DNA from: a virus
IMG/VR virus record: IMGVR_UViG_3300049489_000993
Coordinates: 1 to 64,000 of that record
DNA length: 64,000 nucleotides
Strand: one strand, 5' to 3'
Shown: in pieces, positions 1-64,000 of the stretch
How the letters are laid out: every line of letters starts with the position of its first letter
Numbering within the stretch: position 1 is the stretch's first letter
Notes under the pieces: model-generated
What the model was told of the DNA's origin: nothing
Database searches by the model: none
What the model saw: the letters and a program-made list of their open reading frames with translations, nothing else
Made by a program: the position numbers and the translations under genes

Positions 1-23
1 TGGGTAGCCAGTCGTCATCGTCG

Positions 24-557
24 TTACCTCGGTTGGTGCCATGCCGCTTGGGCGACCGGCCCCGGACGTGTGTTTGCGCTCGCGGCCCTCTCCTCGACAT
101 AAACGCGCGCGAGGGCGGTGAGCATCTGCGCCTTACGCCCGAAAGCGTCAAACAAAAACTGGGCACAGCTCCACGCGCGCTCGACCTCGAGAAGACTGCC
201 TTGCCACGTCGGATACTCCGGCTGCGTGCGCCACTCCTCCTCGATCGCAGCTTGCGTGGCCTTGCTCTCGGCGCGGCGACGCGTGCTCCACGTATCTCGC
301 GCGACACGGTAGTCGGCCTGGCGTTGGTCGTGGGCGTACTTGGCATCGGCGACCATGCCGCCCCAAAACGCGACCCACGCGGGGCATACCGCGATGTGCG
401 CGTCGAGCTGTGCGGGGTCGGTGACGAGGAGGGGGACCAACTCTTGCGCGCTCCAGGCGCGCCCGTTGATCGTGAACGGGCGCCACACGCTCATCGTCGT
501 GGAGAGCATGTGGGTTTGCGCTTGGATCTCACGCGAGGTGGCGTCACGGTCCATCAT
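24..557 (-). CDS. UvsY-like recombination mediator (putative)
   Basis: ATG at 557 overlaps the polymerase stop (ATGA). Helical protein with the pattern KATQAAIEE..PEY....E......FDAF.RKAQML, typical of phage UvsY-like proteins. Confidence 0.55.
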   Translation of the reverse strand: MMDRDATSREIQAQTHMLSTTMSVWRPFTINGRAWSAQELVPLLVTDPAQLDAHIAVCPAWVAFWGGMVADAKYAHDQRQADYRVARDTWSTRRRAESKATQAAIEEEWRTQPEYPTWQGSLLEVERAWSCAQFLFDAFGRKAQMLTALARVYVEERAASANTRPGPVAQAAWHQPR

Positions 558-2542
558 TTCTTTTTCTCCCAGACAGGTTTTTTGTCGGCCCACGTCGTCG
601 AGGTCCATTCGGCGTCGGCGAGGATGGGAATCGGGGCGAACTGCGGGAAGTCTTCCATGACAGCTTTCAGCTCGCGGATTGCTTGCTCAGCGCCCTCGGG
701 GGCGAGATCAAACTGATTCTCGTCATGGACGGTCAGCACGAACTCGCCGTCGAAACGCCCCGCAGCGCGCCCGGCGGCGAGCACCTCGCAGCACCGCACG
801 ATGGCGATCTTTGCGATGTCGGCGGCGGTGCCCTGAATCATCGACGCGACGGCCTGGCGTGCGGCGCGCGGGTTGAAACGCTTGGTGCCGTACGTGTCCA
901 GCAGGTAGGGGATGCGCCGGGTGCGGCCGAAGATGTTGGTGAAGGCGTGGGGCCGTTGCCGCGCCATCGCGAGGCACAGCTCATCGGTGAAGGCGTTGAC
1001 GCGTGGGTACTCGGCGTGGAACTGCGCGTGCAACCGCTGGGCCTGTTCGTCGGACACGTAGTCAATGCCTTCGGACGGTTTAGCAGTCTTGTTGAGGTTT
1101 TCCATTATCCCAGTATATGTCATGCCGTATGCAGTACCGAAGTTGAACACTTTTGAAATGCGGCGCCAACGCTTCTCAATACTATGAAATAACTTGTTGC
1201 TAGTCGAGGCGTGAATATCCTCCCCGTTGACGAATGCCTGCGTCATCGTTGGTTCCGACGCACAGTACGCGAGCACCCGCAGCTCGATCTGAGAAAAGTC
1301 GATCAAGCCGCGCACCTTGCCACGCGGCACCACGAAAGCGCGCCGGATGCCGGCGTCGTCGTCAGAAGGGATATTTTGTAGGTTTGGCGCGGCAGCACTC
1401 ATGCGACCAGTACGCGCGCCCGCTTGTCGGAACGAACAATGCAATACACTATTAGCATCGCATCGATCAATGATCGGCGCGGTGTACGTCGTCAAGAGCT
1501 TGTCGGCTTCGCGCCATTCGAGCACCTCAGCGAGCATCGGCGTAACGGGCGAGCCTTGGCGCATCATGAATCGCAGCGCCGTCTCGTCGACGGAGGGTTG
1601 GCCTTCGACGCCGGGTTTGTCCTTGTTGCGCGTACGGTAATGGATCTCGTGGCGGCAATGTTCGTACAGGTACGTGCGAAGATCGTCGTCGCTGGAGACG
1701 TTCAGCGGATGTTGCGCGAGGCGGTGGATCTTGCCGAGCGCGACGTCACAGCGGGCTTGTGCGGAAGCGCCGATGCGCTGCAAATGCGGGATGTCGATCG
1801 GGACGCCGACCCATTCCGCCTGCACCAAGCGCGGGAGCAACCGCATCTCAGTCTCGTAGAGCGCGGCCCAATGCGCGCGAACCTGGGGCAGGAGCGCGTA
1901 GTGCAGCGCGAGCGTGTTGTAGCAATCCTTGGCCCCGTACTGCCCAAGGATGGGAACCGGAATCCAAGCGTAGCCGGGCGCCTCGCTTTCCTTCACCTTG
2001 TAGCGCCGGCACTCCTGCTTCAAGACCTCTTTGACGAGGTGCTTCATCTCGTAGGCGTTGGGGTCAACCCCGTGGAACACGCATCGGTGTTCCAGCTCCT
2101 TTGGCTCGTTCTCGTCGACGAGCTGGCATTGGATGAACGTGTCGTCCAGGCGGGCGCGGCAGACGATGCCGTCGACACGGGCAAACAGCAGATCGAACTT
2201 TATGTTCTGCCCCACGATGTTCGCGCGCGGGTCGCCGAGGATGTCTTGCACCATCTCGGTCACGGGAGCGACGGGGAGCTGTCGATCGTTGGTTTGGTGC
2301 CGGATGGGGAAGTAGACGCCGCGCGTGACGCCGTCGCCCTCGTCGTAGCCAAAGCCGTGCGCGATGATGCGCGCCGCGTGGAAGTAGTTGAAGCCACTCG
2401 TCTCGGTGTCCCAAGAAACGTATGTGCGCAGCGCCAGCTCTTTGAGCTTGGATCTCCAGAAGGGGATCTGCCGCTCGTCGGCTACGACGGTGGTGCGCGG
2501 ATCGATGCGCGGCAGCATCGCGGAGGCGAACTCAGCGAACAT
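554..2542 (-). CDS. polA: DNA polymerase, family A (3'-5' exonuclease + polymerase)
   Basis: Exonuclease motifs WDTETSG, GQNIKFD, YGAKD; TGRMS..PNLQNIP; motif A DFSQIELRVLA; motif B RISKVFNFGTAYG (Phe at the Pol I 762-equivalent position); motif C TVHDE. Confidence 0.97.
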   Translation of the reverse strand: MFAEFASAMLPRIDPRTTVVADERQIPFWRSKLKELALRTYVSWDTETSGFNYFHAARIIAHGFGYDEGDGVTRGVYFPIRHQTNDRQLPVAPVTEMVQDILGDPRANIVGQNIKFDLLFARVDGIVCRARLDDTFIQCQLVDENEPKELEHRCVFHGVDPNAYEMKHLVKEVLKQECRRYKVKESEAPGYAWIPVPILGQYGAKDCYNTLALHYALLPQVRAHWAALYETEMRLLPRLVQAEWVGVPIDIPHLQRIGASAQARCDVALGKIHRLAQHPLNVSSDDDLRTYLYEHCRHEIHYRTRNKDKPGVEGQPSVDETALRFMMRQGSPVTPMLAEVLEWREADKLLTTYTAPIIDRCDANSVLHCSFRQAGARTGRMSAAAPNLQNIPSDDDAGIRRAFVVPRGKVRGLIDFSQIELRVLAYCASEPTMTQAFVNGEDIHASTSNKLFHSIEKRWRRISKVFNFGTAYGMTYTGIMENLNKTAKPSEGIDYVSDEQAQRLHAQFHAEYPRVNAFTDELCLAMARQRPHAFTNIFGRTRRIPYLLDTYGTKRFNPRAARQAVASMIQGTAADIAKIAIVRCCEVLAAGRAAGRFDGEFVLTVHDENQFDLAPEGAEQAIRELKAVMEDFPQFAPIPILADAEWTSTTWADKKPVWEKKK

Positions 2543-2807
2543 GGAGCCCCAACGCGTGCCGCGCCCAGGCCGCCTCGATATCGGAGACGGACAGCTCGCG
2601 TGCCTGCGGGCCGAGGGTGCGGCCGGTGTAATCGCGCACGAGGTGGAGCCAGGTGTTATGCGGCGCCGACCAGAACACGACCTCGAGCACGACGGCGAGC
2701 GGCGAGATGAAAAGCGGGCTTTTGAACGGGAGGGTTTCCTCGGCCGAGAGCGCGCGGGTGTATTGCGGGTCGGTGAGGTTGATCGATGCAGAGAGATTCG
2801 TGCTCAC
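2532..2807 (-). CDS. hypothetical protein (91 aa)
   Basis: GTG start coupled to the upstream stop (GTGA); fills the operon gap before the polymerase. Confidence 0.6.
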   Translation of the reverse strand: MSTNLSASINLTDPQYTRALSAEETLPFKSPLFISPLAVVLEVVFWSAPHNTWLHLVRDYTGRTLGPQARELSVSDIEAAWARHALGLHVR

Positions 2808-4537
2808 GATTTCTTGCGCTGCCTCCTCTTCTTTGAACGCTTGGGTTTGCGGCGGGGCTTTGCGGACTTGGCGAGGGTCGCGGCGGGGGATTGGATCTCG
2901 GGGCGCGGGCGGCGCTGGCGATCGATATGGACGTGTACCGAGAGCACGGCGAAGAACTTGGCGCCGGACCACGCGTTGTTGCCGGTGATCGAGCGCGCGA
3001 GCTGTCCAAGCGTCCCGTCCTCAATCATGCTTTCCTGCGGCGACCCAACCACCTGCCCGCGCTCGTCGATCTGGGCCGTCCACAGGACGCGCCAGACCCC
3101 ATCTCGGCGGTAGGTAGCGCCGGTCGCGCGGGTCATGTCGCCGCGGCCGTCTTTGAGCTTGACCACACGGTACCGGACGCCTCGCCAATCCCGCTCCAGC
3201 TCATGCCCGACGGGCAGCAAGGCCAGCTCGGCCGCCGACCCTTGCGGCTTGCGGTACCAGCGCGACCCATCGGCCTTGAGCGCGTAGGCTTTCTGGCCGG
3301 CCGGCAGCACCCCCCGGCGCTGGCTCAGGTAGACCCGCTCCGGTGCGATCGGCTGCGCGCGGAACAGGCGCTTGGAGCCCCCGGTGGGCGTCGACGGACC
3401 AGGGCGGCGCACCTTGGGCCGGCGTTTCGGACGGGGGGGCGCAGCCGGCTTGGCGTCCTCGACGGGGTCCTCGTCGGGGGCCGATGGGATCTCGTCCTCC
3501 TCATCGTCGCCGGGAATCGCGGGGGCTTCTTCGTCGTGGTCTTCGTCGGGGATCGAGGGAACTTCGGTGGGTGCATCCTCTTCGGTGTCGTCTTCCTCGA
3601 CGAGCGGCGGTGGGGGCGGCGGCGTCGTGGTCGACTTGATCAGCACCAAGGGTGGCGAGCGCGGAGCGGGAGCGTGGGCACGTTGGATCGTGGCGAGCTG
3701 GGCTTCGATCTCGGGGCGGGCACCGAGGGCGGCTTCGCAGTCGCCACAAAAGCCGCACTCTTTGGTGCAGGTGGGGTCGGTGAGGTCGAAGTGCCGCGGG
3801 GAGGCGAAGCAGGGCGGGAAGTCCTGCACGTCGCCGCGGTCGTCGGTCATGATCGCGGACACCTCGCGCACGAGGTAGGGGCGATCGAGGGCTTTGACGG
3901 GCGAGCGGTTGGCCAGGGCCACGCGCGCCAGCTCGGCGACGGGCAGCGTTTCGACGGGGCGGGAATCGGGCATTGCGGCATCTCCGTACAGGTGAACCAC
4001 GTCGGCGATTGTGGCGCCCGGCATCTCTCGCCGGGCACGGCGCACGGCGGCGAGTCGGGAGCCCTTCGTCGAGCGGCGGGGCGCCGTCGGTGTACCACGA
4101 GATCCAACGGCATGGATCTCATAAAGGTCCTGAAAAATGGTCTCGCCGATGACGCCCCGAAGGCGCTCGACGGCCGCCTGGCACGCCGCCTGGCGCTCGG
4201 CGGCGAGCACAGCATGCTCCGCGGTCGGCGCTGCGTCCGAGAGGGTGTCGAGGTCGGCGTCGAAAGAGCGAGCCAGCGCGGCACGCGGCTTGGCGTTGGC
4301 CTTGCGAATCAGCGAAATGAAGGCGCTCGAAATGGAGCGGCGCACGTAAGCGATCTCCTCCTCCGGGGGCAGCCCGAGCTGGCGCGCGGCGACGAGGGCT
4401 CGCCATGCGGACACGCGGCATTCGGCGCGCACGTCGTCGTGGTCGACGGCGAGGCGGTCTCGCATCCAGGTGGGGGCGTAGTAGCGGCGGACAAAGGGCT
4501 CGTAGCGCGCAAGATCGCGCTCGATGGCATGTGGCAT
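2804..4537 (-). CDS. sigma-70/ECF-like region 2 protein fused to a Cys-cluster, an acidic linker and a DUF2924-like domain
   Basis: GGGAG RBS before ATG 4537. N-terminus DHDDVRAECRVSAWRA...AYVRRSISSAFISLIRK; CF..........C..ECGFC..C cluster; C-terminal LPVGHELERDWRGVRYRV...LGQLARSITGNNAWSGAKFF matches the DUF2924 pattern. Confidence 0.65.
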   Translation of the reverse strand: MPHAIERDLARYEPFVRRYYAPTWMRDRLAVDHDDVRAECRVSAWRALVAARQLGLPPEEEIAYVRRSISSAFISLIRKANAKPRAALARSFDADLDTLSDAAPTAEHAVLAAERQAACQAAVERLRGVIGETIFQDLYEIHAVGSRGTPTAPRRSTKGSRLAAVRRARREMPGATIADVVHLYGDAAMPDSRPVETLPVAELARVALANRSPVKALDRPYLVREVSAIMTDDRGDVQDFPPCFASPRHFDLTDPTCTKECGFCGDCEAALGARPEIEAQLATIQRAHAPAPRSPPLVLIKSTTTPPPPPPLVEEDDTEEDAPTEVPSIPDEDHDEEAPAIPGDDEEDEIPSAPDEDPVEDAKPAAPPRPKRRPKVRRPGPSTPTGGSKRLFRAQPIAPERVYLSQRRGVLPAGQKAYALKADGSRWYRKPQGSAAELALLPVGHELERDWRGVRYRVVKLKDGRGDMTRATGATYRRDGVWRVLWTAQIDERGQVVGSPQESMIEDGTLGQLARSITGNNAWSGAKFFAVLSVHVHIDRQRRPRPEIQSPAATLAKSAKPRRKPKRSKKRRQRKKS

Positions 4538-4568
4538 TGGTTGTCTCCCGGCGTCAGGGGCAGCTAGG

Positions 4569-4742
4569 TCACGGAGGCAGGCGCTTGGCAATAGCCTTGT
4601 CGCGCGGCATCCAATCGTATGAACGGGGCAAGGTCAGCAGCGCCAGCGCGGCGCGCTCGCCGGCGGAATCCAAGCGCAGTCGGCGCAACCACGCTTGGAT
4701 GCGATGAATGGTGGCGCGGAGTCGGGGGTCAGGGCGCGGCAT
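4569..4742 (-). CDS. small hypothetical protein (57 aa, MPRPDPRLRATIHRIQAWL...)
   Basis: Translated by hand (below the ORF-track cutoff); fills the gap in the operon. Confidence 0.45.
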   Translation of the reverse strand: MPRPDPRLRATIHRIQAWLRRLRLDSAGERAALALLTLPRSYDWMPRDKAIAKRLPP

Positions 4743-4962
4743 TGGGAACCGCTTGTGGGGCGAAGAGTAAGTCGCCCTTCTTGGTCATGGCGCCTGTGCG
4801 GAGCATGAGCGCCTCGATCTGCTCGTACTGTTGGATCGTGCAGCCCTGCGCCATGAGCGCCGCGTAGACGGTGCCGGCGGGGCAGCCGAGGGGGGCCGCC
4901 GCGGCGACGGCCTCACGCACGGCGAGGACGACTTGCAGGAGCGCCCGCTCCTGCGCGCTCAC
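4729..4962 (-). CDS. small hypothetical protein, possible winged helix
   Basis: GTGA coupling; G.PAGTVYAALM..G...QYEQI...L...G pattern. Confidence 0.65.
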   Translation of the reverse strand: MSAQERALLQVVLAVREAVAAAAPLGCPAGTVYAALMAQGCTIQQYEQIEALMLRTGAMTKKGDLLFAPQAVPNAAP

Positions 4963-5165
4963 GAGCGCACCGCCTTCAACGCCAGCGCGGCGCGAAGGAC
5001 GATCAGATCCGTAACGCCGATGACGCGCTCCATGACGCTTGCCGAGCGCGCCATCGTCTCAGAGCGCGCGATCATGGCGGTGATGTGATGGGTGGTCGCC
5101 TTCTCCGCCAGATTCGCGGCGAGGGTGGCGGTAAGCTGTTCGCAGGCAGTCTCGGGTGCGGGCAT
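4959..5165 (-). CDS. hypothetical protein (68 aa)
   Basis: GGAGG RBS, directly downstream of the promoter at 5185-5213. Confidence 0.7.
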   Translation of the reverse strand: MPAPETACEQLTATLAANLAEKATTHHITAMIARSETMARSASVMERVIGVTDLIVLRAALALKAVRS

Positions 5166-5184
5166 TGCGGACCTCCGTGCGCTC

Positions 5185-5224
5185 AGCTTACAGCCTTGGA
5201 TCTTGGGTGTCAAGCGTGAGACTA
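5185..5224 (-). promoter_or_regulatory. sigma-70-type promoter with overlapping palindromic operator (copy 1)
   Basis: TTGACA-N17-TAAGCT; GTCTCA-CGCT-TGACAC overlaps the -35; 5194-5224 is identical to 14024-14054. Confidence 0.85.
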
Positions 5225-5245
5225 CAGCCCCACAGATCCGAGCAC

Positions 5246-6304
5246 TTACGGGATCAATGCGATCTTGGAAAGCGCCCCGATCGGCTGGGCCTGCGCGCGC
5301 CATGCGCGGTTCTCAGCGACGGTGTAGCTGCCAGGGTCCGCACCGTCGGGGTAGCGCACGACGCGCACAGTGAAATGGGGGGCAAGCTTCTCGGCGGCGA
5401 GCTGCGCAGGCGGCGTTTTGCCAGGGCGATCAGTGAGCCACGAATCCGGGTCATAGGCGAGGTCCACCTCACGAATGCCCGCCATGACAAGGAGCCGGAT
5501 TTGCTGCTCGGAGATCACCTTGCCGAAGGTCGCAACGGCGTCGGGGCCAGACTGTAGCCAATCGGTCGGCCCCTCGACGATGGCAATGCGTGCATGCGCG
5601 CGAGCGTACTCCAGCCCCAAAACGACGTCGCTGGCAGACGCAAAGCGCGCGGGATCTTGATTCGCCGGGTTCAGGTTCTTGCGGTACTTCCCGAAGCGCG
5701 CCTCGTCGTGCTCGCTCTTTTCCCACGTCGCACGCGTCTGGAAGTAGATCCACCCCCCCGCATAGTCTCGCACCGGAAACACAAGCCGATCTTGGTACAG
5801 CCCCCATGTGCAAATGCCGACGCCGAGTCGCATGAGGTTGTCGAGGTCAAAGCCGCGCTTGGCGGTGTACGGGTGATGCCCGCGCAAGTGCTCAAAATAG
5901 GGAGGCGGATCAATCGGGGCCGGCTGCCAGAACCGCGGTCGCTCGACGACGGCACGATCGGCATGCGGGTCCTCGGGGATGAGCGCCAGTGAGCGCCCTC
6001 CCGCCGACAAGCGCACCAGCTCGGCGGCCTGCGGGAAACCCCCCTCGTACTCTGCGATCAGCTCCAAGAGCGAGAAGCCCCGCGCGCACCGCAAGCAGCG
6101 CCATTTACGACGCTGCGGGTTGATCGAGAGCTTGTCTTCACCGCCGCACCACGGGCACGTTTGGAGGTACTCGTTGCGCTGTCGACCCTGCGGCTTGAAC
6201 CCGTGGCGCGTGAGCCACTTCTCGAGGGGGAACCTCTCGAGGAGCACCAAGAACGCGGCGTTCTCAGAAGCCCACGTCGACTTGTTCGTGAGGGGTGGGG
6301 TCAT
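5246..6304 (-). CDS. dnaG: DNA primase (Zn finger + TOPRIM)
   Basis: CPWC...WRCLRC zinc-binding domain; RLVFPV; IVEGPTD; LAYDPD; DPG. Confidence 0.92.
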   Translation of the reverse strand: MTPPLTNKSTWASENAAFLVLLERFPLEKWLTRHGFKPQGRQRNEYLQTCPWCGGEDKLSINPQRRKWRCLRCARGFSLLELIAEYEGGFPQAAELVRLSAGGRSLALIPEDPHADRAVVERPRFWQPAPIDPPPYFEHLRGHHPYTAKRGFDLDNLMRLGVGICTWGLYQDRLVFPVRDYAGGWIYFQTRATWEKSEHDEARFGKYRKNLNPANQDPARFASASDVVLGLEYARAHARIAIVEGPTDWLQSGPDAVATFGKVISEQQIRLLVMAGIREVDLAYDPDSWLTDRPGKTPPAQLAAEKLAPHFTVRVVRYPDGADPGSYTVAENRAWRAQAQPIGALSKIALIP

Positions 6305-7655
6305 AGGTCTCCGTGCGCAAGACGCCGGTGTACGCGCGCCCGTGCGCGTAGTCGGTGCGCACCTCGATCAACTTGCCGGCGGGCGCCGACCGATACAGCT
6401 CGGCGTACAAGCGCGCTTTCTCTTGCTGGGCCTCGGCGGTGGTGCGGTTGATCGAGCCGATGAAGTCCGCGCACCGCACCTTCTCGTAGCTGTCCGCAAT
6501 CTGGTTCGAGCGCACAACGTGGTTCTCGTTGTCGACGGCCCCCTTGAGCGGGCGCTGCGCCTGCGACGCCGTCCAGATTGCATAGCCGTTGTCGCGGTCG
6601 CACAGAGCCTTGATGTCGCGGAACGCTGCCGCTTGTTCCTGCGTCGGAGAGTCGTACCGCTGGCGCGCCTTCAAGAGGTCACCGTAGTCGATCACGATCA
6701 TCCGCGGGCGGAATCCCCGACGCTGGCGAAGGTCTGTCAGCTCGGCGTATACGTCGGTAATCGAGGCATTCCACGCCGCTGCGTCCTTGGTGTAGCCGCG
6801 GATGACAAGGAGGTCTTTCATCTCGCGGTACTCGTCGCGCAGCACCAGCATGCGCGTGTCGTCTAGGTGGCCGTGCTTCAACGCCTGCCGCGTCGACCAC
6901 GCAAACGCACTCTCGAATCGATCTTCGGCTTGCTCGCGCCCACCCTCGAGCACGACGTAGAGCACCGGGATACGCAGCGCACGCACGGCGTAATACGCGA
7001 GCCACGAAAGCATATGGCTTTTCCCGACTTTCGCATAGGCCATCCATATACCTAGCTCGCCGCGCGATAAGCCCCCGTCTAGTACAGTGTCAAGATCCGG
7101 CACCCCTGTCGAAAAGGTGTAGAGGTGAGCCTGCGCGGTTTCTTTCGCGCGCCGCTGTGTGCGCGCGTCAAGCTCCTCGAAAAAGAAAGAGCGGTCGACG
7201 CCGGAAAGCGTGGCGGCTTGGATCGCGGTGTTGCGCTCCTCCCAGAATCGACAAACGTCGTCGACGGGTGCGCCGCTGTTGTAGAGGGCGCGCAAGCGTT
7301 CGACGCCGTCGACGATGAGGTTGCGCTTGACGAACTCGGTCAGTCGAGACGCGATGTAGTCCGCTTCCACGACGGGCTGGGTGACGACGGCTTCCACCGT
7401 CGTGAGGTACTGCGCGGCAAGGCTGGCCTCGAGCGAGCGGCATTGCTCGACGAGCACGAGCGGCGTGGGCGGGCGGCCATAGGTCACGAGGTGTTGTTGG
7501 ATCTGGGCGAAAAGCCAGGCGAGCGCGGGCGTCTCGAAGTAGGTGGGTTGGAGCTGCGTGGCGATGAGCGCGGCGACGGCTTCGTTCTCGAGCGCGAGGC
7601 GCAGCATCGCGTGCTGGAAGGGTCGACCAAAGGGGGCAGCGGTCGACGATGTCAC
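6264..7655 (-). CDS. dnaB: DnaB-like replicative helicase
   Basis: STGVPDLD..LDGGL.RGEL; Walker A AYAKVGKS; VVLEG; IDYGDLL; TASQ; GTG start coupled to the upstream stop. Confidence 0.92.
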   Translation of the reverse strand: MTSSTAAPFGRPFQHAMLRLALENEAVAALIATQLQPTYFETPALAWLFAQIQQHLVTYGRPPTPLVLVEQCRSLEASLAAQYLTTVEAVVTQPVVEADYIASRLTEFVKRNLIVDGVERLRALYNSGAPVDDVCRFWEERNTAIQAATLSGVDRSFFFEELDARTQRRAKETAQAHLYTFSTGVPDLDTVLDGGLSRGELGIWMAYAKVGKSHMLSWLAYYAVRALRIPVLYVVLEGGREQAEDRFESAFAWSTRQALKHGHLDDTRMLVLRDEYREMKDLLVIRGYTKDAAAWNASITDVYAELTDLRQRRGFRPRMIVIDYGDLLKARQRYDSPTQEQAAAFRDIKALCDRDNGYAIWTASQAQRPLKGAVDNENHVVRSNQIADSYEKVRCADFIGSINRTTAEAQQEKARLYAELYRSAPAGKLIEVRTDYAHGRAYTGVLRTETYDPTPHEQVDVGF

Positions 7656-8236
7656 CGAGAGACCTCGCGCTGAAGTTGTCGCGCGCGGGCGCTGCATTCA
7701 ACGCGCACCGGGCACTGCGGACAGATTGCCGACTGCGCGTGATAGCCGAACGTGAGGTCGGCGGACAGCAGGCAAAGCGTGTGATTGCCGCGCTCGAACA
7801 GGGTCCGCTTCATCGTCTCGGCACCGGGGTGGAGGTCTACAAAGGGAAGAAACGCGCGAGCTTGCCTTGCGTCTTTCGCGAGTGCCGCAGAGCGCCCGGT
7901 CTCCGTATGCCCATCAGCGGACCAGGCGACGAATGCCTCGGCGCGCGCTTCGGAGAAAAGCGCGGCGAAGGGCGGCGCGTGTCGGCCGGCGAGCTGGGCA
8001 AAGAGATGGGCGAGCCACGCGACGGGATCGAAACGGCGACGGCGGCACCATACGTCGAGGGCGTAAAAGACGTGCAGCGTCGATTGTGACCACGCCTTAG
8101 CGGGATTGCGGCCTTGCGCGACCACTCGCTTCCCCCACCCCGTCGCGCGCAAACCCTCGTTGTAGACGCGCAGGAGGGTCAGGGCGCGGTCTTGCCAGCC
8201 CGGCGACCAAGACTCCGGGGGCGGAATGTCCGGCAT
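7652..8236 (-). CDS. hypothetical replication-module protein with C-terminal Cys cluster (CPQC....C)
   Basis: ORF coupled to dnaB. The start is uncertain and could extend upstream into a Lys/Arg-rich stretch at ~8330. Confidence 0.65.
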   Translation of the reverse strand: MPDIPPPESWSPGWQDRALTLLRVYNEGLRATGWGKRVVAQGRNPAKAWSQSTLHVFYALDVWCRRRRFDPVAWLAHLFAQLAGRHAPPFAALFSEARAEAFVAWSADGHTETGRSAALAKDARQARAFLPFVDLHPGAETMKRTLFERGNHTLCLLSADLTFGYHAQSAICPQCPVRVECSARARQLQREVSR

Positions 8237-8331
8237 TGGGACGGCTTCCAGCGTCCAGGGGGATGGGCGCTTCGCGCGCTTGCTGCGCGCCTTGGCTTTC
8301 CGCTTGGCTTTCTTCTTCTTCGCAGCCACAC

Positions 8332-8371
8332 AAAAAGAAACGGCGGGCGCCCGTGAAAGCATCCGCCGTCT
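8332..8371 (-). terminator. intrinsic terminator
   Basis: GACGGCGG...CCGCCGTT stem followed by TCTTTTT, downstream of the SF2 helicase. Confidence 0.6.
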
Positions 8372-8417
8372 CGCTCGGCCCCACGTTGACGCCGGGAGGC
8401 CGAGCCCGCCCACCGTA

Positions 8418-9905
8418 TCAGGTGCGCGTGGCCAGCCAAGCGGGAAGATCGGCCGCCGACGAAAGCACCTCGATCGAGAACGCCTCTTCGCGTGCGTAAA
8501 TCTCACCACGCTTGGCACTCTGCGCGCACAGCGCCTCTTGGTGGCGATCCGCGAAGTCGACCACGATTGCGCGACGCTTGCCCTCGCTGGCGGTGAGCAC
8601 GCGAAAGACATCTTGGGTCACGGTGACGCTGGCCGAGCCCCCTTTGGCGTAGACGAGGGCGGGGAGGTCGACGCCTTCGCCGAGCACGGAGGTGCCGACG
8701 AGGCAGCGGTGCTCGCCGCGGTTGAAAGCTTGGATCGCGGCGAAGACGTCTTCGTCTTTGACGGCTTTGCCGTCGGCGCCGCGCACGAATACGGCGTCAG
8801 GGATCATTTCGGACAGCGTGATGCCATGGTCGATGTGCTCGACGAGCACGATGACGCGCTTGCCGGTGGCGAGGAGAGCTTGGGCAGCCCAGGCGGCCCA
8901 ACTGTTGCGGCCGTGGTGGCGCTCGACGCCCCATCGATAGGCGCTGGGAAGCGATTGCGGGCCGAGCACGGGGGCAGTGATGGGCGCGAAAACGACGTCG
9001 ACGGGGCAGAGATAGCCTTGCTCAACGAGGTCTTGCACATGGATCTTGGCGACGACGTTGGCGAGCACGGCGTCCATGAGGATCTCGGTGTTGGTGTCGC
9101 TGCGAAAATGCGTGCCGGTTGCGCCATACCTGTAGTAGATGTTATGCGCTAGATCATTTATACGATGATACGACAAAGCCGCCGCATGATGATATTCGTC
9201 GAGAATCAAGATGTTGCGAGTATCATAGAATGATTGCGGGAACTTCACCGCGCTCGCTGCGGTGGTCACAACCACCTTGGCGGCGAAGATTTCATCCTCG
9301 CGGAGGGAGGCTTGGTTCTCTCGCCGGTCGCCGTGCTCGTCGTGGGTGGTCTTGGGCCAGCCCCCGGTGACCTCTTGGATCGCTGCCGGGGAGAGCGAGG
9401 GGCCGAGGTCGCGCTGGAGAGCGAGCCAGGTTTGGTGGACGATGGCCTTTGTGGGCGCGATCCACAGCGTCGGCAGATTCAGTTTGTCGACGATGGCGGC
9501 GAGCATAACCGTCTTGCCCGATCTTGGCGGTGCGTCGAGCACGCCCCGCTCGGCGGCCAAGGCGGCCTCGACGAGCTGGGCCTGATAGGGGCGGAGCTTG
9601 ATCGTGGGGGACCACAGAGGCAGCTCAGTAGCAGGGCGGGTGCGGGTGTCCACCACGCGGAGCTGGGTGCCATATTTGGCAAAAAGGCGGCATGCCTCTG
9701 AAACGAGCCCAGCGGGCATATGGCCGTCTTTTGACAAAAGCCGCAGGTGCCCATCCCACCCATCATCGATCGTGGCTGTAAAGCCATCCTGCGCAGCGTA
9801 GGCCATATCGTAGCGCACCAGCTCCAACAAACCTGGGTCGGCGTGCAGGATTTGGGCGTGGGCGTTTCCGAGTAGGCAAACTGGGTGCTGGATCGACGTC
9901 GTCAT
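8418..9905 (-). CDS. SF2 DExH helicase (UvsW/XPB-like)
   Basis: LRPYQ; APPRSGKT; ILDEYHH; GATGT; LGEGVDLP; GGAG RBS before ATG 9905. Confidence 0.9.
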   Translation of the reverse strand: MTTSIQHPVCLLGNAHAQILHADPGLLELVRYDMAYAAQDGFTATIDDGWDGHLRLLSKDGHMPAGLVSEACRLFAKYGTQLRVVDTRTRPATELPLWSPTIKLRPYQAQLVEAALAAERGVLDAPPRSGKTVMLAAIVDKLNLPTLWIAPTKAIVHQTWLALQRDLGPSLSPAAIQEVTGGWPKTTHDEHGDRRENQASLREDEIFAAKVVVTTAASAVKFPQSFYDTRNILILDEYHHAAALSYHRINDLAHNIYYRYGATGTHFRSDTNTEILMDAVLANVVAKIHVQDLVEQGYLCPVDVVFAPITAPVLGPQSLPSAYRWGVERHHGRNSWAAWAAQALLATGKRVIVLVEHIDHGITLSEMIPDAVFVRGADGKAVKDEDVFAAIQAFNRGEHRCLVGTSVLGEGVDLPALVYAKGGSASVTVTQDVFRVLTASEGKRRAIVVDFADRHQEALCAQSAKRGEIYAREEAFSIEVLSSAADLPAWLATRT

Positions 9906-9948
9906 GGTGCTCCAGCCGGTAGTAACGCTCGTCGAGGCGAAGCGTCCA

Positions 9949-10085
9949 GCGAGGCTTTGCGAGCTGGCGCGAGCCTTTGCGCCGAAGCCGAGCGGCGAGG
10001 CTTTGCGAGCTGCGAAGGCGCAGGCCGCGGAATCGTGATCGCGATTGCGTGCGAGAGTGTTCCTCGCAAAGCCTCGGAACACTCT
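9949..10085. repeat. iteron-like repeats plus a 10-bp-stem hairpin
   Basis: GCGAGGCTTTGCGAGCTG at 9949 and 9995; variant GCGAGCCTTTGCG at 9969; inverted copy at 10063-10076 inside the hairpin AGAGTGTTCC/GGAACACTCT. Confidence 0.8.
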
Positions 10086-10302
10086 ATGTAGCTTCTATGT
10101 CACTCTTCCTTCTTGGGTGTTCTGTTTGTGTTCTGTTCTGTTCTTTAGGCGCGGGACGTCCGCGGACCGTCCGCGGGACATTTTTAGATTGGTTTTTGAC
10201 GTCGTCACCGCAAGCAAACTGTAGTTTGACTGTCGCACAAAAACTCGCATTTGGCGCGACAGCGTCACGACAGCGGCAGTACAGAGGCCGGGCGCAGCAC
10301 CC

Positions 10303-10803
10303 CTACATTTCGGTCTGTTTTTGGGACATTTCGGCCCCCGCGGAACCCGGTTTTGCGGCCTTTGGAGTGCGGCGGCGGGCGTTGTGTTTTGCGCGCCCAG
10401 CGGCTTGTCGCTCGCGGTACGCCTGCTTGCGAGCGGCCTCGGCTTCGCGACGCCGGACGCCGTCCCCACCGTACAGCGCCCATTCGTGGATCACGTAGCC
10501 CGCAGAAGTGCGATCCAACCAGCGATGCCGCTCCAACCCCTCTAGAAGCCCCGCAACCGGCATACGCACCCCAGTCGGGGTGGCGGGGGCGTATTGGTCC
10601 CAGTAGATAAGGCGGGCAAGTGCGTCGTCTGGGAGGGTGAGGCGCCCGTCTTTGGACCGGGTCTCCGCAGCCCAGCTCCACAGGCCAATGAGGATGTCGA
10701 CCAGGGCGCCCCGGTGAATGCCCAACGCGCGCGCTGTCACAGCGAGCTTTGTGTGCCGCACGAAATCCACATGCAAACAGAACCAAGCAACGGGGGTCTT
10801 CAT
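10303..10803 (-). CDS. phage replication-initiator-like N-terminal wHTH protein (short)
   Basis: WF.LH.DF..H.K...AR.LG.....V..L..LW.WA...DG.L...L....WLD.....Y.IHEW..Y, then the RRR.EAARK..YR helix. Confidence 0.75.
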   Translation of the reverse strand: MKTPVAWFCLHVDFVRHTKLAVTARALGIHRGALVDILIGLWSWAAETRSKDGRLTLPDDALARLIYWDQYAPATPTGVRMPVAGLLEGLERHRWLDRTSAGYVIHEWALYGGDGVRRREAEAARKQAYRERQAAGRAKHNARRRTPKAAKPGSAGAEMSQKQTEM

Positions 10804-11225
10804 ACGCCCCCCCGTGGGAAAAGCGAAACCACGCGCGCCGAAGTGCGGCGAGGGGGAGCGGCACGGTTGGCCGCTCTAGTCGCGAGCTGCTTGGCGACAG
10901 CGGCGGGCGAGCGCAGTCCTTGGGCGCGATGCCAATCGCGTACGAAATACCGCCCCCCGACGCGATGCTCAATCCAGCCTTCGCGCGCCAATACGTCGCG
11001 CAGTGCATACGGCGACTGCGGGGAAATGGTCGGCCACATCGTCACGGCGGCGAGCGTGTCTGGAGCGGGGACTTCGCCCGAGCGTGGCGCCGTGCGAAGC
11101 ACAAACCCCCAAAGAGCTACGAGTAGGTACACCAAGCTCGCCGGATGCACCTGTAGCCGCCGCGCGGTAGTGGCGACGCGGAAATCGTCAATAAAATCGA
11201 TCGGGACGCGAATGTGATCACGCAT
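10800..11225 (-). CDS. paralogous replication-initiator-like wHTH protein
   Basis: Same pattern as the neighbour (IRV..DF.DD.RV...ARRL....LV.LW.F...L...GWIE....YFVRDW); ATGA coupling. Confidence 0.65.
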   Translation of the reverse strand: MRDHIRVPIDFIDDFRVATTARRLQVHPASLVYLLVALWGFVLRTAPRSGEVPAPDTLAAVTMWPTISPQSPYALRDVLAREGWIEHRVGGRYFVRDWHRAQGLRSPAAVAKQLATRAANRAAPPRRTSARVVSLFPRGGV

Positions 11226-11429
11226 GGTGAAAAACCTCTTTCCGCGCCATGGCCTGTCTGCTATGCACGGCCTACGGCGCTCGTCGTCGGAAAGGTCAGC
11301 ACCCCTCACCACGAGACGCGCTGGCCTTTCGCTTTTTCTGCGGGCAAGATTCTGCGTCGCGTAGGCCGCGTCAATCGGGGGTCAAAGCCGCGTGCGTTAC
11401 CACGGACTGAAATCACGAAACGAATCGAT

Positions 11430-12296
11430 TTACGCCGCCTCCCGTGCAGGCGGCAGCGCCGCGGGATAGTGCTTGGCCAAAATGCGGTTCAGCTCGTCGA
11501 TCAGATCGAGCCTCAAGAATGTGATGTGCGCGTTGCCGTTTTTGAAGCCGCGGAACCGCAGGTAGCCGTGCAGCTCGGCGTCTTTGGTTGTGGCGTCGCT
11601 GTCGGAAGTCATCCAATCCTGGCGGCGCAGGAGCGCCCAGGCGCCTTGATCGCTCGCGGGCTCGGGTTTGCCGTCGAGCACGGAAAAGACGCGCACGAGG
11701 TCGTCGAGCTTGGCGGCGAACGTGTGCGTGGGGCCGTAGCAATCGGTGCGGAGCTTGCCGGCCTTGGTGCGCCGGGTGAAGTGCTCGCACGCGTAGGTCA
11801 CGACGAGGCGCTTGCCGAAGCGTACGGGGTCGTTGGTCTTGTAGTTCCACGAGAGCTTGCGAAAGACGTTCAGGATGCCCCGCTCGAAGATCTCGTCACG
11901 CTGGCCGGCGAGGGCGGTGAACGTCGCGAGCACGTTGGCCTCGGTGAACGCCGGCATCGTCAGTTCGTCGAGCTGCGTGCGCCATTCCGCGCGAGCCTGT
12001 TGATCCATCATCTGTTCGAGACCCGTGCGCGCGAGCACCTCCGACCAGCACGCCGCATCGACGCGCGCGATGGCGGTTTGAATCTGCTCCAGCTCGCCAA
12101 ACTCGCGCCGCGTGCGCGTCCATTCCAGCGTGAGGTCGTAGGAGAGCCGCGCCTCGGCGGTCTCGCCGCCGAAAAGCGCGCAACGGCGCTCCTGCATGCG
12201 CAGGTAGCCCGTGCGCAGCTCGAGGATGGATTCGATCAGCGCAGCGCGGCGCATAAAAAGCGCGTCCAATGAGAGCGAGCGGATGAGGTCAGTCAT
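11430..12296 (-). CDS. DUF4942-family protein
   Basis: F.KLSWNYKTN.P..FGKRLV; LDDL.RVF..LDGKP; Y..R.FKNGNAHI.F.R.DLIDELN.ILA.HYP..LP. Confidence 0.85.
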   Translation of the reverse strand: MTDLIRSLSLDALFMRRAALIESILELRTGYLRMQERRCALFGGETAEARLSYDLTLEWTRTRREFGELEQIQTAIARVDAACWSEVLARTGLEQMMDQQARAEWRTQLDELTMPAFTEANVLATFTALAGQRDEIFERGILNVFRKLSWNYKTNDPVRFGKRLVVTYACEHFTRRTKAGKLRTDCYGPTHTFAAKLDDLVRVFSVLDGKPEPASDQGAWALLRRQDWMTSDSDATTKDAELHGYLRFRGFKNGNAHITFLRLDLIDELNRILAKHYPAALPPAREAA

Positions 12297-12582
12297 GGGC
12301 GGCCCCACCTTCGTCGTCGAGGTAGAGGGTGTTGAGCCGGACAGGCTCCAGCGCATGCCATGGCAAACAGGCGCGAAAATCCCCGCGTGCAGGGAACGAC
12401 ACGACGGCGCACCCAGGCCGCCCGCCGGTACCGCGCGCGCCCGCGATCGTGCGCACCACCACGCCTTCCTCGCCGGCTTCAAGGAATGGCGCCGATGGGA
12501 TGCGGAGCCAGGGGGGGTACTGCCCATAGGAGCCCGTCGACTCAGCGACACGAACGCGAGAACCCTTGCGCATCTGAGTCAT
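12289..12582 (-). CDS. hypothetical protein, SH3-like pattern
   Basis: KGSRVRV...GEEGVVV...VVSF...LEPV; GGAG RBS. Confidence 0.65.
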   Translation of the reverse strand: MTQMRKGSRVRVAESTGSYGQYPPWLRIPSAPFLEAGEEGVVVRTIAGARGTGGRPGCAVVSFPARGDFRACLPWHALEPVRLNTLYLDDEGGAAHD

Positions 12583-12584
12583 GG

Positions 12585-12851
12585 CTAGCTCCTTCCCCCG
12601 CGGTAGCCATCGCGCGGGCCTTTCAGGCGCGGCATACGCCACGCTTCGCCAGTCGCGTTCCCGTGCTCGGCACGCTTGCGGACCGCAACGACATCTTGCG
12701 CCACCGTCGACCGCGGCACACCGAACAACTCGGACACGAGCACGATGGTGGTGCACCCCTCGACGACGCGCGTATCGAGCGCGTCAGCGCTGCCGTTGTC
12801 GTCGTTCAGCGCGATGAACTCAATCGCGCGTGTGTAACTTGCGTGCTTCAT
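12585..12851 (-). CDS. hypothetical phage protein
   Basis: ASY..AIE.IALND...LV.ELFG.....VA.DV pattern; tightly packed in the operon. Confidence 0.7.
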   Translation of the reverse strand: MKHASYTRAIEFIALNDDNGSADALDTRVVEGCTTIVLVSELFGVPRSTVAQDVVAVRKRAEHGNATGEAWRMPRLKGPRDGYRGGRS

Positions 12852-12852
12852 C

Positions 12853-13050
12853 TCAGTCCTCGTCCCGCGTGAGCTTCTCCAGAAGACCCTCGTGCTCGTC
12901 GGCGATCTTCACGATGCGGCGGCAGCTACGGATCAAGCGAGCGCGAGCGCGCTTCTCCGAAGCAGAGAGGTCGTCATCCTCGATGGCCGCCTCGCAGGCT
13001 GCGAGGTCACCCAGCGTGTTCTCGAACTTGCAGTAGCTCATGTTGCCCAT
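12853..13050 (-). CDS. conserved small phage protein (MxNMSYCxFENT type)
   Basis: MGNMSYCKFENTLGDL...LS.SE..A...L...C. Confidence 0.75.
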   Translation of the reverse strand: MGNMSYCKFENTLGDLAACEAAIEDDDLSASEKRARARLIRSCRRIVKIADEHEGLLEKLTRDED

Positions 13051-13051
13051 C

Positions 13052-13534
13052 TCACACCCCGTTTCTCCCAAAGATGACGCCACCAAAGGCGCCGTACTGA
13101 CAGATCACGTCGCGGACGTTGTCGTCACCGTGCGACATGAAGCCGGCAAGGATCTCAGCGGGGTTCGTCGCGACAACGCCTTTGCCCCACAGCGTCACGA
13201 TCCAGCGCTCGTTGTCGTCGAGAGCTGCGGCTTGCTGTGCCAGCCTACGCACGCCGCGCAGCGCAGTCGTGCGCGTCAGCACCACGTCGCCGCCGTGCTT
13301 CGCGTCGAAGCGCACGCGCACCTTCCAGCCGGCGCGCATGAGCTTGTCGTCGGGGAAGCGCGGATCGGGGCGCCCCCAACTCACGACCTCTGCGCCCTCG
13401 TCCGACCAGTAGTGAACGGCCCGCCAGACGCACTCAGCCTCGAGCCAGTCGACGGCGGTGGGCTTTCGCGGTGCGGGCGGGAAGGAGCGTGCGAGCCTGT
13501 CCAGGGCCTTCGTAGCGGCTGCGGCGCGATTCAC
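13052..13534 (-). CDS. hypothetical phage protein
   Basis: GTGA coupling; C-terminal DVICQYGAFGGVIFG motif. Confidence 0.65.
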   Translation of the reverse strand: MNRAAAATKALDRLARSFPPAPRKPTAVDWLEAECVWRAVHYWSDEGAEVVSWGRPDPRFPDDKLMRAGWKVRVRFDAKHGGDVVLTRTTALRGVRRLAQQAAALDDNERWIVTLWGKGVVATNPAEILAGFMSHGDDNVRDVICQYGAFGGVIFGRNGV

Positions 13535-13725
13535 ATGACCTCCTTCTCTAGGGTAACGCGAGCTTCGCGCACCAGTTGTTCCAACGCGCGGGCGGCGGCG
13601 AGCTGGGCTTCGGCGATGGACGGTGCCTCGCCGCTGTCGGCGGGGCCGCCGTTGCACCACACGGTCCAAGCGACGTGATCGTCGGCGGTGCCGTGAAATG
13701 AGGTTTCGTAAACTTGGGGGTTCAT
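13531..13725 (-). CDS. hypothetical protein (64 aa)
   Basis: AGGAG RBS; ATGA coupling. Confidence 0.65.
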   Translation of the reverse strand: MNPQVYETSFHGTADDHVAWTVWCNGGPADSGEAPSIAEAQLAAARALEQLVREARVTLEKEVM

Positions 13726-13973
13726 GCGGGCTCCTTGGTGGTGGTGGTGAAGCCGTAATCGTGTTGCTGGGCAGCGGCGTGAATCGAGGCGAGCGAGCGG
13801 TGATTTTTGATCTCGAGGCTCAGCCCGGCGGCGACGAGGTCGTCCGCGATCGCTTCGCAGTCCTCTGCGGTCGGGGTGTAGTTGCGGTCGGAGCCCTTGA
13901 AGCCCTGACGGCGCGCTTCGGCGTAGCAGCGGGCGAGGGCTTTTTCGAGGTGGCGGATCATGGTGCTGGGCAT
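13722..13973 (-). CDS. hypothetical protein (83 aa), first gene of the leftward early operon
   Basis: GGGAG RBS, downstream of the promoter at 14015-14043. Confidence 0.7.
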   Translation of the reverse strand: MPSTMIRHLEKALARCYAEARRQGFKGSDRNYTPTAEDCEAIADDLVAAGLSLEIKNHRSLASIHAAAQQHDYGFTTTTKEPA

Positions 13974-14014
13974 CGGTCTCTCTCCCTTGCGGCCTTTTGT
14001 GGCGCCGCGAATCC

Positions 14015-14100
14015 AGATTGGCACCTTGGATCTTGGGTGTCAAGCGTGAGACTATGACGTCTTGGATCTTGGGGACTAAGTGCGCGGATCTGCTTGGATC
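14015..14100 (-). promoter_or_regulatory. sigma-70-type promoter/operator (copy 2) in a divergent intergenic region
   Basis: TTGACA-N17-CAATCT with TGn extension; operator at 14037-14052; extra CTTGGATC(TTGGG) boxes at 14061 and 14093. Confidence 0.85.
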
Positions 14101-14145
14101 AGGCGACGACCGCATCGGGGTGACGCGGGGGCGTTAGGGACCCAT

Positions 14146-14334
14146 ATGCGCAAAGAGATGCGGGAAGAGATCCTCGAAGCGGTCTTGGACTCCTTGCACG
14201 CCGAAGCGATGGCCGTCGTGAAGGCGGGAAATCCGGCGGGCTGGGAGGCTGCCCCGCGAGAACAACGCGACGACGCCGTATTGGCGGAGATCGTAGCGGC
14301 TGTTGTTCGTTTGTTTCGCGCGGGCGAGCCATGA
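14146..14334 (+). CDS. hypothetical protein (62 aa)
   Basis: AGGGA before the ATG; coupled to the next gene (ATGA). Confidence 0.6.
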   Translation: MRKEMREEILEAVLDSLHAEAMAVVKAGNPAGWEAAPREQRDDAVLAEIVAAVVRLFRAGEP

Positions 14335-14531
14335 ACGTCGGCGACAAATGCCCGCAATGCGGCGGTGATCTTGAGCGCGACGAAGCGGACGTGGGTGTCG
14401 GCGTCATTTACGGGCCGGCCGGATGCCCAGCGTGTTTTTGGGTGGAGCCGGAGAGTGATCTGCTTGCAGGATTGCGTAGGTCGCGTGTGCACGAAGATGA
14501 AGCGCCACAGAAGGAGGAGGGAAAAGAATGA
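14331..14531 (+). CDS. small Zn-ribbon protein
   Basis: CPQCGG...DVGVG..YGP..CPAC.W. Confidence 0.7.
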   Translation: MNVGDKCPQCGGDLERDEADVGVGVIYGPAGCPACFWVEPESDLLAGLRRSRVHEDEAPQKEEGKE

Positions 14532-15029
14532 CTCTACTATCCCGTCTCAAATCTATTGGTGCTTGCGTGGACGCCACCGAATGGGTCCGCACGCTGCCTA
14601 ACGGTGTGACATTGGCGCAGGCGTGGCGAGAATGCCCGCGCGCCGATTGGCTGCTGTGGCTCGCGGGTAAGGCGGTGCATGAGCACGGCTCGCCGCTGCA
14701 TCGGCAGGTCGTGCGGGCCGCTGCGCTGTGTGCGTCGACGCCGCAGAGCCTGGTTTTCGACGATGGCCCGCGCACGACAATCGAATGTGATCGCTGAACT
14801 GGTCGCGTGGTCGGAGGGCGCAGAGATTGACCTCGTCGGCGTGCGAGACGCCGCCGCCAACGCCGCCGCCTACGCCTACGCCTACGCCGCCTACGCCTAC
14901 GCCGCCTACGCCTACGCCGACGCCGCAAACGTCTACGCCGATGAGGCTCGAACTGGCTCCCTCCGCACAATGGCAGCTATCGTGCGCACGCACGTCGACG
15001 TCGCACTAGTAGAGAGGGGATTGCGATGA
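14528..15029 (+). pseudogene. frameshifted Ala/Tyr-repeat protein (Imm5-like phage family)
   Basis: AC.DA.EW...AW.ECPRADWLLWL in the first frame stops at 14797; the continuation AELVAW.EG...AAAYAYAYAA...MAAIVR lies in the +1 frame. Confidence 0.65.
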
Positions 15030-15182
15030 TGATCGACATCGACAATCTTGAACGGCTCGCGAAGGCAGCCATCGGGGCGCGCACTGGGCCGGGTACTGGG
15101 CGAAGGGCTTGCACAGATCGAAGAGGCCGCAGCGGTGCTTGCCTCGCTGTCGACGGAAGGACCGGAGCATGAAAAAGAGTAG
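15026..15182 (+). pseudogene. Ead/Ea22-like N-terminus remnant
   Basis: MMIDIDNLERLAKAA start, stop at 15172; a more protein-like tail (GEGLAQIEEAAAVL...) runs in another frame to 15182. Confidence 0.4.
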
Positions 15183-15229
15183 CGCCTGGCGATGTCGAAG
15201 CTACCGCCCGATCTACGCGCGCTCTACCC

Positions 15230-15257
15230 TTGACATGCGCGAGCGCGCTGCTACAAT
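15230..15257 (+). promoter_or_regulatory. near-consensus sigma-70 promoter
   Basis: TTGACA-N16-TACAAT. Confidence 0.7.
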
Positions 15258-15263
15258 CCACCT

Positions 15264-15410
15264 CGTTCAAGTTGCGCGCTATGGCCCGCAAGGGCCTACG
15301 AAACTTTGGGAGTCGATGCGCGCCGAAAGCTCCCCCTGACTGGGCCTTGTAACTGAGTCTGCCGCAGACAGATGCCCAGAACGCGGATGGCACCTCGGAA
15401 CAGACGGGGA
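15264..15410 (+). ncRNA. candidate structured small RNA
   Basis: Lies downstream of the promoter with no convincing ORF; hairpins GGCCC-GCAA-GGGCC, GGGAG...CTCCC and GTCTG-CCG-CAGAC. Confidence 0.35.
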
Positions 15411-15911
15411 TTACCGCTTCAGTGATTCAACCATTTCGTCGTGGCGCTTCGTCCAGGGGCCATTGCCGGATGCGTGGTCGTGGTCCGCGTCGTGGCAGAG
15501 CACGCCGAGCGCCACATGCACAAGCTCATGCGCGAGGGCGGTTTGCCTCACGCCGAGCGGCTCCCTTGCGGCGACTTCGATCTGCGAGAGTGAGCGCGTG
15601 AGCCCTCGCAGTTTTCGGCGGCTCTCGTCGGTGAACGAGTCCCCCGAGCGCCAGCGGATGTTCAATGCGTGCAGCGCCGCGCGCAGCCGGTCACAATCTT
15701 TGGAGCTACCGAAGCCCCACAGCAACCATGCGCCAAGGAAGTCCTCGAACAGCTCGGCGACGTCGGCGCCTGGATAGGGACAGCCGCTCATGCGCGTGTC
15801 GAAACCAGGCACGCGCTGCGCAGGCCGCATGAGCTTGGGACCGACGAGCACGCATACGGGGATGAGCCCCACCCCAAGGACGAAACCGATTCCGATCAAC
15901 CACGGTGTCAC
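15411..15911 (-). CDS. membrane-anchored HExxH zinc metallopeptidase-like protein
   Basis: N-terminal hydrophobic segment; LAHELVH followed by DHDH...W; GTG start at 15911 or 15917. Confidence 0.65.
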   Translation of the reverse strand: MTPWLIGIGFVLGVGLIPVCVLVGPKLMRPAQRVPGFDTRMSGCPYPGADVAELFEDFLGAWLLWGFGSSKDCDRLRAALHALNIRWRSGDSFTDESRRKLRGLTRSLSQIEVAAREPLGVRQTALAHELVHVALGVLCHDADHDHASGNGPWTKRHDEMVESLKR

Positions 15912-15918
15912 AGTCACC

Positions 15919-17385
15919 TCACGAAGCGTGCGCGAACCCTGTCGTGTCGGTGGCCGGCAACGACGCGAACGTCTGGCTGGCGAGCCCGCCCACCTGCACT
16001 TCCGATGAGGCGCCAAGACCCGACGTCAAAAACCCATTCGCCGCGAGCTTCAAGCTCGTCGCCACACACCCGAGCCCCACTACAGCGGCGATGCCAGTCG
16101 TGGTGCCGGTGAGCTTGGAGCCGCCCGCGGCGTTGCCGGCCCAGCGCGCGCCCCCGGAGAGTGACAGCGCGCTGGCCACGGTGCCCACCACGACGCAGTC
16201 GCCGGTCTGGCGCGCCAAAGCCCCCGGTGACGTGGCGTACACACAAGGGCGATTGCCCTCGAAGTCCATGAGGGAGTATTCCACGTCGCCGTCAACGATA
16301 AGCTGCCCGTTCCCCGTCGTCGCGCGCGTGACCACGCCTTGCGCAACGGCCTTGGCGCCCGCGATCACCACGACGGAGCGCCCGACGAGTCCGCTCACGA
16401 TGGAGGCGTTGAGCCCCGAAGTCGCGAGCTGCACGGTCAGGGAGACGTAGCCAGCCGCGATGGTGGCGTCGTCGAGGCGTACGGTGCCCTCATAGCGGCA
16501 GCCTTGGGCCACGCAGTTGCGCAACGACGCGAACGTGCCGTTGACGAACTTGATGCCGGAGAAGTAGAGCTGCACGGGTGTGGGGTCGACGAGGCCCACC
16601 TGGGTGCCGTAGGGTAGATCGAACAGCGTCGTGTATGGATGCACCGTAGCGCCCGCGCCGAACGGCCCATTGGACACCTGCTTGAGCTGCGGTGATGCGC
16701 TCGCGATGAGCGTCTCGGCCACGGGCAGGATTCCGATGCCGATGTCCAGCGGGTTTTCGAGCCAATGCGAGGCGTCGGTGATGGTGGTGGCGAAGGCGGG
16801 CACCGTCGCTTCCCACGTCGCTTTGCGGCCAGAGACGAGCGAGAAGGAGGGCGCGGAAGCGAGCGTGATGGCGGGAGTGCTCCGGTCTCCCACGACGAAG
16901 ACGTAGTCGGTGCCACGAATCTCGACGGGGATGGGCGCCTGGAATGTGCCTGCGCCGCATTGTACGAGCTTCACGCCGCTGATCGGCCCGCGGCGCAGCG
17001 AGGAGGCTTCCAAGTCGGTGAGGGCGCGTTGGGGCTGCCGGAACGCCGTTGCGAGCGTAAGCCCGTCGCCCGCTTCGTCGTCGCCGGTGGTCGCGACGTA
17101 GAGCGTCTGCACGCCGGTGAGGTATTCGGGGCGTCCGTACCGGAGCACGACGTCCCAACCCGAGAGGTCGGGGCGCATTTGGTAGAGCGTGAAGTTGTGC
17201 GCGGCGAAGGCGAACTGGCCGGCGACCGGGGGGAGCGCGTTGCGGGCCGCCAAGCTTTCGACGATGGGCACGGTGCTCGCGGCGCCCAAGAGAGAGCCCA
17301 ACCGGACGTGCCCATCCTCGGTGACGAGGGCGGGCGTGTAGTTGGCCAGGGCGTCGAGGGCGTTGATCTCACGCTGGGTGGGCAT
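15919..17385 (-). CDS. tail spike / beta-helix receptor-binding protein
   Basis: LYVATTGDD..GDG.T...AF....RAL motif that typically precedes pectin-lyase-like beta-helices; Gly/Ala/Val-rich C-terminus. Confidence 0.65.
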   Translation of the reverse strand: MPTQREINALDALANYTPALVTEDGHVRLGSLLGAASTVPIVESLAARNALPPVAGQFAFAAHNFTLYQMRPDLSGWDVVLRYGRPEYLTGVQTLYVATTGDDEAGDGLTLATAFRQPQRALTDLEASSLRRGPISGVKLVQCGAGTFQAPIPVEIRGTDYVFVVGDRSTPAITLASAPSFSLVSGRKATWEATVPAFATTITDASHWLENPLDIGIGILPVAETLIASASPQLKQVSNGPFGAGATVHPYTTLFDLPYGTQVGLVDPTPVQLYFSGIKFVNGTFASLRNCVAQGCRYEGTVRLDDATIAAGYVSLTVQLATSGLNASIVSGLVGRSVVVIAGAKAVAQGVVTRATTGNGQLIVDGDVEYSLMDFEGNRPCVYATSPGALARQTGDCVVVGTVASALSLSGGARWAGNAAGGSKLTGTTTGIAAVVGLGCVATSLKLAANGFLTSGLGASSEVQVGGLASQTFASLPATDTTGFAHAS

Positions 17386-17388
17386 GGG

Positions 17389-17799
17389 TCACTCCGCGGG
17401 GATGAGCGGACGTAGCACGCCCAGCAAGTACACACCGCCCACGGTGGCCGCCACACCCCCCAAGACGCCCACCCCTAGCAAGACCTCGGGCCGCTCCCAC
17501 AACTCGCGTCTGGAGGCTTCCTGCGCGTCCTCAAGGGCCTCCCGCAAGAGCTGCTCCTTGGCGCTGGCGGCATCGGCCTGGAGGGCGAGGCGCGCTTCCA
17601 GGGCTTGGGTCTTGAGCGTGAGCGTGTCGGTGAGCAACCGCTTGTCGAGGTCGCGCTCAAACTCGCACGCCTCGAGCTGGGCGCCGAGGGTCTCGGCGCG
17701 GCCGGGGGGGAACAAAAACCCGGTAAACGGGGCTTTCTCGCCCGCGTCGAGGGGCACGACGTCGGGCTCGCCAGCGAGAAGCAGGAGTAGCGCGATCAC
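17389..17799 (-). CDS. membrane protein, possible spanin component
   Basis: Hydrophobic N-terminus, GEKAPFTGFL, coiled coil, C-terminal TM segment; no lipobox Cys. Confidence 0.55.
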   Translation of the reverse strand: MIALLLLLAGEPDVVPLDAGEKAPFTGFLFPPGRAETLGAQLEACEFERDLDKRLLTDTLTLKTQALEARLALQADAASAKEQLLREALEDAQEASRRELWERPEVLLGVGVLGGVAATVGGVYLLGVLRPLIPAE

Positions 17800-18059
17800 C
17801 GCAAGCTCGTACGCGGCGGCGACGCTTCCCGGTACCACCGCGCGAACGCGCTCGCTTCGTACTTGGAGTGCGCGCAGACAGCTTCGGCGAGGGCGGTCAT
17901 CGCTTCGCGCAATGTCGGCGCCCAGCCTTCGACGAGCACCCCGTTGCCGCGCTCGTCGCCGAGCTGCCAGTAGTGGTGTTCATCCCAGAACGTCGAGACG
18001 CGCCAGTTGATCTCGTCGGCGTAGAGCTGATCGGCGATGTCGTCGGTGGAGCACGTCAT
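17796..18059 (-). CDS. hypothetical phage protein
   Basis: LY..EIN..VSTFWD.....LGDE.GNG motif; coupled on both sides. Confidence 0.65.
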   Translation of the reverse strand: MTCSTDDIADQLYADEINWRVSTFWDEHHYWQLGDERGNGVLVEGWAPTLREAMTALAEAVCAHSKYEASAFARWYREASPPRTSLR

Positions 18060-18394
18060 GTCGACAACCGCGAGAGCCACTTGGCGGTGGCAACCGGATC
18101 TTTACGCAGCGTCGCGAGCTTTGCTTTTTGGGCGGCGTCAAAGGTCGCGATGGCGGTTTTGTGTTGCTCCTCGAGCGCCGCAATCGCGTGCTCGGCGCCC
18201 TTCTCGAGCGCGACGGAGGCAGCTTTCGAGCCGGCGTCGATCGCAGTCAGCTCCTTGCGCAAAAGCTTGTCGGGACGCCGGAGCTGCTTCACCACAAGCC
18301 CGCCCGTCACGGCTGCGAGCAAGAGCCCGAGCGCGAGAAAGGGCACTTGCCAGTGCAGTTTGATCCAAGCCCATGCTTTCCCGAGGGCAATCAC
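18056..18394 (-). CDS. i-spanin (Rz)-like protein
   Basis: N-terminal TM segment followed by a helical coiled-coil region. Confidence 0.5.
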   Translation of the reverse strand: MIALGKAWAWIKLHWQVPFLALGLLLAAVTGGLVVKQLRRPDKLLRKELTAIDAGSKAASVALEKGAEHAIAALEEQHKTAIATFDAAQKAKLATLRKDPVATAKWLSRLST

Positions 18395-18885
18395 GCCTTC
18401 GGCTCCTCTTTTGGGGGCGCCGGTGGCGCCCTCTTCGACGGCCGCTTCGCAGGGTCAGCCTCGACTCGCAAGAGGGAGTGCAGACCGAGCTTGCTCGCGA
18501 CCGCGTGTCCGTTGGCGGTGAGGGCACCAAGGATAGTCCCCAAGATGGCGCGCTGCGCGCCCGTCTCGCTGGGGTCAAGCCAGGGGCCGGGAACCCACAT
18601 TGCGGCGTTGCAGATCACCATCGGCGCCAGCGGCAACAGTTTGGCGAGCGGCGCATCGCCGGCCAGGAGCTTTGGCAGCACACGCCGAGCCGTCTGAATC
18701 CCGATCCACACCGCCACGCACAGCAACGCGTTCCACTGATTCAGCACCTTGTCCAGGTTGAAAATGTCGGCGGCCTTGACGGCTTCCGAGAGCACGCCCG
18801 TCGCGAGCGGGGCGGCATCCGCCACCAGCTCGGCGCTCGAATCCGCAAGGCTCACCCCGGCGTCGACCATCGTTCCTGCATCCAT
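18391..18885 (-). CDS. holin-like membrane protein
   Basis: Two to three hydrophobic segments and a charged C-terminal tail; AGGAG RBS. Confidence 0.55.
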   Translation of the reverse strand: MDAGTMVDAGVSLADSSAELVADAAPLATGVLSEAVKAADIFNLDKVLNQWNALLCVAVWIGIQTARRVLPKLLAGDAPLAKLLPLAPMVICNAAMWVPGPWLDPSETGAQRAILGTILGALTANGHAVASKLGLHSLLRVEADPAKRPSKRAPPAPPKEEPKA

Positions 18886-18898
18886 TGCCCGCTCCTAC

Positions 18899-18937
18899 AA
18901 AATGAACCTGCCTGCGAAGCCCATCCCCGCAAGCAGG
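18899..18937 (-). terminator. intrinsic terminator ahead of the lysis-like genes
   Basis: CCTGCTTGCGGGG...CTTCGCAGGCAGG followed by TTCATTTT. Confidence 0.6.
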
Positions 18938-18987
18938 CCCGGCCTACTGGCAGCCGGGCTGAGACGTAACACGCCGAGAGAGGGCGA

Positions 18988-20970
18988 TCACGTTTGGACG
19001 CCGAACACCTGCACCATGATGACCTGCGCCAGATCGCTCGCGTCGATCTGCACCCCATCATCGGCCCGGTAAAACCCGATCTCTACGTACGCGACGTTGC
19101 GTGTCGTGGTGCGGATGTAGATTCCGGTATCCGGCACCAGGATTGGGTGCCCCACCAGCATCGCGCTCACGGCATAGTTGGTGTTGGCCATGTTAGTGCC
19201 GAAGTTGACCCGCAGCACCAGCCCGTTCACCTCGACGGGAGTCGTGCCGTCAAGGTTGAACCCCGCGTTCAAAGTCACTTCGGTGGCGCTGTTGTCAAAC
19301 GTGGCCGAGACCCAGCACTTTGGAACATTGCGGGCGTTTATGAGATTTGCACCAGACGGCCCGTCGCCACCGGCAGACGCGAATGGGAGATTCCCCTGTA
19401 CGCCCGTGTCGACGGTGAGGCTGTCCACGTTCAAGGTGTCGATAGTGCCCGCGAGGGATTGCACGTCGCTCCAGCGCGCCGCCGTGACGCCACACGCGAC
19501 GAGCCCGTTGCCGGCCAACGTCGGGGAGATGCTCGTGGCGCCCATGAGCACGCCGATCGTTGAAATCACTCCGTTCGTGATCGCGCCAAACGCGAGGTTG
19601 GAAACATCGCCCGCGCCGCGCGAAGCTGCTATCCCCCATCCGTCGGACAGATTGTCGCCGGCGGCACCCCCGACCTCAAGTGTGAACAGCGCCGCAGCAT
19701 TGGTTGTCGTCGTAAAGTTGCGCAGTCGAGCGAGCGCATTCGTGGGGTTGAACCCCGTTGTGTTGTCCGTATGCGAGGCAATGAACCCGGTCGCGAACAC
19801 GTCGCGGTAGCGCAGCGTCGTGGTTCCGATGTCGTGAAGGTCGTCGTCGGCGCCGACCGGCCGGATCAAGTTGGTAAGGAAGTCATCGGACGACTGCGCG
19901 CCGTTTTGAAAGATCGTGGCACCCGTGACATCCAAGCCGCCAGCGGTGATTGTGACCCCGTTTGCGACGTTGACCGTCTGAAGAAACGCGTCCCACCGAT
20001 TGCCCGTCGCTCCGAGGTCCTGTCCGGTTGAAAGCGGGAGCGGGTTCCCCGAAATACGAGCGGCGGCGTCGAAAATGAGCTGGGATCCGACCAACGAGAT
20101 GCCAACAGGGCTGATCAAAACGTCGTCGTAAAGGCCCGCCGTACCAACCGCGATCGTCGCCACGGTGATATCGCTTGTCACTTCAAGGTCGCCGGTGATC
20201 TTGTAGTTGCCCGCAAGCGTGAGGTCGCCGAAGCGGGAGACCTTGCGGTCGAGCGATTCTGGGGGCGCTTCCCACCACCGCGTCGCTGCCGTCGACGACT
20301 GAAGCTCCTCGATCTTCTTGAGCACCGCCGATGCGAACCGCTCCAAGGTCTTCACACCGTAGGTGGCCCGGTCGGTATTGCGATCGGTGCCCCCGCCCCA
20401 CGACGGGCGGAAGGTCTGCGGGCTTGAATCCGCCGGTCCCTCAAACAAAAACGCCCGGTGGTCCACGATGGACGTGAATCCCGCGCTCCAGTTGACGGTC
20501 GCGACTTTGTACCATTCGCCGCCCGGCGATTGCGCGTCTAGCGTGCGTGCGAGCTGCCACCCTGCAATCTTGCGCGTGTCTACCGCTTGCACCGTCGACA
20601 AGTCGACGAGAGGGTCCCAAAACACGCGGTTCGCGATGCTGCCATCGGCGTACGCAAAGCGCACCCAAATGCCGTAGGCATCGGCAGGCAGGCCAGTAAA
20701 GTCGCTCGTCAACGACGCCACGCCCTCAGAGGTGAGGTGCCCCCCCAAGAGCTGGGCATCGCGGTTCTCTGTCAACGCGGCTTTGCCTTTGACCACCGTC
20801 AAGACATTGCCGAGCGTGCTCCATGTGAAGCCGTCGAGGATGCGCATGACGCCATCCCCCACGACGAGGTCTCGCATGTGCCGCTGAAAGTCGTTCAACG
20901 GCGACGTCGCCAAAAACTCGACGTCACCAAGATCAACGCGCTCGTTGGGGTGCAGTTTGACTAGATCCAC
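18988..20970 (-). CDS. tail fibre protein
   Basis: Follows the baseplate genes; repeated D.G....RW.D motifs; C-terminal PKCWV.F...NAGFN...VNF...MANTNYAV domain. Confidence 0.75.
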   Translation of the reverse strand: MDLVKLHPNERVDLGDVEFLATSPLNDFQRHMRDLVVGDGVMRILDGFTWSTLGNVLTVVKGKAALTENRDAQLLGGHLTSEGVASLTSDFTGLPADAYGIWVRFAYADGSIANRVFWDPLVDLSTVQAVDTRKIAGWQLARTLDAQSPGGEWYKVATVNWSAGFTSIVDHRAFLFEGPADSSPQTFRPSWGGGTDRNTDRATYGVKTLERFASAVLKKIEELQSSTAATRWWEAPPESLDRKVSRFGDLTLAGNYKITGDLEVTSDITVATIAVGTAGLYDDVLISPVGISLVGSQLIFDAAARISGNPLPLSTGQDLGATGNRWDAFLQTVNVANGVTITAGGLDVTGATIFQNGAQSSDDFLTNLIRPVGADDDLHDIGTTTLRYRDVFATGFIASHTDNTTGFNPTNALARLRNFTTTTNAAALFTLEVGGAAGDNLSDGWGIAASRGAGDVSNLAFGAITNGVISTIGVLMGATSISPTLAGNGLVACGVTAARWSDVQSLAGTIDTLNVDSLTVDTGVQGNLPFASAGGDGPSGANLINARNVPKCWVSATFDNSATEVTLNAGFNLDGTTPVEVNGLVLRVNFGTNMANTNYAVSAMLVGHPILVPDTGIYIRTTTRNVAYVEIGFYRADDGVQIDASDLAQVIMVQVFGVQT

Positions 20971-20973
20971 AAA

Positions 20974-23331
20974 TCACCTGAATCGCGGGAGCACCCCGGC
21001 AACGGTTATGGCGTCGACAAGTTGGCGGATGAAGGCGTACGGGTCGGCGATGTAGAAGGCTTGCGGCGGTGTCGCGTCGACCTCAAACTCGTTGGCGAGA
21101 ATCGCGCCGGTGAGGAGGGTGCGGTAGAGCACCTGCAACGCGAGCGGGCTCGCGTAAAGCGCCGTCTGAAACGTGAGCACTTGGCCGCCGCCTGTCACGG
21201 TGCCCGCACCTTGCACTTCCCACGAGAGCGAGCCCTCTGTGGAAAAGTTGGGGTCTTTACGCCACGTCGCGGTAGGTGCCTCGACGGTCAAGCCAGCAAG
21301 CGCGTCGTGCGCCCCCAAGCGGGCCGTGCGCGCGTCGATCACGGTCGCGATGAGCCGCGTGCCGTTGTTCGCCGGCGTTGTGGCCCCGGCGATCGTCAGG
21401 CGCTTGCCATCCTCGCCCCCGGACAATGCCACCGCCGCCTCGACCACCATGACGCCGCTGCCATTCCCCACCAAGGCGATGTCGACAAGCGCGGCAGAAG
21501 CGGGGTTCGCTTCGATGGCGGCTTTCACTTGAGACGCCGTCGAGGTGGGCACGCCCGCGGTGGTCGCCAACTCGACGGTGATCGTGGGTGTGGCGACTGG
21601 CCCGGATACCACGACCGACAACGGCTGATTGGCCCCCGTCGCGTTGATGTCCGTGGTGATGCTGTTGCCAGCGACGCCGCCGTAGCGTGCTCGCCAGACA
21701 AGGCCGGCATTGCCGGCGCCGGTCGTGCGGCTGGCCTGCACGCCCGCGTCTTCGGCGGTGAACCCGTCGAAATGCTGCGCGGGAATGCGTACGGTGTCCG
21801 CCGAAATGAACTCCAAACCGGGGTACGTCCGGCCCTGCACGTCCACGTAGGCCCCGGCCGGCCCCACCGTCGTCACCATGAACCGCCCGTTGTTGCGCCC
21901 ATGAGCCGCTGTGCCGCCCGTTACGCGCACGGGGCGACCCGCAGAGTAGACCGCGCTGAAAAACGATCCTGAGCTGCTAAGGCGCGCCGGCTGGGCAGTC
22001 AGCACCGAGCCGTCGCCCGCCCGGTAGGCGTTCCAAAAGTTGGTGTGTTCGTCGCGCGTGTAAACCTCGACGGACGACCAATGCGCATCCGCCGTCGCTG
22101 CGACCGAGAACGAGCCGAACTGCACCTTGCGCAACGCCGAGGCGTCAAAGGCGGCGTACGCCACGGTGGCCCGCAAGACGCCGTCGACGAGAAGCTCCAC
22201 GCCTCCCCCCGCTCCACCATCGCGATCGGACAGCCGGCGCACTTCGATCGCGTGCGAGCCGGCGTCCACCGCGACCGTAGTGCCGATCGATGCGCCGAGC
22301 TGGGTGGAGAAGAACACATGGGTGGCGCTCCACCCGACGCAGATCGCCTTGGTGCCGTCGTGCAGGCGCAGCCCGACCGCGCGCCCGTCGCCGGATGCCA
22401 CGCGGCGCACAGTCGTCGTCGCGAAGAGATCGGTGGTCGCTGTGGCGCGCAAGGTGCGCTCGTACTGCGCGCCCAGGAGCACCGCGCTTGTGTCTTGCAG
22501 GCGCGCGGAGCCGTCACCGTTGAGCGTGACGACGGTGCCCTCAGCCTGCCCACCCGTGTACGTCCACGGGGTGTTGGGCTCGGCCGAGGGTAGGGCGTCG
22601 AAGGCGGCGTGGTGCGTCTCTGGCGCCAGGAACACCGCCAGGACGTCGTCAACGGCGCTTCCCACGACGGGATACACCGTCGACACTGTGGTCGTGGAGG
22701 TGGAGGTTGCGGCTTCGCGCGCATTGAAAAATGTGGTGCCGCGGGGGTCGTCAGCGGCGAGGGCGGCGTCGATCGTGATGAACACGAGGTTGGGGTAGTT
22801 GACGAGGTCTTCAAAGACTTCAAAGTTGCCGGCGCCGACGAGGAAGGTCAGGAGGGTTTCGATCGCGTAGATGGTGCCTTTGGGGGTGTAGGCGAGAGCT
22901 TGGATCGCGGCCCGGTATGGGTCGTCGTCGAGGCCGGGGAAGCGAAAGACACCGTAGTTGCGCCCGAGGGCGTCGAGGTAGGCGCCTTCGGCGTACGCGA
23001 CCAGGGTGCTTCGGCGGGCACTGTCGAGGGCCGAGTAGCTCTGCGAGCCGTCGACAAGCGGGGTCAGCTCGCGGAGGGTTTCTTGCACACTGGGCACGAG
23101 GCCCGTGAGCGTGGACGGGGTCTTGCCGCTGTAGCTGTACCGGACGCCGGCCATGTAGAGGGTGCCTGCCGCGGGCCAGGTGTACGTGGTCTCAACGCCG
23201 ATCGCCGTGTCACCCTCATTCGCGACCGTGGACAGTCGGGTGATGCGGCGCCCCGCGAGCGCGTTCAGCTCATCGCCGACGCTCGACAAGAGCGCCTCGG
23301 TCATCCCGCTTGGGCGGTACTTCAAGACCAT
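20974..23331 (-). CDS. baseplate wedge (P2 gpI-like N-terminus) with inserted lectin/Ig-like domains
   Basis: AEGAYLDALGRNYGVFR.PG.DD..YR..I......KGT..AIE; C-terminal AGV.P. Confidence 0.75.
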   Translation of the reverse strand: MVLKYRPSGMTEALLSSVGDELNALAGRRITRLSTVANEGDTAIGVETTYTWPAAGTLYMAGVRYSYSGKTPSTLTGLVPSVQETLRELTPLVDGSQSYSALDSARRSTLVAYAEGAYLDALGRNYGVFRFPGLDDDPYRAAIQALAYTPKGTIYAIETLLTFLVGAGNFEVFEDLVNYPNLVFITIDAALAADDPRGTTFFNAREAATSTSTTTVSTVYPVVGSAVDDVLAVFLAPETHHAAFDALPSAEPNTPWTYTGGQAEGTVVTLNGDGSARLQDTSAVLLGAQYERTLRATATTDLFATTTVRRVASGDGRAVGLRLHDGTKAICVGWSATHVFFSTQLGASIGTTVAVDAGSHAIEVRRLSDRDGGAGGGVELLVDGVLRATVAYAAFDASALRKVQFGSFSVAATADAHWSSVEVYTRDEHTNFWNAYRAGDGSVLTAQPARLSSSGSFFSAVYSAGRPVRVTGGTAAHGRNNGRFMVTTVGPAGAYVDVQGRTYPGLEFISADTVRIPAQHFDGFTAEDAGVQASRTTGAGNAGLVWRARYGGVAGNSITTDINATGANQPLSVVVSGPVATPTITVELATTAGVPTSTASQVKAAIEANPASAALVDIALVGNGSGVMVVEAAVALSGGEDGKRLTIAGATTPANNGTRLIATVIDARTARLGAHDALAGLTVEAPTATWRKDPNFSTEGSLSWEVQGAGTVTGGGQVLTFQTALYASPLALQVLYRTLLTGAILANEFEVDATPPQAFYIADPYAFIRQLVDAITVAGVLPRFR

Positions 23332-23358
23332 GACGGCATCATACTCAAGGCCGCGTCG

Positions 23359-24066
23359 TCAGAAAGGCCCGCCCGCTTTGACGAGGATACGCAGGTGATC
23401 GATGTAGCCGATGGGGTCCGGCCCGCCCGCCTCGTACCAGGCAAAAAAGCCGACCATGGAGCCACCACCGAAAGCGTGGAATCCGTCCATGCCAGCCGCC
23501 GACACAGTGCGCTCGTCGAGGAGCGTCCACGTCTCGGAGCCCGGAGTACCAGCGCCGGAGTAGACGCGCATGACCTGGGCGTTCCCGGCGATGGGGATGA
23601 TGTCCAGGCGCGCCGCGTGCCAGGTGTTGGTGGCGGCCAGGGCCGCGAGGCTGAACTGCTGCTGTCCGTACGTCGGCGACGACGCCGTCGCGAGCCCGCG
23701 CCCGTAGATGGCGCGGCAGTCGTAGCCGGTCAGCTCTACCGCGCCGTTGTACGTGCCGAAGGAAAGCACATGGCCCTGTTGAAATGGGCTGGCAGCGTCG
23801 ATGACTTGCCCCATACCTATCGCGTTGCGCGCACCTGCGGAGGGTGAGGCGCGGAACCACCCGCGAAGCGAAACCGCGCTCGTCGCCGGCACCGTCCCCG
23901 CGCGCTTCGCGTAGAGATAGCCGGTGCCACTCGTCTTGCTGAATCGGCGGCAGTAGGAGCCAGCACCGACAAGAGGGCTCGCGAGCCCGCTGTGGAGCTG
24001 CGCTCCGCCATCGGGTCCGCCGACAGGATCGCCCGACGTGTAGAACGTAAAATCAGCTTGCGTCAT
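23359..24066 (-). CDS. virion beta-sandwich (lectin-like) protein
   Basis: Located in the tail cluster; NTWHAARLD...GYIDHLRI pattern. Confidence 0.6.
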   Translation of the reverse strand: MTQADFTFYTSGDPVGGPDGGAQLHSGLASPLVGAGSYCRRFSKTSGTGYLYAKRAGTVPATSAVSLRGWFRASPSAGARNAIGMGQVIDAASPFQQGHVLSFGTYNGAVELTGYDCRAIYGRGLATASSPTYGQQQFSLAALAATNTWHAARLDIIPIAGNAQVMRVYSGAGTPGSETWTLLDERTVSAAGMDGFHAFGGGSMVGFFAWYEAGGPDPIGYIDHLRILVKAGGPF

Positions 24067-24350
24067 GGGTCATCCCAGTCTGGCGGCTCGAACACTTCGA
24101 GGTAGATCGTGCCGCTGTCGAAATCGGGCGCGGGGTTGGCCGCGGTGTCAAACGTGTCGTCCCAACCGGGGTACTCGAACACTTCGAGGTAGATCGTGCC
24201 GCTGTCGAAATCGGGCGCGGGGTTGGCCGCGGTGTCAAACGTGTCGTCCCAACCGGGGTACTCGAACACTTCGAGGTACTCCGTCGCACCGGAGAAAAAA
24301 TCTCCTTTGCCCGCAGCCGCCACCGTCCCCAACAACGCCGCTGAGATCAT
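24063..24350 (-). CDS. small acidic repeat protein
   Basis: 29-aa unit YLEVFEYPGWDDTFDTAANPAPDFDSGTI repeated; ATGA coupling at both ends. Confidence 0.7.
   Translation of the reverse strand: MISAALLGTVAAAGKGDFFSGATEYLEVFEYPGWDDTFDTAANPAPDFDSGTIYLEVFEYPGWDDTFDTAANPAPDFDSGTIYLEVFEPPDWDDP
24087..24278. repeat. perfect 87-bp tandem repeat (2.2 copies)
   Basis: CTCGAACACTTCGAGGTA starts at 24087, 24174 and 24261; the intervening sequence is identical. Confidence 0.95.
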
Positions 24351-24754
24351 GCCGCCGTGTCCCCGAACAACGTGAACTCCCCTGCGACGTGGAACGCGAT
24401 GCTCGCCGCACCGTACTGCCCGGCGATCTTCGTATGTGACTGGCGGTTGCGCAGCGTCGTTCCGCTGGGCGCAAACGTAACTTGACCGGCGCCGAGCTGG
24501 ATCACGATGACGTGAGACCCGACGGGCAAAGCCGGGACAGTGACGTTCACCGCGCCGGCCGCGTTCACAGTGAGGATCTTGCCCGCGTCGTCGGCAACCA
24601 GTGTGTACGAGGCCACTTTGGCGTCGACAGTGAGCATGCGCAGTTGTGTGACCGTGGCCTTCTTCGTCGTCGTGTCCGCATCGTCCACGACGGCGATAAG
24701 GTCAGCCGCGGAGAGCGCCGAAATCGCAGTCAACTCGGAAATCTTCTTGCCCAT
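24347..24754 (-). CDS. tail fibre-associated protein
   Basis: KKISEL....D.I.VVD....TKK.T; SYTLV.DDAGK; IQLGAGQVT; GQYGAA. Confidence 0.75.
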   Translation of the reverse strand: MGKKISELTAISALSAADLIAVVDDADTTTKKATVTQLRMLTVDAKVASYTLVADDAGKILTVNAAGAVNVTVPALPVGSHVIVIQLGAGQVTFAPSGTTLRNRQSHTKIAGQYGAASIAFHVAGEFTLFGDTAA

Positions 24755-24757
24755 GCG

Positions 24758-25288
24758 TCACGCTCCCACGTCGAGAAATAGATCCTCGCCGCTTTCCGTC
24801 TGCATGATGTCACCGGCCTCCGTCAGGAGCACGTCAACCGGCAAGGGGGGCTCCAAGTCCAGCCGGCGCGCGCCAGACCGCAAGAATGGTGGTGAGAGTT
24901 GGCGAAGTTGGTGGATGCGGTCACGGAAGAAATGGTTGCGCGCACGTATGGCGTCAGGGAGCACTGCGGTCTCGATACCTTGGCGCACGACCACCGTGTA
25001 TGGGCCGCCAACCGGTAGTCGTGGCGCCACTACCGCGAAAGATGACGTCGAGCGCGGGATGGGGGCGTAACCTTGCCCCGCGACGCCGGAGTAACAGGGG
25101 TACTCGGTCCCGTTCACGCTGATCGCAACGGTGAGTTGGGACAAGGTGAAGGTGCCGACGAGGGTGATCTGCTCGCCCCCATCCGTCCATACCTCGATCG
25201 GAAGGACCGCGCCCACGCCGAGGTTGACGCCGATCGAAGCGCCGAGCGACGACAAAGGCAGCGCGGAAATGGAGCTGAACCCAAGCAC
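24758..25288 (-). CDS. virion protein with IPT/Ig-like domain
   Basis: MLGFS.IS.LP.S start; GG..ITL.GTF; LLTEAGD...TESG tail. Confidence 0.7.
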   Translation of the reverse strand: MLGFSSISALPLSSLGASIGVNLGVGAVLPIEVWTDGGEQITLVGTFTLSQLTVAISVNGTEYPCYSGVAGQGYAPIPRSTSSFAVVAPRLPVGGPYTVVVRQGIETAVLPDAIRARNHFFRDRIHQLRQLSPPFLRSGARRLDLEPPLPVDVLLTEAGDIMQTESGEDLFLDVGA

Positions 25289-25306
25289 GCTGCCCTCCGG
25301 TTTCGA

Positions 25307-25603
25307 TCACACGTCTGTGGCGCCGTCGTATGCGTCGAGGGTTTTCAGGTAGGCATACGCCTGTGCGTGCGCGTTGTCGGCTGCGGCGCCAGTGTCGTCA
25401 GACGCCTTCGCTTTGTCGTAGGCAGGCCAAAGGACACTCACGTAGTCAGCCGGCAGCGAGCCGTCTTGCGACGCGGTGACGTCTTTGTAGACGCCTAGCT
25501 CGATGTGGAGCCCGCCCCCCTTCCAGATCAGTTGGTTGATCTTGTGGACGGCATCGGTGACGACAATGCCACCGCGAAGCGTGTGCGTGATTTGCAAGCT
25601 CAT
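25307..25603 (-). CDS. tail fibre-associated small protein
   Basis: QAYAYLKTL..Y.GA.DV C-terminus; lies downstream of the fibre gene. Confidence 0.7.
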   Translation of the reverse strand: MSLQITHTLRGGIVVTDAVHKINQLIWKGGGLHIELGVYKDVTASQDGSLPADYVSVLWPAYDKAKASDDTGAAADNAHAQAYAYLKTLDAYDGATDV

Positions 25604-25968
25604 GCGCGAGCCTCCTCGGTTTTGTTGGTTTCCGACGGGTTCTTCTTCGCGGCGGCCATGATTGCTTTCACGATGTGCAAGACGTCGCCCTTAATCTCGG
25701 GGTTGATCTTCGCACCCCGAACGAGCGCGAGCAAAAACTCATGTTCCTCGTCGGTCATCCCCCAGACCTGGCCCGGCTGCTTGTCGGAAATGCCTTCGGA
25801 GAGCGAAAGAAACTGCTCGACTGATTCGAGCTTGGTCATGACCTTCTCGTCGGCAACGAGCCACTTCGTAACAAACTCCTTCATCGACAGCTTGGTTGGC
25901 TCTCCCGTCTTTGGGTTGGGCATCGCGTTTTCAAGGACCACGGGTTCAGGTACGACGACGTAACGCAT
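25600..25968 (-). CDS. putative tail fibre assembly chaperone
   Basis: AGGAG RBS; charged helical protein after the fibre gene. Confidence 0.6.
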   Translation of the reverse strand: MRYVVVPEPVVLENAMPNPKTGEPTKLSMKEFVTKWLVADEKVMTKLESVEQFLSLSEGISDKQPGQVWGMTDEEHEFLLALVRGAKINPEIKGDVLHIVKAIMAAAKKNPSETNKTEEARA

Positions 25969-26030
25969 TCTGCTTCTCCTTTTGATCGGCTTCACGGCGT
26001 GCGCACGCTACCTCATGACCCATCGGGCCG

Positions 26031-28448
26031 CTAGACGGTTGCGATGAGCCCAAGCGCCTCTACGCGGGAAATCAAGGCATTGATCGCCGTCCTCGCCTCA
26101 GAGTCGACCGTCGCTCCTCCGGTCGCGTCTGCCACTGACGCGCCCTGCACGATTGGAGTCGCACCATAGAATCCGAGTTTCTGTGACGTCGATGTGCCGA
26201 TCATGCTGCCGGTCGTAGTACCAAGCACTACGTCGACCGCGTTCGCGAGATTGAGGTGACCACCATCTGCAAACCAAGCCTTGTCGACGTTGTTGTCTCG
26301 AATGAGAAATATGGATTCCGCTGTTGACCCGTTGTCGACGGTGAGCTGCGCGGCGTCTGATGTCGTGCCAAAGCTCGCGTTGCCGGTGCTGTGGATGCGG
26401 AACCGTTCGGCTCTCGTGATCGATCCGTCTGGCGTCGTGAAAAACGCCATGTACGTCGGGAGCGAGGTCGCAGAGATCGTTCCTGTGCCGACGTAAAACT
26501 CCATGCTTGCGACATTGCGGTTCGCCCCGCCCGCGTAGCCCGCGGAGACCAGCTCAAAAAGGGCATCTCCGTTGGTGACATCGGTAGGAGACGACAGCGT
26601 ACCGTGGAACAAATACGTCGACAGCAAGTTGCGAGGGCCAGCGGCAGCAGACGCGAGAATGAATGAAGCGTTGCCATTGTTCTTCGAGACAATGCCCGTT
26701 CCGTTGACCTCCAAGGTATTGCCCGGAGCCGACTCATTGATTCCGATGTTTCCCGTGCTGGCGTCGAGGAAAAACGCATGCGTGTTCCCCACCGACTCAA
26801 TGCGGTGGTCGTAATCGCTAGCTGCATCATTGAACACAACTTCGCCGGAGGTCTTGAACCTGACTCGTTCATTTGCTGCGCCCGCTCCTCCAGTGCCGAT
26901 GACGATGAATGTACCAGCCTGTACGAGCATTCCATTCGACGCATCGCCAGCGGCTGAGATGACCATCTGATCGGCGAGGTAGAGAGGGGTACCGGGTGAA
27001 GACCACGAGGTACCGGACACGTAGACGCTTCCGTTCGCTGCATCAGCAGCCAGCGACAACTGTGCAGCAGGGAATGACCCAGTCGTCGCCGTGTTGTGGA
27101 TGTAGAGCTGAAGCGCGTCGCCGACAAGGTTCTGTTCGATGTGAAGTGGCACGGCTGGTGACGCCGTCCCAATGCCTAGGCGGTTGTTTGTGTCGTCCCA
27201 AAAAAGATTTGAGTTGTCTTGGGCCAGGACACCGGCAGCACCGGCGAAAAGCACGCTGCCGGCGGTCGCCGACGTGATCGAGCCCCCGATCGCCATGCCG
27301 GCGCCGGTCGCGGTGAGGTCGTATTCCGTCCCCCCGTCGTTCAGAAAGTAGAGCTTGCTGTCGCTCTTGGCATAGAGGCGCCCAAACCCGCTAGCGGGGG
27401 TAGCCGGGGTGGCGATCTCAGGGACTTGGATGTGCCCTGCTGTCAACGCCAACGAACCCGTCATCGCCCGCGTACCGTCGACGAGCACGTACTGTGTGTG
27501 GTCGTCATCGCCGAGACCCGTCAAGGCCCCGTGGTCCGTCACCCCAACGGGCGGCGCAGCCCATGTCCCATCTGCACGAAGAAAGTTGGTTGTTCCGCCT
27601 CCCGATGCTGGAACCACGCCGCGCGTGGTCGGCGAAAAGTTGTTAGCCACCACTTGGGTTTTCGAGCCGGTATCCGACGCGGTGAACGAATCGCCAACGA
27701 AATCCAATGTCGAACGCTGTGTGAGCGGGCTTCCGTCTTCTTGGATCGTGGTATAGCCGTTAAGCGCGGGGGTAGCCCAAGTTCCGTCAGCTCGAAGAAA
27801 GTTAGACGTCCCACCCCCGGACGCCGGGACGACACCCCGTGTCGTTGACGAAAAGTCGTTCGCGGCGACCTGTGTTTTCCCCCCGACGTCGGACGCAGTG
27901 AACGTGCTCCCCACAAAGTTGAGCACGGTGCGCACCACCTGCGCACTCCCATCCTCCTCAATCGTCGCGTAACCGCCCCCGGTCGCCTGCAAGTCCGTCT
28001 CGACGCCAGCGTCGTTCAACGCATAAGCACGCCCATCGCTTTTGAAATAGATGCGGCCGAAGCCCGACGCGGGCGTTGCCGGCGTCGCTATCTCCGGGAA
28101 CGTCCCACCATTGTTGACGATCCACTCCGACATTCCCCCCGCCGACATCGACACAAACACGCGCAACGACGCCGACGTGAAGTTGACGAAGCCCCCCGTG
28201 CTCGACGCGAACACTACGTCGCGCACCAGCTCCCCGAGCCCGTTCAAATGCCCGCGGCCCACTTCCCATTGCCCGCTTAGCGCACCACCAGCGTCGACGC
28301 CTTCGATCGCATACGGCAGATCGACACTCGGGGCATAGGAGCTAGACAGCGCGCGGAACCCCGCGCTCGGCGCGGCTAGCACCAAAGAGCCCGCGCCCGT
28401 CGACGTAGATTCCTGCAAGCAGCGATCGGCAAACGTGGCGACGGTCAT
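26031..28448 (-). CDS. long tail fibre protein
   Basis: ADR..E.STSTG.G N-terminus; internal duplications (NFLRADGTWA, PATPASGFGR); NNRLGIGTASP; ERFRI.STGN. Confidence 0.85.
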   Translation of the reverse strand: MTVATFADRCLQESTSTGAGSLVLAAPSAGFRALSSSYAPSVDLPYAIEGVDAGGALSGQWEVGRGHLNGLGELVRDVVFASSTGGFVNFTSASLRVFVSMSAGGMSEWIVNNGGTFPEIATPATPASGFGRIYFKSDGRAYALNDAGVETDLQATGGGYATIEEDGSAQVVRTVLNFVGSTFTASDVGGKTQVAANDFSSTTRGVVPASGGGTSNFLRADGTWATPALNGYTTIQEDGSPLTQRSTLDFVGDSFTASDTGSKTQVVANNFSPTTRGVVPASGGGTTNFLRADGTWAAPPVGVTDHGALTGLGDDDHTQYVLVDGTRAMTGSLALTAGHIQVPEIATPATPASGFGRLYAKSDSKLYFLNDGGTEYDLTATGAGMAIGGSITSATAGSVLFAGAAGVLAQDNSNLFWDDTNNRLGIGTASPAVPLHIEQNLVGDALQLYIHNTATTGSFPAAQLSLAADAANGSVYVSGTSWSSPGTPLYLADQMVISAAGDASNGMLVQAGTFIVIGTGGAGAANERVRFKTSGEVVFNDAASDYDHRIESVGNTHAFFLDASTGNIGINESAPGNTLEVNGTGIVSKNNGNASFILASAAAGPRNLLSTYLFHGTLSSPTDVTNGDALFELVSAGYAGGANRNVASMEFYVGTGTISATSLPTYMAFFTTPDGSITRAERFRIHSTGNASFGTTSDAAQLTVDNGSTAESIFLIRDNNVDKAWFADGGHLNLANAVDVVLGTTTGSMIGTSTSQKLGFYGATPIVQGASVADATGGATVDSEARTAINALISRVEALGLIATV

Positions 28449-28459
28449 GGGGGCCTCTA

Positions 28460-29875
28460 TCAGGTGATCGTGATGTCCACAGATTCGTTGGTGCGCGGGA
28501 TCTGATCGTCGAGCACCACGAGGTTCGCGGCCGGTGCCGTGATCTGAATATCGAACATGCCTTCCACAGCCATCGCGCGCTCAATCAGCTCGCTCTTGAT
28601 GACGTTGTTCCCGATGCCGAGCCCGTTGACGTAGCTCGCAAGCGCCGCCTTCACGTCAGCGGCGACAGTCGCTTGTGAGTAGCCGTCAAGGACCGTGATG
28701 TCGGCGACGATGACGACGGGATAAATCGTCGGAACGCGCACGATGCCCAGCGTGCCTGCCGCGCGCCAGCCGGGGTAGTTGCCCCGGTCTAGCGGGTCGC
28801 CGTCGAGCACCTTTTGCGCTTCCTGCAAGAGCCCCGTGAAGTAGGTGTACGCGATCGTGACCGTATCGCCCGCGACGAGCGGGAACCCCAAGTAAATCTG
28901 CCCCGATGCAGGATTGAGCGAGTATTGCCCGGCAACCGGTCCCGACGTCACACGCGTGAGCGTGACCGCTCCGGGGTTCTTGACGGCGGACGGCGTGACG
29001 GCATCTTTGATCGGAAAGTTGTTGGTGTAGAGGTACCGCTCGCCGCCAAGCGCGACGTCGCCGGGGAACTCGGGTCCAGAGGTAAGCAGCTCCGGTGACA
29101 CGGTCGCGAGCGTGGATTCTGCGGTGCCGGTGCCGTCGTCGAGGTAGACGTAGAACCAGCCCAGGTTGATCGGGTCTTCGAGCACCTTGACGAACACAAC
29201 GCGTTGCCCACTGGGCAGCTCGATGGTTTTGAGCTTGGTCTCGATGGAGGAGGGCGTGCAGCGTGAGAGCCCAGCGACGGTGTCGCGGATGCGGGAACGG
29301 AATGAATCGTCAGTCTCGGCGTCTTTGCCGCCTACGAAGCCGCTGGGGTTCGACGCGGTGTCGACGCCGGTGGGGCGCAAGCCTTTGAACTTGGTGAGCG
29401 TGGCGGCGGCGACGTTGCCGTTGCTGCCCGCGCTTTCGATCACGGCGGGGATGAGCCCTGAGATCAACGCGAGGTTGGGAATCGAGCCCGCCGCGGTGGT
29501 GACCGCGATGACCTCCGGCGAGGAGCCAGGCACCGCCACGCGCACGCCAGCCGGGATGCTCACCAGCGGTCCCGCCACGGCCCGCGAGAACTGCAAGTTG
29601 CCCGTCGCCGCCGAGGACGCGATGCGGGTCACCACGACGGGGTTGTAGTCCTTGGCGCGCTCGTCGAGGTCTTCGCCGGCTGCGCGGTCGATGGAAAACA
29701 GATCAATGACGTTCTTGGTCTGGTAGTAGGCGTCGTCCAGCTCGCGCGCGAAGGCCGCCATGAAGCTCTTGGCGATGGACGTGTCGGTGAGGTCGGAAAG
29801 CTCGGAACGCGCGACGAGCGCATCGATCATGCGCTGCAAGATGGTCTCGAAGGTCTTTGGTACAAACTGTCCCAT
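28460..29875 (-). CDS. baseplate J-like wedge protein
   Basis: A.GEDLDERA; G.NGNV.A..; GG.DAETD..FR.R; YVNGLGIG..V..SEL. Confidence 0.9.
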   Translation of the reverse strand: MGQFVPKTFETILQRMIDALVARSELSDLTDTSIAKSFMAAFARELDDAYYQTKNVIDLFSIDRAAGEDLDERAKDYNPVVVTRIASSAATGNLQFSRAVAGPLVSIPAGVRVAVPGSSPEVIAVTTAAGSIPNLALISGLIPAVIESAGSNGNVAAATLTKFKGLRPTGVDTASNPSGFVGGKDAETDDSFRSRIRDTVAGLSRCTPSSIETKLKTIELPSGQRVVFVKVLEDPINLGWFYVYLDDGTGTAESTLATVSPELLTSGPEFPGDVALGGERYLYTNNFPIKDAVTPSAVKNPGAVTLTRVTSGPVAGQYSLNPASGQIYLGFPLVAGDTVTIAYTYFTGLLQEAQKVLDGDPLDRGNYPGWRAAGTLGIVRVPTIYPVVIVADITVLDGYSQATVAADVKAALASYVNGLGIGNNVIKSELIERAMAVEGMFDIQITAPAANLVVLDDQIPRTNESVDITIT

Positions 29876-29888
29876 CGGTGCTGCCTTC

Positions 29889-31715
29889 CTACGAGATGAC
29901 CCGACCGATCACGCGCAGAGCGGTGCGGTCAAACGGTTGCACGTCGAGCGCCACCTCCAGCGTGTCACCTGTGAGCTGGAGCGAGGCGTTGGATACCACG
30001 CGCACACGCGAGTCGCGCTGCACCGCCGATACGATGCGCGCGCGCGCTTCGATCACGCGTTCAACGCTCCCTTTGCGCCCCACGATGCGTTCGTAGCCGA
30101 CGTTGCGGTACAGCAAGTTGGAGCCCTGCTCTGTGGACAGAATCGAAACGATGGCTTGCTCGAGGTTCTCCAAGCCGGAGATGGTGCGAGCGTCGGTGCC
30201 GGTGGTGGGGTCGAGCACGAGGTCGTAGGTGCCATCGGATTGCGCTTTCAGCTCGAAGTCCCGACCAAAGAGCGCCTCGAGCTGGGAGGCGCCGAGCGTG
30301 GGGTCGCCGGCCGAGCGCACCTGTTGGAAAGGCTGCGTGGCGGCTGTGGTCGGGATGAGGATGGGCTGCCCGTAGCGCAACGTGCCGGGGAGCCCCTCCT
30401 CGGAGATGTACGGCGCCTTGATCCCGTTCGCGATGGCGATGTCGATCCACCGCCGCGCGTCTTCCAGCTCGCGTGCGGCGATGCTTGCGATCGTATCGCC
30501 GTGCTGCACCGTCACCTGCCGAAAGCCAGTGTATTTCGGGAACGTGCGCTTGACGTCGAACAAGCCGCTGTTGACGCGCGCTTGGTCACCGGGCCGCGGC
30601 CCCGTCAGCAAGAGCTGCTCGGGCTGCGTGATAGTCGAGCTGGCTGCCACCTCAAGCGCGTCTGGCGTCAGATCGGCCGGCCCCATGACGAGGCGCAAAA
30701 AGCGAGTCGCGTTCTCGTCGAAGTCCTCGCGGAACTTCTCGGGGTAGGCCAACAGCGTGTTGTAGGCGTCGGAGACCGAGCGCGTCATGGCGGCGATCTC
30801 GAGGTACGCCGGCCCCAAAAGGTTCTGATTGTCGACGAGGAGCCGCGCGACGTTGTCGGCCAAGTCGCGAGCGGCGCGCACGTTGCCCAGCGGCAGATTG
30901 ATGAACCCGCGCACCGAGCGTGTGAACTCGGAGACGGCGCCGAGGATGCCGGTGGTGGCGGTGTTCAGCTCGGTGAGCAGCCCCACGACGGCCCCGACCT
31001 GCGCCTGAATGCCGCTGATCTCGGATTGCCATTGGATGAGCTGTTGCGCGGCCCCGCCGATGCTTTTGGCGGCGTCGGCGATGGCGCGGAGCACGGCGCT
31101 ATCGTTGCTCTGAATCTTGGGCGGGTTCTCGACGTATCCGACGACGGCGAGCGTGATCGTATAGTTGTAGAAGAAGTTTTTTTGCGTCGAGCGCTCAAGG
31201 CGGAACTCGCGCGGCACGACGATGTAATGCTCGCCGTCTTTGTAGTTGTGGTACGTGAGATAGACATCCTTCGCGACGGTCGGGTCTTTTTTGAGGTCCG
31301 AGTAGCGAAGGAAGCAAACGTTCTGCAAGTAGAGGAAGTGCGCTTGTCCCGAGAGCGGGATTGGCAGGCCGGATTCCGCGACGTTCAAGCGGGGGGAAAG
31401 CCCGGTGTGCCCTTGGATCGTGAGCTGGGAGATGATCACCCCGTTCTCTTCGGCGACGACGCCCCCATCTTGGGTGGGGGTCAGCTCGGCTGAGAACGGG
31501 TGCGTCTTTTGGATGGCGGTGGGGGCGAGCACCAACGGGAACAGTACCGAGCCCGTGGGCGCTAGGGAGGCGGGGAGGTGGAGCTGGAAGGCGTAGCTCC
31601 ACGTTTTCCAGTAGCGGTCATCGCCCCCGGAGAGCGCGGGAACGCCAATGGGACCGAGCAAAGGCCCGGCCTGCGTCGCGCGAAGCTCCTCCGCAATCGC
31701 CTGCAAGATGCCCAA
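29889..31715 (-). CDS. baseplate fusion protein: tube-initiator-like + LysM + gp25-like
   Basis: TTG start with GGAGG. N-terminus P..I......T.T..G..V......LTI.G.TG; LysM VQHGDTIASIAAREL....W.DIA..NGI; C-terminus SGLENLEQAI...L.TE.G...D.RV. Confidence 0.8.
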   Translation of the reverse strand: MGILQAIAEELRATQAGPLLGPIGVPALSGGDDRYWKTWSYAFQLHLPASLAPTGSVLFPLVLAPTAIQKTHPFSAELTPTQDGGVVAEENGVIISQLTIQGHTGLSPRLNVAESGLPIPLSGQAHFLYLQNVCFLRYSDLKKDPTVAKDVYLTYHNYKDGEHYIVVPREFRLERSTQKNFFYNYTITLAVVGYVENPPKIQSNDSAVLRAIADAAKSIGGAAQQLIQWQSEISGIQAQVGAVVGLLTELNTATTGILGAVSEFTRSVRGFINLPLGNVRAARDLADNVARLLVDNQNLLGPAYLEIAAMTRSVSDAYNTLLAYPEKFREDFDENATRFLRLVMGPADLTPDALEVAASSTITQPEQLLLTGPRPGDQARVNSGLFDVKRTFPKYTGFRQVTVQHGDTIASIAARELEDARRWIDIAIANGIKAPYISEEGLPGTLRYGQPILIPTTAATQPFQQVRSAGDPTLGASQLEALFGRDFELKAQSDGTYDLVLDPTTGTDARTISGLENLEQAIVSILSTEQGSNLLYRNVGYERIVGRKGSVERVIEARARIVSAVQRDSRVRVVSNASLQLTGDTLEVALDVQPFDRTALRVIGRVIS

Positions 31716-31766
31716 GCTGCCTCCGGCGCAGACAGCCTACAGCGCAGCCCCAAAGCCGGTACAGGC

Positions 31767-32801
31767 TCACAAAAAGGGGAAGGGCACCGGACCAGGGAAA
31801 ATGATCTGCGCGCCCGCCATAGAGGCGTACAGCGCGCCGGAGAATAGTCCGGCCGCGGCTTGGGAGGCGGTGGGGTCCCAAGGCTGCGGGTTTGGGAGCA
31901 AGCTCGCGGAGGCGCCGGCGGTCGTGAAGCCCGCTGCGAGGCTCGCGAGCGCGGGTGGCGGGATGGCCGCAATCGACGCGGGAAAGACACTCGCCGAGGC
32001 CCCGGCCACGACACCCCAAAAAGCGACCGCGCCGGCTTGAATCGCGGCGGCAGCGAGCACGGGCGTAGACATCATGCCGTCGATGATGGTCTGCATCGCG
32101 GTCTCGGCGGCGGTGACCGCCGCGGGCACGGGCGGCACACCGTTGGCGACGCCGGCCAGGAACAGGGTTTTGTACGCTGCGGCCCATGCGGCGCCGGTGG
32201 AGAGCCCCGTCACGGCCGGCTTGGGTGGCGCAATCGTGAACGCCACGCCGGCTGGAATGGGGCCGGCAAAGGCCGCGACGTACTTGAACTCGAGCACATG
32301 CCCGCTGGCGATGGCCGGTGTTGGCGCGCCGATGGCGATGACGCCCGCTGCCGGGTTGTGTCCCCCGTTGCTTGGGTCCGGGGCGATGTCGGTCGCGGGC
32401 GAGAGCCGCTTGATGCCCTGAATCTTGGCGACGTCGGGGGGGCCTGGCAGCGTGAACAGAGCTTGGTTGTTCGCCGTGGCGGCGACGGTGACGGTTTGCA
32501 TGCCCGCCGGGTTGTCGGCGGCGTCGATGACAGTGACGAGCGAGGCGGTGTTGGCGGTGATCTTGGAGCCTTGCCAGTACGGGGGCGCGCTTGCGTAGCC
32601 GTTCACCAAGGCACTCGGGGTGAGTGCGGTGCCGCTGGCAAACGAGGTGTTCCCGATGCCGCCCGTCGTCGTGGTGCCGTTGATCGGGGTTGGAGGCGGC
32701 TGCGCCCCATCCGGCCATCCAAGCGATGGAGGTGTGCTCGCTGTTGCGGGCACCATGAACGATTCAATGTACGGCTGCGCCGTCGTGGGCGACATCGGCA
32801 C
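31767..32801 (-). CDS. baseplate-region structural protein (Ala/Pro-rich)
   Basis: Position after the spike gene; tight packing. Confidence 0.6.
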   Translation of the reverse strand: MPMSPTTAQPYIESFMVPATASTPPSLGWPDGAQPPPTPINGTTTTGGIGNTSFASGTALTPSALVNGYASAPPYWQGSKITANTASLVTVIDAADNPAGMQTVTVAATANNQALFTLPGPPDVAKIQGIKRLSPATDIAPDPSNGGHNPAAGVIAIGAPTPAIASGHVLEFKYVAAFAGPIPAGVAFTIAPPKPAVTGLSTGAAWAAAYKTLFLAGVANGVPPVPAAVTAAETAMQTIIDGMMSTPVLAAAAIQAGAVAFWGVVAGASASVFPASIAAIPPPALASLAAGFTTAGASASLLPNPQPWDPTASQAAAGLFSGALYASMAGAQIIFPGPVPFPFL

Positions 32802-32804
32802 GGG

Positions 32805-33836
32805 TTACGGCTGCCCGTCGGGGAACTTGACCTTGCCGCCTTGCACGTTCGCCGCGACGAGGCCCGCTGTACCGTTGAACGGCGCCAAAAGCGGCACGGG
32901 GATGCCCGTTGGCCCAGCGCCCGACGGATGAATGTGGGCGTCGAAGGTCGCGCGGATGGTGGGCCACACCGTCGACTCCCACCACGTTTTCAAATGCTGA
33001 AACACCGCGGGGTTGAACGTGCCGGTCCCGAGCTGCGCGATAGCGTCCGCATCCTTCTTGGTGAGCGAGAATGTGGCCCCGTTGCCCAGCCGGAACGTGA
33101 TGAGGCCGTCGCCCGTGGGGTCCACTTCGATCTTGAACTTTTGAGCGCCCCCCGCCGCGTTGACGCCTTCCACGACGAGCTTGGCGTTGTGATTCATGCG
33201 CAGCGTGACGTTGCCGTGCGCGAGGTCTAGCGCGGGCGTTTCCGCGCCGTTGGCGTCAATGGCGCCGCTGTTGGCGCGCGTTGTGTCCACAACGACGTTG
33301 CCGTCCTTGTCGACCGTGGTCGTGACGCCGCGGAAGCGGGAGGCATGAGATTCGCCGGTGGCCGCGAGCTGGCGAAAGTTGGAGCGGGGATGTGGCATCG
33401 CCGAGCGGATGAACGGTTGTTGGGTATCCCCCTCGAAGAACTCGAGGAGCACATGGTCCCCGTCAAGGTCACGAGGATCGGAAACAGGCCCCTTGGTGCC
33501 GTCCAAGTTGTACGGCTGATTCGTCTGGAGGTCGGTGGTTGTGCCTCGCGGAATCCACAAGCCGCTGTAGTCGTTCAAGCCGTGGCGTTGCTGGGCGACG
33601 GGAACGCGCTGCATGAAAGCGCGAAAGCGTGAGCCGTACGTGAGCACGTCGCAGGAAACGGCCATGATCTTCGCGTTTGGGGCGTTCATGTCCCGCAGCA
33701 AGAATGCCTCGGCGGCGTCGTCGTTTCCCGCGTCGGCGAAATCGGCGAAGTAGGTCGAAATCACGACGGCGCGCACGACGCTCGGGGGCATCTTGCCGAA
33801 ACCCTTGGTGGAGCGCATGCCATCTTGGCGCCTCAT
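32805..33836 (-). CDS. central baseplate spike (gpV/gp5-like)
   Basis: OB-fold end GD.VLL.F.EG....P.I; beta-repeats; apex HIH-x-G.GPT motif. Confidence 0.8.
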   Translation of the reverse strand: MRRQDGMRSTKGFGKMPPSVVRAVVISTYFADFADAGNDDAAEAFLLRDMNAPNAKIMAVSCDVLTYGSRFRAFMQRVPVAQQRHGLNDYSGLWIPRGTTTDLQTNQPYNLDGTKGPVSDPRDLDGDHVLLEFFEGDTQQPFIRSAMPHPRSNFRQLAATGESHASRFRGVTTTVDKDGNVVVDTTRANSGAIDANGAETPALDLAHGNVTLRMNHNAKLVVEGVNAAGGAQKFKIEVDPTGDGLITFRLGNGATFSLTKKDADAIAQLGTGTFNPAVFQHLKTWWESTVWPTIRATFDAHIHPSGAGPTGIPVPLLAPFNGTAGLVAANVQGGKVKFPDGQP

Positions 33837-35437
33837 GGCCCGACGCTCCGGCCAGCCCCACCGATGGGCAGCATCGTCAGGCCCATGTCGAGTCCGCCGG
33901 TTTCCCCCTTGGTGCCCGTGCGCGCGAACGACGACGCCCGCGTCGCGATGGCTTGTAGCAGTTGAGCATCGGTGCCCCGGAACCCACGCGTCACGCCGAG
34001 CGACGTCGTGGCCCCGCGAGGGTAGTTGTAGTTGATCGCAACGCTTTCGATGTACGCCTGCGTGACGTCGTTGACGCCGTCACCTTGGAGCACGAGGCGG
34101 TAGCCTACGCGCGCTTCTGGGTACAGGAAGGGGATGGCGACGTTGCCCGTCAACCATAGGTGGTTGAGCCCGTACCAATGCACCATGAGCGTCTGCCAGG
34201 TGTTCATCTCTTTCGCCCACGCGGGCTGGCCTAACCCGACTTCGCCCGTGAACCGTGTTTGCTGCTCGAACTTGCGGATGCCGTAGCGGCGAATATCCTC
34301 CTCGTCGATGGCGGGAGGATAAAGCGCGTACTGATCGAACGTGGAAAACCCGGTGTTCGCCGCGTACAGCATGAACAAGTTGATTCGCTCGACGTCGCTG
34401 CGCGACAAGCCGTCGTCGTTGACGTAGCGGCGGCGCAGCGAACACGTCGGCAAGCGAAACCACGGGGAATCAAGATTCCCGTCTCCCTCGGAAGCCTGAA
34501 ACACGTTCGCGAACGGCCGCTCGCGCAGCACCACCAAAGGTGCGGGGGCATCCGGCTCTGACTCCTCGACGTCGACATCGAAAAACAGCTCGTTCAAGAG
34601 CGGGTTGCTCCACTCTTGGAGCATCGAATACAGCGTCGTTCCCATCTCCGGCTGAAACAGATTCGTTTCGTTGAACATGGAACCGCGCAGGTGCGCGGTA
34701 AAGCCAGATCCGTTGAATGCATCGGAAGAATAGCCCGCAAGACTCGTGATGAGCCGTGTCTCCGGTGTGCTCTGCCTGGATGACATGACGCGCATGCGTA
34801 ACGCTTCGATGAACGCCGCCCCGAGAAAGTTGAGTCCAGGTGGAAGCGTCCAGGCGCCGCCCAGGATGCCCCCCGACCCAAGAAACGCGTCGAGCATGTT
34901 CGCACACACCGCATCCGGCGTGCCGCCTGGCACGTAGTTGTACCGCTTGGCGAAGATGCGCCCGCCGATGTTCGTTTCGGCGCTCGCCCACTCGTTGAAC
35001 CACACCGACGTCAACTCGATGAGCTTGCCGACGTCGCGCCCCGAGACGGTGTAGACGTGGACTGTGGCCCCGCCGACGACGTGGCGGTCCTCCTGCACAG
35101 TGTCGATGTTGCCGAGCGTGCCGTGGAACTTGACGCCGTTGCGCTCCCACCAAAGGACAAGCCAGTCACCGGGGAAAAGTTGATCGAGGAGGCTCGTCGG
35201 CGACTTGACCGTGAGCGACCACGTTCCCGAGGGCGCGGAGAGGTTCTTGGCGTAGGTCGCTGCGGTGATCGATGGCCCGGTGGGTTGCCCATGATCGACG
35301 GGGCTCGACAGCGAGAGCGCGTCGGCGTCGTGGCGGTAGACGCGCGCGTGGCACCGCGTGGTGAACGAGTTGTACCGATCTGCGGGCCGCCCAGGGCTCT
35401 CGCTCTCGATGTCGTGTAGCCACGGTTGATTCGCCAC
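33833..35437 (-). CDS. baseplate hub protein (gp27/Tal-like)
   Basis: Follows the TMP; VSGRD.GK; NELFFD; RERPF; RYG.R; R.G.R; YIESV...; TT.LGVTRG. Confidence 0.8.
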   Translation of the reverse strand: MANQPWLHDIESESPGRPADRYNSFTTRCHARVYRHDADALSLSSPVDHGQPTGPSITAATYAKNLSAPSGTWSLTVKSPTSLLDQLFPGDWLVLWWERNGVKFHGTLGNIDTVQEDRHVVGGATVHVYTVSGRDVGKLIELTSVWFNEWASAETNIGGRIFAKRYNYVPGGTPDAVCANMLDAFLGSGGILGGAWTLPPGLNFLGAAFIEALRMRVMSSRQSTPETRLITSLAGYSSDAFNGSGFTAHLRGSMFNETNLFQPEMGTTLYSMLQEWSNPLLNELFFDVDVEESEPDAPAPLVVLRERPFANVFQASEGDGNLDSPWFRLPTCSLRRRYVNDDGLSRSDVERINLFMLYAANTGFSTFDQYALYPPAIDEEDIRRYGIRKFEQQTRFTGEVGLGQPAWAKEMNTWQTLMVHWYGLNHLWLTGNVAIPFLYPEARVGYRLVLQGDGVNDVTQAYIESVAINYNYPRGATTSLGVTRGFRGTDAQLLQAIATRASSFARTGTKGETGGLDMGLTMLPIGGAGRSVGP

Positions 35438-35439
35438 AG

Positions 35440-37530
35440 TCAGCGCCCGCCGCTCAAGTCGACCTGGCCTGAGTCGATCATCTTGACAAAGCGCCCAAAG
35501 TCGCCGGTGAACTTTACGATGGCATCGGTGACCGGCTTGAAGTCCTTGGAAATAGTCGAAATGTCGCTGGCGAGCGTTGACGCGGCCTTCTGCATCTTCG
35601 TCACTTCTTCGGCTGCTTTGGCGCCGGCTCCCGTCAACGTATTCGCGACCGCGTTCTGTGCGCGGATGATGCCGCCCATGTCCTTCGCCGCGGCGGCGAA
35701 CTCGCGGCCCATGTCCGCCGCGCTGCCGGCGCCGCGCTCGGTGCCAGGAACGAACTCGATGCCTCCCGCCGCGTTCGTCTTGAACAGCGGCTTCCCCTTC
35801 GCGCCCTTCTTGCCCGACTCACCGACAAGGTCGGCGAACGCGCCCTTCCCTTTCGCAAGCGCTTCCACGATTCCTGGCGCCTCCGTCCCGAGCCCAATGT
35901 CCACGCCCGCGGCTTTGAGTCCGCGTTGCAGCGAGAACTCGGCTTGCTCGCCCGTCGCCCCGCCCGTCATATTTTGCAGGAAGTCGAACATAGTGTTGAC
36001 GTCCATACCGCCCGTCTTGAACGACTCCACCTTTTTGAGCGACGAAATGTAGTTGCCCTTCTCCGGCGAGTAACCCGCGGCCCGCAACAAGGCGATGTCC
36101 ATACCGGATTGCGCACCGCTTTGCGCCACACGCGTGCCCATCGCCCCGATTTGCCCCGCCACAGTCATACCGCGCGGCCCCTCGAGCCCCATGCCCTTCG
36201 TGAGCCCGACAGCGACGCCTTGCAAGCTCTCCGTCTGAATCTTGATCCCTTGCTGGGCGGCTTGCTCCTGCAACGAGGCAATGTGCGCGAGCTGCTCACC
36301 GATCTCGGAGCCCTCGAGCCCTTGCGCCATGGCGTCGGCGATTGTGGACGGCAGAAGCTCCTTGCCCAGCCCAGAGGTACCGCCGCGTCCGGGGCGCTGG
36401 GCGCGCATGAGTTGGGCTGCCGTACCTGCATCGACGCCGTAGAGCGTCTGCGCCGCCATCGCCTGTTGGAACTGCCCCTTGACGGCTTGCCCCCCAACGC
36501 CGCGCGTGAACTCCACGCCTGCGCGTAACTCCTCTTGCCGCGTCATAAGGCCCGCGCTGACCCCCTCAAACCCCGACGCGCGCCCGGTCGTCCGGCGGGC
36601 GCCGGCTCGCCCTTGCTCCTCGGCGGCGCGCTCGCCTTTCACCTGTTCACGCGTGGCTTCCCGACGCATGCGCGGTTCCGCGCGTTGCCAGGCTTCCAAC
36701 TGCTGTGCGGAGTTCATCCCCGCGTACACCTCGGGACGGATGCCTGGCGGGGTGATCTTGTATTCGACCATTTCCTCGGGGGTCGCTTCTTTGGTGCGCG
36801 TCTGCCCCGCGGCGCGCAACTTCGTCGCCGCCGCCCCCTGGCCCGCACGATAGGCGTCGACCGCGGCGTTGCCGGCCTTGTCCAATGTAGCTGCGGGCGT
36901 TTGTGCTTCACGCCTGCGACGGCCCGCGGCTCCGCCTGTGACCGAGTACGCCTCGAGCTGCGCGCGCTGGAGGTCGGCGGCGCGGTCGACGTTGGCTTCG
37001 GCGAGCGCAGCCGGGCCGCCGATGAATGGGATGTTCCCGAACGCCGTCGTGAGCGGCCCTTGCCCGCCCGCCATCGCCGAGGACGCCCCGCCCGCACGTC
37101 GGACCATTCCGCCCGCCACTTGGCCGGCGAACTGCGCCTTCATGCCGGGACCACGCTGTAGGAACGCTCCAGCGGTCGGTGAGAGGCTTTGGAGGAAGCC
37201 TTGGGTGAAACCCCCCGCGCCGGGCGCCTGGCGTCCTGCGGCCTGTAGGGCGCTTTGGGCGCGGGCGATCTCGCGATACCGCCCCGACACCCGTTCCAGC
37301 TCATCGCCGAGCTTCTTGAACGCGTCCGTTCCCTTGTCGACTCCGAGCATCGCGACTGTGAGGCGGGCTTGCTCGCTGGCGAGCGCCTTCAAAGACCCGC
37401 GCGTGTCTTTCAACGCGGCGTTCAGCTCCCGCACCGCGACCGGCTTGAACGTCTTTTCCAGCTCGCGCCGAGCATCTTTGAGCCCGCGTGCGTCAAGGCG
37501 AAAACCGACCTTGGTCTCGATTCCCGCCAT
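35440..37530 (-). CDS. tape measure protein
   Basis: Helical Ala/Gly/Gln-rich 696 aa protein after the tube and chaperone genes. Confidence 0.8.
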   Translation of the reverse strand: MAGIETKVGFRLDARGLKDARRELEKTFKPVAVRELNAALKDTRGSLKALASEQARLTVAMLGVDKGTDAFKKLGDELERVSGRYREIARAQSALQAAGRQAPGAGGFTQGFLQSLSPTAGAFLQRGPGMKAQFAGQVAGGMVRRAGGASSAMAGGQGPLTTAFGNIPFIGGPAALAEANVDRAADLQRAQLEAYSVTGGAAGRRRREAQTPAATLDKAGNAAVDAYRAGQGAAATKLRAAGQTRTKEATPEEMVEYKITPPGIRPEVYAGMNSAQQLEAWQRAEPRMRREATREQVKGERAAEEQGRAGARRTTGRASGFEGVSAGLMTRQEELRAGVEFTRGVGGQAVKGQFQQAMAAQTLYGVDAGTAAQLMRAQRPGRGGTSGLGKELLPSTIADAMAQGLEGSEIGEQLAHIASLQEQAAQQGIKIQTESLQGVAVGLTKGMGLEGPRGMTVAGQIGAMGTRVAQSGAQSGMDIALLRAAGYSPEKGNYISSLKKVESFKTGGMDVNTMFDFLQNMTGGATGEQAEFSLQRGLKAAGVDIGLGTEAPGIVEALAKGKGAFADLVGESGKKGAKGKPLFKTNAAGGIEFVPGTERGAGSAADMGREFAAAAKDMGGIIRAQNAVANTLTGAGAKAAEEVTKMQKAASTLASDISTISKDFKPVTDAIVKFTGDFGRFVKMIDSGQVDLSGGR

Positions 37531-37533
37531 GAC

Positions 37534-37959
37534 CTAGCCCGCCTTCTTCTGGGCAGCCGGCTTGCCGTGCTCGCCCCACCAGCTCGCCGGGATATTACCG
37601 CTCTGCACGATTTGAACCCAACGATCCCACACCGGGTCATCGCTCGTCGTCACCACCCCTTGGAACGACTCTTCGATCCGCGACAAGTAGTCGCCCGCAG
37701 GGGCTTCGGTGGGATCGAGCGCCTTCTTGAGTTGCTCGATCGAGGTCCAATCGTCGCGCTCTTTGGTGGGCTGCGCCTCGAGCTGGCGCAGGCGGTCAGC
37801 GAGGTGCCGGTACCAGCGCAGCAAGACCAGCGCGAAAGGCTGATCGAGCATCGCGCGCTTGTCCTCGGGTTCGCCGTAGGTGCGCGTCCACCAACTTCTC
37901 AAGAACTCGAGCGTATCGTCGCTACGCGCCAACTTTTTGAGACGGCCGATCGCCCCGAA
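37534..37959 (-). CDS. tail assembly chaperone, frameshift extension (GT-like)
   Basis: Overlaps the 3' end of the chaperone gene in the +1 frame; no good start of its own; lies just before the TMP. Confidence 0.6.
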   Translation of the reverse strand, partial: FGAIGRLKKLARSDDTLEFLRSWWTRTYGEPEDKRAMLDQPFALVLLRWYRHLADRLRQLEAQPTKERDDWTSIEQLKKALDPTEAPAGDYLSRIEESFQGVVTTSDDPVWDRWVQIVQSGNIPASWWGEHGKPAAQKKAG

Positions 37960-38389
37960 AGTACGCTTCGTGTTTGGCAACCTCCGTGTAGACCGTGTAG
38001 AGAAACGCGACGTCTTTCATCTCGGAAGCCTTGAACCATGCGGGCTTCTCGACGAGGGAGACGGTCAAATGCGCGATGACGGACAGCAAGTAGCGCGTAT
38101 CTTCGTCGATGGCTTCCCATGGGGTGAGCCGCGCCAAGCGGGATTGCAGGAGGCCCACTTCCACGCGCTCGGCGATGGAAAGGATCTTGTTCTTGAACTG
38201 TGCGCGCGAGGATTTGTAGTCGAGGGCGAACGCCCATTGTTCTTGGGCGAGCGGGTTGTTGGCTTCGTCTTTCGGGGGGGCGGTGTCCGGTTCGACGGCG
38301 CGCAGAGCTTTCAGCTCGGCGTCGGGGTCTTGCACGCGCGCGATGGGGGTGCTTGGTGGCTCGGTTGGAACGACGGCGGTAGGGGGCAT
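37922..38389 (-). CDS. tail assembly chaperone (G-like)
   Basis: Between tube and TMP; L...P.WF....D...L..VY......E.YFR. Confidence 0.75.
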   Translation of the reverse strand: MPPTAVVPTEPPSTPIARVQDPDAELKALRAVEPDTAPPKDEANNPLAQEQWAFALDYKSSRAQFKNKILSIAERVEVGLLQSRLARLTPWEAIDEDTRYLLSVIAHLTVSLVEKPAWFKASEMKDVAFLYTVYTEVAKHEAYFRGDRPSQKVGA

Positions 38390-38433
38390 GGATCTCTCCT
38401 ACCGCCGAAGTACCACGCTTACGAGAGGGCTGC

Positions 38434-38877
38434 CTAGACGGCTTCGCTGGCCTCGACCATACGGCGAGCGACCATTGTGATGTCGCGTGCGACAGAGGTG
38501 CGTGGGTCGATGGCGAACTGCTTGCCCTGAATCTTGACGCCGTAGACGCGGGCGATGATGACGCCTTCCACTGAGTCTTCGATCTGCATCGTCAGCTCGG
38601 CTTGTGCGAGCGCGTTGAACAGGAACTCGGCGGCCGTTGCACCTTTGCGAGGGAAGAACCCTTTGGCTTCCATGGTGTCGCGGATCGCGAGCACTTCGGA
38701 CGCCTGGCATGAGCAGGTGTATTCCACGGGCTCGTTTTGCAAGACCTCGATGTTGTCGATCACCTTGATCGGCTCGTGGGTTAGCTCCTCTTGCACAGAG
38801 ACGCTTTTGCAGAGCCCGACGATGACGCCGTCGAAGGTCAAGCGGGCGCGCGGGCCGGTGAGAACGGAGACTGCCAT
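38434..38877 (-). CDS. tail tube protein
   Basis: 147 aa directly after the sheath; TG.RA.L..DG..VG...SV......P..VI. Confidence 0.85.
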   Translation of the reverse strand: MAVSVLTGPRARLTFDGVIVGLCKSVSVQEELTHEPIKVIDNIEVLQNEPVEYTCSCQASEVLAIRDTMEAKGFFPRKGATAAEFLFNALAQAELTMQIEDSVEGVIIARVYGVKIQGKQFAIDPRTSVARDITMVARRMVEASEAV

Positions 38878-38901
38878 GGCGAACTCCTACGGGTGCTGCT
38901 C

Positions 38902-41457
38902 TCAGGCGGCGAGCGAGAAGGGTTTGAGGTTGACCACGATGGGGATGAAGTTGATGGGCGCGATGGGGCTGATCTCCAGCTCCATCCGCAAGACGTCCAG
39001 GGCAAGCTCGAAGGTGGGCTTCTTGTAGGCGGCGAGAATCTCATCGCGGACGAGGGATTCGAGCACGCCGTCGGCAGCGGCAGCGGCGGCCTGTACGGTG
39101 CGCGCAAAGCCCTTCTTGCCGATGATGGTTTCCATCCGCGAGCGCAGGACAAACACGCTGTAGTTGGTCGCCTGATTCACACTGGCTTCGCTGTACGCGA
39201 GGTTGTTGTCCTTCAAGTATGTCGTGAGGTTTCGCACGACCTTGAAACCCTTGCCCTCGTCAAACTGCATGACGAACAGGCCGGCCGCCAACAGCTCCTC
39301 GACATTGTCGATGGGGTTCCAGCTCGAATGCTGGCGCAGGCCGAGGATGTTCGCGTACTTGTTGGTGAGCGGGTTGCCCACCGACGTGCCTGCCTGCATG
39401 CCGGCCGCGAGCGCGGCTTGGAACTTGGGCGGCTGGAACACACGTTCGCCGTCGGTGTTGAACAGCGACACCTCTTGCGTGGCAAGACGCGCATGCCGAC
39501 TGTTGAGCGCCAGCGCCCGCGCCTTGAGCTGGGCCACAGTTTCGTTGGCAGCGGCTCCCATGACGATGTCGCGTTCCATCTTGCCGGCGCCGCCCATGAA
39601 CTCACAGTGCGCCACGCCCATCGCGTGAACGGCTGCGGAATCGGTGCCAAGCACGAGGGTGTTGACGAACACCTGCTTGAGCTTGTCGATCGCGTTCTGC
39701 CAATCCGACGCCGTCGCCGTCACGACGCCGGGCTGCCCAGCGTCGCCTTCATGGCCTCCCGCGAGGAACACCTGGGACGACGTGTTGGACGGCGCCCCCG
39801 TTCCCGGCGAGACGCGCTCGGCGGTGACGAGCTGCGACTTGGCGTTCAGCTCCGCAACGATGTCCGCGAGCCGTGCGTAGAACGACGCCGTCGTCGGCGA
39901 CAGGATGTTCTGAGCGGCGACGTAGTCGAGGTCGGCGAGGAGATACTCCGTCGGGTTGCCCACGATCACCGTGAACGTGAAATCCACATTCGCGGCGACG
40001 AGGTCTTTGAGCTTTTGGATGGTGGGGTGGCTCACCGATGCGGCGTTGAACACCTTGCTTGTGAGCGTCGCGGTGCGCGCGGATTCGATGTTGCCCACCT
40101 CAACCGAGGTGAACTTGGCGAAGGCGCCCGCGAACACAACCGGCGTAGCGCCCGACAGCGTAAGCACCTCGGCGATGGCCGAGCCCACGGCGTTCAGGCC
40201 GCGGTAGACCACTTTGCGCGTGGTCGCGCCATCCGCCTGCACCGTGTGAAAGCCCGTCGCCGCAATGTCGAGCGCGACGCGGCCCTTGTTCGTCTGCCCC
40301 GCGGTCAGCGTCGCGACGGTGGCACCACCGCCCGCAATGCGCAGGGTCATGGTGCCGAGCGCCGTCGCCGACATGACGACAGCCGTCTCGAGGTTCCACG
40401 TGCCCGCGACCGCGACCGCCGTGGTGCCGTTCAACGTCGCCGACTGCGACTGCGGCACGTTGGACGCGTCCAGACCGTAGACGGTCACAACCTGCGTTGT
40501 GTCCGCGGCGTTGCTCGACACGATCTCGAGTGCGGAAGCGCCTGGCGCTTGTGTGAACGAGGCATCCTGGCCCGCGTCCGCGCGCGTGAAGGGCACCTGA
40601 AACGCGAACTGCGAGGACGCAATGGTGGCTCCCGCGGCAGCGATGCGGATGGTGACTTGGCCTTGGAATGCAGCGGAGCCCTTCGCGTCGTTCACGGCGT
40701 TCCACGTACCAGGCACGGCGACGGCGGTGAGACCGTTCAGCGTGACCGTCGTGGCGGTCGGGACGTTGCTGGCATTCAAGCCGTAGACCGTGACGGTCTG
40801 CGTGGTGTCGAGCGCCGAGGACGAGACCACCTCGATCGAGGACGCGGCGGGGGGCTGTGTGAACGACGGGACGAACGCGCTTTGGTTGGGGTGCCCTTGG
40901 ATCGCGGTCGCGCCGTCAGAGCCGCCCGAGTAGAGCAACGAAAACTTGGCGTCGTTGCCGAGGAGGTCGAACGCCTCGGTGTCGTCCTCGAACTTGATTG
41001 TGACGAGCTTGCCCCCGCCCGACGTCGCGTTTGCGATCTGCACGCTGATCTGCGTGGTGAACGCACCGTAGTCCGCGCTCTTGATGCGCAAGGCGGTGCC
41101 GCCGCTGTTGGCGAAGTCCGCTTGCGATTGCGCCGCGGGGTTCACCTTGACGAGCACGACCTGTTGCGCGCCGGCTTGGATCTCGGGGTCTTTGGCGGGG
41201 TTGAACAGGATGGCGCCCATCTCGCGGAGGTCACCGAAGCGAAACGCGCGGCGAATCTGCCCGCTGTTGGTGGCTCGCTGGAGGTCGTCATTGGGCGACG
41301 CAATGGCGGTGTACGGCTTCCCGCCGACGCCGGTAGCGACGAGGGCGACGATGCCGCTGGCAGCAAGGGCAGCGCTCTCAAACGCCGACGCGTCGACCTT
41401 GGAGTACGCGCCGGGCTTGGCGGTGAGGCGACCATTGAAAAACAACTGCGTCGACAT
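38902..41457 (-). CDS. tail sheath protein with inserted tandem domains
   Basis: FNGR...PGAYSKVD; S.DYG.....I.V; W..A...L; AA..AG..AG...P.T.K; C-terminal P..PINFI. Confidence 0.93.
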   Translation of the reverse strand: MSTQLFFNGRLTAKPGAYSKVDASAFESAALAASGIVALVATGVGGKPYTAIASPNDDLQRATNSGQIRRAFRFGDLREMGAILFNPAKDPEIQAGAQQVVLVKVNPAAQSQADFANSGGTALRIKSADYGAFTTQISVQIANATSGGGKLVTIKFEDDTEAFDLLGNDAKFSLLYSGGSDGATAIQGHPNQSAFVPSFTQPPAASSIEVVSSSALDTTQTVTVYGLNASNVPTATTVTLNGLTAVAVPGTWNAVNDAKGSAAFQGQVTIRIAAAGATIASSQFAFQVPFTRADAGQDASFTQAPGASALEIVSSNAADTTQVVTVYGLDASNVPQSQSATLNGTTAVAVAGTWNLETAVVMSATALGTMTLRIAGGGATVATLTAGQTNKGRVALDIAATGFHTVQADGATTRKVVYRGLNAVGSAIAEVLTLSGATPVVFAGAFAKFTSVEVGNIESARTATLTSKVFNAASVSHPTIQKLKDLVAANVDFTFTVIVGNPTEYLLADLDYVAAQNILSPTTASFYARLADIVAELNAKSQLVTAERVSPGTGAPSNTSSQVFLAGGHEGDAGQPGVVTATASDWQNAIDKLKQVFVNTLVLGTDSAAVHAMGVAHCEFMGGAGKMERDIVMGAAANETVAQLKARALALNSRHARLATQEVSLFNTDGERVFQPPKFQAALAAGMQAGTSVGNPLTNKYANILGLRQHSSWNPIDNVEELLAAGLFVMQFDEGKGFKVVRNLTTYLKDNNLAYSEASVNQATNYSVFVLRSRMETIIGKKGFARTVQAAAAAADGVLESLVRDEILAAYKKPTFELALDVLRMELEISPIAPINFIPIVVNLKPFSLAA

Positions 41458-41468
41458 AAGTCACTCCC

Positions 41469-41816
41469 TCACAAAACAGGCGTGGCGTTGTAGCGCGCGA
41501 GGTGGGCCGCCCACTCGCTTGCGATGCATTCCGAAGGCGCGTTGGAGCGCGCCCATACGATGAAACCGGCGAGGTCGACGGGGCGCAACCGTTTGGCGAG
41601 CGCCCACGTCTGCAATGCCAGCTTGGAAGGCCCCTCGGGGGCGCGCACTAGGGGGTCTTGCGCAGCGGCACCCACGACCACGATGTTCGCCGGCCCGCTG
41701 GCGGGCGGCGGGGCATCCGCGGGCACCTTGAACTTGACGATGGCGGGGTCGGTGACCTCCTCGGAATCGACATCCGGGGCGCTCGGTGCGGAGGTTGGGG
41801 CTTTCTTGGTCGCCAT
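41469..41816 (-). CDS. hypothetical protein (pre-sheath)
   Basis: Tightly packed ORF. Confidence 0.65.
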   Translation of the reverse strand: MATKKAPTSAPSAPDVDSEEVTDPAIVKFKVPADAPPPASGPANIVVVGAAAQDPLVRAPEGPSKLALQTWALAKRLRPVDLAGFIVWARSNAPSECIASEWAAHLARYNATPVL

Positions 41817-41817
41817 A

Positions 41818-42504
41818 TCACTCCACCACCGGGGTCACGCGTGGATCAACGCCCACGACCGCGTTCGCCACATAGATGCCGTCGATGTGAGAGTAGCGCC
41901 CCGTAGCCCACGGTCCCAAGTCGAAGTCGGTTGCCGTCAGGAGGTGCGCGTAGCCCACGACCTGCATCATGCGCGCAAACACGTTCTCAGGCAGGTATTG
42001 CTGATTGGGGGCGAGGTCCATGCCGGAGAAGGTGGGCGTCTCGACACCCTCGCGCGCGAGCTTCGCCGAGGCGCCGAGCAAGATGGCGCGCAACACGTTG
42101 TGATACGCGAGCACGACGTCGGGGTTCGCCGCGTACGTGAAAATCTGGTAAGTGAACTGAAACCGCATAACCTGGGCGGAAACCGCGCGCCCAAGCTCGG
42201 CTTCGACGTCGCGGATGAAGCCTTCCACCGCCTCGATCGAGGTCGCATCTTTGCTGTTGCCGACGTAGTCGGCGTCCTCATGCTCGCCGGCCAGCACGAT
42301 CGCGAAGCAGGGGAGCTGGGCGTTGGCGCGCGCGTAGCTGTGGACGATGCGCGGCTGCCCTTCGCCCTTCCAGTAGGTCACGAGGTCGGCCAACTCGTCG
42401 TCGACGTAGCCCGGCGACGCGAGCACCCGACGCAGGTAGGCGTCCGACCCGTTGAGGGTGTCCAGCCCTTCCTGAATCACTCGGTGCAACACGCGCTCGA
42501 ACAC
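41818..42504 (-). CDS. tail terminator/completion protein
   Basis: Y.R....LPC.AIVL..E.E; Y.I......NPD; position before the sheath. Confidence 0.7.
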   Translation of the reverse strand: MFERVLHRVIQEGLDTLNGSDAYLRRVLASPGYVDDELADLVTYWKGEGQPRIVHSYARANAQLPCFAIVLAGEHEDADYVGNSKDATSIEAVEGFIRDVEAELGRAVSAQVMRFQFTYQIFTYAANPDVVLAYHNVLRAILLGASAKLAREGVETPTFSGMDLAPNQQYLPENVFARMMQVVGYAHLLTATDFDLGPWATGRYSHIDGIYVANAVVGVDPRVTPVVE

Positions 42505-42505
42505 G

Positions 42506-43387
42506 TCACGCCCCTCCGGGTGGCTTCACGACACGATCCAAGATCGCCTGCACCATACCCGGTCCCTCATGCTCAATGAAGCGCACCACCTCCGGCGCCA
42601 AATGGGCGCCCGCGTAGCCGGGGTGAATCCAGCCGTTCGGCTGCCCGGTCGAGATAGTGCGGAAGGTGCCGTAGAACGCTTGGGTCGCGCGCTTGTACGT
42701 CTGCTGCATCTTGACAGCGCCCTCGAACAGCGGGGAATGGTGCTCGGCGCCGCCATGACGGATGAGCGCCGTCGATCCATCCGGCATCGTCACGAGCTTG
42801 TGACTGCGCCCTTTGACATCCATGCCGGTGCCGGCCGTATTGAGGCGGGCACCCCACTTCGTCTTCTCGCCAGGATTCGACAAAGAGGGGTCGAGCTTGC
42901 GCATCTCCTTCCATGCCTGGCGCCCCAAGGCGTTCGCTCGGTCGGCGCCAAGCTGCTTGGCGTAGGCGTCGGTGACGCGTTGGAAGTTGCGCCCAGATGA
43001 CGTGGGGGCGCCGAGACGGAAAAAGATGGAGCGGTAGAACCCACCGTCTTTGCGCGCATGCTTTCCCTTGCCTGCGCCGCGCTCCACGACGGGCACGTTG
43101 GGACCGAGCAACGTCTTGCGCATGTCGTAAGGCCCATAGCCGCGTTCGATCTGGTTGGGCCAGGCCCCCATGAGGGTGATCGAGGCGGCGAAGTCGCCGA
43201 ACTCGACGGGTTGGATCGCGCGCGTGTAGTCGTTGGCGGTGCGGTGGAGCTTCTCTTTGGCGAGCGAGACCCACTTCGCGCGCGCCGTATCCGCGAGCAT
43301 GCGCAGGATGTCGTGCAGGATGCTTTCGTCGAGCTGGAGCACCAGGCCGGGCGGCATGAGCGAGCCCACGTCGACGTCGTGGATCAC
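42506..43387 (-). CDS. neck/tail completion protein
   Basis: GTGA coupling; L..T..DY; IE.G...YDMRK.LL; Y.TFRTIS......WIHPG. Confidence 0.75.
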   Translation of the reverse strand: MIHDVDVGSLMPPGLVLQLDESILHDILRMLADTARAKWVSLAKEKLHRTANDYTRAIQPVEFGDFAASITLMGAWPNQIERGYGPYDMRKTLLGPNVPVVERGAGKGKHARKDGGFYRSIFFRLGAPTSSGRNFQRVTDAYAKQLGADRANALGRQAWKEMRKLDPSLSNPGEKTKWGARLNTAGTGMDVKGRSHKLVTMPDGSTALIRHGGAEHHSPLFEGAVKMQQTYKRATQAFYGTFRTISTGQPNGWIHPGYAGAHLAPEVVRFIEHEGPGMVQAILDRVVKPPGGA

Positions 43388-44181
43388 AAGGTGGCGTCCT
43401 TCCCGAGGAGGTAGTCCAGGCGCACCATGGCCTGAATCGGATGGACCTCGTTGTCGCCGAGCACCTTGCCGGTTTTGAACTTGATGAGGGTGCCGCGCAC
43501 GATGTGTGGGTAGTCCACGACGACCCACACGGGGTTCATCTCGTACGCGATCGATAGCTTGGTCTTCGGGGGCGCCGTCACCTTGAGAGATCCATCAGGT
43601 TGGATCTCTACCGTTTCGGTGTAGTCCACAGTGACGCCGAGGTCGTCCGCGGAGAATGCTCGCCGCAGGCGCACAACAGGGTAGCGCAGCGCCGACACGG
43701 CCTTGTTGCCCACCGGGATGATTTGCGAGGAAGGCACCTCGAGCACTTGGCGGTAGAGCTGGGTGTGGTCGAGCACTTTGAAACGGTCGCGATGCCCAAC
43801 GCGGTTCCACGAGAACGTGGTGAGCGCGGCGGTACCCGAAAGCCATTCGCCGAACTTCTCGAAAATCTGCGGGTTGTTCACCAACGACGTCATAATCGCT
43901 TGGGTGGCGCGCTCGCTCGCGGTGTTCGCGAAGGCGGGCGTCTCCTTCGCATAGTCGATGAGGTCGGGCTCGGTGGGGTCGGGGAACACGTAGACGAAGC
44001 CGTCGCCGTCACAGAGCACGCAACCGGGGTTGGCTTGGTCGGTCGTCGGGTTGCGACAAGGGCACAGCTCCGAGGCAGACCAAAGCACCCGGTAACCCTT
44101 CTGCAAGATGAGGCGATCGAAGTCCGACTTTTGGAAGTCGACGCGAGGCTTGAGCGGGCCGATGTCTTTGGTGAGCGCCAC
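43384..44181 (-). CDS. neck (head closure) protein
   Basis: FD.LI.QKGY.V.W....CPC......C..C.G.G..Y. Confidence 0.8.
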   Translation of the reverse strand: MALTKDIGPLKPRVDFQKSDFDRLILQKGYRVLWSASELCPCRNPTTDQANPGCVLCDGDGFVYVFPDPTEPDLIDYAKETPAFANTASERATQAIMTSLVNNPQIFEKFGEWLSGTAALTTFSWNRVGHRDRFKVLDHTQLYRQVLEVPSSQIIPVGNKAVSALRYPVVRLRRAFSADDLGVTVDYTETVEIQPDGSLKVTAPPKTKLSIAYEMNPVWVVVDYPHIVRGTLIKFKTGKVLGDNEVHPIQAMVRLDYLLGKDATL

Positions 44182-44185
44182 GACG

Positions 44186-45226
44186 TCACACCGCCGTCAA
44201 GCGGAGCCCCTTGTAGTAGCGGCGCAACGTCGGTGTCAGATCGCGGATTCGTTGGCGGTAAATCAAGAGACGCGCACCGTAACCGGCGTTTGTTGCACTA
44301 GAAGTCGTGCCGACACTCTCCGACAAACCATCTATTGAAAGACTCTTTGTGGCAATGCCGGCACCGGCGATGAGGTCACCTGCGGTATTGAATGGGCCAA
44401 ACGAGGAATGCATCCCCACCAGCTCCACCAATGTTGGTGGGATGCGGCCGAGCGGGAACCCCGCGACGTAGTCGACTTGAATCAAACCGGGAAGGAAGTT
44501 GGCCCCCCCGTAAATGAGAGGCAGATAGCCCCCGCCCGCCGAGATGAACGCGTTGGTGTAGACGCCGTTCGCTGGATAGACCTGAAACTGTCCCGCTTCC
44601 AAATCCGCGTTGATCCACTCGGGCGGGAACTCGATCACCGTCGCCCCGTTGGGGTACCGCAGTGCCACCTTGTCGATCGAGATCGCTGGGTAGTATTTCA
44701 CGCGCCCATAGACGAAGGATTCGTAGTCGCGCCGGTAGAAGTCATGCCGCTCGGCCACGATCTTCGTCGGCAGGAGCTTCATGTCCAGCTCGAACTCCAC
44801 CTGCGAGATGGCGGCGCGAATGTAGTGTGCGTACAGCTCATCGGGGTACGGCAGGCCGTGGTCTTCGGTCAGATCAACGCCGTAGAGGTAGATCGCTTTG
44901 AGCTGCTCGATCGTCAGCACAGCCTCGAAAGAGGTGTCGATCGCCTGTGAGGGCGTTTGTGGCACATCCGCTGGCGGCACCGGCGCCGTTGACGTCAAAA
45001 CCGCGCGAAAGCTGCTTGTGGAATCGGCGAGCCCGTCCACGATGAACCAGTAGTTGTACTTCCCCGCCTCGATGCGCAGATGCGTGCTGGCGTCGGTGAG
45101 CGCCGTCCACGTCGCGCCTTGGTCGTCCGACTGCTCGATGCGGATGCGGTCGTACAGCGCGGTCAGGAGCCCGGCGGGGTCGCTCGCAAAGAAAAAGACC
45201 TTCATGGTCTGCGCGAAGGCTGCCAT
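44186..45226 (-). CDS. head-tail adaptor protein
   Basis: YLYGVDL; E.HDFY..DY; VDYVAG; AGIA..SLSIDGLSES..TT.SA...GYGAR...Y. Confidence 0.85.
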   Translation of the reverse strand: MAAFAQTMKVFFFASDPAGLLTALYDRIRIEQSDDQGATWTALTDASTHLRIEAGKYNYWFIVDGLADSTSSFRAVLTSTAPVPPADVPQTPSQAIDTSFEAVLTIEQLKAIYLYGVDLTEDHGLPYPDELYAHYIRAAISQVEFELDMKLLPTKIVAERHDFYRRDYESFVYGRVKYYPAISIDKVALRYPNGATVIEFPPEWINADLEAGQFQVYPANGVYTNAFISAGGGYLPLIYGGANFLPGLIQVDYVAGFPLGRIPPTLVELVGMHSSFGPFNTAGDLIAGAGIATKSLSIDGLSESVGTTSSATNAGYGARLLIYRQRIRDLTPTLRRYYKGLRLTAV

Positions 45227-45227
45227 G

Positions 45228-45884
45228 TCAATGCACCACGTCTTGCACGAGAGTGAGCTTGCCGGTGAACGCCGTCTTGGCCTTGCCGCGGCGAATCTCG
45301 AACGTGGCCGCGGCGTCCGAGGTCTCCCACGCCACCTCGACCTCGAGCGCCGTCGCGGAGACCACCTTGGAGATCAAGCGCGGGGCGCCCAGATTAGGCC
45401 CGCTCGTCGGGTGCAGCACATCGCCCGCCTTCGCCTTGGTGAACGCCGTGCCCGTGCCCGTCACCCCCACTGCACTCGCGACAATGGCCGCCGTGCCGAC
45501 GCCAGCGCCGGGGCGCGGTACGTCTTGACGCACCACCTCGAAGTCGTGTGCATAGACCCCCGCTTTGTTGTCCGACGTATCCGGCTTGTCGATCTTGACG
45601 ACGCACTGCCCCACGGTGAGCCCCGTTTGGGGGAGCACCTCGATCTCGTCGGTGCGGTAGGACGCTTTGAAGATGGCCGCCGCGGCGTTCTTGTCCTTCG
45701 ATGGCGCCGCCTTGGCGGCGTAGCGCAGCACAGCGGGGCGGCTGGGAGTCCCATCAGTGGCGGTTCCGAGGTTGATGAGGTTCTGCGTGGGCTGCGCCGT
45801 GTCCTTCACGGTGACGAGGATGTCGTCGCTGTCGCCGCGTACGAGGCTAATATCCACTTCGGCGGGTGCTTTGATCGTGGCCAT
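45228..45884 (-). CDS. BppU-like virion protein
   Basis: I...RGD....VTV; INL; DT....G.Y..D.EV; G.L....DV, with an inserted VTGTGTAFT module. Confidence 0.65.
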   Translation of the reverse strand: MATIKAPAEVDISLVRGDSDDILVTVKDTAQPTQNLINLGTATDGTPSRPAVLRYAAKAAPSKDKNAAAAIFKASYRTDEIEVLPQTGLTVGQCVVKIDKPDTSDNKAGVYAHDFEVVRQDVPRPGAGVGTAAIVASAVGVTGTGTAFTKAKAGDVLHPTSGPNLGAPRLISKVVSATALEVEVAWETSDAAATFEIRRGKAKTAFTGKLTLVQDVVH

Positions 45885-45888
45885 CGTC

Positions 45889-46164
45889 TCAGCACTCCTT
45901 GATCGTGGCGGTCGCGGTGAGAGAGGCCACGGTAGCCGTCAGGGCGTCGTCTTGGATCACACCTATGAGGGCATCGTCTGCGACGGCGCCGCAAAGTTGG
46001 CCGTCGGGTGATACCACGCCGGTGAGGGCAAGGCCCGCCACGACTGCGGCGGTCATCGTATCGGCCGCCACCAATGCGGTCACATCCCGCCCAACCAGTG
46101 TGTACGCCACGCTGTCCGGGTCGCAGATCCAACCATTCGTGATGAGCCCGCTCGTCCCGACCAT
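45889..46164 (-). CDS. hypothetical virion protein
   Basis: Packed ORF with beta-repeat composition. Confidence 0.55.
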   Translation of the reverse strand: MVGTSGLITNGWICDPDSVAYTLVGRDVTALVAADTMTAAVVAGLALTGVVSPDGQLCGAVADDALIGVIQDDALTATVASLTATATIKEC

Positions 46165-46177
46165 GCGCGCCAGCGTG

Positions 46178-46690
46178 TCATGGCGCGAGCGTGCGCACCA
46201 AGTCGTTCCACGTAGAAGGGCCTGGATAGGTCGCTACGACGTCGATTGTCGCGATGGGGGAAACGTCCGCGAGCGCGTCCGCTTTCGTAGCGTAGAGCTT
46301 CCTGCGCGCTGTCAGGGGCCTTCCAGTGCCCACGTCCGCCACGAGCACGGTGTCGCGCACGTTTTCCCCCTGATGCGCGAGGAGCTTCACCAAGGCCAGC
46401 TCAAAGTCCGAAACCACCCGGATGTGCTCCACGCCCGGCTCATGGTCCGAAAGCACCGTGAACCCGGCATCGTTGAACACCTCGAAGGCGACCGAGTAAT
46501 GCCCGGCAAGCGCCGGAGAGGTCCAGGCGGCTTGGTAGGTGCCGACAAAGGCTGACCGATGCGTCATAGGGAGCGTAGTGACAAGCGTGCCTGCGGCATC
46601 CAGCACCTTGGCGCGGGGATACTTGACGGCACTGCGGTCGGCGAGCACCACTTCGACGAGAACGGGTTGGCCAACAGTACCAAGAATCAT
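46178..46690 (-). CDS. hypothetical virion protein (Ig-like N-terminus)
   Basis: ATGA coupling; G.Y.A.WT....G.Y.V. Confidence 0.65.
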   Translation of the reverse strand: MILGTVGQPVLVEVVLADRSAVKYPRAKVLDAAGTLVTTLPMTHRSAFVGTYQAAWTSPALAGHYSVAFEVFNDAGFTVLSDHEPGVEHIRVVSDFELALVKLLAHQGENVRDTVLVADVGTGRPLTARRKLYATKADALADVSPIATIDVVATYPGPSTWNDLVRTLAP

Positions 46691-47097
46691 GCGCTTGTTT
46701 TCAGGGCGAGCACGGGGGCAAAGAAAGCGTCTGTGTTCTGGCGATGCTGGCGTACCCTGGAGCGGCGCGCTTGAATCGCGTTCGCGAGCTGCGTGGAGAG
46801 CCCTTCGGCTTCCGCGACAACGTCGTCGAGCATGTCGAGGGCGGCAGCGGCACGATCCCCACAGCGAATCTTGGCCTGGATGGTGAGCGCCTTGGCTACG
46901 TCGGCAGGGGTGCAATAGCCCAGCTCGATGAGAAGCGCGCCCAGGAGGTGTTCGTTGGTGCGCGACTGCACCCCCACAGCCTGCAAGAGCTGCTCGCGGG
47001 TCACCTTGTGCAGCCGCATGAGGATGTTCCCGACCGTGCTCTCGTCCTTGAAAGGGTCGACCACGGGGGGCGCTGAGATCACCTTGCGGAAGCGCAT
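46687..47097 (-). CDS. stand-alone MshEN-like (PilB/GspE N-terminal) protein
   Basis: GGAGG RBS; two 24-aa motifs, TVGNILMRLHKVTREQLLQAVGVQ and LLGALLIELGYCTPADVAKALTIQ. Confidence 0.75.
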   Translation of the reverse strand: MRFRKVISAPPVVDPFKDESTVGNILMRLHKVTREQLLQAVGVQSRTNEHLLGALLIELGYCTPADVAKALTIQAKIRCGDRAAAALDMLDDVVAEAEGLSTQLANAIQARRSRVRQHRQNTDAFFAPVLALKTSA

Positions 47098-47098
47098 G

Positions 47099-47371
47099 CT
47101 AGTCCTCCTCGTGCTCGGTCGCGGCGGCGATGGCGGCGATAAGCTGCCGGTTGCTCTCGTTGCTCGTTTGCAACAAGGCAATCTGTTTTTCGGTGGTCTG
47201 CACAATGCGGTCGTTCAGGGCTTGGATCTGCTGCGCGTGAACGCGCTCCCGCAAGCGGGAGTCGAAGTAGAGGTGGCGAATGCTGAACCCAGCAAGGATG
47301 ACCAGCCCCCAAGGCCCGCCTTTTTGAAGCAGCTCAAGCGCCGTCATCCAGCCCATCCCGCCCTCGTTCAT
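47099..47371 (-). CDS. BhlA/UviB-like holin-type membrane protein
   Basis: LLQKGGPWGLVIL TM segment followed by an RER... coiled coil. Confidence 0.55.
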   Translation of the reverse strand: MNEGGMGWMTALELLQKGGPWGLVILAGFSIRHLYFDSRLRERVHAQQIQALNDRIVQTTEKQIALLQTSNESNRQLIAAIAAATEHEED

Positions 47372-47417
47372 GGTCCTGTCGTATCGCGTTTTGGTTCCGC
47401 ACGCGACCTGCGACGTG

Positions 47418-47570
47418 TCACCTTTTCTGCTTCTCGCGGATCAACTCCTCGATCTTTTCCGGTGTGAGCCCTAGCGACGTCGCCTTGACCTTGGCCTTTG
47501 GCGCCTCGACGCTCTCCGTAGTGCCTGTGGGCTTGACCTCAATGACCGTGATTCTTTTCTCGTCCGGCAT
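47418..47570 (-). CDS. small hypothetical protein (50 aa)
   Basis: TAATG coupling to the upstream gene. Confidence 0.55.
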   Translation of the reverse strand: MPDEKRITVIEVKPTGTTESVEAPKAKVKATSLGLTPEKIEELIREKQKR

Positions 47571-48031
47571 TACACACTCCCGATGTACCAGCGGTACAAA
47601 ATACCCATGTGCCGTGTTGTTCCGCCCGGCACGGCCTCGACGATGGTGCGCATAAATAGGCCGGGCGCAATAGGCGCGACCGTGGGCATGATGATGTCCT
47701 CTTTCCAGAGCGCGCTCGTCGGCAGGCGGTAGTCTTTGACGTAGCGGACCAGCTCGATCGGCGTGCCGAGTGGGATCGAGTAGAGCGTGTGCAGGCCCAT
47801 GACGTCGTTTTTGTCGACGACGGAGAACTGCGCCAGATCGCCACGCATGGAGCCCTCGCACCAAAACTGCCCGCCCTGTACAAGCAGTTGCTCTGTGACC
47901 TCAATGTCGAGAATCGCGGTGCTGTCGGCGTCACACGAAATAGCGTAGCCCGCCAAACGTGCCTGTGCGCTCGCGTGCAGAAAGCTCGGGGCGTAGATGG
48001 GCATGCCTTCTTCGTTCTTTGGGATGCCCAT
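47570..48031 (-). CDS. hypothetical virion protein
   Basis: GD...F.VVDK..V.G motif; abuts its neighbours. Confidence 0.7.
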   Translation of the reverse strand: MGIPKNEEGMPIYAPSFLHASAQARLAGYAISCDADSTAILDIEVTEQLLVQGGQFWCEGSMRGDLAQFSVVDKNDVMGLHTLYSIPLGTPIELVRYVKDYRLPTSALWKEDIIMPTVAPIAPGLFMRTIVEAVPGGTTRHMGILYRWYIGSV

Positions 48032-49675
48032 CTATGTCTCCACCGTGAATACGAAAATGATGTCGAAGGTGCCCGCCGTCGTGTTGGTGGCACATTTGAT
48101 GTGATAGCCCTCACCTGCGCGGATCGTGGGCGGTTTCGTTTGCGGATCGTGTTTTTGGAACGCCGGTGTAAGGTTCTGGTGCGTGACTTGGAGTGCCTCC
48201 ACGTCGAGCGCACCGGGACCCCACTCGTCGCTCGACCATTCCCAGCGTTGCTCGACAGTGACCACTTCACCTGCGACTGTCGACGAGGTGCGCACGGTCA
48301 CCGCGGCTGGGAGCACGTCATCGGTATCTCTCGCCACAGCTGCGACTGACAAGCCCCCGCTGTGTCCTGTGATGCGTCGTAGCTCAAACAACGTCACCAC
48401 GCCCGTAACGGCGCTTGTCTGGGAGTTGCGAATCCATATCTCACGCAGGCGCACAACCCGAGGAGAACCAGCGGCGAGGCACAACGACAACATGCTCTTG
48501 TTGTTGCCAAGCGGGGCGTCTTGAACGCCGACGGTAAACGTCGGTTGCTCATTGGGCTCGACGTATAAGCCGCCCGCGTGACCAAGCGCGCGCGGTAGAG
48601 CCTCCACCATGGGCACGAGCACAAGCTGGAGCCGGAGCACTCCCTGCGGTGTAGGGCCGTTCGTGTAGACAACCCGGCAGTACGTTGCCGTCGACTGTAT
48701 TGTGCGCGAGAACCCGATGCCTGCGAGCACGGTGTAGTGATCGACGATGTCCCAGTTGGTGCCGTCCATCGACTGCTCGACGCACAGCCCTTTTGCAGCC
48801 GAATCTTGGTCCGTGAAGACGTTGATCTGGATGCCCATCGTCGAGATGCAGACCTCGGCGTTGCCAGTAAAAACACCCGCAGCGCCAAGAGGCGTCGTCG
48901 TCGAGTTGCCGAGGACGCTGTACGCTGTCTGCCCGACGCTAGCGCGCACGACGCTAGAAGCTGTGGTCGCATGCCCTGTGGTACTCGCGGTGCCACTTGT
49001 CCACGCACTCGCGCGGAGACGAGCCTTGGCGAACCCAGCGCACACAGCACGAAACTGCCCATTGGTTGTGGTCTGCGATACGGAGGTCTGCGCGTCGCCC
49101 GTGAGGTAGCCTGTGATCGAGAACCAATCGGTGCCGTTGATCGTGGCTTCAGCGACGAGGGTGCCTACCCACGTTCCCGTGATCTGCGTACTCACTACGC
49201 CGCATCCGCTAACGTCGATCTCCGCCGTTTGCCCGGCCCCGGTGATCGCCACCGTGACGATGCGATCTGCCGGCGGTTGCGCGGCGTAGTCGCTGGCCAT
49301 GACGACGGGGGCGCTATTGGCGGCAGTCTTTTGTCCGAGCGTGTTCCAACGCGCAACGATGACGTCGTAGAGGTCTTTGAGCCGCCCAAGAACGGTATTC
49401 GCCGTCGGGCTCGCCTGCACTTCGCCAACGCGAGCCGTGAACGTAGCCTCGGCTACGCGCGTCCCCAGGGCGACGTCGAGGTTCGTGTTGTCGACAGTGA
49501 GGCTTCCGCCGTTGTCGTTGACGGCCACGCTGTTGTTGGGCGAGACGGCGACGACGAGTGCTTTGTCCGCTGCGACTGCTGCCGTCGACGCGGCTTTGAC
49601 ACTCGCAGCGTTCGCGCCGTCGCGGATGGTGACGTCGCCTTCGATGATGTTGAAGCCGCTCACGACAGCACCCAC
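48032..49675 (-). CDS. virion appendage/fibre-like protein with beta-sandwich domains
   Basis: VKAASTAAVAADKALVV; LGQKT.ANS.PVV.ASD; GTW.GT...E.T..G..W; NSTTTPL.A...FTG. Confidence 0.7.
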   Translation of the reverse strand: MGAVVSGFNIIEGDVTIRDGANAASVKAASTAAVAADKALVVAVSPNNSVAVNDNGGSLTVDNTNLDVALGTRVAEATFTARVGEVQASPTANTVLGRLKDLYDVIVARWNTLGQKTAANSAPVVMASDYAAQPPADRIVTVAITGAGQTAEIDVSGCGVVSTQITGTWVGTLVAEATINGTDWFSITGYLTGDAQTSVSQTTTNGQFRAVCAGFAKARLRASAWTSGTASTTGHATTASSVVRASVGQTAYSVLGNSTTTPLGAAGVFTGNAEVCISTMGIQINVFTDQDSAAKGLCVEQSMDGTNWDIVDHYTVLAGIGFSRTIQSTATYCRVVYTNGPTPQGVLRLQLVLVPMVEALPRALGHAGGLYVEPNEQPTFTVGVQDAPLGNNKSMLSLCLAAGSPRVVRLREIWIRNSQTSAVTGVVTLFELRRITGHSGGLSVAAVARDTDDVLPAAVTVRTSSTVAGEVVTVEQRWEWSSDEWGPGALDVEALQVTHQNLTPAFQKHDPQTKPPTIRAGEGYHIKCATNTTAGTFDIIFVFTVET

Positions 49676-50121
49676 GCGATCGACTCGACCTGGCCGCCGC
49701 TGCGCGTGATCGTGCCGGTCAAGGTTTGCACGAGCGCGCCCCCGGCGTCGTACTGCTTCATGACGACGGTGTCGACCTGGCCGCCGCTGCGGGTGATAAG
49801 CGTCTCACGCACCTTCGTGATCTTCGTGTTGTCGGTCCACACGATGTCGCTTGTGACCTGCCCACCGCTGCGCGTGACCTCTTCGTAGCTCGTCTCGGCG
49901 ACATCATGAACGAGCTGATCGAGTACGAGGTGGGTGCCCGCGCTGATTCCAGAACCGGCGCTGCGCGGATCGAAGGTTCCTGCGGCATCGCGGAACTGGA
50001 ATACCGAGCCGTCGAAACGGAGACCACCGGCGCCAGACGGGGCGCCTGGGTTCGCTCCGAGGGTGATCTCCTCGTCCTCGCGAAGCGCCCCAGGAGCGTC
50101 TCTGTGCGGTGTTGCAGGCAC
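49660..50121 (-). CDS. hypothetical virion protein with three TRSGGQV repeats
   Basis: Repeat visible at protein and DNA level. Confidence 0.7.
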   Translation of the reverse strand: MPATPHRDAPGALREDEEITLGANPGAPSGAGGLRFDGSVFQFRDAAGTFDPRSAGSGISAGTHLVLDQLVHDVAETSYEEVTRSGGQVTSDIVWTDNTKITKVRETLITRSGGQVDTVVMKQYDAGGALVQTLTGTITRSGGQVESIAWVLS

Positions 50122-50633
50122 TATCTGCCCCGCTTTCGGGCTTTCTTCATGGGAGCGTCCTCGGCCAGCCGGCGCGCTTTCATGGTCGGGGGTGGGCGCT
50201 GCCCGATGATACGAGCGTCGGCCTCCTGTGGGACATCGCCGGCGACCTCGCGTGCCACAAGCGCCTCTGCACGCGAGCGATCTTCGTCATGTTGTTTTTT
50301 GGTGAGCGCGACGGCGAGCTTCAAACCCGCCACCTGCCCAGCCGCCACCTTGTGCTCGTCCTCGGCCTGGCTGGCCACGGCGAGCGCGCGACGATGCGCG
50401 AGCGTGACAAGGTCCTTGCGTATTTTGGCGTCCGACAACAACAGCTTGCCCGCATCCACCTCGACGTCAATATCCGCGTGCAAAGTGAGCACCGCAGCGG
50501 CAGCGCGCTTCACCCATCCAGCACCCCCGCTTGCGGCGCGCTCGGCCTTCTCGGCGGCGTCGAGCGCGTCATCCAAGCGGGCGCCGAGGTCGTGTGCGGC
50601 GGCCGCGCGAATCAAAGCCTTTTCAGCACCCAC
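50121..50633 (-). CDS. hypothetical coiled-coil protein
   Basis: AGGAG RBS; helical composition. Confidence 0.65.
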   Translation of the reverse strand: MGAEKALIRAAAAHDLGARLDDALDAAEKAERAASGGAGWVKRAAAAVLTLHADIDVEVDAGKLLLSDAKIRKDLVTLAHRRALAVASQAEDEHKVAAGQVAGLKLAVALTKKQHDEDRSRAEALVAREVAGDVPQEADARIIGQRPPPTMKARRLAEDAPMKKARKRGR

Positions 50634-50648
50634 GCCACGCTCCTATGT

Positions 50649-52172
50649 TCAGACCTTCTTCACGATCGCAAGGACGTCGCCAATCTTGAGCTTGAACTCA
50701 AAGCGCAGCACAGCCGGCGAGAGTGTAGCGGTTGGGTAGTAGTCATGGTTTGCCCCGCTGTTGGCCCCTGGGCGCAGCAACGAGCCATTCAAATATACAT
50801 CATAATCGTTCAAGAATGAGCCACCACTCATATCGGGAAACGCGGCGTCGATGTTGGCATCGGCGAGCGACACATCCGTGTCCGCGTTCACGTTTGCAGT
50901 CACATTGTGATAGGTCTTCGTCTCGTTGCCCGTGGTGTACGCCGAGGTGATCGCTTGCATGAGCGACACTTCACCGAACGCAGTCTCGAAGGCGCTCCAC
51001 TCGGCCGCGGTGTCCGAGAGCTTGAGCTGGCCCGCATACGTGGACGCACCCTTGTTGCCGTCGACGAATGCGAACTCTGCCGCCGCGGTCAAACCGAGGT
51101 CGCCGGCTGTGGACGCGACAACACCGTCGGTGACACCCACGGCGATGGGTCGCGTGCCGCCACTGCGGATGGTGGCGCCAGCATTGAAGTCGTTGACGAT
51201 CGCGTTCACGTCAAAGGTGTCCACATCGGTGCCGATGCGCGCGATGGTTGCGCCGCCGCCGCTGCCTTCGATGACGGTCACGAGGTCGGCGTCGAGCGCG
51301 TCGCGAATGGACCACTCCACCGCCGCTGCTAGATCAAGATCGGCGTTCGTCGCCAGCTCGACGGGCGTCGCGCCTTGGTTGTTGTAGGCGTTCTGGCGCG
51401 TGACATCGACGCTAGCGGCTTGATCAACGAAGTTGCCATCTTGCGGGAGCCAAGCATCCTCGACGACGTTGTCGAACGCGAAGCGGGAGACATAGGCGTA
51501 GTTGATCGTCTTGCCGGCGATGTCGCCAACGGGGCAGGCGATGAGGTCGTCAAGGCCGGCGTTCATGATCACGAACGAGAGCTTCACGCGGTTTCCCGCC
51601 GAGGTGTCGTTGAACGCGGCGCCGTCGACACCCGTGCTTTCGTACTGGAGCAGGGCGAAGATGTCTTTGCCGCTTGATTGCAGCTTTTGGCCTGTCGTGG
51701 CGTCGCGCACGACGCAGAGATTCTTTGGCGAGATGGCGTTCTGTCCCGCGACCTCGATCAACTCATGCACGTCGAACCCAGCCCCATTGAGTGCCGATTG
51801 CGCGACGACGGCGCCCACTTGCGAACCGGCCACCGCAGCAACTTGCGTGGGCGCTTCACTGCTGGCGACGACGAGGATCTCCCAGTTTTGGGCCGCGGTG
51901 ACGCCGACGTCGGTAAGCACCTGCACGCGCCGGAGCTGCTTCTTGCCCTCGATGTCGGTGAGATCGGTGGAGAGGGTAGCGAGGCTGCGCCCAGAGAGCG
52001 CGGTGTACCAGTTGGCTTCCCCGAGAGCGCGCTTCATCTGTGAGCGCAGCGCATTCAAGTCGTCTTCGATGGACACGGCGCCAGATTGCAGTGCGACGCC
52101 CGCGGCGACCGTGTCGTCGTACGTGAACGATGGTCGGATTTGCGATTCTTGTCGGATGAAAGTGCGGGCCAT
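50649..52172 (-). CDS. virion structural protein (head/neck fibre-like)
   Basis: EDDLN.LRSQ..R..G...W; C-terminal DVYLNG.L......DY......F...L..GD. Confidence 0.7.
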   Translation of the reverse strand: MARTFIRQESQIRPSFTYDDTVAAGVALQSGAVSIEDDLNALRSQMKRALGEANWYTALSGRSLATLSTDLTDIEGKKQLRRVQVLTDVGVTAAQNWEILVVASSEAPTQVAAVAGSQVGAVVAQSALNGAGFDVHELIEVAGQNAISPKNLCVVRDATTGQKLQSSGKDIFALLQYESTGVDGAAFNDTSAGNRVKLSFVIMNAGLDDLIACPVGDIAGKTINYAYVSRFAFDNVVEDAWLPQDGNFVDQAASVDVTRQNAYNNQGATPVELATNADLDLAAAVEWSIRDALDADLVTVIEGSGGGATIARIGTDVDTFDVNAIVNDFNAGATIRSGGTRPIAVGVTDGVVASTAGDLGLTAAAEFAFVDGNKGASTYAGQLKLSDTAAEWSAFETAFGEVSLMQAITSAYTTGNETKTYHNVTANVNADTDVSLADANIDAAFPDMSGGSFLNDYDVYLNGSLLRPGANSGANHDYYPTATLSPAVLRFEFKLKIGDVLAIVKKV

Positions 52173-52180
52173 GGGCGCTC

Positions 52181-52468
52181 CTATGCTTTGACGTAGTCCG
52201 CGAACACTTTATCGCCAGCCCGCGGCGCAAGCACGACTGTCACGGTGTCAAAGCCGGTGCCGGGACCGCCGCTCTCTGAGACGCTGTAATCGTCAAGGAG
52301 GACAAGGCGCTGGCCGTTCAGGAAGGCTTGGATTGAAAGCCCTGGAGGCGTCTGCACGAACTTCTCGGGGGTGGTGAATACGACATTGACGCCGTTCACC
52401 GCCCCCGAGAGCGTGACACCGATGCGGAAGTCATCCGCTGGGACCGAACGCCGCCGAAGGAGCGGCAT
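52181..52468 (-). CDS. small virion protein
   Basis: GAVNGVN.VFT....F.....V/AFLNGQRL...DDY...AP..GD....DY domain. Confidence 0.75.
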   Translation of the reverse strand: MPLLRRRSVPADDFRIGVTLSGAVNGVNVVFTTPEKFVQTPPGLSIQAFLNGQRLVLLDDYSVSESGGPGTGFDTVTVVLAPRAGDKVFADYVKA

Positions 52469-52493
52469 AGCGCACCTCCGTTACGGTGCGCGC

Positions 52494-52817
52494 TCAGATC
52501 GCGAGCCCGAGCATCGCCTTGAATGCACACGTCCCGCCGTTGCCCGCCAACCACAGCTCGTGAAAGTCGAACATGCCCTCGAGATAGGTGCCCGTCGCGA
52601 TCTCGTAGTAGTCGAGCCAGCGCGCCGAATCGAGACCGGGCGGCTCTTGCGGGAACACACGCAACGGCACACCGCCGGTGTTGTCGATGCGCACCCACAC
52701 CGTCTTGCCGGGGTTGCTGAAAAAGTTGAACGCCTGTTTGGCATTCACATCCGCGGGCGATGCGAAGGCGGGCGCGGTCCCGTAGAGCGGGCGGGGCGCA
52801 CCGGAGCGAATCAACAT
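52494..52817 (-). CDS. small virion beta-sandwich protein
   Basis: Packed ORF in the head accessory block. Confidence 0.6.
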   Translation of the reverse strand: MLIRSGAPRPLYGTAPAFASPADVNAKQAFNFFSNPGKTVWVRIDNTGGVPLRVFPQEPPGLDSARWLDYYEIATGTYLEGMFDFHELWLAGNGGTCAFKAMLGLAI

Positions 52818-52818
52818 T

Positions 52819-53073
52819 TCAGCCGCCAGCGGCGAGGATGGCCGCGTTGATCTTGGTGCGGATCTCGTTCAGGAGCGTGACCACGACGTTGAACTCCGCT
52901 TGCGTGGGCGGGTCTCCGGCGGCGGCGACGGCGACGGCCGAGGTGATCGGGCCGAGCGCGTAGAGGGCGGCGCCGAGCTTGGCCGGCGTGATGCCGTCAG
53001 TGCGGCCGATGCCGGGAAAGTGCTCGCCGAGAGAGTCGAGCTTGTTGGCTTGGTCTTGGGAAAGGTTGGGCAT
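52819..53073 (-). CDS. head fibre/decoration-like protein
   Basis: A.AAG..PTQAEFN..V...N....KIN motif. Confidence 0.6.
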   Translation of the reverse strand: MPNLSQDQANKLDSLGEHFPGIGRTDGITPAKLGAALYALGPITSAVAVAAAGDPPTQAEFNVVVTLLNEIRTKINAAILAAGG

Positions 53074-53093
53074 GATTGTCTCCGCTGGGGGTG

Positions 53094-53122
53094 AGTATCA
53101 CGGGGCGCGTGCGGGCGTTCAA
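53094..53122 (-). promoter_or_regulatory. sigma-70-type promoter for the accessory virion block
   Basis: TTGAAC-N17-GATACT upstream of a GGAG RBS. Confidence 0.45.
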
Positions 53123-53565
53123 GCCTTCATCGCGTCGTAGCCGGCCTCGATGGCATCCAGCAGTGCGTTTCGCGAGCTGCGCGGGCTGTAGAGGCTGGGA
53201 TGGATGTGCCCAGCGACCTTCAAGCGGTCACAGAGCGCAAAGAGGTCGGCCTTGGACATGGATTCATCCGCGACCGGCCAGGGCTCCTCGGCGGGCTCCT
53301 GCTTCAAGACCTGGGCGGTCTCTTCGACGGAGAGCACGTTGCCTGCCTTGTCCGAGAGGATGGGTTGCGGTGGGCCGCTCGGCTTCTTGAACGGCGTCTT
53401 GACGGTGGCATCCGCCCACTTGTCTGCGTTCTGGAGCAAGAGCGCGGCAACGTCCTCGTCGACGTCGAGCAAGCCGTCGGCTTTGCTGATCTCAAGGAGC
53501 TTGCCGCCGACAAAGACCTTCTCGCCCCATTCGTGCCGCAGTTTGCAGATCAACTTTTTCGCCAT
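53119..53565 (-). CDS. hypothetical protein after MCP (possible Rho-N/HeH-like C-terminus)
   Basis: AGGAG RBS; MSKADLFALC.......S...LLDAI. Confidence 0.7.
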   Translation of the reverse strand: MAKKLICKLRHEWGEKVFVGGKLLEISKADGLLDVDEDVAALLLQNADKWADATVKTPFKKPSGPPQPILSDKAGNVLSVEETAQVLKQEPAEEPWPVADESMSKADLFALCDRLKVAGHIHPSLYSPRSSRNALLDAIEAGYDAMKA

Positions 53566-53577
53566 TGCGTGCTCCTG

Positions 53578-53616
53578 AAAAGGAAAGGCCGCCCTTGGAG
53601 CATCCCGAGGGCGGCC
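53578..53616 (-). terminator. intrinsic terminator after the major capsid gene
   Basis: GGCCGCCCTCGG...CCAAGGGCGGCC followed by TTTCCTTTT. Confidence 0.75.
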
Positions 53617-53652
53617 CATCCTAACCGGGGTCAGGCCCCGGCGCTACCCATC

Positions 53653-55092
53653 TCAGATGGACAGGGACTTGGTGCTGTCCGCGCGGCCCACGTTCTTGAA
53701 CAGGACGTTCTTGTTGGGGCTGTGCAGCGTGAGCGTGAGGTACAAGACCTGTGCCCAGCGCGTGGACGTGTCGATCGTCGCGAGCGGAATGCGCGTGAAC
53801 GGCGCAAGCTGCTTGACGACGAGGTTCTGTCGGTTTCCCTGGATCAAAGCCGCCTTGGTCGAGCCGGGGATGTCGCCGTTCAAGTCGCCGAACGAGGTCA
53901 CCGCGCCCGTGCGCTTGACCTGAATCATCTCGACGGCCTCTGCGAGCAACCCGTTCTTTGGTGAGCGGTAGACGACGTAGCACGATGCCAACGGCGAACC
54001 GTCGGAGATCGTGAACGACACCTTCTGTCCCGCCGCGACCGTGATCGCCGCGCCAGCATTGACGGCGACGGGCGCCGAGATGCCGTAGCGGTTACGAGCC
54101 GCGACGTAGTAGCGGTAGTCGCCCGCGTCCGCCGAAGCGAACAGGGAGACCTCGCCGCCACCGGGCGCGCCAGCGGTGCCTGCGCCGAGCACGGGCACGC
54201 CGGGGCGCTTGGAGACGTCGCCAATGCCAGCCGCGACCGGAATGCGACCTGGCTCGATGAACACGTCCGGGTTGAACCGGATGGGTCCTGCCTGCGTGCG
54301 CATGCCGGAGACCTGAAAGCCTGCCATCCCGTCGGCCGCGGGCGTCGGGAGCGCCGCTCGCTGCGTGGGGTAGAACAGCTTGGCAAAGTCACTGTATACG
54401 CCGTCGCTCATCCACAAATCGGTTGGGATACCGAAGTTGGGCGCCGCTCGGACGATGTGCGCCGCTTCCTCGACGACGTCTTGGTTCAGCGGCTTGCCTC
54501 GCATGTCGATGACGTTCGCGCTGTTCGCGTTCGCCTGAATCTGCGGGAACAAACCATCGAACTCGGACGAGACAAGGTTCGAGTCGGCGTAGAACAGCGC
54601 CTTCTCGACCTGGCGGAGCAACCACATGGTGCCGTTGGTCGTCTCCTGCGCGACGACGCTGCCGATGTGCGTGCGCACCGTCTGCATTACGTGCGTGACC
54701 CGACGGGTGACGCCCATGTATTTGACGATGTTGAACTCACGGCTGTAGGTCGCGTCGTCCTCGGCGGGCAGCTCACCTTCTTCGATGAAGGCAGCAACGC
54801 CGTTGCCGTACTCGCGCAGTCGCGAATACTCCTCGACGGTGTTGTACGCCGCGGTCTTGTCGATGGCCTTCCAGAAGGCGATCGACTCCTCCGTGTACGT
54901 GACCACCTTCAAGGTGTTGTCGAGCGACTCCGGCTTCAGCGTGAAACCGTCGCCGGCGACGACGGAACCCGGAGCGTTGCGCTCCTGGCCCGAGCGAAGT
55001 GCCTTCTGCAAGTTGACAAGGTCTTCTGCGGACGCCGACCCGAAACCGTCCACGTTCTCGTAGTCGGCGGCGCTCACAAGTGAACCCATCAT
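53653..55092 (-). CDS. major capsid protein
   Basis: LQKAL..G; L..ESLD..LK..T; A..TV.EY; F..EG.L...D..Y.R....VKY.G....V; E..LFY.DS....EFDGL; QL.P....PLA. Confidence 0.93.
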   Translation of the reverse strand: MMGSLVSAADYENVDGFGSASAEDLVNLQKALRSGQERNAPGSVVAGDGFTLKPESLDNTLKVVTYTEESIAFWKAIDKTAAYNTVEEYSRLREYGNGVAAFIEEGELPAEDDATYSREFNIVKYMGVTRRVTHVMQTVRTHIGSVVAQETTNGTMWLLRQVEKALFYADSNLVSSEFDGLFPQIQANANSANVIDMRGKPLNQDVVEEAAHIVRAAPNFGIPTDLWMSDGVYSDFAKLFYPTQRAALPTPAADGMAGFQVSGMRTQAGPIRFNPDVFIEPGRIPVAAGIGDVSKRPGVPVLGAGTAGAPGGGEVSLFASADAGDYRYYVAARNRYGISAPVAVNAGAAITVAAGQKVSFTISDGSPLASCYVVYRSPKNGLLAEAVEMIQVKRTGAVTSFGDLNGDIPGSTKAALIQGNRQNLVVKQLAPFTRIPLATIDTSTRWAQVLYLTLTLHSPNKNVLFKNVGRADSTKSLSI

Positions 55093-55137
55093 TTCTTTCT
55101 CTCCTGGTTAGATGTCGAGCGGGATGCGCCGACGGAA

Positions 55138-56013
55138 TCAGAGCCCGAGTCGCGTGGGATCGATCCCGCGCTTCTTGGCGACCGCGAGCATCGCCTGCTT
55201 GCCGACCATGCCGGTCGACTCGTACATGGAGATGGCGTGCGTCCAGTCGACGCCCGACTCCTTGTCGCTCTTGAACAGATCGAACATGGTGTCGAGGATC
55301 TGTGGGCGTGACAGGACGGAGGCGCCGCCGCCCTCGCTCTTGTTCATGGTGTCGTTGACTTTGCGACCGACGGCAGAGATGCCTTTTGCGGCAACGGCTT
55401 GCGGCGCGCTGCGCGGGGCGGTCTCGCTCTTGGCGAGCTGCGCCTTCAGGGCACGGATCTCACCGGCCTGGGATGCGAGGACGCGCGCGAAGGCGCGGTT
55501 GAACTCGCCCAGCTCGGCGAAGCTCTTGCGAATCTCAATGCGGTTGGCGTCGAGGCTTTCACCTAGCTTGTTGCCGAGCGCGTCGAGGAACTCCGACACC
55601 TCGAAACCTTGCTCAACTTTGGGATCTTCCACGAGTGTCTCCTTGGTGCTCTTTTCGAGTGAGTCGTCGTCGCTGGCGAGGGTCGCCAACTCTTCTTTTT
55701 CCGACTTGGTGAGCGCCTCGCCCTTTGCGAGCTTGGCGGCGAGGGTGGTTTGACGGAGGGACACCCCGTTGGCCTGCGCCTTCACGAGGGAGTCCATTTC
55801 GTCGAGGGCTTTGAGGAGGTCGATCTCGTCAATGCCGCCCTTCTCGGCGCCCTCGTCGTCTTCGTCCTCATCCTCGTCGTCTTCGTCTTCGTCCTCATCC
55901 TCGTCGTCTTCGTCGTCTTCGCCGGAGGCATCGGCGCCCTGGTCTTGGTCAGGCATGGCCTTCTCGACTTCCTCGAGCGGCGCGGTATCAACGACGGGCT
56001 TCTGCTTTGCCAT
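55138..56013 (-). CDS. capsid scaffold protein
   Basis: Between protease and MCP; long Asp/Glu tract, coiled coil, many xxK(S/A) sites. Confidence 0.75.
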   Translation of the reverse strand: MAKQKPVVDTAPLEEVEKAMPDQDQGADASGEDDEDDEDEDEDEDDEDEDEDDEGAEKGGIDEIDLLKALDEMDSLVKAQANGVSLRQTTLAAKLAKGEALTKSEKEELATLASDDDSLEKSTKETLVEDPKVEQGFEVSEFLDALGNKLGESLDANRIEIRKSFAELGEFNRAFARVLASQAGEIRALKAQLAKSETAPRSAPQAVAAKGISAVGRKVNDTMNKSEGGGASVLSRPQILDTMFDLFKSDKESGVDWTHAISMYESTGMVGKQAMLAVAKKRGIDPTRLGL

Positions 56014-56026
56014 GGTCTCTGCTCCT

Positions 56027-56827
56027 TCAGGCCGCCTTGGCGGCGCGAGATACGGCGAACGCAAGAATGCGGACGGCCGTGGTTTTGTCGACGTCTGGAT
56101 AGCGACGCTTGATCAAGATGAGGGCTTCGCTCTTGCCGAGCTTCTTTTTCTTCTTCGATCGACGAGCTTTGTAGCCCTCGATGGATTCCGGCATGACAAC
56201 ACGCCCAGCGCCCGCGCCGGTGAGCGGCACGCCGGCCGGTACTGCACCTGGGTCGGAGCCACCTGCCGGAGGACCGACGGCGAGCGCCTTGTTCATCGCG
56301 TCTAGGCTCTTGCTCAACACCTCGAGCGCGGTGTCGGGGTTCACAGGGCAGTTGGTTACCGCCACGTTTTTGACGACGGCAGAAGCGATGATCGGGGTGC
56401 CCCCCTTGTTCAACCGCTGAGTGACCTTGCCTTCGATCGAGAACCCAAGTCGGCGTGAAGTACGCTGGAGCGAGCGTGCCAGCCCCCAAACACGGTCGGC
56501 GGGAGGGTGTCCTTTGAGTAAGTAGCCCTCGACAAACCACCCGGATTTGTCAGCGGTGCGCCCGTTTGGGAGCGTCTCGCCCTTCTCGATGAGCTTGGCG
56601 GTCTCGGGGAAGCCGATAATGTCCGCCGTTGCGCGGGAATGGTTGTCGTTGAACCAGCCGTCGCGGAGAAAGGGGGTGAAGTCCAAGCCGGACTGCAAGA
56701 CCTTCTCACCCTGCTTGTCGAGCTTGGCGGTCGTGACGAAGCCGGCGATGCGGCGTTCCTTCTCCGGCTCGCCGGCCTTCTCGAAAGGCTCAATCTCGAC
56801 GTCAAAGGAGAAGTCTTGCTCGATCAC
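56027..56827 (-). CDS. prohead maturation protease
   Basis: I.G..TT...D.QGE.V.Q.GLD...F...GW.N.NH; IIG.P; LGFSIEG; NVA.T..PVN. Confidence 0.9.
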   Translation of the reverse strand: MIEQDFSFDVEIEPFEKAGEPEKERRIAGFVTTAKLDKQGEKVLQSGLDFTPFLRDGWFNDNHSRATADIIGFPETAKLIEKGETLPNGRTADKSGWFVEGYLLKGHPPADRVWGLARSLQRTSRRLGFSIEGKVTQRLNKGGTPIIASAVVKNVAVTNCPVNPDTALEVLSKSLDAMNKALAVGPPAGGSDPGAVPAGVPLTGAGAGRVVMPESIEGYKARRSKKKKKLGKSEALILIKRRYPDVDKTTAVRILAFAVSRAAKAA

Positions 56828-56842
56828 GACAATCCCACCCCG

Positions 56843-56884
56843 AAAAACGAAAATGGGCGCCACCGCGTTGTGCAGTAGCGCCCA
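56843..56884 (-). terminator. terminator/attenuator hairpin in the leader of the head operon
   Basis: TGGGCGCTACTGC-ACAAC-GCGGTGGCGCCCA followed by TTTTCGTTTTT. Confidence 0.65.
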
Positions 56885-56925
56885 CCTCTTGTGCCACATG
56901 TGCGGCTAGGCCCTTGGGTGAGGGC

Positions 56926-56955
56926 AGACTAGGGGCGAGGTTGGATCTTGGTCAA
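56926..56955 (-). promoter_or_regulatory. promoter carrying the CCAAGATCCAA box
   Basis: TTGACC-N18-TAGTCT; the box is shared with the promoters at 5.2 and 14.0 kb. Confidence 0.55.
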
Positions 56956-57161
56956 GAACGCCGCAGAACGAGCCGTGTGGGCTCGTGGGCGGGGATGGCG
57001 CTTTTGGCGAGGGTTACAGGGACCGGAATCTCAGCGTGGCACCTGGGGCACGAGGTGAGGCACGTCTCGCCCAGGGCGTCGAATACGAGAATGGGCACGC
57101 GCACCTTGAGCTTGTCGCCGCTCTTTTGCAGGAGGTTGTGCGCGCACTCGGGACACCGCAT
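56952..57161 (-). CDS. small Zn-ribbon protein (Com-like)
   Basis: MRCPEC.HNL...CPRC; TAATG coupling to the giant ORF. Confidence 0.7.
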   Translation of the reverse strand: MRCPECAHNLLQKSGDKLKVRVPILVFDALGETCLTSCPRCHAEIPVPVTLAKSAIPAHEPTRLVLRRS

Positions 57162-60100
57162 TACCCATCATCGTCTGATTCCCCGAGCATGCGCAAAGCG
57201 TCGTGGAGCGGGGGAATGGCGCGGCGGCGTTCCATCTCTTGCTCGGCGCGCGCATGGTTTCGCTTGGAGCCCGCGCGGGCGCCCTCGCGGAGGTCGCGCA
57301 GCGTTTGCGGCACGTAGCCCTCGGTGGTGGGCGGCTCGCGCTCGACGCGCACGAACAGCGGGCGAAACCGATCTGCGCCCGCCTTGAAACGCTCGCGTGC
57401 GTCGGCTTCCTTTTGCTTGTCCTTTTTGCGCTTGTCCTTCTTCGCTTTGAGGGTGAGGCGGATGCTGTCCGCGGCCTGCATGTTGGACGGCGGGCGCTGT
57501 TTCTTGGGGGCGTCTTGGTTGCCGAGCCAAGACATCATGGTCAGGCGCGTGGGGTTGTTCGCGAGCGCCTGTAAGGCGTCAGGATCGCTTTTCTGCGCAT
57601 CGGGGTAGGTACGGGGCACCTCGAGCGCGCGAGCGTCTTGGCGGGTGCCCTGGAGCCGCTCGACGAACTCCTCGAATGGGAACACGGTAACGCCGCCCAG
57701 GAAGCGGGGGTCGCTGTAGTGGGTGAGATACGCCGCGACGGCCTCTGACTGGCTTGGGAAGCCCAGCATGACCTTGTCCTCGTCCTCGTCGGCGAAGGCG
57801 CCGTTGGGGCCGCGTTTTTTCATTTGGTGGACGACGTAGACGTTCTCGGCGTTCTCGTTGGGACCGACGTAGACGTCCACCTTGTCGCCGTCGAGCCCTT
57901 CGGTGCGATGAATCTCCCCGTACGGGAACTGCATTTCCGTTTCGCCGTGCTCGCCGGTGTGCTCGTCGAACCATTGGCGCGTGGAGCCGGCGGGGTTCTC
58001 GACGTGGATGTGGAGCCCACGGAAGCGGATGTCGGCCTTGAACAGCGAGAGCTGTCCCTGCGGGGGAGGTGGCGCCGAGGCGGTGAGCTTGGTGGCGGGA
58101 TCGGGGATGGGGTGTGCGGCGGGGGTCTCCTGGCGTCCGTACACCGCGTTGTGCGCCGCGTGCCACTCGGGGCCGAGGGCGGCGACGCGCTTCTCGAACG
58201 CCGTGAGGGCGCGCTTGATGGCGGCGTCGTCGCGCCCATATTTCCGCTTGTGCTCGCGCGGGTCCATGCCCTCGGTCGCGCCCCCACCTACGCGGCGCGC
58301 GGTGGCCTTCCCGGCGACGTAGGACAAGAACACTTTGACGCCCGATGCGAGAGTGACCGTCTCCTCGGCGCCGGAACCGTCTGTGTGGCTCTTGAAGTCG
58401 CCGGGGGCGGGTTGTGTTGGTGGGGACTGTGCCGGAGCCGGAGCCGGAGGTGGTGCCGCGACCGCTTCCAGCGTGCGCGTGGCGTCCGCGATGGGTGTGG
58501 TGGGTGCCGCGGAAGGCGTGCTCGGCGGGGGCTCCACGGCCTTGCCTTGGATCTTCGCCAGTACGTCTGCCATCGCGAGGGGCTTTTCCATCCACTCGCG
58601 CTCGGCGGGCGAGATTTGCTTGCCCTGATTGATCTTCGCGGCGAGGTCGTACTTACGACGGAGAATCGCCGTCACGTTCTCGTCGAACTTGTTGTCCTCC
58701 GCAACGACCCAGTAGATGTTGACGGCGTTTTGCTGGCCGATGCGGTGTGCTCGGTCTTCGGCTTGGCCGATGTCGGCAGCGGTCCACGGGAGGTCGTTGA
58801 ACACGACCTTGTCGGCGGCGGTGAGCGTGGCGCCGACGGCCAGCGACGGGCGCGTCGAAACGAACACGCGCTTGGGCGAGCCCTCCCGCATGAACTCGGC
58901 CTTGGCGGCTTCGCGCACGTCGTCGGATTGCTGGCCGTAGTGCAGGATGGCCTCGTCACCCAGCTCGGCGACAATGGCTTTCGCGGCGGCGACCGACTCA
59001 GAGAACACAAGCACCTTGCTGTCGGAGCTGCCAAGGATCTCCTTCACCATCTCGACGGTGGCGGGAGCCTTCGCGAGTGCGAGCTGGCCTCGGATGCGGC
59101 TGTATTCGCCGACCGAGGTCGACGGCGCACCGCGACCGCCCGCGCCGTACTCGCCGACCGCTTCTGCGTAGAGGTCGGCGTCGTTCTCCTCATCGCGACG
59201 CGACTCCCGGAAGTCTTCGGCCGCTTTCGCGTATGCGGCCTTCTGGCGCTCGGTCGCTCCGGGCGGTGGCGGCTTGGGCTCTCGCACCTCGCCGATATCG
59301 GGGGCACCTGGCGCGTAGAGTGTGCTGATCGTGGTCTGCTTCGGCGGAAGGTCTTTCAGCACCTCAGCCTTCGTGCGCGCGAGGTAGTGGGGGCGCATCT
59401 TGTTCCACGCCGCCCCGTGCGTCGCCCCCTTCAACTCTTTCGCCGAGCCCCACAGGCCCGGCACGACCATCTCGAGCTGCGTGAACAGCTCATCCTTGCG
59501 GTTCTTGACGGCGGTGCCGGACATGAGGATGTGGTGCTGCGTGATCTTTGCTACACTTTGAATCGCCTTAGTAGTTTTGGCTTTGGGGTTTTTCGCACGG
59601 TGACTGTTGTGGACTAGGACGCCACCGACGGAGAAGGATGGGTGCCCAGCCACCTTGAGATCGTAGTAGTGACCCGCTTCGTTTCCTGGGTAACTTCCCG
59701 ATTGGTGAACCGTAACGTCGCCCACCCTAACTCCCGCAACTTCTCCTCTTTCTTGAAATCCTGGCCTTTCCGAGACAAGTGCGAGAAGCCATCCACTTCG
59801 ACGCTGAGCTTCCGATCTACCAATGCGAGGTCGGCTTTGTAGTTGGTGGGATAGCCGGGCTGTCGCCGACCAAGGCTGATCGCGTGATTCCACTTCCACG
59901 GAGGGCCGAGCGCCTCGAGTAGCGTTCGCTCGGCTTCTGTCGGTCCCGTACCGTTGCCTCTGCGCACCGTCGGCTTCCAACCCATCGCCTTGAGCGACGC
60001 CGACGCCTTGGCGCGCGTCTCTGCACTGCGCATCGGGTTGTTCGCCCTCATCCGCGCCGAGCACGCCGGGCTCTTCTTCCCAATATTCGCCGCCCGCAGA

Positions 60101-62041
60101 GCAGCCTTCCCTTCCGGCGTCATCAGGCTCTTCGCGTAGCCCGGACGGCTCATCCTCCACTTCGCTGAACAGGAGGTCCCGCAGAAACGATTCTTGCTCC
60201 GAGGCGGCGTGAAGGTCTTCCCGCAAAAGGCGCATGGCTTCTGTGTGGCTGACAAGCGTGTCTCCGGGCTTGAGGTCTTCGGCGTAGATCCAACCTCTCC
60301 CGGTGAAGAACGGATGGTGCGCCGAGCACGTCACAGACGTGCTGCCGTACCTTAGCTCGATGCGATTGGCAAAACCAGACCGCCGAAACGCGCCTAGAAC
60401 TGGAGCCGGACCGAGAGCCGATAGGACAATGTCGCCGACTTGAATCTGATCGATACGACGAGGGCCGGTCGGCGTGTCAACGAGCGTCTCAGGACCGAAG
60501 CATTCGTCGACAATCAGTGTATCAAAGCCCGCCGCTTTGAGATAGGGCATGAACTTCTCGAGGCTTTCGTAGTTGACCGTCACGAGATTCTTGCCCGAGA
60601 GGTCCATCAGGCCCTTCTCGCCGCCCGCGTGCATCGCCGCGAGGAACGCGGCAGGGTCATCGATCGACGCAAGGTCGGTGCCCTTCTTGCCTTTGCCCGT
60701 AAGCAGATCCTTGGACCGAAGCTCCTTCGCATCGAAGTGCCCTGGGAAGAACTTGTGGGCTTCTTGAATCCAAGTGCGGCGCACAACCTTCGGCACGACG
60801 ACGATCGCCTTCTTGTTGTTCTTGGCGACCCACGCAAGCGCCTGAAGCGTTTTGCCAAGCCCCATTTCGTCGCCGACGATGGCGTTGCCGTCGTTGCCGT
60901 CGAGGAAGCGCACCATCGCGTTCTGGTACGGCTTGAGCGCAAAGCCTGGCGCGAGCTTGGCTTGCACCTCGGGAATCGGGGCCTCGGCGGCGGCTTTGTC
61001 GCGCGCGGCTTTGTCGGCGGCGTCTTTGATCTTGGGATCGAGCACGAACGTGAAGTGCGGGAGTGCGGCGCGGAGCTTCTCGAGCGCCTCCTCCATGAGC
61101 GCGTGCGAGAACGTGGAGCGGCTCCAGGTGCGGGGATCCGCTTCGATGATGCCGGTGAGCTTGCCGGTTTTGTTCGACATGATCTCGTTGAAGTCGCGTG
61201 AGAATGTCGAATAGAACACAAAGCGGCCGTCGTCCTCCTGCACAAGCGCGATCGTGTCGCGGGCGCGCTTGTTCACGATGGCCGAAGCGACTTCGTACAC
61301 GTCGACGGGCCGTGGGGGCGTCGGCGGTTGTGCGACGGGCGTGGCAACGGGGGCCTGCTCCACGATCTCCGGCTTCTCGGGGATGTGGATCTTGATCCCA
61401 CGCTTCTCGAGCGCCGCGACGTAGGCGCTTGGATCTTGCGCCACGGGGTGTGTCGGTGGGACCGTCTCGCGCGCGGCGGCACCGCGCTCCCCGTTCCAGC
61501 GGAACCCGTGCGTGCGGTGAATGTCCTTGAACGCGGCGAACTTGTCGCCGAGGTACTGCGCCGTGCGGATGTGCAAGCCCCCGTTGGACGTCCACTGGCC
61601 GACGAGGTCGGCGTCCGCAGTTGCCGGCGGCGGGTCCGCGAGGCCCACGCGGATGAACGCCTCGAGCCCGTAGTGCCCGACGAGCTGCCGGCGGTACTTG
61701 CGCAGCATCCGGCGCATGCGCTCGACGTCTCCGCGGGCGCTTCCCCACGACTGATAGTCGAGCTTGTTGAAGCCAATGTCGTTCTGCTCGCGGACCTCGT
61801 CGACGGAATGCAACGCGTCGCCCATGCGCTCGAGGAGAGCGACCGCTTCCGGGTCCGCGTGACGCTCCTTGAACTCGTGGTGCGCCTGCTTGTCCTCGAC
61901 GACCTCCCACTCGCCCTTCGCGTTCTTGCGGTGGAGCTTGCCGTCGGCCCATTGGTGGACGGTGCCGGCGACAGCGGCTTCCGCTTTCGCGATGGCGTCC
62001 TCGACATACAGGCGGATGGGGCTGTCGGCAGAGTCACTCAT
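57161..62041 (-). CDS. polyvalent head-associated protein: SNF2 (SMARCAL1-like) helicase with intein + InPase-like domain
   Basis: GGAGG RBS at ATG 62041. LKPYQ; GDEMGLGKT; VNYE; DE|SH; MSGTA..NR..EL; KVLVFS; GATLTAA; QAEDRAHRIGQ; C-terminal GL.I.VENP.GS.R...YG.I..TEG.DGD.VDV.VGP...DEDKVMLGF. Confidence 0.9.
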   Translation of the reverse strand: MSDSADSPIRLYVEDAIAKAEAAVAGTVHQWADGKLHRKNAKGEWEVVEDKQAHHEFKERHADPEAVALLERMGDALHSVDEVREQNDIGFNKLDYQSWGSARGDVERMRRMLRKYRRQLVGHYGLEAFIRVGLADPPPATADADLVGQWTSNGGLHIRTAQYLGDKFAAFKDIHRTHGFRWNGERGAAARETVPPTHPVAQDPSAYVAALEKRGIKIHIPEKPEIVEQAPVATPVAQPPTPPRPVDVYEVASAIVNKRARDTIALVQEDDGRFVFYSTFSRDFNEIMSNKTGKLTGIIEADPRTWSRSTFSHALMEEALEKLRAALPHFTFVLDPKIKDAADKAARDKAAAEAPIPEVQAKLAPGFALKPYQNAMVRFLDGNDGNAIVGDEMGLGKTLQALAWVAKNNKKAIVVVPKVVRRTWIQEAHKFFPGHFDAKELRSKDLLTGKGKKGTDLASIDDPAAFLAAMHAGGEKGLMDLSGKNLVTVNYESLEKFMPYLKAAGFDTLIVDECFGPETLVDTPTGPRRIDQIQVGDIVLSALGPAPVLGAFRRSGFANRIELRYGSTSVTCSAHHPFFTGRGWIYAEDLKPGDTLVSHTEAMRLLREDLHAASEQESFLRDLLFSEVEDEPSGLREEPDDAGREGCSAGGEYWEEEPGVLGADEGEQPDAQCRDARQGVGVAQGDGLEADGAQRQRYGTDRSRANATRGARPSVEVESRDQPWSATARLSHQLQSRPRIGRSEAQRRSGWLLALVSERPGFQERGEVAGVRVGDVTVHQSGSYPGNEAGHYYDLKVAGHPSFSVGGVLVHNSHRAKNPKAKTTKAIQSVAKITQHHILMSGTAVKNRKDELFTQLEMVVPGLWGSAKELKGATHGAAWNKMRPHYLARTKAEVLKDLPPKQTTISTLYAPGAPDIGEVREPKPPPPGATERQKAAYAKAAEDFRESRRDEENDADLYAEAVGEYGAGGRGAPSTSVGEYSRIRGQLALAKAPATVEMVKEILGSSDSKVLVFSESVAAAKAIVAELGDEAILHYGQQSDDVREAAKAEFMREGSPKRVFVSTRPSLAVGATLTAADKVVFNDLPWTAADIGQAEDRAHRIGQQNAVNIYWVVAEDNKFDENVTAILRRKYDLAAKINQGKQISPAEREWMEKPLAMADVLAKIQGKAVEPPPSTPSAAPTTPIADATRTLEAVAAPPPAPAPAQSPPTQPAPGDFKSHTDGSGAEETVTLASGVKVFLSYVAGKATARRVGGGATEGMDPREHKRKYGRDDAAIKRALTAFEKRVAALGPEWHAAHNAVYGRQETPAAHPIPDPATKLTASAPPPPQGQLSLFKADIRFRGLHIHVENPAGSTRQWFDEHTGEHGETEMQFPYGEIHRTEGLDGDKVDVYVGPNENAENVYVVHQMKKRGPNGAFADEDEDKVMLGFPSQSEAVAAYLTHYSDPRFLGGVTVFPFEEFVERLQGTRQDARALEVPRTYPDAQKSDPDALQALANNPTRLTMMSWLGNQDAPKKQRPPSNMQAADSIRLTLKAKKDKRKKDKQKEADARERFKAGADRFRPLFVRVEREPPTTEGYVPQTLRDLREGARAGSKRNHARAEQEMERRRAIPPLHDALRMLGESDDDG
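59606..60502 (-). mobile_element. intein (299 aa) inserted in the helicase Walker B motif
   Basis: DE|CFGPETLV...; block B C.AHHPF; GWI.AEDL.PGD; block F YYDLKV.GH.SF; VLVHN|S. Confidence 0.95.
59614..60255 (-). CDS. Vsr-like/DUF559 homing endonuclease overprinted on the intein (+1 frame)
   Basis: TTG start with GGAG 6 nt upstream; CAFCGKTF...RFCGTSC zinc finger; NUMOD3-like NPM...TRAK.S.SL; T.AE..L; Y.ADLA....L.VEVDG.SH....D..K...L...GW..LRF.N. Confidence 0.88.
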   Translation of the reverse strand: MSATQKPCAFCGKTFTPPRSKNRFCGTSCSAKWRMSRPGYAKSLMTPEGKAALRAANIGKKSPACSARMRANNPMRSAETRAKASASLKAMGWKPTVRRGNGTGPTEAERTLLEALGPPWKWNHAISLGRRQPGYPTNYKADLALVDRKLSVEVDGFSHLSRKGQDFKKEEKLRELGWATLRFTNREVTQETKRVTTTISRWLGTHPSPSVAS

Positions 62042-62061
62042 ACGGGGCCTCCGCGTCGGAA

Positions 62062-62100
62062 ACCCTAACGAGCTTGGACCTATAGTCTCAAGCGTGAGAC
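62062..62100 (-). promoter_or_regulatory. promoter/operator (copy 3) for the polyvalent protein
   Basis: Perfect palindrome GTCTCA-CGCT-TGAGAC overlapping TTGAGA-N18-TAGGGT. Confidence 0.7.
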
Positions 62101-62106
62101 GTCCAG

Positions 62107-63207
62107 TCATGGGGTAGCCTTCCACAGTAGGAGCTTGGGCGGTTCCGTCCAGCGTTTGCGGCGAGGGCTCTTGGGGACATCTTCGGCGGTCGCGGACGCC
62201 GGTGGGTGGAATGTGCCTATGGGCTCGCCGACTTTGAGCCCGGTGCTGTGGCCGGCGCGCTTGCGCCCGGCTTGGACCGATTGCCCTTTGGGGAGCATGC
62301 GGGCGCCGCGGCCTTCGCTCTTGGCGGTCTCTGCTTCGTCCTCGCTCTCGGCGGGGGCTTCTGGTACTAGCTCACCATTGAGCCAGCGTAACCCCTTGGA
62401 AACGCTCACCATTTCGCAGGCACACCAAGGATGAACTCCCTCAACCGTGGCGCGCAGGTTCTTGCCCTTGCGCCCGACATTGGAGCCGTGGGCACGCAGC
62501 TCGCCGATCGTGAAGATGCGTGGGTTGCCGTTGGCGTCCAGGTACGCGGCTCGGCACGCGCTACAGGCCCCTGGGGAAGGGATCTTGCTCACGCCCGCCC
62601 CGGAGCCGCCCCGTTTCTCGATCGTGGCTGCAATGCCTTCCTGCATCGCGTTGTTGACCTCCGTGGTGGCGATGCGCTGCCAGTCGCGAGTCCAGTTGCC
62701 CATGGAGTGCCCGAGGTCGCTCTTGAGCTGCTCGATGGTTTCGCGTTTGGCGATGGCGGCGGCGGTCTTGTCGCGGATGATCTCTACCATCCGCTCCGGC
62801 GTGAGGTTGGCCTCGGCGCCGGTGACCTCGGCCATGACCTGCCCGGCGACGCGCGCGCCGAGCCCGACCACGTACTGCCCCGCGTGCTTCTGCGCCATGT
62901 CGACCGAGGCGCGCTCTTGCTCTGACAGGGCGAGCGGGAGCTTGTTCTCCGCAACGAGCTGGGCGACCTCGGCGACGGTCTTGGTGGCGAGCTTGGGGTC
63001 ACGCAGGATGGCCAAGAGCTGCCCATAGGCGAAGGGGTCTCGGATCAAGTCCTCGGAGGAGGGCACCTTGATGCCGGCGGCTTGGAGGTCTTTCAGGAGA
63101 TCGGGCGGGAGCGAGCGTGCGCCGAATACGGCGAGGGCGATGGCGGCGTGGTGGCGGGCAATGGTCGCGCGCACCCGTTCGAGTTGTTCCGCCGACCACA
63201 AGGGCAT
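62107..63207 (-). CDS. MuF/SPP1 gp7-like head morphogenesis protein
   Basis: W.RDWQRIA.TE..NA..EG; AC..C...Y.....P..F...EL; HPWC.C. Confidence 0.85.
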   Translation of the reverse strand: MPLWSAEQLERVRATIARHHAAIALAVFGARSLPPDLLKDLQAAGIKVPSSEDLIRDPFAYGQLLAILRDPKLATKTVAEVAQLVAENKLPLALSEQERASVDMAQKHAGQYVVGLGARVAGQVMAEVTGAEANLTPERMVEIIRDKTAAAIAKRETIEQLKSDLGHSMGNWTRDWQRIATTEVNNAMQEGIAATIEKRGGSGAGVSKIPSPGACSACRAAYLDANGNPRIFTIGELRAHGSNVGRKGKNLRATVEGVHPWCACEMVSVSKGLRWLNGELVPEAPAESEDEAETAKSEGRGARMLPKGQSVQAGRKRAGHSTGLKVGEPIGTFHPPASATAEDVPKSPRRKRWTEPPKLLLWKATP

Positions 63208-63234
63208 TTGGCGCGCTCCCAGCCGCTTTGTGGG

Positions 63235-63498
63235 CTACTCGGCGAGGATCTTCGCGATGTCGTCCACCATGCGGCCCAGCATGGTCTCGTACAGGGCCGC
63301 GCTTCGATCGACGAGGGTTTGTGGCATGCGATGGCGCAGGCGCTTGGGCTCGCGCTCAGCCTTCTCGATCGCGCCGTGGTCGCCATGCCCATGGACGTCG
63401 ACGCCGAGATGGCACGCAACGGCGGCAACGAGCTTCGCCCGCACACCGAGGTTGCCCTCAGTGCCGGGCGGCAGTTCGATCGTGACGCGCGCCTGCAT
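63235..63498 (-). CDS. hypothetical head-region protein
   Basis: Compact ORF with an IEKA site. Confidence 0.65.
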   Translation of the reverse strand: MQARVTIELPPGTEGNLGVRAKLVAAVACHLGVDVHGHGDHGAIEKAEREPKRLRHRMPQTLVDRSAALYETMLGRMVDDIAKILAE

Positions 63499-63507
63499 GG
63501 CGCCTGG

Positions 63508-63924
63508 CTACGCGTACCGCTTGGCGATACGCGCTTCCACCGAGAGGTCAGCAACGGCGGTGGCCACCGTGCCGGTCTCGACGGTAATGACGTCGCCCGC
63601 GACGATGCTCGCGACGGCGTCTGAGAGCGGGAGCGCGATCTTGACGGTCCCGTCGGCGTCCGCGTTGTCGATGGACGCGACCGCGGCAAGAATCGAACTT
63701 CCGTTCTTCTTGACGTCGATCACGGTCGCCGATGCCGAGCCGCAATCGCGAGCGCGCACGACGACCTCCCTGAAGGCCAGCGGGCCACGAGCGACCATGG
63801 CGAACAGGATGTCGCTGGCCGACGGCGCCGTCTTCTCGTGCAACATGATGCTCTCCGAGAAGTCTTCGGCGCCTTGCACAGAATCAGCGTGCTCGGCGGG
63901 GGTGAGGGTGGTTTTCAGGGCCAT
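63508..63924 (-). CDS. hypothetical virion protein (beta-sandwich)
   Basis: AGGAG RBS; IDV.KNG.SI...AGD.ITV.......ADL.V. Confidence 0.7.
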   Translation of the reverse strand: MALKTTLTPAEHADSVQGAEDFSESIMLHEKTAPSASDILFAMVARGPLAFREVVVRARDCGSASATVIDVKKNGSSILAAVASIDNADADGTVKIALPLSDAVASIVAGDVITVETGTVATAVADLSVEARIAKRYA

Positions 63925-64000
63925 GTCTGCGTCTCCTTTGTGACGTGTGTGTTCTGCGATCCAGCCGCTACACGCCCGCCACGGCATATAGCACGAGCGC

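Follow-up and report, generated by a model that had tools for sequence, protein, structure and literature searches.

For the intron-encoded and free-standing phage endonucleases I-HmuI/II, I-TevI and SegG, marker exclusion and co-conversion of flanking sequence have reportedly been described (discussed in PMC3239194, cited in PMC10643990). Resistance to invasion through the residue at +1 is documented for haloarchaeal MCM inteins (PMC10643990), and in yeasts the target of the WHO homing endonucleases, which lies in the essential gene FBA1, evades cleavage by diversifying, and resistance resulted from a third of the silent single changes (bioRxiv 10.64898/2026.08.13.744650). The Vsr-like enzyme I-Bth0305I has a footprint of ~60 bp within which few single substitutions reduce cleavage, and HNH and GIY-YIG phage enzymes protect 30–40 bp (PMC3239194). 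The nuclease genes in actinobacteriophage inteins include antisense Vsr-like, antisense LAGLIDADG, out-of-frame EndoVII-like and in-frame HNH genes (bioRxiv 10.1101/2025.01.02.630785). The dynamics of inteins and homing endonucleases are usually inferred from presence and absence across many genomes; the literature we searched describes co-conversion, arms races over target sites and +1 residues that confer resistance, and in it we found no account of an empty intein site marked by a compositional scar. Here we report patches of A/T-ending codons in a GC-rich phage, most likely left as scars by inteins with DNA-cutting enzymes or serving as protection from them.

Silent-site patches in a GC-rich phage

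The phage is a single contig of 89,456 bp from a freshwater sediment metagenome (64.5% GC, mean GC3 ~0.80), and the window analyzed here is its first 64 kb, with nearly all genes on the minus strand. Contigs of the source run at the patches show no variants, inserted form or alternative alleles, and are uninformative on polymorphism. The initial annotation had noticed patches of A/T-ending codons on conserved motifs of core genes and proposed setting sliding-window GC3 against a permutation null, which we ran as a within-gene synonymous-codon shuffle (30-codon window, 500 shuffles per gene, 71 ORFs). Few genes were significant, and these at the places that had been noticed, which confirmed the GC3 dips (Table 1): seven of the 71 ORFs reached p ≤ 0.008, five of them genuine genes and two frame artefacts, with the genuine minima in PolA (1379–1468), DnaB (7008–7097), SF2 (9144–9233), adaptor (44261–44350) and MuF (62359–62448). 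The chance probability of five genuine genes at this level is 3e-4. Under a genome-wide maximum statistic only PolA patch 1 is significant alone (p = 0.01), with the adaptor at p = 0.053; the DnaB, MuF and PolA motif B patches singly do not exceed this null, and outside PolA patch 1 and the adaptor significance is gene-wise and comes via the site-association test given below. The patch near the protease GFSIEG motif, already described as weaker, did not hold up.

Table 1. Patches and intein-related features in the window (a caret marks an insertion point; GC3 is given for the patch as first noticed and then for its whole gene).
Feature	Positions	Strand	GC3	Remarks
PolA patch 2 (motif B)	1079–1192	-	0.54 / 0.79	codons 451–488; centre is motif B NFGT^AYGM, T470^A471 (window 1133^1132)
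PolA patch 1 (TGRMS/NLQNIP)	1364–1471	-	0.36 / 0.79	codons 358–393; 23/36 A/T-ending; two homologue intein points at centre
DnaB-like helicase patch	6990–7100	-	0.58 / 0.81	codons 200–236; includes Walker A AKVGK^SHML
SF2 helicase patch	9105–9236	-	0.48 / 0.76	codons 283–326; around DEYHH^AAALSY, H299^A300 (window 9186^9185)
Adaptor/Ad1-like patch	44261–44420	-	0.53 / 0.78	covers most conserved block (..SLSIDGLSESVGTTSSATNAGYGA..); shuffle p = 0.004
Protease patch	56450–56525	-	0.58 / 0.77	p = 0.17, chance-like
C-extein flank	59540–59605	-		12/22 A/T-ending, then falls to 2/30
Resident intein	59606–60502	-		299 aa; in SNF2/InPase virion protein gene (57161–62125)
Nested +1-frame gene	59614–60255	-	0.75 (own frame)	213 aa; zinc ribbon and DUF559/Vsr-like (PD-(D/E)xK); putative homing endonuclease
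N-extein flank	60503–60550	-		mildly A/T-ending, 7/16
MuF-like patch (VHPWCAC..)	62359–62448	-	0.48 / 0.83	shuffle p = 0.002

Because the frequency of A/T-ending codons per amino acid is only 0.14–0.40, amino-acid composition, which had been named as a possible way of explaining the dips away, cannot produce the GC3 values of the patches; even the rarest codons (TTA, CTA, ATA, GTA) are used in them. Compared with relatives, the GC content of codon positions 1+2 is unshifted, and the patches have no excess of private amino-acid substitutions, so the change is purely synonymous, as had been claimed, and the second of these results also gives no indication of a distant donor. Internal promoters were rejected as a cause, a scan of 554–10082 for Sigma-70-type promoters having given one match against one expected, on the non-coding strand. 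Two further dips are products of reading frame. The deepest in the window (59729–59818) is no run of rare codons but the +1-frame Vsr-like gene read in the frame of the intein. That at 13514–13585 arises from an ORF over-extended upstream of the real GTG start (after AAGGAGG), the extension being a stretch without coding periodicity in the ORF frame.

Homing sites in the replication genes and the resident intein

Alignment of relatives, a check that the initial annotation had also proposed, found inteins at or near the centres of the PolA, DnaB and SF2 patches: four of the six empty patches (PolA TGRMS, PolA motif B, DnaB Walker A and SF2 DEYHH) are centred on a codon at which homologues carry an intein, the wider site set comprising five points (PolA 377^378, 382^383 and 470^471, DnaB 226^227, SF2 299^300). 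Every intein insertion found in the homologues of these three genes falls within a patch, except that at SF2 Walker A (R187^S188), where no GC3 dip was found. With this dipless site included, the association between intein sites and patches, compared with random positions in the same genes, has a combined p ≤ 2e-5. PolA patch 1 (18/30 A/T-ending, gene mean 0.21) holds the points R377^T378 (window 1412^1411) and S382^A383 (window 1397^1396), matching inteins at GTN^C..HN^TGRFS in P0028 and at TGRMS^C..HN^S in P0025, and its GARTGRMS core is nearest to the intein-bearing P0025. In PolA patch 2 (16/30 A/T-ending) our phage has Ala at +1 and no intein; inteins occupy the same site at NFG(T/L)^C..N^SYG in P0002 (the same as L081), P0027, P0029, L085/L082 and L035, and at NFGN^C..N^SYG in L051, those of L081, L085 and L035 containing out-of-frame HNH genes. 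The DnaB site K226^S227 (window 7020^7019) is empty (gene-wise shuffle p = 0.008), and five homologues (P0178, P0179, P0211, P0212, P0218) have LAGLIDADG inteins at GK^A..HN^T/S; the best 80 matches in an IMG/VR scan with the DnaB alignment were all intein-free genes. The SF2 DEYHH site is likewise empty, with Ala at +1 (gene-wise shuffle p = 0.004), and inteins are found at DE(F/W)HH^C..SN^SAA in P0244, P0252, P0254, P0256, P0260, P0273, P0282 and L166, and with an SN^SAS junction in L154.

The proposal that GC3 dips map empty homing sites is supported for PolA, DnaB and SF2 and not for the MuF HPWC and adaptor SIDGLSES patches, which are real dips for which we found neither an intein-occupied homologue nor, in a Pfam search of ten candidate ORFs near the adaptor, a free-standing nuclease gene. 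The MuF patch lies in the final conserved codons ahead of the position at which an InPase domain is fused on in relatives. These two patches may be the same scars at undiscovered sites.

One site in the window is occupied. The intein of the SNF2 gene is inserted in the DExH box (LIVDE^C...VLVHN^SHRAKN) and by its sequence fits a Class 1 intein, with Cys1, a C-terminal His-Asn and Ser at +1, and is predicted to splice; Pfam matches to Hint_2 (23.7 bits, cut-off 28.4) and Intein_splicing (21.6 bits, cut-off 35.8) fall below the curated cut-offs. It is precisely absent in the syntenic 107-kb relative G001, where the empty site has G/C-ending codons for the same residues and the +1 Ser is TCG, against AGT beside the resident intein. 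The extein flanks have GC3 values of 0.45 and 0.56 against 0.79 for the whole gene, and in a separate count A/T-ending fractions of 0.47 and 0.53 against 0.17, which bears out the earlier observation that they share the signature of the empty patches. Within the intein, the nested ORF matches Pfam DUF559 (45.2 bits, cut-off 20.6) and PDB 3hrl (E 1e-6), both of which identify a Vsr-like PD-(D/E)xK domain; its start signal is GGAG-N6-TTG, and its TAG stop is made by the CTA codon of VLVHN. The expression signals are plausible, and from its sequence the product is predicted to be a nuclease. A homologue of this gene sits within the SF2 intein of L166. Extra length in the large polyvalent protein of G001 was considered as a further intein and is not one.

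The conservation of the motifs themselves, on which the patches had been noticed, is not what places them. Spearman coefficients between conservation and A/T excess are 0.13, 0.13 and −0.17, and −0.06, −0.06 and −0.31 after removal of intein neighbourhoods; equally conserved windows in the same genes without intein records have zero or negative A/T excess. There is no enrichment of A/T-ending codons at the same motifs in 30 PolA, 29 SF2 and 10 DnaB homologues of high GC3, and the relatives L085 and G001 have G/C-ending codons at the patch residues. Because these ~70 high-GC homologues show no dip, the patches reflect the history of a lineage and not a property of the motifs, and the anomaly is tied to the intein site. 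G001, scanned for patches of its own, gave significant windows only at 5' extensions of ORFs and in wrong frames, none at intein sites.

Probable homing traffic and alternative explanations

We consider it probable that the traffic of inteins and homing endonucleases at homing sites left the two PolA patches, the DnaB and SF2 patches and the A/T-ending codons beside the SNF2 intein as its footprints. Exactly these codons are where phages of this group carry inteins, the majority with a predicted nuclease gene of their own (LAGLIDADG in frame, HNH or Vsr-like out of frame). In a mixed infection such a nuclease would cut the intein-free allele, and the break would be repaired from a homologous template that is not identical. 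Over ~60–130 nt around the sites the genome-typical G/C-ending codons have been replaced with the protein unchanged; the replaced tract may have been acquired by gene conversion, whether as co-conversion with an intein later lost or by copying of an intein-free allele from a compositionally different relative, or may have accumulated as selected silent changes. Such a recoded allele would persist as a poor substrate for nucleases that read 30–60 bp with distributed specificity, and by analogy the size of the patches fits known nuclease footprints. At PolA motif B and SF2 it would also present Ala at +1, where splicing should need Ser, Thr or Cys; this residue argues against a straightforward origin from an occupied allele whose intein was lost precisely. 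Within this explanation we give conversion tracts somewhat under half of the weight and selected recoding in situ about a quarter, the rest going to an inseparable mixture of the two.

In other phages, occupied sites have flanks that deviate from their host genes in both directions, which leaves the earlier idea of a lower-GC donor half right: A/T-rich flanks are found in our phage, L081 and L154, but those of L166 are G/C-rich in an A/T-richer gene, and those of the occupied sites in L085 and L051 are unremarkable. In L166, where the SF2 site is occupied, the flanks are unlike our SF2 patch and similar to the G/C-coded alleles of L085, which would lend a candidate nuclease-resistant allele indirect support; L085 itself has G/C-ending codons at the residues of the SF2 patch. 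The closest relative, L081, which is mosaic and lower in GC, is A/T-rich at both PolA sites too (58% against 28%), and the identical rare codons that it has in common with our phage (14/28, Fisher p = 0.14) are not significantly above expectation. A 215-nt segment is ~95% identical between our phage and L085, and since it is, short-patch exchange does occur. Conversion is plausible on these sequence comparisons, because flanks deviate both ways, L081 has A/T-rich PolA sites and the segment with L085 exists. The switch of Ser codon family and the likeness of the GARTGRMS core to P0025 may also hint at a co-converted tract. Megablast and blastn searches of the window and the patches against INPHARED phages gave no match, so no donor was identified, and PolA by itself gave no match in an IMG/VR scan; no relative above 85% identity, from which the events might be dated, was among those compared.

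Recombination of short patches with lower-GC relatives at conserved homology, unrelated to inteins or nucleases, could draw on the same L085 segment, on the mosaic, lower-GC L081 and on the position of the MuF patch at a domain-fusion breakpoint. We nevertheless find it improbable, as the most conserved windows that are not intein sites have no patch, each of the four patches in replication genes has an intein insertion codon at its centre and the INPHARED searches returned no donor. Local mutagenesis, in which repeated nuclease breaks were mended by error- or deamination-prone, A/T-biased repair while purifying selection kept the protein, would yield a purely synonymous shift centred on the sites, and many changes are indeed C-to-T or G-to-A relative to L085. 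It must however contend with switches between Ser codon families (TCG and AGT) and two-step changes of Leu codons, with the L166 intein flanks that deviate toward G/C, with the sharpness of patch boundaries where resection tracts are long, and with the lack of any strand skew mirrored across the sites (A vs T p = 1.0, C vs G p = 0.85), and we judge it quite unlikely.

A third proposal, that clusters of rare codons slow ribosomes at catalytic motifs for co-translational folding or serve some other motif-linked selection on translation, suits the position of the patches and their use of TTA, CTA, ATA and GTA. It founders on the equally conserved motifs elsewhere in the same genes that have no excess, and the homologue survey, together with the syntenic L085 and G001, largely refutes it; we consider it very improbable. 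Escape from host CRISPR spacers against conserved phage genes has general logic on its side, silent changes from a GC3-saturated state being toward A/T, but predicts neither centring on intein codons nor the same signature beside the resident intein, and a single PAM or seed change would suffice where half of the codons over ~100 nt differ, so that we give it almost no credence. Hardly more credible is a chimera in which the assembly joined in pieces of a lower-GC relative at conserved k-mers: the genome was assembled from a metagenome and is found only in its source run, but independent Logan contigs of that run bridge the PolA, DnaB and SF2 patches at even depth with zero differing letters, and relatives of 60% identity would be without long exact words at both ends of six patches.

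If the islands mark empty sites, as the homing-traffic reading holds, then homing pressure, past or ongoing, could be read from one genome, tract and footprint lengths could be measured, resistant alleles picked and new target sites predicted. A wider claim, which we put forward tentatively and think rather less likely to hold than to fail, is that silent-site islands are a general heritable mark of immunity, phages recoding the whole 60–130 bp footprint and sometimes the +1 residue, so that one genome shows both its empty sites and the footprint sizes. Were that so, the MuF HPWC and adaptor SIDGLSES patches would predict undescribed homing sites in virion genes. With one occupied site beside four empty ones and a nested nuclease that looks intact, and with relatives supplying the matching occupied or empty alleles, the phage offers a compact test system for resistance by recoding.

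Comparison with described homing systems

As is said of I-HmuI/II, I-TevI and SegG, the case described here would involve contacts over tens of bp beside the insertion site and replacement of flanks in mixed infections; those systems were defined genetically in near-identical phages, whereas our evidence is comparative and the elements are inteins. The haloarchaeal MCM inteins (PMC10643990) likewise interrupt replication proteins in their nucleotide-binding motifs, invasion requires co-conversion of the flank, and alleles whose +1 residue blocks splicing resist; like these resistant alleles, our phage has an unsuitable +1 residue, Ala, in both PolA motif B and SF2. Unlike in MCM, the signal here is a compositional island at silent sites that can be read at several empty sites of one genome. 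The WHO/FBA1 system differs in that eukaryotic LAGLIDADG elements replace the end of the gene and amino-acid changes are under positive selection, whereas the changes in the phage are silent only. The nested ORF has a Vsr-like nuclease core (Pfam DUF559) in common with I-Bth0305I (PMC3239194), and the 60-bp footprint and tolerance of single substitutions in that enzyme family match how long and how dense the recoding is in our phage; I-Bth0305I is, however, intron-encoded with NUMOD domains, and the putative enzyme of the nested ORF has an N-terminal zinc ribbon and is encoded out of frame in an intein. Finally, the non-canonical inteins of actinobacteriophages (bioRxiv 10.1101/2025.01.02.630785) and of cyanobacterial dnaX (bioRxiv 10.64898/2026.09.14.751524) also keep a splicing domain open across a nuclease gene in another frame; unlike in the actinobacteriophage set, the nested genes here are Vsr-like in the +1 frame of the sense strand (SNF2 and SF2 DExH sites) and out-of-frame HNH (PolA motif B).

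A/T-ending codon patches in core genes

The window covers positions 1 to 64,000 of a phage genome that was assembled from a freshwater sediment metagenome as one contig of 89,456 bp; the GC content is 64.5% and the mean GC3 ~0.80, and nearly all genes are carried by the - strand. No near relatives were found in INPHARED; a 107-kb IMG/VR relative (G001) is syntenic with the phage, with 50–77% protein identity across the map. The initial annotation had described sharp clusters of A/T-ending codons in core genes otherwise rich in G/C-ending codons, and these patches proved real: GC3 was 0.36–0.58 within them vs 0.76–0.83 in their host genes, while genome-wide the A/T-ending share is at most 40% for every amino acid. 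When synonymous codons were shuffled within each gene, seven of 71 ORFs gave p ≤ 0.008, with peak windows that matched the annotated coordinates; two of the seven were frame artefacts, and the chance probability of five genuine genes at this level is 3e-4. The patch claimed for the protease was not significant in this within-gene shuffle (p = 0.17). Judged against the genome-wide maximum, PolA patch 1 (p = 0.01) and the adaptor patch (p = 0.053) are the only ones to stand alone, the weaker patches being supported by the gene-wise shuffle tests and by an independent test of intein sites. The change is indeed synonymous: compared with relatives, GC at the first two codon positions differed no more inside the patches than beyond them, and the patches held no excess of private amino-acid substitutions. 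There was also no strand-mirrored skew, and no enrichment of internal promoters by which the patches could be explained.

Two other signals were rejected as patches. That at 13514-13585 lies in an ORF (13052-13669) extended upstream of its true start, a GTG near 13531 with AAGGAGG ahead of it; the stretch upstream of this GTG has no coding periodicity in the ORF's frame. This GTG shares bases with a TGA of another frame (ATGTGA), which suggests that an upstream gene ends here. The deepest dip (59729-59818) is covered by an ORF in the +1 frame, nested in the SNF2 gene.

Coordinates of the genes, intein and nested ORFs (window positions unless a relative is named)
Feature	Position	Strand	Remarks
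PolA	554-2542
PolA patch 1	1364-1471	-	TGRMS/NLQNIP, codons 358-393
PolA patch 2	1079-1192	-	motif B, codons 451-488
DnaB-like helicase	6264-7697
SF2 helicase	8418-10082
Ad1-like adaptor	44186-45226
Prohead protease	56027-56899
SNF2/InPase virion protein	57161-62125		1654 aa, with intein
Resident intein	59606-60502		299 aa, DExH box of SNF2 gene; LIVDE|C...VLVHN|SHRAKN
Nested ORF	59614-60255	-	+1 frame vs SNF2 gene; 213 aa; zinc ribbon and DUF559/Vsr-like nuclease
MuF-like protein	62107-63207
G001 MuF-InPase	56166-59640		1159-aa open frame
L166 SF2 locus with intein	1845-4496
L166 nested ORF	2839-3642
L081 out-of-frame HNH ORF	5060-5650	sense	..DNDG.YSPENLRL.T..N
L085 out-of-frame HNH ORF	11643-12185	sense	..DNDG.YSPENLRL.T..N
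L035 out-of-frame HNH ORF	11484-12074	sense	..DNDG.YSPENLRL.T..N

Intein sites at the patches

Inteins of homologues (bars mark insertion points) fall in the middle of both PolA patches: at the equivalent of R377|T378 (P0028) and at S382|A383 (P0025) in patch 1, and at T470|A471 in patch 2, which is the site NFG(T/L)|..|SYGM in P0002 (the closest relative, 62% identity), P0027, P0029 and the metagenome loci L085/L082. In DnaB, five homologues have LAGLIDADG inteins right behind the Walker A GK, at K226|S227 inside the patch, and in SF2 at least seven have an intein after DE(F/W)HH, centrally in the patch at H299|A300. Four other SF2 homologues use a second site in Walker A, PPR|SGKT (PPR|C..HN|SGKT); its counterpart in this phage, R187|S188 (9522-9524 | 9519-9521), shows no codon anomaly, therefore not every known intein site is marked. 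With this dip-less site included in a test set of all intein sites found in PolA, DnaB and SF2 plus the resident SNF2 junction, the A/T excess around intein sites compared with random positions in the same genes gave a combined p ≤ 2e-5 (half-windows of 8–20 codons). The idea that GC3 dips map homing sites is thus supported for PolA, DnaB and SF2, but not for the adaptor and MuF patches, at which no insertions occurred among the few homologues found.

The flanks of the resident intein carry the same signature, as had been claimed, with A/T-ending shares of 0.47 and 0.53 vs 0.17 for the exteins overall, and the C-flank signal ends sharply after ~20 codons. In G001 this site is empty and the same residues have G/C-ending codons; the +1 Ser is AGT in this phage and TCG in G001, a switch of Ser family that silent single steps cannot produce.

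Both the adaptor and the MuF patch have firm statistical support, each lying on the most conserved block of its protein. The MuF patch is possibly an undiscovered intein site, given that MuF-type minor capsid proteins of actinobacteriophages do host inteins; an equally good reading is a recombination junction, since the patch falls within the final conserved codons ahead of the position at which InPase is fused to MuF in G001 and in the MuF homologue P0240. In this phage the SNF2 protein carries the InPase (PF18823) domain at its C-terminus, and in G001 the domain directly follows MuF. The two arrangements amount to domain shuffling among adjacent virion genes, with a breakpoint beside the MuF patch.

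Origin of the patches

Two routes would lead to such patches: conversion from a non-identical template, through co-conversion with a later-lost intein or copying of an intein-free allele, and silent recoding of the site accumulating in situ under selection. Conversion may have acted here, as switches of Ser family are seen both within and next to patches and the A/T-rich PolA signal is common to the closest relative, L081 (GC 58.6%), in which 58% of codons at both PolA patches are A/T-ending vs 28% elsewhere, even though its TGR site carries no intein; L081 has the same codon at half of the positions where the patches of this phage are A/T-ending, a share not significantly above expectation. 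The patch 1 core GARTGRMS is, over a short stretch, closer to that of the distant intein-bearing P0025 than to those of near relatives. Flanks of occupied sites also deviate from the host gene in either direction: they are G/C-rich in an A/T-richer gene in L166, A/T-rich in this phage, L081 and L154, and unremarkable in L085 and L051. That short-patch exchange occurs would follow from a ~215-nt segment ~95% identical with L085 among genes of ~60% protein identity. This segment (window ~4760-4975, L085 ~6205-6420) lies inside a 77-aa ORF and looks like either a recent exchange or a strongly constrained element.

Selected recoding in situ may likewise have produced the patches: only synonymous positions have changed, the SF2 patch differs from the occupied L166 flanks, which resemble the G/C-coded L085 alleles, and the +1 residue in PolA motif B and SF2 is Ala, vs Ser in occupied alleles. 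Resistance through the +1 residue is documented for haloarchaeal MCM (PMC10643990). The Vsr-like I-Bth0305I has a footprint of ~60 bp in which most single substitutions are tolerated, and HNH and GIY-YIG phage enzymes protect 30–40 bp beside the insertion site (PMC3239194); such long contacts match the recoding of half the codons over 60–130 nt.

Translational pausing, or other selection linked to the motifs, is largely refuted. Conserved motifs as such do not determine the dips, the Spearman correlations of conservation with A/T excess being 0.13, 0.13 and -0.17 (-0.06, -0.06 and -0.31 after removal of intein neighbourhoods) and the most conserved windows elsewhere (PolA Exo motifs, motif A, QGTAAD and GRTRR, C-terminal DnaB blocks, SF2 motif VI) having zero or negative excess. 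The TGR and motif B sites of thirty PolA genes with GC3 ≥ 0.66 showed no A/T enrichment, nor did the corresponding sites in 29 SF2 and 10 DnaB genes (largest local excess +0.11 vs ~+0.34 here); the syntenic relatives L085 and G001 spell the same amino acids with G/C-ending codons, and a scan of G001 for patches of its own found none at these sites. This absence of dips at the same motifs speaks against motif-linked selection and points to events in this phage's lineage. Assembly chimerism is unlikely, as Logan contigs, a separate assembly of the source run, span the patches in PolA, DnaB and SF2 with zero differing letters.

Nested nuclease genes and known systems

Read in its own frame, the ORF nested in the resident intein shows ordinary codon periodicity (GC3 0.75); it has a start of the form GGAG-N6-TTG and a nuclease domain matching Pfam DUF559 (45.2 bits, cut-off 20.6) and PDB 3hrl. 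A rare CTA codon, which belongs to VLVHN of the intein, supplies its TAG stop. The intein frame remains open throughout the nested ORF, where it encodes a linker of low complexity that is acidic and rich in Arg; the Vsr-like gene is apparently intact. A homologous out-of-frame Vsr-like ORF (29% identity, E-value 2e-14) lies in the SF2 DExHH intein of L166, which also has its N-terminal splicing block in common with the resident SNF2 intein; the shared block and the homologous nested genes suggest one intein lineage with a history of transfer between two distinct DExH-box helicase genes. In each of L081, L085 and L035, the intein at PolA motif B contains a conserved out-of-frame ORF of 180–196 aa with an HNH-type motif.

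Out-of-frame or antisense nuclease genes in inteins have been described only recently (bioRxiv 10.1101/2025.01.02.630785; 10.64898/2026.09.14.751524), and the predicted Vsr-like and HNH genes here are further variants of this arrangement. The 2025 actinobacteriophage survey (bioRxiv 10.1101/2025.01.02.630785) reported HNH inteins in-frame only, whereas in the PolA motif B inteins of these relatives the HNH is out of frame. Arms races between endonucleases and their targets are already known, as are co-conversion and resistant +1 residues, and no account of compositional scars at empty intein sites came up in our literature search; what makes this case notable is that a single genome combines four empty sites with an occupied one and a nested nuclease that is apparently intact.

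Follow-up and report, generated by a model that had tools for sequence, protein, structure and literature searches.

Gene organization

The window examined is the stretch of 64,000 nucleotides at positions 1 to 64,000 of IMG/VR virus record IMGVR_UViG_3300049489_000993. The phage is large and uncultured, and the sole data on its origin are that the source sample is a freshwater sediment metagenome; the sequencing runs listed include none of RNA. The Myxococcota host suggested in the initial annotation is not borne out. The genes of interest, and the features that immediately concern them, are:

46178..46690, minus strand: downstream gene for an Ig-like beta-sandwich protein of 170 aa, its start overlapping the P0001 stop (ATGA)
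46687..47097, minus strand: P0001, a stand-alone MshEN_N-like protein of 136 aa (ATG at 47097, stop TGA at 46689-46687)
47099..47371, minus strand: P0002, a single-pass membrane protein of 90 aa (ATG at 47371, stop TAG at 47101-47099)
47103-47110, minus strand: ribosome-binding site of P0001, GAGGAGGA, read from the sequence, 5 nt upstream of the ATG and within the end of P0002
47418..47570, minus strand: small ORF of 50 aa between a 153-aa gene and P0002

Exactly one base (47098) separates the P0002 stop codon from the P0001 ATG, as had been described initially, and the P0001 stop codon and the start codon of the following gene share an ATGA (46687-46690); P0002, P0001 and the downstream Ig-like gene are all translationally coupled. 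Within the P0002-P0001 pair neither a sigma-70-like promoter nor a minus-strand terminator was found. Genes for the major head protein, protease, sheath and baseplate flank the pair, in keeping with its earlier assignment to a virion operon. (The 50-aa ORF has a similar 54-aa ORF in a related contig, L006, and gave no match in a family search.)

The Ig-like protein matches FlgD_ig at E 0.0033, below the cut-off; its AF2 model (pLDDT 80) is a beta-sandwich, and a structure search with it gave generic Ig/CopC beta-sandwich matches only. Its gene is syntenic in L003, L006, L004 and L007. With this partner in view, a ligand-free role has to be weighed, in which the MshEN_N fold would serve as a protein-protein module, like PilF GSPII-A, Xanthomonas PilB-N with its partner PilZ or XpsE-N with XpsL, and P0001, P0002 and the Ig-like protein would help assemble or anchor at the membrane a part of the virion (fibre, neck or head). 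Such an adaptor or assembly factor is a serious possibility, if a somewhat doubtful one. The three coupled genes lie in the structural block, between fibre-like and neck/adaptor genes, and keep their synteny in five divergent phages, both of which argue for it; however, the Ig-like protein has no detectable homologue in L010-L013, and P0001 is without a structural match in PHROGs.

A conserved pairing with a membrane protein gene

About 40 small full-length relatives of P0001 were found, mostly viral; many of the long matches contain the MshEN_N-like hairpin in 3-9 copies. Eight distinct phage contigs were recovered (the window, L003/L005, L006, L004, L007, L010/L011, L012 and L013), and each has a gene for a TM protein directly upstream of P0001 or its homologue, either 1 nt away or overlapping it by 1-20 nt, with P0001 identity going down to about 30%. 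Conservation of the gene pair, proposed initially as a check, is thereby seen. The P0001 family, then, is a mostly viral, minimal form of MshEN_N with an obligatory membrane partner. No match came from tblastn of P0001 against the INPHARED phages, nor from IMG/VR scans with the queries A1, P0009, P0012 and A13, and the literature searches turned up no account of an MshEN domain encoded by a phage; the viral MshEN_N family appears to be undescribed so far.

Motifs and sequence relationships of P0001

P0001 has two 24-aa units, joined by the 6-aa linker SRTNEH, as first read from the translation:

46966..47037, minus strand: motif I, residues 21-44, TVGNILMRLHKVTREQLLQAVGVQ; T21 is the equivalent of MshE R9
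46876..46947, minus strand: motif II, residues 51-74, LLGALLIELGYCTPADVAKALTIQ; L51 is the equivalent of MshE R38 and PilF L196

Relative to the MshEN motif, the leading Arg is replaced by Thr in motif I and Leu in motif II, and the second Gly of motif I by His, substitutions noted from the outset and evident in the translation. Over residues 23-74, P0001 aligns with positions 3-53 of the 53-residue, MshE-related NCBIfam model NF053729 (c-di-GMP_motif) at 39.4 bits and E 3.7e-10, where the curated cut-off is 38 bits and the first two motif positions are unaligned. Against the PDB, phmmer with P0001 yields PilF at E 9.4e-6, and a profile of its close homologues yields PilF (E 2.5e-6) and PilB (E 2.2e-5); the PDB sequence and profile matches are PilF, PilB and MshE only. 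The full GSPII domain model, Pfam MshEN/T2SSE_N (PF05157), gave no match at E<=1 with P0001 or four close homologues.

Fainter likenesses lead to other protein classes. Pfam PatA_N/DUF4388 (PF14332) matches P0001 in the helical part of the profile only, at 13.3 bits (E 0.085), below the gathering cut-off of 25 bits, and PatA_N clusters are reached at TM 0.42-0.46 in an Atlas structure search. PATAN/PatA_N proteins and the multi-repeat MshEN_N-like proteins are, unlike P0001, bacterial and multidomain. NfrB and an NfrB paralogue give weak NCBIfam matches over the MshEN region, far below the equivalog cut-offs; the NfrB of E. coli is a host membrane enzyme, whereas P0001 is a phage protein. A tie between MshEN and phage biology is nevertheless provided by NfrB, a c-di-GMP-activated glycosyltransferase needed for phage N4 (PMC8669469, PMC8669472). 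(An MshEN_N-like insert in a bacterial CheA, the only match in a search of genome contigs, was set aside as unrelated.)

Fold

The AlphaFold (AF2) model of P0001 has a pLDDT of 88.5, and its best 12 Foldseek matches are, without exception, c-di-GMP complexes of MshEN or GSPII-B, with an rmsd of 0.8 A over 53-55 columns. When the model was compared by VIA with 48,161 chains in an unbiased search, ranks 1-4 and 6 went to MshE (Z 8.3), PilF GSPII-B (8.0), PilF (7.0), Xanthomonas PilB-N (6.0) and XpsE-N (5.8), with unrelated rows scoring 6.0 or less. Model residues 19-77 correspond to MshE 7-64 in the alignment with 5HTL (Z 8.3, rmsd 1.6 A, 58 residues). P0001 is a homologue of the 53-residue four-helix MshEN_N subdomain, without the ATPase and without the alpha/beta subdomain. 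The initial description of a stand-alone, phage-encoded MshEN-like protein thus holds for the N-terminal subdomain, and the checks suggested with it, by HMM and by structure prediction, were both positive.

As in Vibrio cholerae MshE (5HTL) and Thermus thermophilus PilF GSPII-B (8PDK), the four-helix bundle is built of two helical-hairpin motifs of 24 residues in tandem; compared with these c-di-GMP-bound structures, P0001 has 28-29% identity over 57-58 aligned residues (rmsd 1.5-1.9 A, Z 8.0-8.4), shares the Gly, hydrophobic-cluster and Gln positions, and has the motif II Leu of PilF L196. It is unlike them in its lack of the alpha/beta subdomain and ATPase, in having Thr/Ser for Arg/Lys in motif I and a 6-residue spacer, in being viral with a membrane protein as partner, and in two C-terminal features:

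46747..46854, minus strand: long C-terminal helix, residues 82-117 (AF2 secondary structure), where MshEN has its alpha/beta subdomain
46714..46743, minus strand: conserved C-terminal peptide with family consensus GE-x-TG-x-F/W-L-x-P, at a low pLDDT of 59-64

Beyond the four-helix bundle the model has this one long helix and no strands, and hydrophobic positions 87, 89, 90, 94, 104 and 108 of the helix are conserved.

The identity of the fold with that of an ATPase N-terminus raises the idea that P0001 mimics PilB/MshE and poisons the type IV pilus or type II secretion of the host, for instance in superinfection exclusion. PATAN-type response regulators are reported to contact PilB1 (bioRxiv 10.1101/2021.06.11.447907), and the resemblance of P0001 to PATAN is weak and sub-threshold. 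Mimicry is very improbable, as nothing indicates a piliated host and P0001, a late gene product with a dedicated membrane partner of its own, lies no nearer to ATPase N-termini than to other MshEN_N repeats. Known pilus-blocking phage proteins are early ones, and the late, structural-operon, membrane-coupled context of P0001 makes for a poor fit.

A BFVD fold search with P0001 gave no match. The phage cyclic-nucleotide sponges Acb2, Acb4, Tad1 and Tad2 were absent from the listed PDB and BFVD fold matches and from PHROGs, though a relation to them is still possible. That P0001 might itself be a sponge, soaking up c-di-GMP or a CBASS/STING-type signal and so blunting host defence or signalling, is suggested by its being, as judged from sequence, a small stand-alone module of nucleotide-binding type in a phage, by the known use of sponges as a phage strategy and by the tight c-di-GMP binding of an isolated MshEN_N subdomain (PMC5013675, PMC11731258). 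Against this are the BFVD result, the late position in a structural operon, the deep synteny and the obligatory coupling to a membrane protein, and the idea is improbable. Known phage sponges are early, accessory, soluble oligomers, which P0001, in its late and membrane-coupled setting, does not resemble.

The putative ligand site

How far the residues that hold c-di-GMP in MshEN are retained was judged from column counts in 35 family members. The Gly at position 3 and the terminal Gln of each motif are present in P0001. In the family, G23 of motif I is found in 32/35 members, G53 and G60 of motif II in 33/35 and 34/35, and A70 and Q74 are invariant; L26 and L37 are invariant or nearly so, the hydrophobic clusters L37/V41/L52 and V22/V67/L71 vary conservatively, and the Q44 position is Q in 19 members, K in 10 and R in 3. 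The position-3 Gly is where backbone amides bind guanine O6/N7 in the MshEN motif (PMC5013675, PMC11731258). Near-invariance of ligand-contacting Gly and Gln residues, none of which the fold alone needs, counts against a purely adaptor function, as does passing the c-di-GMP motif model.

Other positions depart from the pattern. Even the relaxed published motif (PMC5013675) does not accommodate motif I at positions 1, 10 and 11, which are T, H and K. A position-1 stacking residue (R/K/L) is present in motif II only, as L51; in motif I, T21 stands there, and the family has Ser in 27/35 members and Thr in 5/35. The turn Gly of motif I is H30 in P0001 and Gly in 19/35 members, G60 retaining the turn Gly of motif II, and the spacer is of 6 residues in 31/35 members as against five in the MshEN c-di-GMP motif. 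The missing stacking residue of motif I, with Ser/Thr fixed in 32/35, favours the ligand-free adaptor, as do the documented non-binding GSPII domains with small deviations (PMC12002112). Those domains, like P0001, deviate at key motif positions, GSPII-A having Ser at a motif start (PMC12002112); they are, however, parts of ATPases, and GSPII-A loses Gln residues and one Gly that the phage family retains. PilF GSPII-A, the PilZ-bound Xanthomonas PilB N-terminus (7LKM) and the XpsE N-terminus (2D28) have the P0001 fold at Z 5.8-7.0, and the presence among these structural neighbours of PilB-N in a protein complex is a further point for the adaptor.

The initial annotation had also taken the lost Arg residues as grounds for a mimic that shuts down pili. 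That argument is weakened, because PilF GSPII-B natively has Lys and Leu at its motif starts and binds c-di-GMP with nanomolar affinity, its K167L mutant binding at 2 nM (PMC11731258); of the two leading substitutions, only the Thr/Ser of motif I goes beyond the residues with which binding is known. On sequence and model, binding of c-di-GMP by P0001 is plausible, if some way from assured. GGDEF and EAL genes were absent from four of the phage records.

P0002 and the question of lysis

Five aligned P0002 orthologues have in common the motif LLxKGGPW, one TM segment and a C-terminal tail that is basic and helical:

47261..47317, minus strand: TM segment of P0002 predicted from sequence, about residues 19-37

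Because net positive charge follows the TM segment in the five orthologues, the positive-inside rule points to a probable N-out/C-in topology. Divergence is such that the L011 orthologue is reached by a weak profile match (E 2e-4), and a word-based homologue search with P0002 returned P0002 alone. Of the BhlA-like holin first proposed, the likeness in topology stands, single-TM as in BhlA/UviB-type holins; a holin family does not, there being none for P0002 or four orthologues in Pfam (E<=1), PHROGs or NCBIfam.

A hint of a membrane or lysis connection comes from the genes upstream of the pair, a patatin phospholipase directly so in L003 and L004 and a multi-TM protein in L010-L013. (A 180-aa protein also upstream in L010-L013 was considered as a cysteine amidase and dropped, having phrog_1128 as its only match and none in Pfam or the PDB.) Opposed to such an output are the lack of a holin family for P0002, the location of patatin elsewhere in the window's phage, away from the pair, other small membrane proteins at 17.4-18.9 kb, and the distance of the M15 endolysin, at 76.6 kb and 30 kb from the pair. 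The M15 endolysin was not found in five related records, and the phage record lacks Phage_lysozyme, SLT and Amidase_2; the pair as a lysis cassette was rejected on the endolysin distance and these absences. A lysis role for P0001 and P0002 is speculative.

A proposed membrane-tethered receptor or adaptor

What is established for P0001 is its homology, its fold and its existence as a stand-alone protein, together with the coupling of the genes and their conserved pairing in phages. The best explanation, a tentative one, is that P0001 acts late in infection as a membrane-tethered receptor or adaptor of MshEN_N type, with a cyclic-dinucleotide ligand and an output at the inner membrane. Topology, P0001-P0002 contact, ligand and output we infer as follows. 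P0001 would be produced late, its translation coupled to that of P0002, and would dock on the basic helical tail that P0002 directs toward the cytoplasm. The ligand, most likely c-di-GMP or a close cyclic dinucleotide, would be held as in MshEN, by backbone amides after G23 and G53, by the L37/V41/L52 and V22/V67/L71 clusters and by Q44 and Q74, with L51 stacking on one guanine and the other lidded by Thr/Ser only. The output would be a late inner-membrane event, lysis-timing control being the leading guess. In its most specific form, in which the phage reads host c-di-GMP through P0001 on the P0002 tail and gates an event late at the membrane, for example hole formation and lysis timing, by biofilm versus motile state, the proposal is unlikely.

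The receptor reading is favoured by the above-cut-off NF053729 match, the fold matches, the near-invariant Gly and Gln residues, the conserved TM pairing and the mostly viral family. It is opposed by the lack of a PF05157 match, the motif I departures, the 6-residue spacer, the lack of GGDEF/EAL genes in four of the phages, and by Xanthomonas PilB-N and XpsE-N, which use the fold for protein contacts only. A functional analogy, with no relation in sequence or fold, is offered by T4 RIII, which is small and cytoplasmic and acts on holin T by binding its cytoplasmic portion: P0001 too would be a late cytoplasmic protein on a single-pass phage membrane protein, with P0002 as the putative partner.

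MshEN is one of two widespread c-di-GMP receptor modules and, to our knowledge, has so far been known only within bacterial ATPases, glycosyltransferases and similar proteins. Should P0001 bind c-di-GMP, phages would sense or exploit the main lifestyle signal of their hosts, and the protein would be the smallest natural MshEN_N unit, of use in structural and sensor work. Should binding fail, the contribution of motif position 1 would find a natural test in the Ser/Thr fixed there.

Gene layout and fold

The genes for P0001, an MshEN_N-like protein, and P0002, a single-pass membrane protein, are separated by one base, and the start of the following gene overlaps the P0001 stop as ATGA:

47371-47099, minus, P0002, 90 aa
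47097-46687, minus, P0001, 136 aa
46690-46178, minus, Ig-like protein, 170 aa

P0001 has a ribosome-binding site (GAGGAGGA) 5 nt upstream of its ATG, occupies a late-operon position and is translationally coupled. Third-position GC (0.82 for P0002, 0.81 for P0001) is like that of the other genes. The predicted model of the Ig-like product is a generic beta-sandwich. Just upstream of the membrane gene, both here (47418-47570, minus) and in L006 (7508-7672), a complete phage contig of 107 kb, is a lysine-rich ORF of 50-54 aa, alike by eye in the two and without a family match.

Translation gives two 24-residue units with a 6-residue linker, exactly as the initial annotation read them. P0001 does not match the full MshEN model of Pfam (PF05157), and its sole Pfam match, to DUF4388/PatA_N, is sub-threshold. 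Among all PDB chains, phmmer returns PilF (E 9.4e-6), then PilB and MshE, two further rows being unrelated and far weaker (E 0.43 and 5.2); searching with a profile of its five nearest homologues brings up PilF (E 2.5e-6) and PilB (2.2e-5 and 2.2e-4). The AlphaFold2 model, built from the 35-sequence family alignment (pLDDT 88.5), has helices at 22-28, 34-47, 52-58, 64-78 and 82-117. Each of the first 12 Foldseek matches is to MshE or PilF GSPII-B, nearly always as a c-di-GMP complex, with an rmsd of 0.8 Å over 53-55 columns; in VIA-align the model scores Z 8.3 against MshE (residues 19-77 on MshE 7-64) and 8.0-8.4 against PilF GSPII-B; and a Foldseek-independent search of 48,161 representative chains places MshE, PilF GSPII-B, PilF and Xanthomonas PilB-N at ranks 1-4 and XpsE-N at rank 6. 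The fold proposed from sequence thus holds for the N-terminal subdomain, and the two-motif match to MshEN is homology, not chance.

Unlike MshEN, P0001 consists of the four-helix N-subdomain only, the alpha/beta C-subdomain being replaced by one long helix, residues 82-117, together with a short peptide conserved in the family (consensus GE-x-TG-x-F/W-L-x-P), and, unlike the MshEN ATPases, it carries neither an ATPase nor any other domain, a minimal stand-alone architecture. A 752-aa CheA of a spirochaete-labelled cave MAG (L002, 7119-9377, plus) has an MshEN_N-like double hairpin between its Hpt domains and kinase core.

Putative ligand-site residues

Residues of P0001 and their MshE equivalents, from structural alignment of the P0001 model on MshE, with the role in MshE

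T21, R9, stacks on one guanine
V22, L10, hydrophobic cluster
G23, G11, backbone amide binds guanine
L37, L25, hydrophobic cluster
V41, L29, hydrophobic cluster
Q44, Q32, terminal Gln of motif I
L51, R38, stacks on other guanine
L52, L39, hydrophobic cluster
G53, G40, backbone amide binds guanine
V67, L54, hydrophobic cluster
L71, L58, hydrophobic cluster
Q74, Q61, terminal Gln of motif II

The specific c-di-GMP contacts in MshE are Gly backbone amides, two Leu clusters and Gln residues, and G11L and G40I abolish binding (PMC5013675). In the P0001 family, G23 is conserved in 32 of 35 members, G53 in 33, G60 in 34, L26 in 34 and L37 in 32, with A70 and Q74 in all 35. Position 1 of motif I is Ser (27/35) or Thr (5/35), and that of motif II Leu (18/35), Met or Val (8/35) or Lys or Arg (4/35). 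The lost arginines, from which the initial annotation drew its dominant-negative mimic, do not speak against binding for motif II, because PilF GSPII-B, with Lys and Leu rather than Arg at the two first positions, binds with nanomolar affinity; PilF K167L binds at 2 nM, and MshEN minus its C-subdomain keeps binding, at 350 nM (PMC11731258). In motif I the fixed Ser/Thr is a deviation that may affect binding, and P0001 itself also falls outside the relaxed pattern from the literature at position 10, with His, and position 11, with Lys. Binding of c-di-GMP or a related dinucleotide is predicted at slightly under an even chance.

The main competing explanation makes P0001 an adaptor that works without ligand in virion assembly, consistent with the structural-operon setting and with non-binding precedents in Xanthomonas PilB-N with PilZ, in XpsE-N and in PilF GSPII-A, whose deviations include Ser at the motif II start and loss of both Gln, and in which restoring the consensus alone does not rescue binding (PMC12002112). 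It leaves unexplained the fixation of the Gly and Gln positions that contact the ligand.

The viral family and its membrane partner

Searched exhaustively with a profile, 1.84 billion representatives gave 1265 matches at E<=1e-3. Among the best 150, about 40 are proteins of 92-155 aa aligned over most of their length, and the remainder are long proteins with 2-9 hairpin copies, some being true MshEN plus T2SSE ATPases. The small proteins are of metagenome origin, and the nearest ESM Atlas clusters are mainly viral (50-93%). Eight distinct phage contigs with a family member were read, namely the window, L003/L005 (87.8 kb; relative 51% identical), L004, L006, L007 (193 kb, complete), L010/L011, L012 and L013. 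In all eight, a single-pass membrane protein of 76-92 aa is encoded immediately upstream, at a spacing of 1 nt or with an overlap of 1, 4 or 20 nt; the pairing first noticed in the window is conserved across phages. Five of the eight also share the downstream Ig-like gene in synteny; in L010-L013 no homologue of it is detectable.

Aligned, the membrane proteins have in common an LLxKGGPW-like motif, a TM segment and, after a basic stretch, a helical tail; the most distant group is tied in by a profile match that is weak (E 2e-4). The P0002 tail would be cytoplasmic according to the positive-inside rule. P0001 lacks a signal peptide and so must be cytoplasmic, in the same compartment as that predicted for the tail.

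The phage

The IMG/VR virus record is 89,456 bp (CheckV completeness 88%), and the window, its first 64 kb, has a GC content of about 64%. A freshwater sediment metagenome, the single sequencing run containing the stretch, is probably the source sample. The virus is a large contractile-tailed phage:

29889-31715, baseplate
38902-41457, tail sheath
53653-55092, major head protein (phrog_752)
56027-56899, head protease

Capsid protein identity to SPO1-like Bacillus phages and to certain Bacteroides phages is only about 35%, so no close isolate is known. The suggested Myxococcota host finds no support, the Myxococcota PatA_N look-alikes in the ESM Atlas being fold neighbours and not host evidence. 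A 1654-aa ORF (57161-62125, minus), which may encode a large multi-domain protein carried in the virion, has helicase (phrog_62, E 2e-76), methyltransferase-like and minor-head-protein-like regions, and a 373-aa protein (11430-12551, minus) has a DUF4942 domain (E 4.4e-47).

Proposed role and the question of lysis

P0001 would dock on the P0002 tail to form a membrane-tethered receptor or adaptor. Two other roles raised initially, a soluble c-di-GMP sponge, and a mimic of the pilus ATPase, fit poorly with the late, syntenic, membrane-coupled context.

Support for a role of the pair in lysis is circumstantial. In L003 (6922-7716) and L004 (6908-7717), the gene directly preceding the pair encodes a patatin-like phospholipase (PF01734, E 5e-21), and in L010-L013 a multi-TM protein is encoded upstream of the pair. 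Counting against the idea are the location of this phage's own patatin, 40 kb from the pair and outside the window (86233-86742 of the whole record, minus), that of the endolysin, 30 kb away, and the failure of P0002, described initially as holin-like, to match any holin family. So do the small membrane proteins clustered elsewhere (17389-18885, minus), without family matches, which could equally be holin and spanin.

Endolysin and small-protein cluster

76563-77039 of the whole record (L009 563-1039), minus, outside the window, endolysin, Peptidase_M15_3 (E 8.8e-20), phrog_894 (E 6.4e-40)
17389-18885, minus, four proteins:
164 aa, more than one hydrophobic stretch by eye
112 aa, N-terminal TM and coiled coil
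94 aa, soluble
149 aa, hydrophobic ends

The endolysin gene and the end of a 984-aa ORF overlap. In L010-L013 (56% GC), three genes precede the pair, about 1.5 kb upstream:

109-124 aa, multi-TM
179-183 aa, phrog_1128 only
97-107 aa, coiled-coil

Literature searches on MshEN with phage gave only the host protein NfrB and reviews, and turned up no account of an MshEN_N protein encoded by a phage. The domain call is solid and the family coherent, while ligand and function are putative. The phage proteins amount to a minimal version of the MshEN c-di-GMP module, viral and partnered with a membrane protein.

Follow-up and report, generated by a model that had tools for sequence, protein, structure and literature searches.

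Out-of-frame endonucleases in contiguous inteins are a known kind of element, described in 1998 and in preprints of 2025–2026. As cited in the earlier of these preprints, Gorbalenya (1998) described an antisense LAGLIDADG endonuclease in a contiguous intein of cyanobacterial dnaX; the preprint's own cases, in actinobacteriophage inteins, are LAGLIDADG and VSR-like nucleases on the antisense strand and endonuclease VII-like ones in sense "frame 3", hosted by polymerase, minor capsid, terminase and thymidylate synthase genes (bioRxiv 10.1101/2025.01.02.630785). A LAGLIDADG nuclease out of frame in a dnaX intein followed in 2026 (bioRxiv 10.64898/2026.09.14.751524). In the fractured genes of Dassa et al. 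(2009), by comparison, the host is broken into two ORFs, a stop and a non-coding spacer of 27–51 nt precede the nuclease gene, and the latter overlaps the C-intein coding region by 6–69 bp (PMC2677866), and I-Bth0305I, an EDxHD homing endonuclease, is carried by a group I intron in recA of phage 0305phi8-36 (PMC3239194; PDB 3R3P). Since contiguous inteins with endonucleases in another frame or on the other strand were already published, a preliminary description of the present locus that proclaimed a "third architecture" overstated its novelty.

The window analyzed here, a stretch of 64,000 nucleotides (positions 1 to 64,000 of IMG/VR record IMGVR_UViG_3300049489_000993), carries a phage SNF2 helicase gene with an intein in motif II (Table 1). 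The helicase ORF stays open through the whole intein, from C1 (CFGPETL...) to ...VLVHN followed by Ser+1, which places the splice junction between 59606 and 59605. The Cys1 nucleophile directly follows the N-extein LIVDE, block B reads S-A-H-H63, and the C-terminus reads ...VLVH298-N299|S, matching the T/S-x-x-H, His-Asn and +1 residues of class-1 inteins; C1, H63 and N299 do not vary among 61 relatives. In Pfam searches the host frame matches Hint_2 (28.5 bits against a cut-off of 28.4) and PT-HINT, and Intein_splicing with an E of 7e-6 that falls under its cut-off in the window, the same family being matched by the host-frame segments of 59 of the 61 relatives (best 1e-16). The N-terminal splicing part is 51–66% identical to those of two related loci, L001 and L002, and the C-terminal motif ...YYDLKVAGHPSFSVGGVLVHN is conserved across loci. 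The intein would splice itself out in cis from a read-through precursor helicase.

Table 1. Features of the intein locus and its nested gene (window positions)
Feature	Coordinates	Strand	Basis
Host gene, 1654-aa phage protein	57161..62125	(-)	ORF list; Pfam SNF2-rel_dom, Helicase_C, InPase
Class-1 intein, 299 aa, in motif II, LIVDE|C...HN|SHRAKN	59606..60502	(-)	Pfam, invariant residues and L084
N-terminal splicing part, residues 1–85, blocks A and B	60248..60502	(-)	AF2 pLDDT 93–98
Host-frame spacer, intein residues 86–250	59753..60247	(-)	−1-frame shadow of the nuclease gene
C-terminal splicing part, residues 251–299, blocks F and G, HN	59606..59752	(-)	pLDDT 81–97
Nested nuclease gene (predicted), +1 frame, 213 aa, TTG start	59614..60255	(-)	ORF list; DUF559; AF2 mean pLDDT 92
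GGAG Shine-Dalgarno-like motif, from intein codons P-G-D	60262..60265	(-)	Sequence
Predicted nuclease zinc finger, C8, C11, C25, C29	60169..60234	(-)	Invariant Cys columns
Predicted Vsr-like/DUF559 catalytic domain, aa 137–201 (E153, D155, H159, D166, K169)	59653..59847	(-)	Pfam, PDB profiles, Foldseek
About 29 codons, confidently predicted structure in both frames	59641..59727	(-)	Two models mapped by coordinates
Low-GC3 C-extein tract, first 20 codons	59546..59605	(-)	8/20 vs 0.84 elsewhere, P about 2e-5
Low-GC3 N-extein tract, last 10 codons	60503..60532	(-)	0.5; weak: 13/20 over 20 codons, P 0.04

Nested within the intein, the +1 frame opens at a TTG (60255–60253) with GGAG (60265–60262) 6 nt upstream, runs on through the C-terminal splicing part, which it overlaps by about 140 nt, and stops (59616–59614) 8 nt before the splice junction. 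These positions, like those of the open 299-aa intein frame, agree with the preliminary description. The +1 frame matches DUF559 (PF04480; E 9.5e-12, 45.2 bits against a cut-off of 20.6) and also MTES_1575, and its profile finds 3HRL (6e-13) and 3R3P (0.011) in the PDB. In Foldseek the predicted nuclease structure aligns with 3HRL (TM 0.74) and 3R3P (TM 0.76, rmsd 2.4), then with Vsr itself (1CW0/1VSR); the probability is 1.00, the TM scores are normalized by target, and the E values of 0.002–0.4 are weak since only the C-terminal half aligns, so we rely on these matches only alongside those to Pfam and PDB profiles. The family invariants are E153, D155, G156, H159, D166 and K169 (E-V-D-G-F-S-H...D-F-K-K); acidic and histidine residues are present, but they are spaced otherwise than in EDxHD, which does not occur here in its literal form. 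The four cysteines of the zinc finger are invariant, and at the profile level it resembles FCS, MYM and eL24 zinc ribbons weakly. The predicted protein is best described as a zinc finger, a helical DNA-binding part and a Vsr-like (DUF559) catalytic domain, much as in the preliminary description, except that the NUMOD3 element noted there scores below threshold (E 2.2).

The host frame, in turn, has little to offer across the same DNA. None of 61 host-frame segments matches an endonuclease Pfam family, residues 121–250 of the intein model reach a pLDDT of only 42–56, in keeping with the earlier impression of a featureless middle, and the amino-acid identity of the spacer between loci (0.1–0.3) is at the level of the third, non-coding frame. 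The spacer of about 165 residues is probably a hydrophilic, disordered segment without a recognizable endonuclease domain. Its hydrophilicity is mostly a by-product: selection for hydrophilicity or disorder was considered and set aside, the shift relative to synonymous permutation being weak (mean z −0.68, 68% of loci negative). Two places depart from this picture in the AF2 models. High-pLDDT helices are modeled at residues 86–116, where the host frame shadows the conserved zinc finger; they may be genuine structure, or conservation in the alignment may have produced them artificially. Toward the other end, nuclease strand 179–184 and helices 185–205 lie over intein strands 257–267 and 279–284.

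The arrangement extends well beyond the window. Relatives of the nuclease number 28 in the protein database and hundreds in contig collections, confirmed by tblastn: 358 in IMG/VR and at least 548 in metagenomes, with frames compared in 80 loci of each. Among the IMG/VR viral loci the host frame (nuclease +2) is stop-free in 78 of 80, against 2–27 stops in the other frame; the same arrangement is found in 74 of the 80 metagenome loci and in 50 of 51 full-length GTDB genome matches, and these loci span 28–70% GC. Both frames are thus kept open among homologs, a comparison that the preliminary description had proposed, in some 200 loci with the same frame relation, although the loci are interrelated and partly duplicated between collections, so that joint statistics overstate their independence. 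The nuclease stop falls within intein blocks F/G in nearly all loci, the insertion site is xxDE|C...HN|S/C in almost all, and the hosts are helicase, SNF2 and terminase genes, interrupted at Walker-B sites, in phages and prophages of many phyla. Free-standing copies of the nuclease (L025, L057, L185, L212, L242) serve as an internal control, with 4–11 stops in the corresponding frame. GenBank annotates only the helicase in the cultured phages among them, namely Vibrio CP-T1, phage 24, Rostov M3, the Nahant Vibrio phages, Corynebacterium phi673 and Pseudomonas MR14, bearing out the expectation that gene callers would miss the nested ORF. The layout is real, selectively kept and common to hundreds of unannotated phage and prophage genes.

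The marks of selection differ between the two frames. When synonymous codons of the nuclease ORF are permuted, the host frame is free of stops in 0.08% of trials (mean 5.65 stops), in 0.3% when only the middle 160 codons are considered, and in 2–5% with extein codon usage; the open host frame at the window locus is thus more than chance (P 0.0008–0.05), as the suggested shuffling was meant to decide. Over the IMG/VR loci the same permutation expects 6.7 stops per locus on average, 524 in all. A stop anywhere in the host frame would kill the host gene, which is why that frame stays open, and the avoidance would operate through synonymous third positions of the nuclease, by keeping NNT codons from preceding codons that start with AA, AG or GA; in the window copy, 29 nuclease codons end in T and 53 codons are of the latter kind, and no member of the first group precedes one of the second. 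Across loci, amino-acid identity is 0.2–0.6 in the nuclease frame versus 0.1–0.3 in the host frame, and 24 close pairs show amino-acid differences of 37% against 61%, with 1299, 1267 and 2268 substitutions at nuclease codon positions 1, 2 and 3. At the window locus, GC likewise peaks at nuclease position 3. Protein-level selection in the overlap region acts on the nuclease frame, and the host frame is under selection only for stop avoidance, except over the roughly 30 codons where both frames encode structure.

As for expression, the nuclease is most likely translated separately from the internal GGAG-N6-TTG. GGAG or GGGG together with a TTG seven codons before the first cysteine is common to the window locus and five relatives (L002, L010, L012, L016, L018). 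Against separate initiation, only 21 of 71 family members have a Shine-Dalgarno-like motif before the nearest start. A promoter and terminator scan of 59400–60700 found neither and is uninformative.

Bearing on mobility is an intein-less ortholog, L084 (...AAGFDTIIVDE|SHRAKNPKAKTT...), in which the intein is precisely absent, with 60% N-extein identity to the window gene; it confirms the junction DE|SH. The low-GC3 extein flanks look like co-conversion tracts, and the orthologous C-extein codons of L084 are GC3-rich. Such flanks suggest that the element came from another genome fairly recently, but they could have another cause. Sequencing run X2 contains nothing beyond short pieces of a relative's extein (5% of words) and is silent on the intein.

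Taken together, we think it likely that this is a mobile intein, spliced in cis, with a separately translated, out-of-frame homing nuclease. The composite element would consist of a class-1 intein that interrupts a phage SNF2 ATPase at its Walker-B/DExH motif (LIVDE|SH), and its spacer would be no more than the host-frame reading of a separate +1 gene. The precursor helicase would be read straight through and the intein excised by self-splicing, while independent initiation at the internal start would supply a nuclease whose specificity is for intein-less alleles, cut near DE|SH; repair of the cut allele would then copy intein and nuclease in together, that is, homing. Both ORFs are intact, stops are avoided, the arrangement is family-wide and an empty site exists, and the main claim of the preliminary description, a contiguous cis-splicing intein overprinted by a +1 nuclease, is upheld by the family, the substitutions, the models and the empty-site allele. 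Counting against this reading, TTG is a weak start codon, and a disordered spacer of 165 residues could slow splicing.

The weak TTG start would also fit an alternative in which the nuclease ORF of the window phage is a dying relic, leaving effectively a mini-intein with a long spacer that is inherited vertically and has lost homing, as the general model holds that homing endonuclease genes commonly decay after fixation (10.64898/2026.09.14.751524). We regard this as unlikely. The window ORF is full length and has every family-invariant residue (the invariant columns being numbered on the window copy itself), the low-GC3 flanks speak for recent arrival, an intein-less ortholog still exists, and copies that have decayed look different, such as the metagenome locus L193 with stops in both frames. 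Programmed +1 ribosomal frameshifting, which would yield the nuclease as a fusion to the N-extein and N-intein, would account for a frame relation that is always +1 and for the many family members that have no Shine-Dalgarno-like motif, but the constant relation is explained as well by descent from one ancestor, since any indel would break the host gene. Moreover, nearly every locus has an ATG, GTG or TTG only a few codons away from the zinc finger; in many loci a nuclease-frame stop just 6–15 codons upstream gives a shift site hardly any space; and free-standing homologs use an ATG of their own at the corresponding position. Frameshifting thus appears quite improbable.

That the whole arrangement is an artefact, with assembly or sequencing indels displacing an in-frame endonuclease, or high GC opening the host frame by chance, is hardly credible, even though the record is a metagenome assembly and the genome is about 65% GC, where long spurious ORFs are common (alternative-frame ORFs of 431 and 597 aa lie nearby). 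Over 59300–60800 the window is identical, with 0 gaps, to an independent Logan contig of what is probably the source sample, which speaks against the assembly indel that the preliminary description had named as a refutation. Since the nuclease ORF crosses blocks F/G, an indel account would require a compensating pair, and block F would be destroyed by it; the frame relation recurs at the other loci of the family, AT-rich ones and complete genomes of cultured phages (Vibrio CP-T1, Corynebacterium phi673) included, and the permutation P at the window locus alone already stands against chance. We therefore retain the mobile intein with its separately translated nuclease as the preferred reading.

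Out-of-frame homing endonucleases in contiguous inteins are accordingly not rarities of actinophages, as one Vsr-like family alone comprises hundreds of loci. Gene callers, and intein surveys built to find in-frame endonuclease domains, will overlook the nuclease and take such elements for mini-inteins or for inteins whose endonuclease has degenerated. The family also offers a clean natural experiment on overlapping genes, and it may prove a source of compact inteins and new site-specific nucleases as well as informative about the origin of split inteins.

The closest described relatives in layout are the actinophage inteins (10.1101/2025.01.02.630785), which are likewise contiguous, with a host frame that is open but unstructured over the endonuclease region, a recognizable nuclease in another frame of the same DNA, phage P-loop NTPase genes as frequent hosts, and a proposed origin by invasion of the intein by a free-standing endonuclease gene, a feature we count as shared. 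Unlike them, the window nuclease is Vsr-like/DUF559, on the sense strand and in frame +1, its family occupies Walker-B sites of helicase, SNF2 and terminase genes, and its 3′ end overlaps the folded C-terminal intein blocks; only two actinophage records match the window nuclease, and the families are therefore distinct. With the dnaX intein (10.64898/2026.09.14.751524) our element shares an overlapping ORF under purifying selection, an intein frame that is free to evolve yet remains open, and a proposed secondary invasion of a mini-intein, whereas that nuclease is LAGLIDADG, its host a bacterial chromosomal gene, and its frame or strand another. I-Bth0305I (PMC3239194) and the DUF559 protein 3HRL share the predicted catalytic fold at the TM scores given above, and I-Bth0305I also places an N-terminal DNA-binding region before a C-terminal Vsr-like domain, but it is intron-encoded and overlaps no other gene, and the window nuclease differs in its motif (E-x-D-G-x-x-H...D-x-K-K, not literal EDxHD) and its N-terminal zinc finger. 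The ShiLan element in a phage methylase gene (PMC11855218) similarly hides a nuclease ORF in a shifted frame, with the host frame open through the insert and the ORF missed by annotation, but it has no intein, its insert stays in the mature protein, and its nuclease is HNH. Nothing that we found in the literature describes a sense-strand +1 Vsr-like version, the size of this family or its folded overlap of about 30 codons.

More tentatively, and with considerable doubt, one may see here an undescribed clade, large and ancient, that hops between Walker-B sites, is the direct precursor of Dassa-type fractured genes, and shows true dual coding of folded elements over about 30 codons. The precursor idea arises because one nonsense mutation in the spacer would give a split intein and a free-standing Vsr-like gene in the same geometry. 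The preliminary description had likewise proposed a plausible intermediate on the way to fractured genes, and its suggestion that the layout keeps the nuclease out of the virion is speculative; a metagenome locus with a single host-frame stop (L168, the one such candidate) and the free-standing copies speak for that, none of the 80 viral and 51 genomic loci is a split-intein version with this nuclease, and the link is thus weakly supported, the data being too thin to speak of an intermediate. The likeness itself is close: in both systems the intein sits in a phage DNA-metabolism gene and has a same-strand Vsr-like nuclease between its two splicing parts, the N part measures about 85–90 aa and the C part about 45 aa, and the nuclease 3′ end overlaps the C-intein coding region (PMC2677866). 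Unlike the fractured genes, however, the window element has neither stop nor non-coding spacer, its nuclease starts inside intein codons, and the overlap amounts to about 140 nt.

The helicase gene of the window contains a contiguous intein with a putative homing nuclease overprinted in the +1 frame, as the preliminary description had proposed and as Pfam matches in both frames, relatives, selection and structure now bear out; its coordinates all proved correct on re-reading of the ORF list, Pfam matches and sequence. Pfam assigns SNF2-related, Helicase_C and InPase domains to the host protein, with Hint-type matches at residues 542-840, and the intein begins with CFGPETL... immediately after LIVDE and ends with ...GGVLVHN, followed by SHRAKN. 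The +1 ORF matches DUF559 (E 9.5e-12, above the curated cut-off) as well as MTES_1575. The observation is confirmed and its first reading supported, save for the claim of novelty and the assignment of a NUMOD3 motif, which matched only at E 2.2.

Coordinates of the features discussed, in the window unless a locus is named
Feature	Position	Strand	Basis
Helicase ORF, 1654 aa	57161-62125	minus	single ORF in ORF list
Intein, 299 aa	59606-60502	minus	Hint-type Pfam matches in host frame
Nuclease ORF, 213 aa, +1 frame	59614-60255	minus	ORF list
TTG start of nuclease ORF	60255-60253	minus	sequence
GGAG, 6 nt upstream of TTG	60265-60262	minus	sequence
Stop codon of nuclease ORF, 8 nt short of splice junction	59616-59614	minus	sequence
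Intein-less ortholog of the giant SNF2/InPase protein, 1459 aa	L084:197-4576 (IMGVR_UViG_3300036945_000814)		60% N-extein identity
Free-standing nuclease homolog, 217 aa, and P-loop gene	L057:2992-5455 (IMGVR_UViG_2124908045_000001)		homology

Because the window genome, at about 65% GC, has many long spurious ORFs, the open host frame had to be weighed against chance. When the nuclease ORF's own synonymous codons were permuted and host-frame stops counted, the host frame was stop-free in 0.08% of trials (mean 5.65 stops expected), or 0.3% for the middle 160 codons only, and resampling by extein codon usage left it stop-free in 2-5%; the synonymous shuffle thus speaks against chance. The sequence shows how stops are avoided: of the 29 nuclease codons that end in T, not one is followed by any of the 53 codons starting AA, AG or GA. 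Mid-intein GC is maximal at host position 1, that is, nuclease position 3, so that the nuclease frame carries the normal coding signature. A Logan contig, probably from the source sample itself, is identical over 59300-60800 with 0 gaps; the assembly is independent, the sample is not.

The same arrangement recurs among related loci gathered by pattern search. The protein database holds 28 relatives of the nuclease, with C-terminal tails (..STISK.K.TTTTSPTAS) that resemble intein blocks F/G read in a shifted frame. Of the best 80 among 358 IMG/VR relatives, 78 are free of stops across the nuclease in the frame relative to which it is +1, and that frame belongs to host ORFs of 490-2200 aa; the remaining third frame has 2-27 stops. 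Synonymous permutation across loci of 28-70% GC would yield on average 6.7 stops per locus, or 524 over all of them. The host frame is likewise stop-free in 50/51 full-length matches in GTDB genomes of many phyla and in 74/80 metagenome loci. The loci are mutually related and a few contigs are present in two collections, so a joint probability cannot be taken literally, but despite this kinship the family-wide stop-free host frame is not in doubt. The exceptions, free-standing nuclease copies (L025, L057, L185, L212 and L242), have 4-11 stops in the corresponding frame and serve as controls.

One check proposed in the preliminary description was whether homologous inteins conserve both frames; both stay open in nearly all loci, but mid-intein conservation of amino acids is confined to the nuclease frame. 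Across 76 non-redundant loci aligned by codon threading, the nuclease frame shows amino-acid identities of 0.2-0.6 and the host frame 0.1-0.3, the same level as the third, non-coding frame. In 24 close pairs (>60% nuclease identity), there are 1299, 1267 and 2268 substitutions at the first, second and third positions of nuclease codons, and amino-acid differences amount to 37% in the nuclease frame versus 61% in the host frame. Identity of the window intein to its two nearest relatives is 51-66% over the N-terminal splicing part, 69-73% over the C-terminal part and only 28-29% over the middle. Gly, Ser, Arg and Glu abound in the host-frame spacer over the nuclease, which is hydrophilic, though only marginally more so than permutation predicts; our claim is therefore of selection that keeps stops out, not of selection for one given spacer.

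The host frame upstream of the nuclease reads xxDE, then CF..GT.V.T..G..., and the nuclease stops inside ...VYNLEV.GHPSYSVNG.LVHN (then C/S) in nearly all loci, which upholds the overlap with blocks F/G noted in the window. Intein_splicing (Pfam) matches 59/61 host-frame segments, and no Pfam endonuclease family matches any of the 61. Host genes encode SNF2 helicases, ResIII/DEAD helicases, a T4-type large terminase and unclassified P-loop proteins, almost always interrupted at the acidic pair of Walker-B/motif II. That gene callers would miss the nested ORF is borne out by 40 cultured-phage records in GenBank, in which the nuclease lies on the same strand within a gene labelled helicase only and has no CDS annotation; RefSeq annotates only helicase gp10 over it in Vibrio phage CP-T1 (L081, NC_019457.1 7872-8453) and only helicase gp43 in Corynebacterium phage phi673 (L082, NC_042354.1).

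The AF2 intein model (61-sequence alignment) is of high confidence at residues 1-118 and 251-299, with pLDDT 42-56 at residues 121-250. The model of the +1 product (66-sequence alignment) has a mean pLDDT of 92, and in its C-terminal domain it matches the DUF559 structure 3HRL, the catalytic domain of the homing endonuclease I-Bth0305I (3R3P, TM 0.76) and then Vsr, in agreement with a PDB-sequence profile search (3HRL 6e-13; 3R3P 0.011). The window copy retains every family-invariant residue (C8, C11, C25, (C29), N101, G102, D142, E153, D155, G156, H159, W178, R182, N185). The stretch 59641-59727 codes in one frame for nuclease strand 179-184 and helices 185-205, and in the other for intein strands 257-267 and 279-284; on these models, its roughly 30 codons are predicted to be true dual coding of folded parts. 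Separately, two host-frame helices (intein residues 86-116, 60155-60247; AF2 pLDDT 80-93) shadow the conserved nuclease zinc finger exactly, FLRDLLFSEVE over RFCGTSCSAKWRM, and may be either genuine structure or a by-product of conservation in the alignment.

In the host frame the start region, ccc-gga-gac-acg-cTT-Gtc, is translated as P-G-D-T-L-V, so codons of 'L.PGD.L', the conserved end of the N-terminal splicing part, supply both the SD-like GGAG and the TTG. GGAG/GGGG with TTG, 7 codons ahead of the first Cys, also occurs in the related loci L002, L010, L012, L016 and L018, and nearly all loci have a start codon no more than a few codons from the zinc finger; an SD-like motif is present in only 21/71 family members, and a scan of 59400-60700 found no promoter-like site. 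Independent translation of the nuclease ORF is likely, though inferred. That ribosomes instead shift into it from the host frame is argued against by a stop 6-15 codons upstream that closes the nuclease frame in many loci.

The intein-less ortholog L084, on a 107-kb IMG/VR contig, has the empty junction ...AAGFDTIIVDE directly followed by SHRAKNPKAKTT..., which confirms the intein boundaries and makes it a useful empty-site reference for this phage group. In the window, GC3 is 8/20 in the first 20 C-extein codons (59546-59605) versus 0.84 elsewhere in the gene (P about 2e-5) and 0.5 in the last 10 N-extein codons (60503-60532), returning abruptly to 0.9-1.0 beyond; L084 has a GC3 of about 0.85, against 0.4-0.5 for the window's A/T-ending intein-flanking codons. 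These flanks are suggestive, though not proof, of co-conversion tracts from a lower-GC donor. In L057, the free-standing nuclease gene overlaps by 11 nt the start of the 606-aa P-loop gene just downstream, which lacks an intein and is 43% identical (E 6e-102) to the host gene of the nested intein in L034. This looks like a free-standing stage of the element beside its target gene, and fits an origin of the nested nuclease from a free-standing homing endonuclease gene. A further copy, in a Polaromonas glacialis R3-9 scaffold (L125:2878-3602), adjoins an IS110-like transposase and lies in no long host ORF; a remnant of the C-terminal intein strand (..VEGVEVLERGHP..DFEV..) can still be read in its shifted frame, and it seems to have been carried off from its intein.

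The preliminary description took in-frame LAGLIDADG or HNH domains, and free-standing Vsr-like genes lying between the halves of split inteins, as the known arrangements, and against these it had set the window's element as a third architecture. That claim does not stand: the general kind, an out-of-frame endonuclease in a contiguous intein, is already known from the cyanobacterial dnaX intein, whose out-of-frame LAGLIDADG is under purifying selection (2026 preprint, 10.64898/2026.09.14.751524). The literature searched yielded no report of a contiguous intein whose endonuclease is Vsr-like/DUF559 and lies in the +1 frame of the sense strand, of how large this family is and how wide its host range, or of the conserved 3′ overlap of the nuclease with the intein's folded C-terminal blocks. 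A soil-metagenome locus (L168:686-1738, Ga0066654_10057863) has a single host-frame spacer stop (..FRAWG*WDG..), with both intein parts and the nuclease ORF intact, and could be a natural split-intein derivative or a sequencing error; one such locus is too little for the architecture to be called an intermediate on the path to fractured genes, as had been suggested. In fractured genes (Dassa et al. 2009, PMC2677866), a free-standing Vsr-like gene separates the two halves of a split intein; the window's element has this same geometry, yet its host frame is unbroken. The dnaX intein differs in carrying a LAGLIDADG endonuclease where the window has a Vsr-like/DUF559 one in the sense +1 frame, and the out-of-frame HNH within a methylase gene (2025 paper, PMC11855218) has no intein, whereas the window's nuclease is nested in one.
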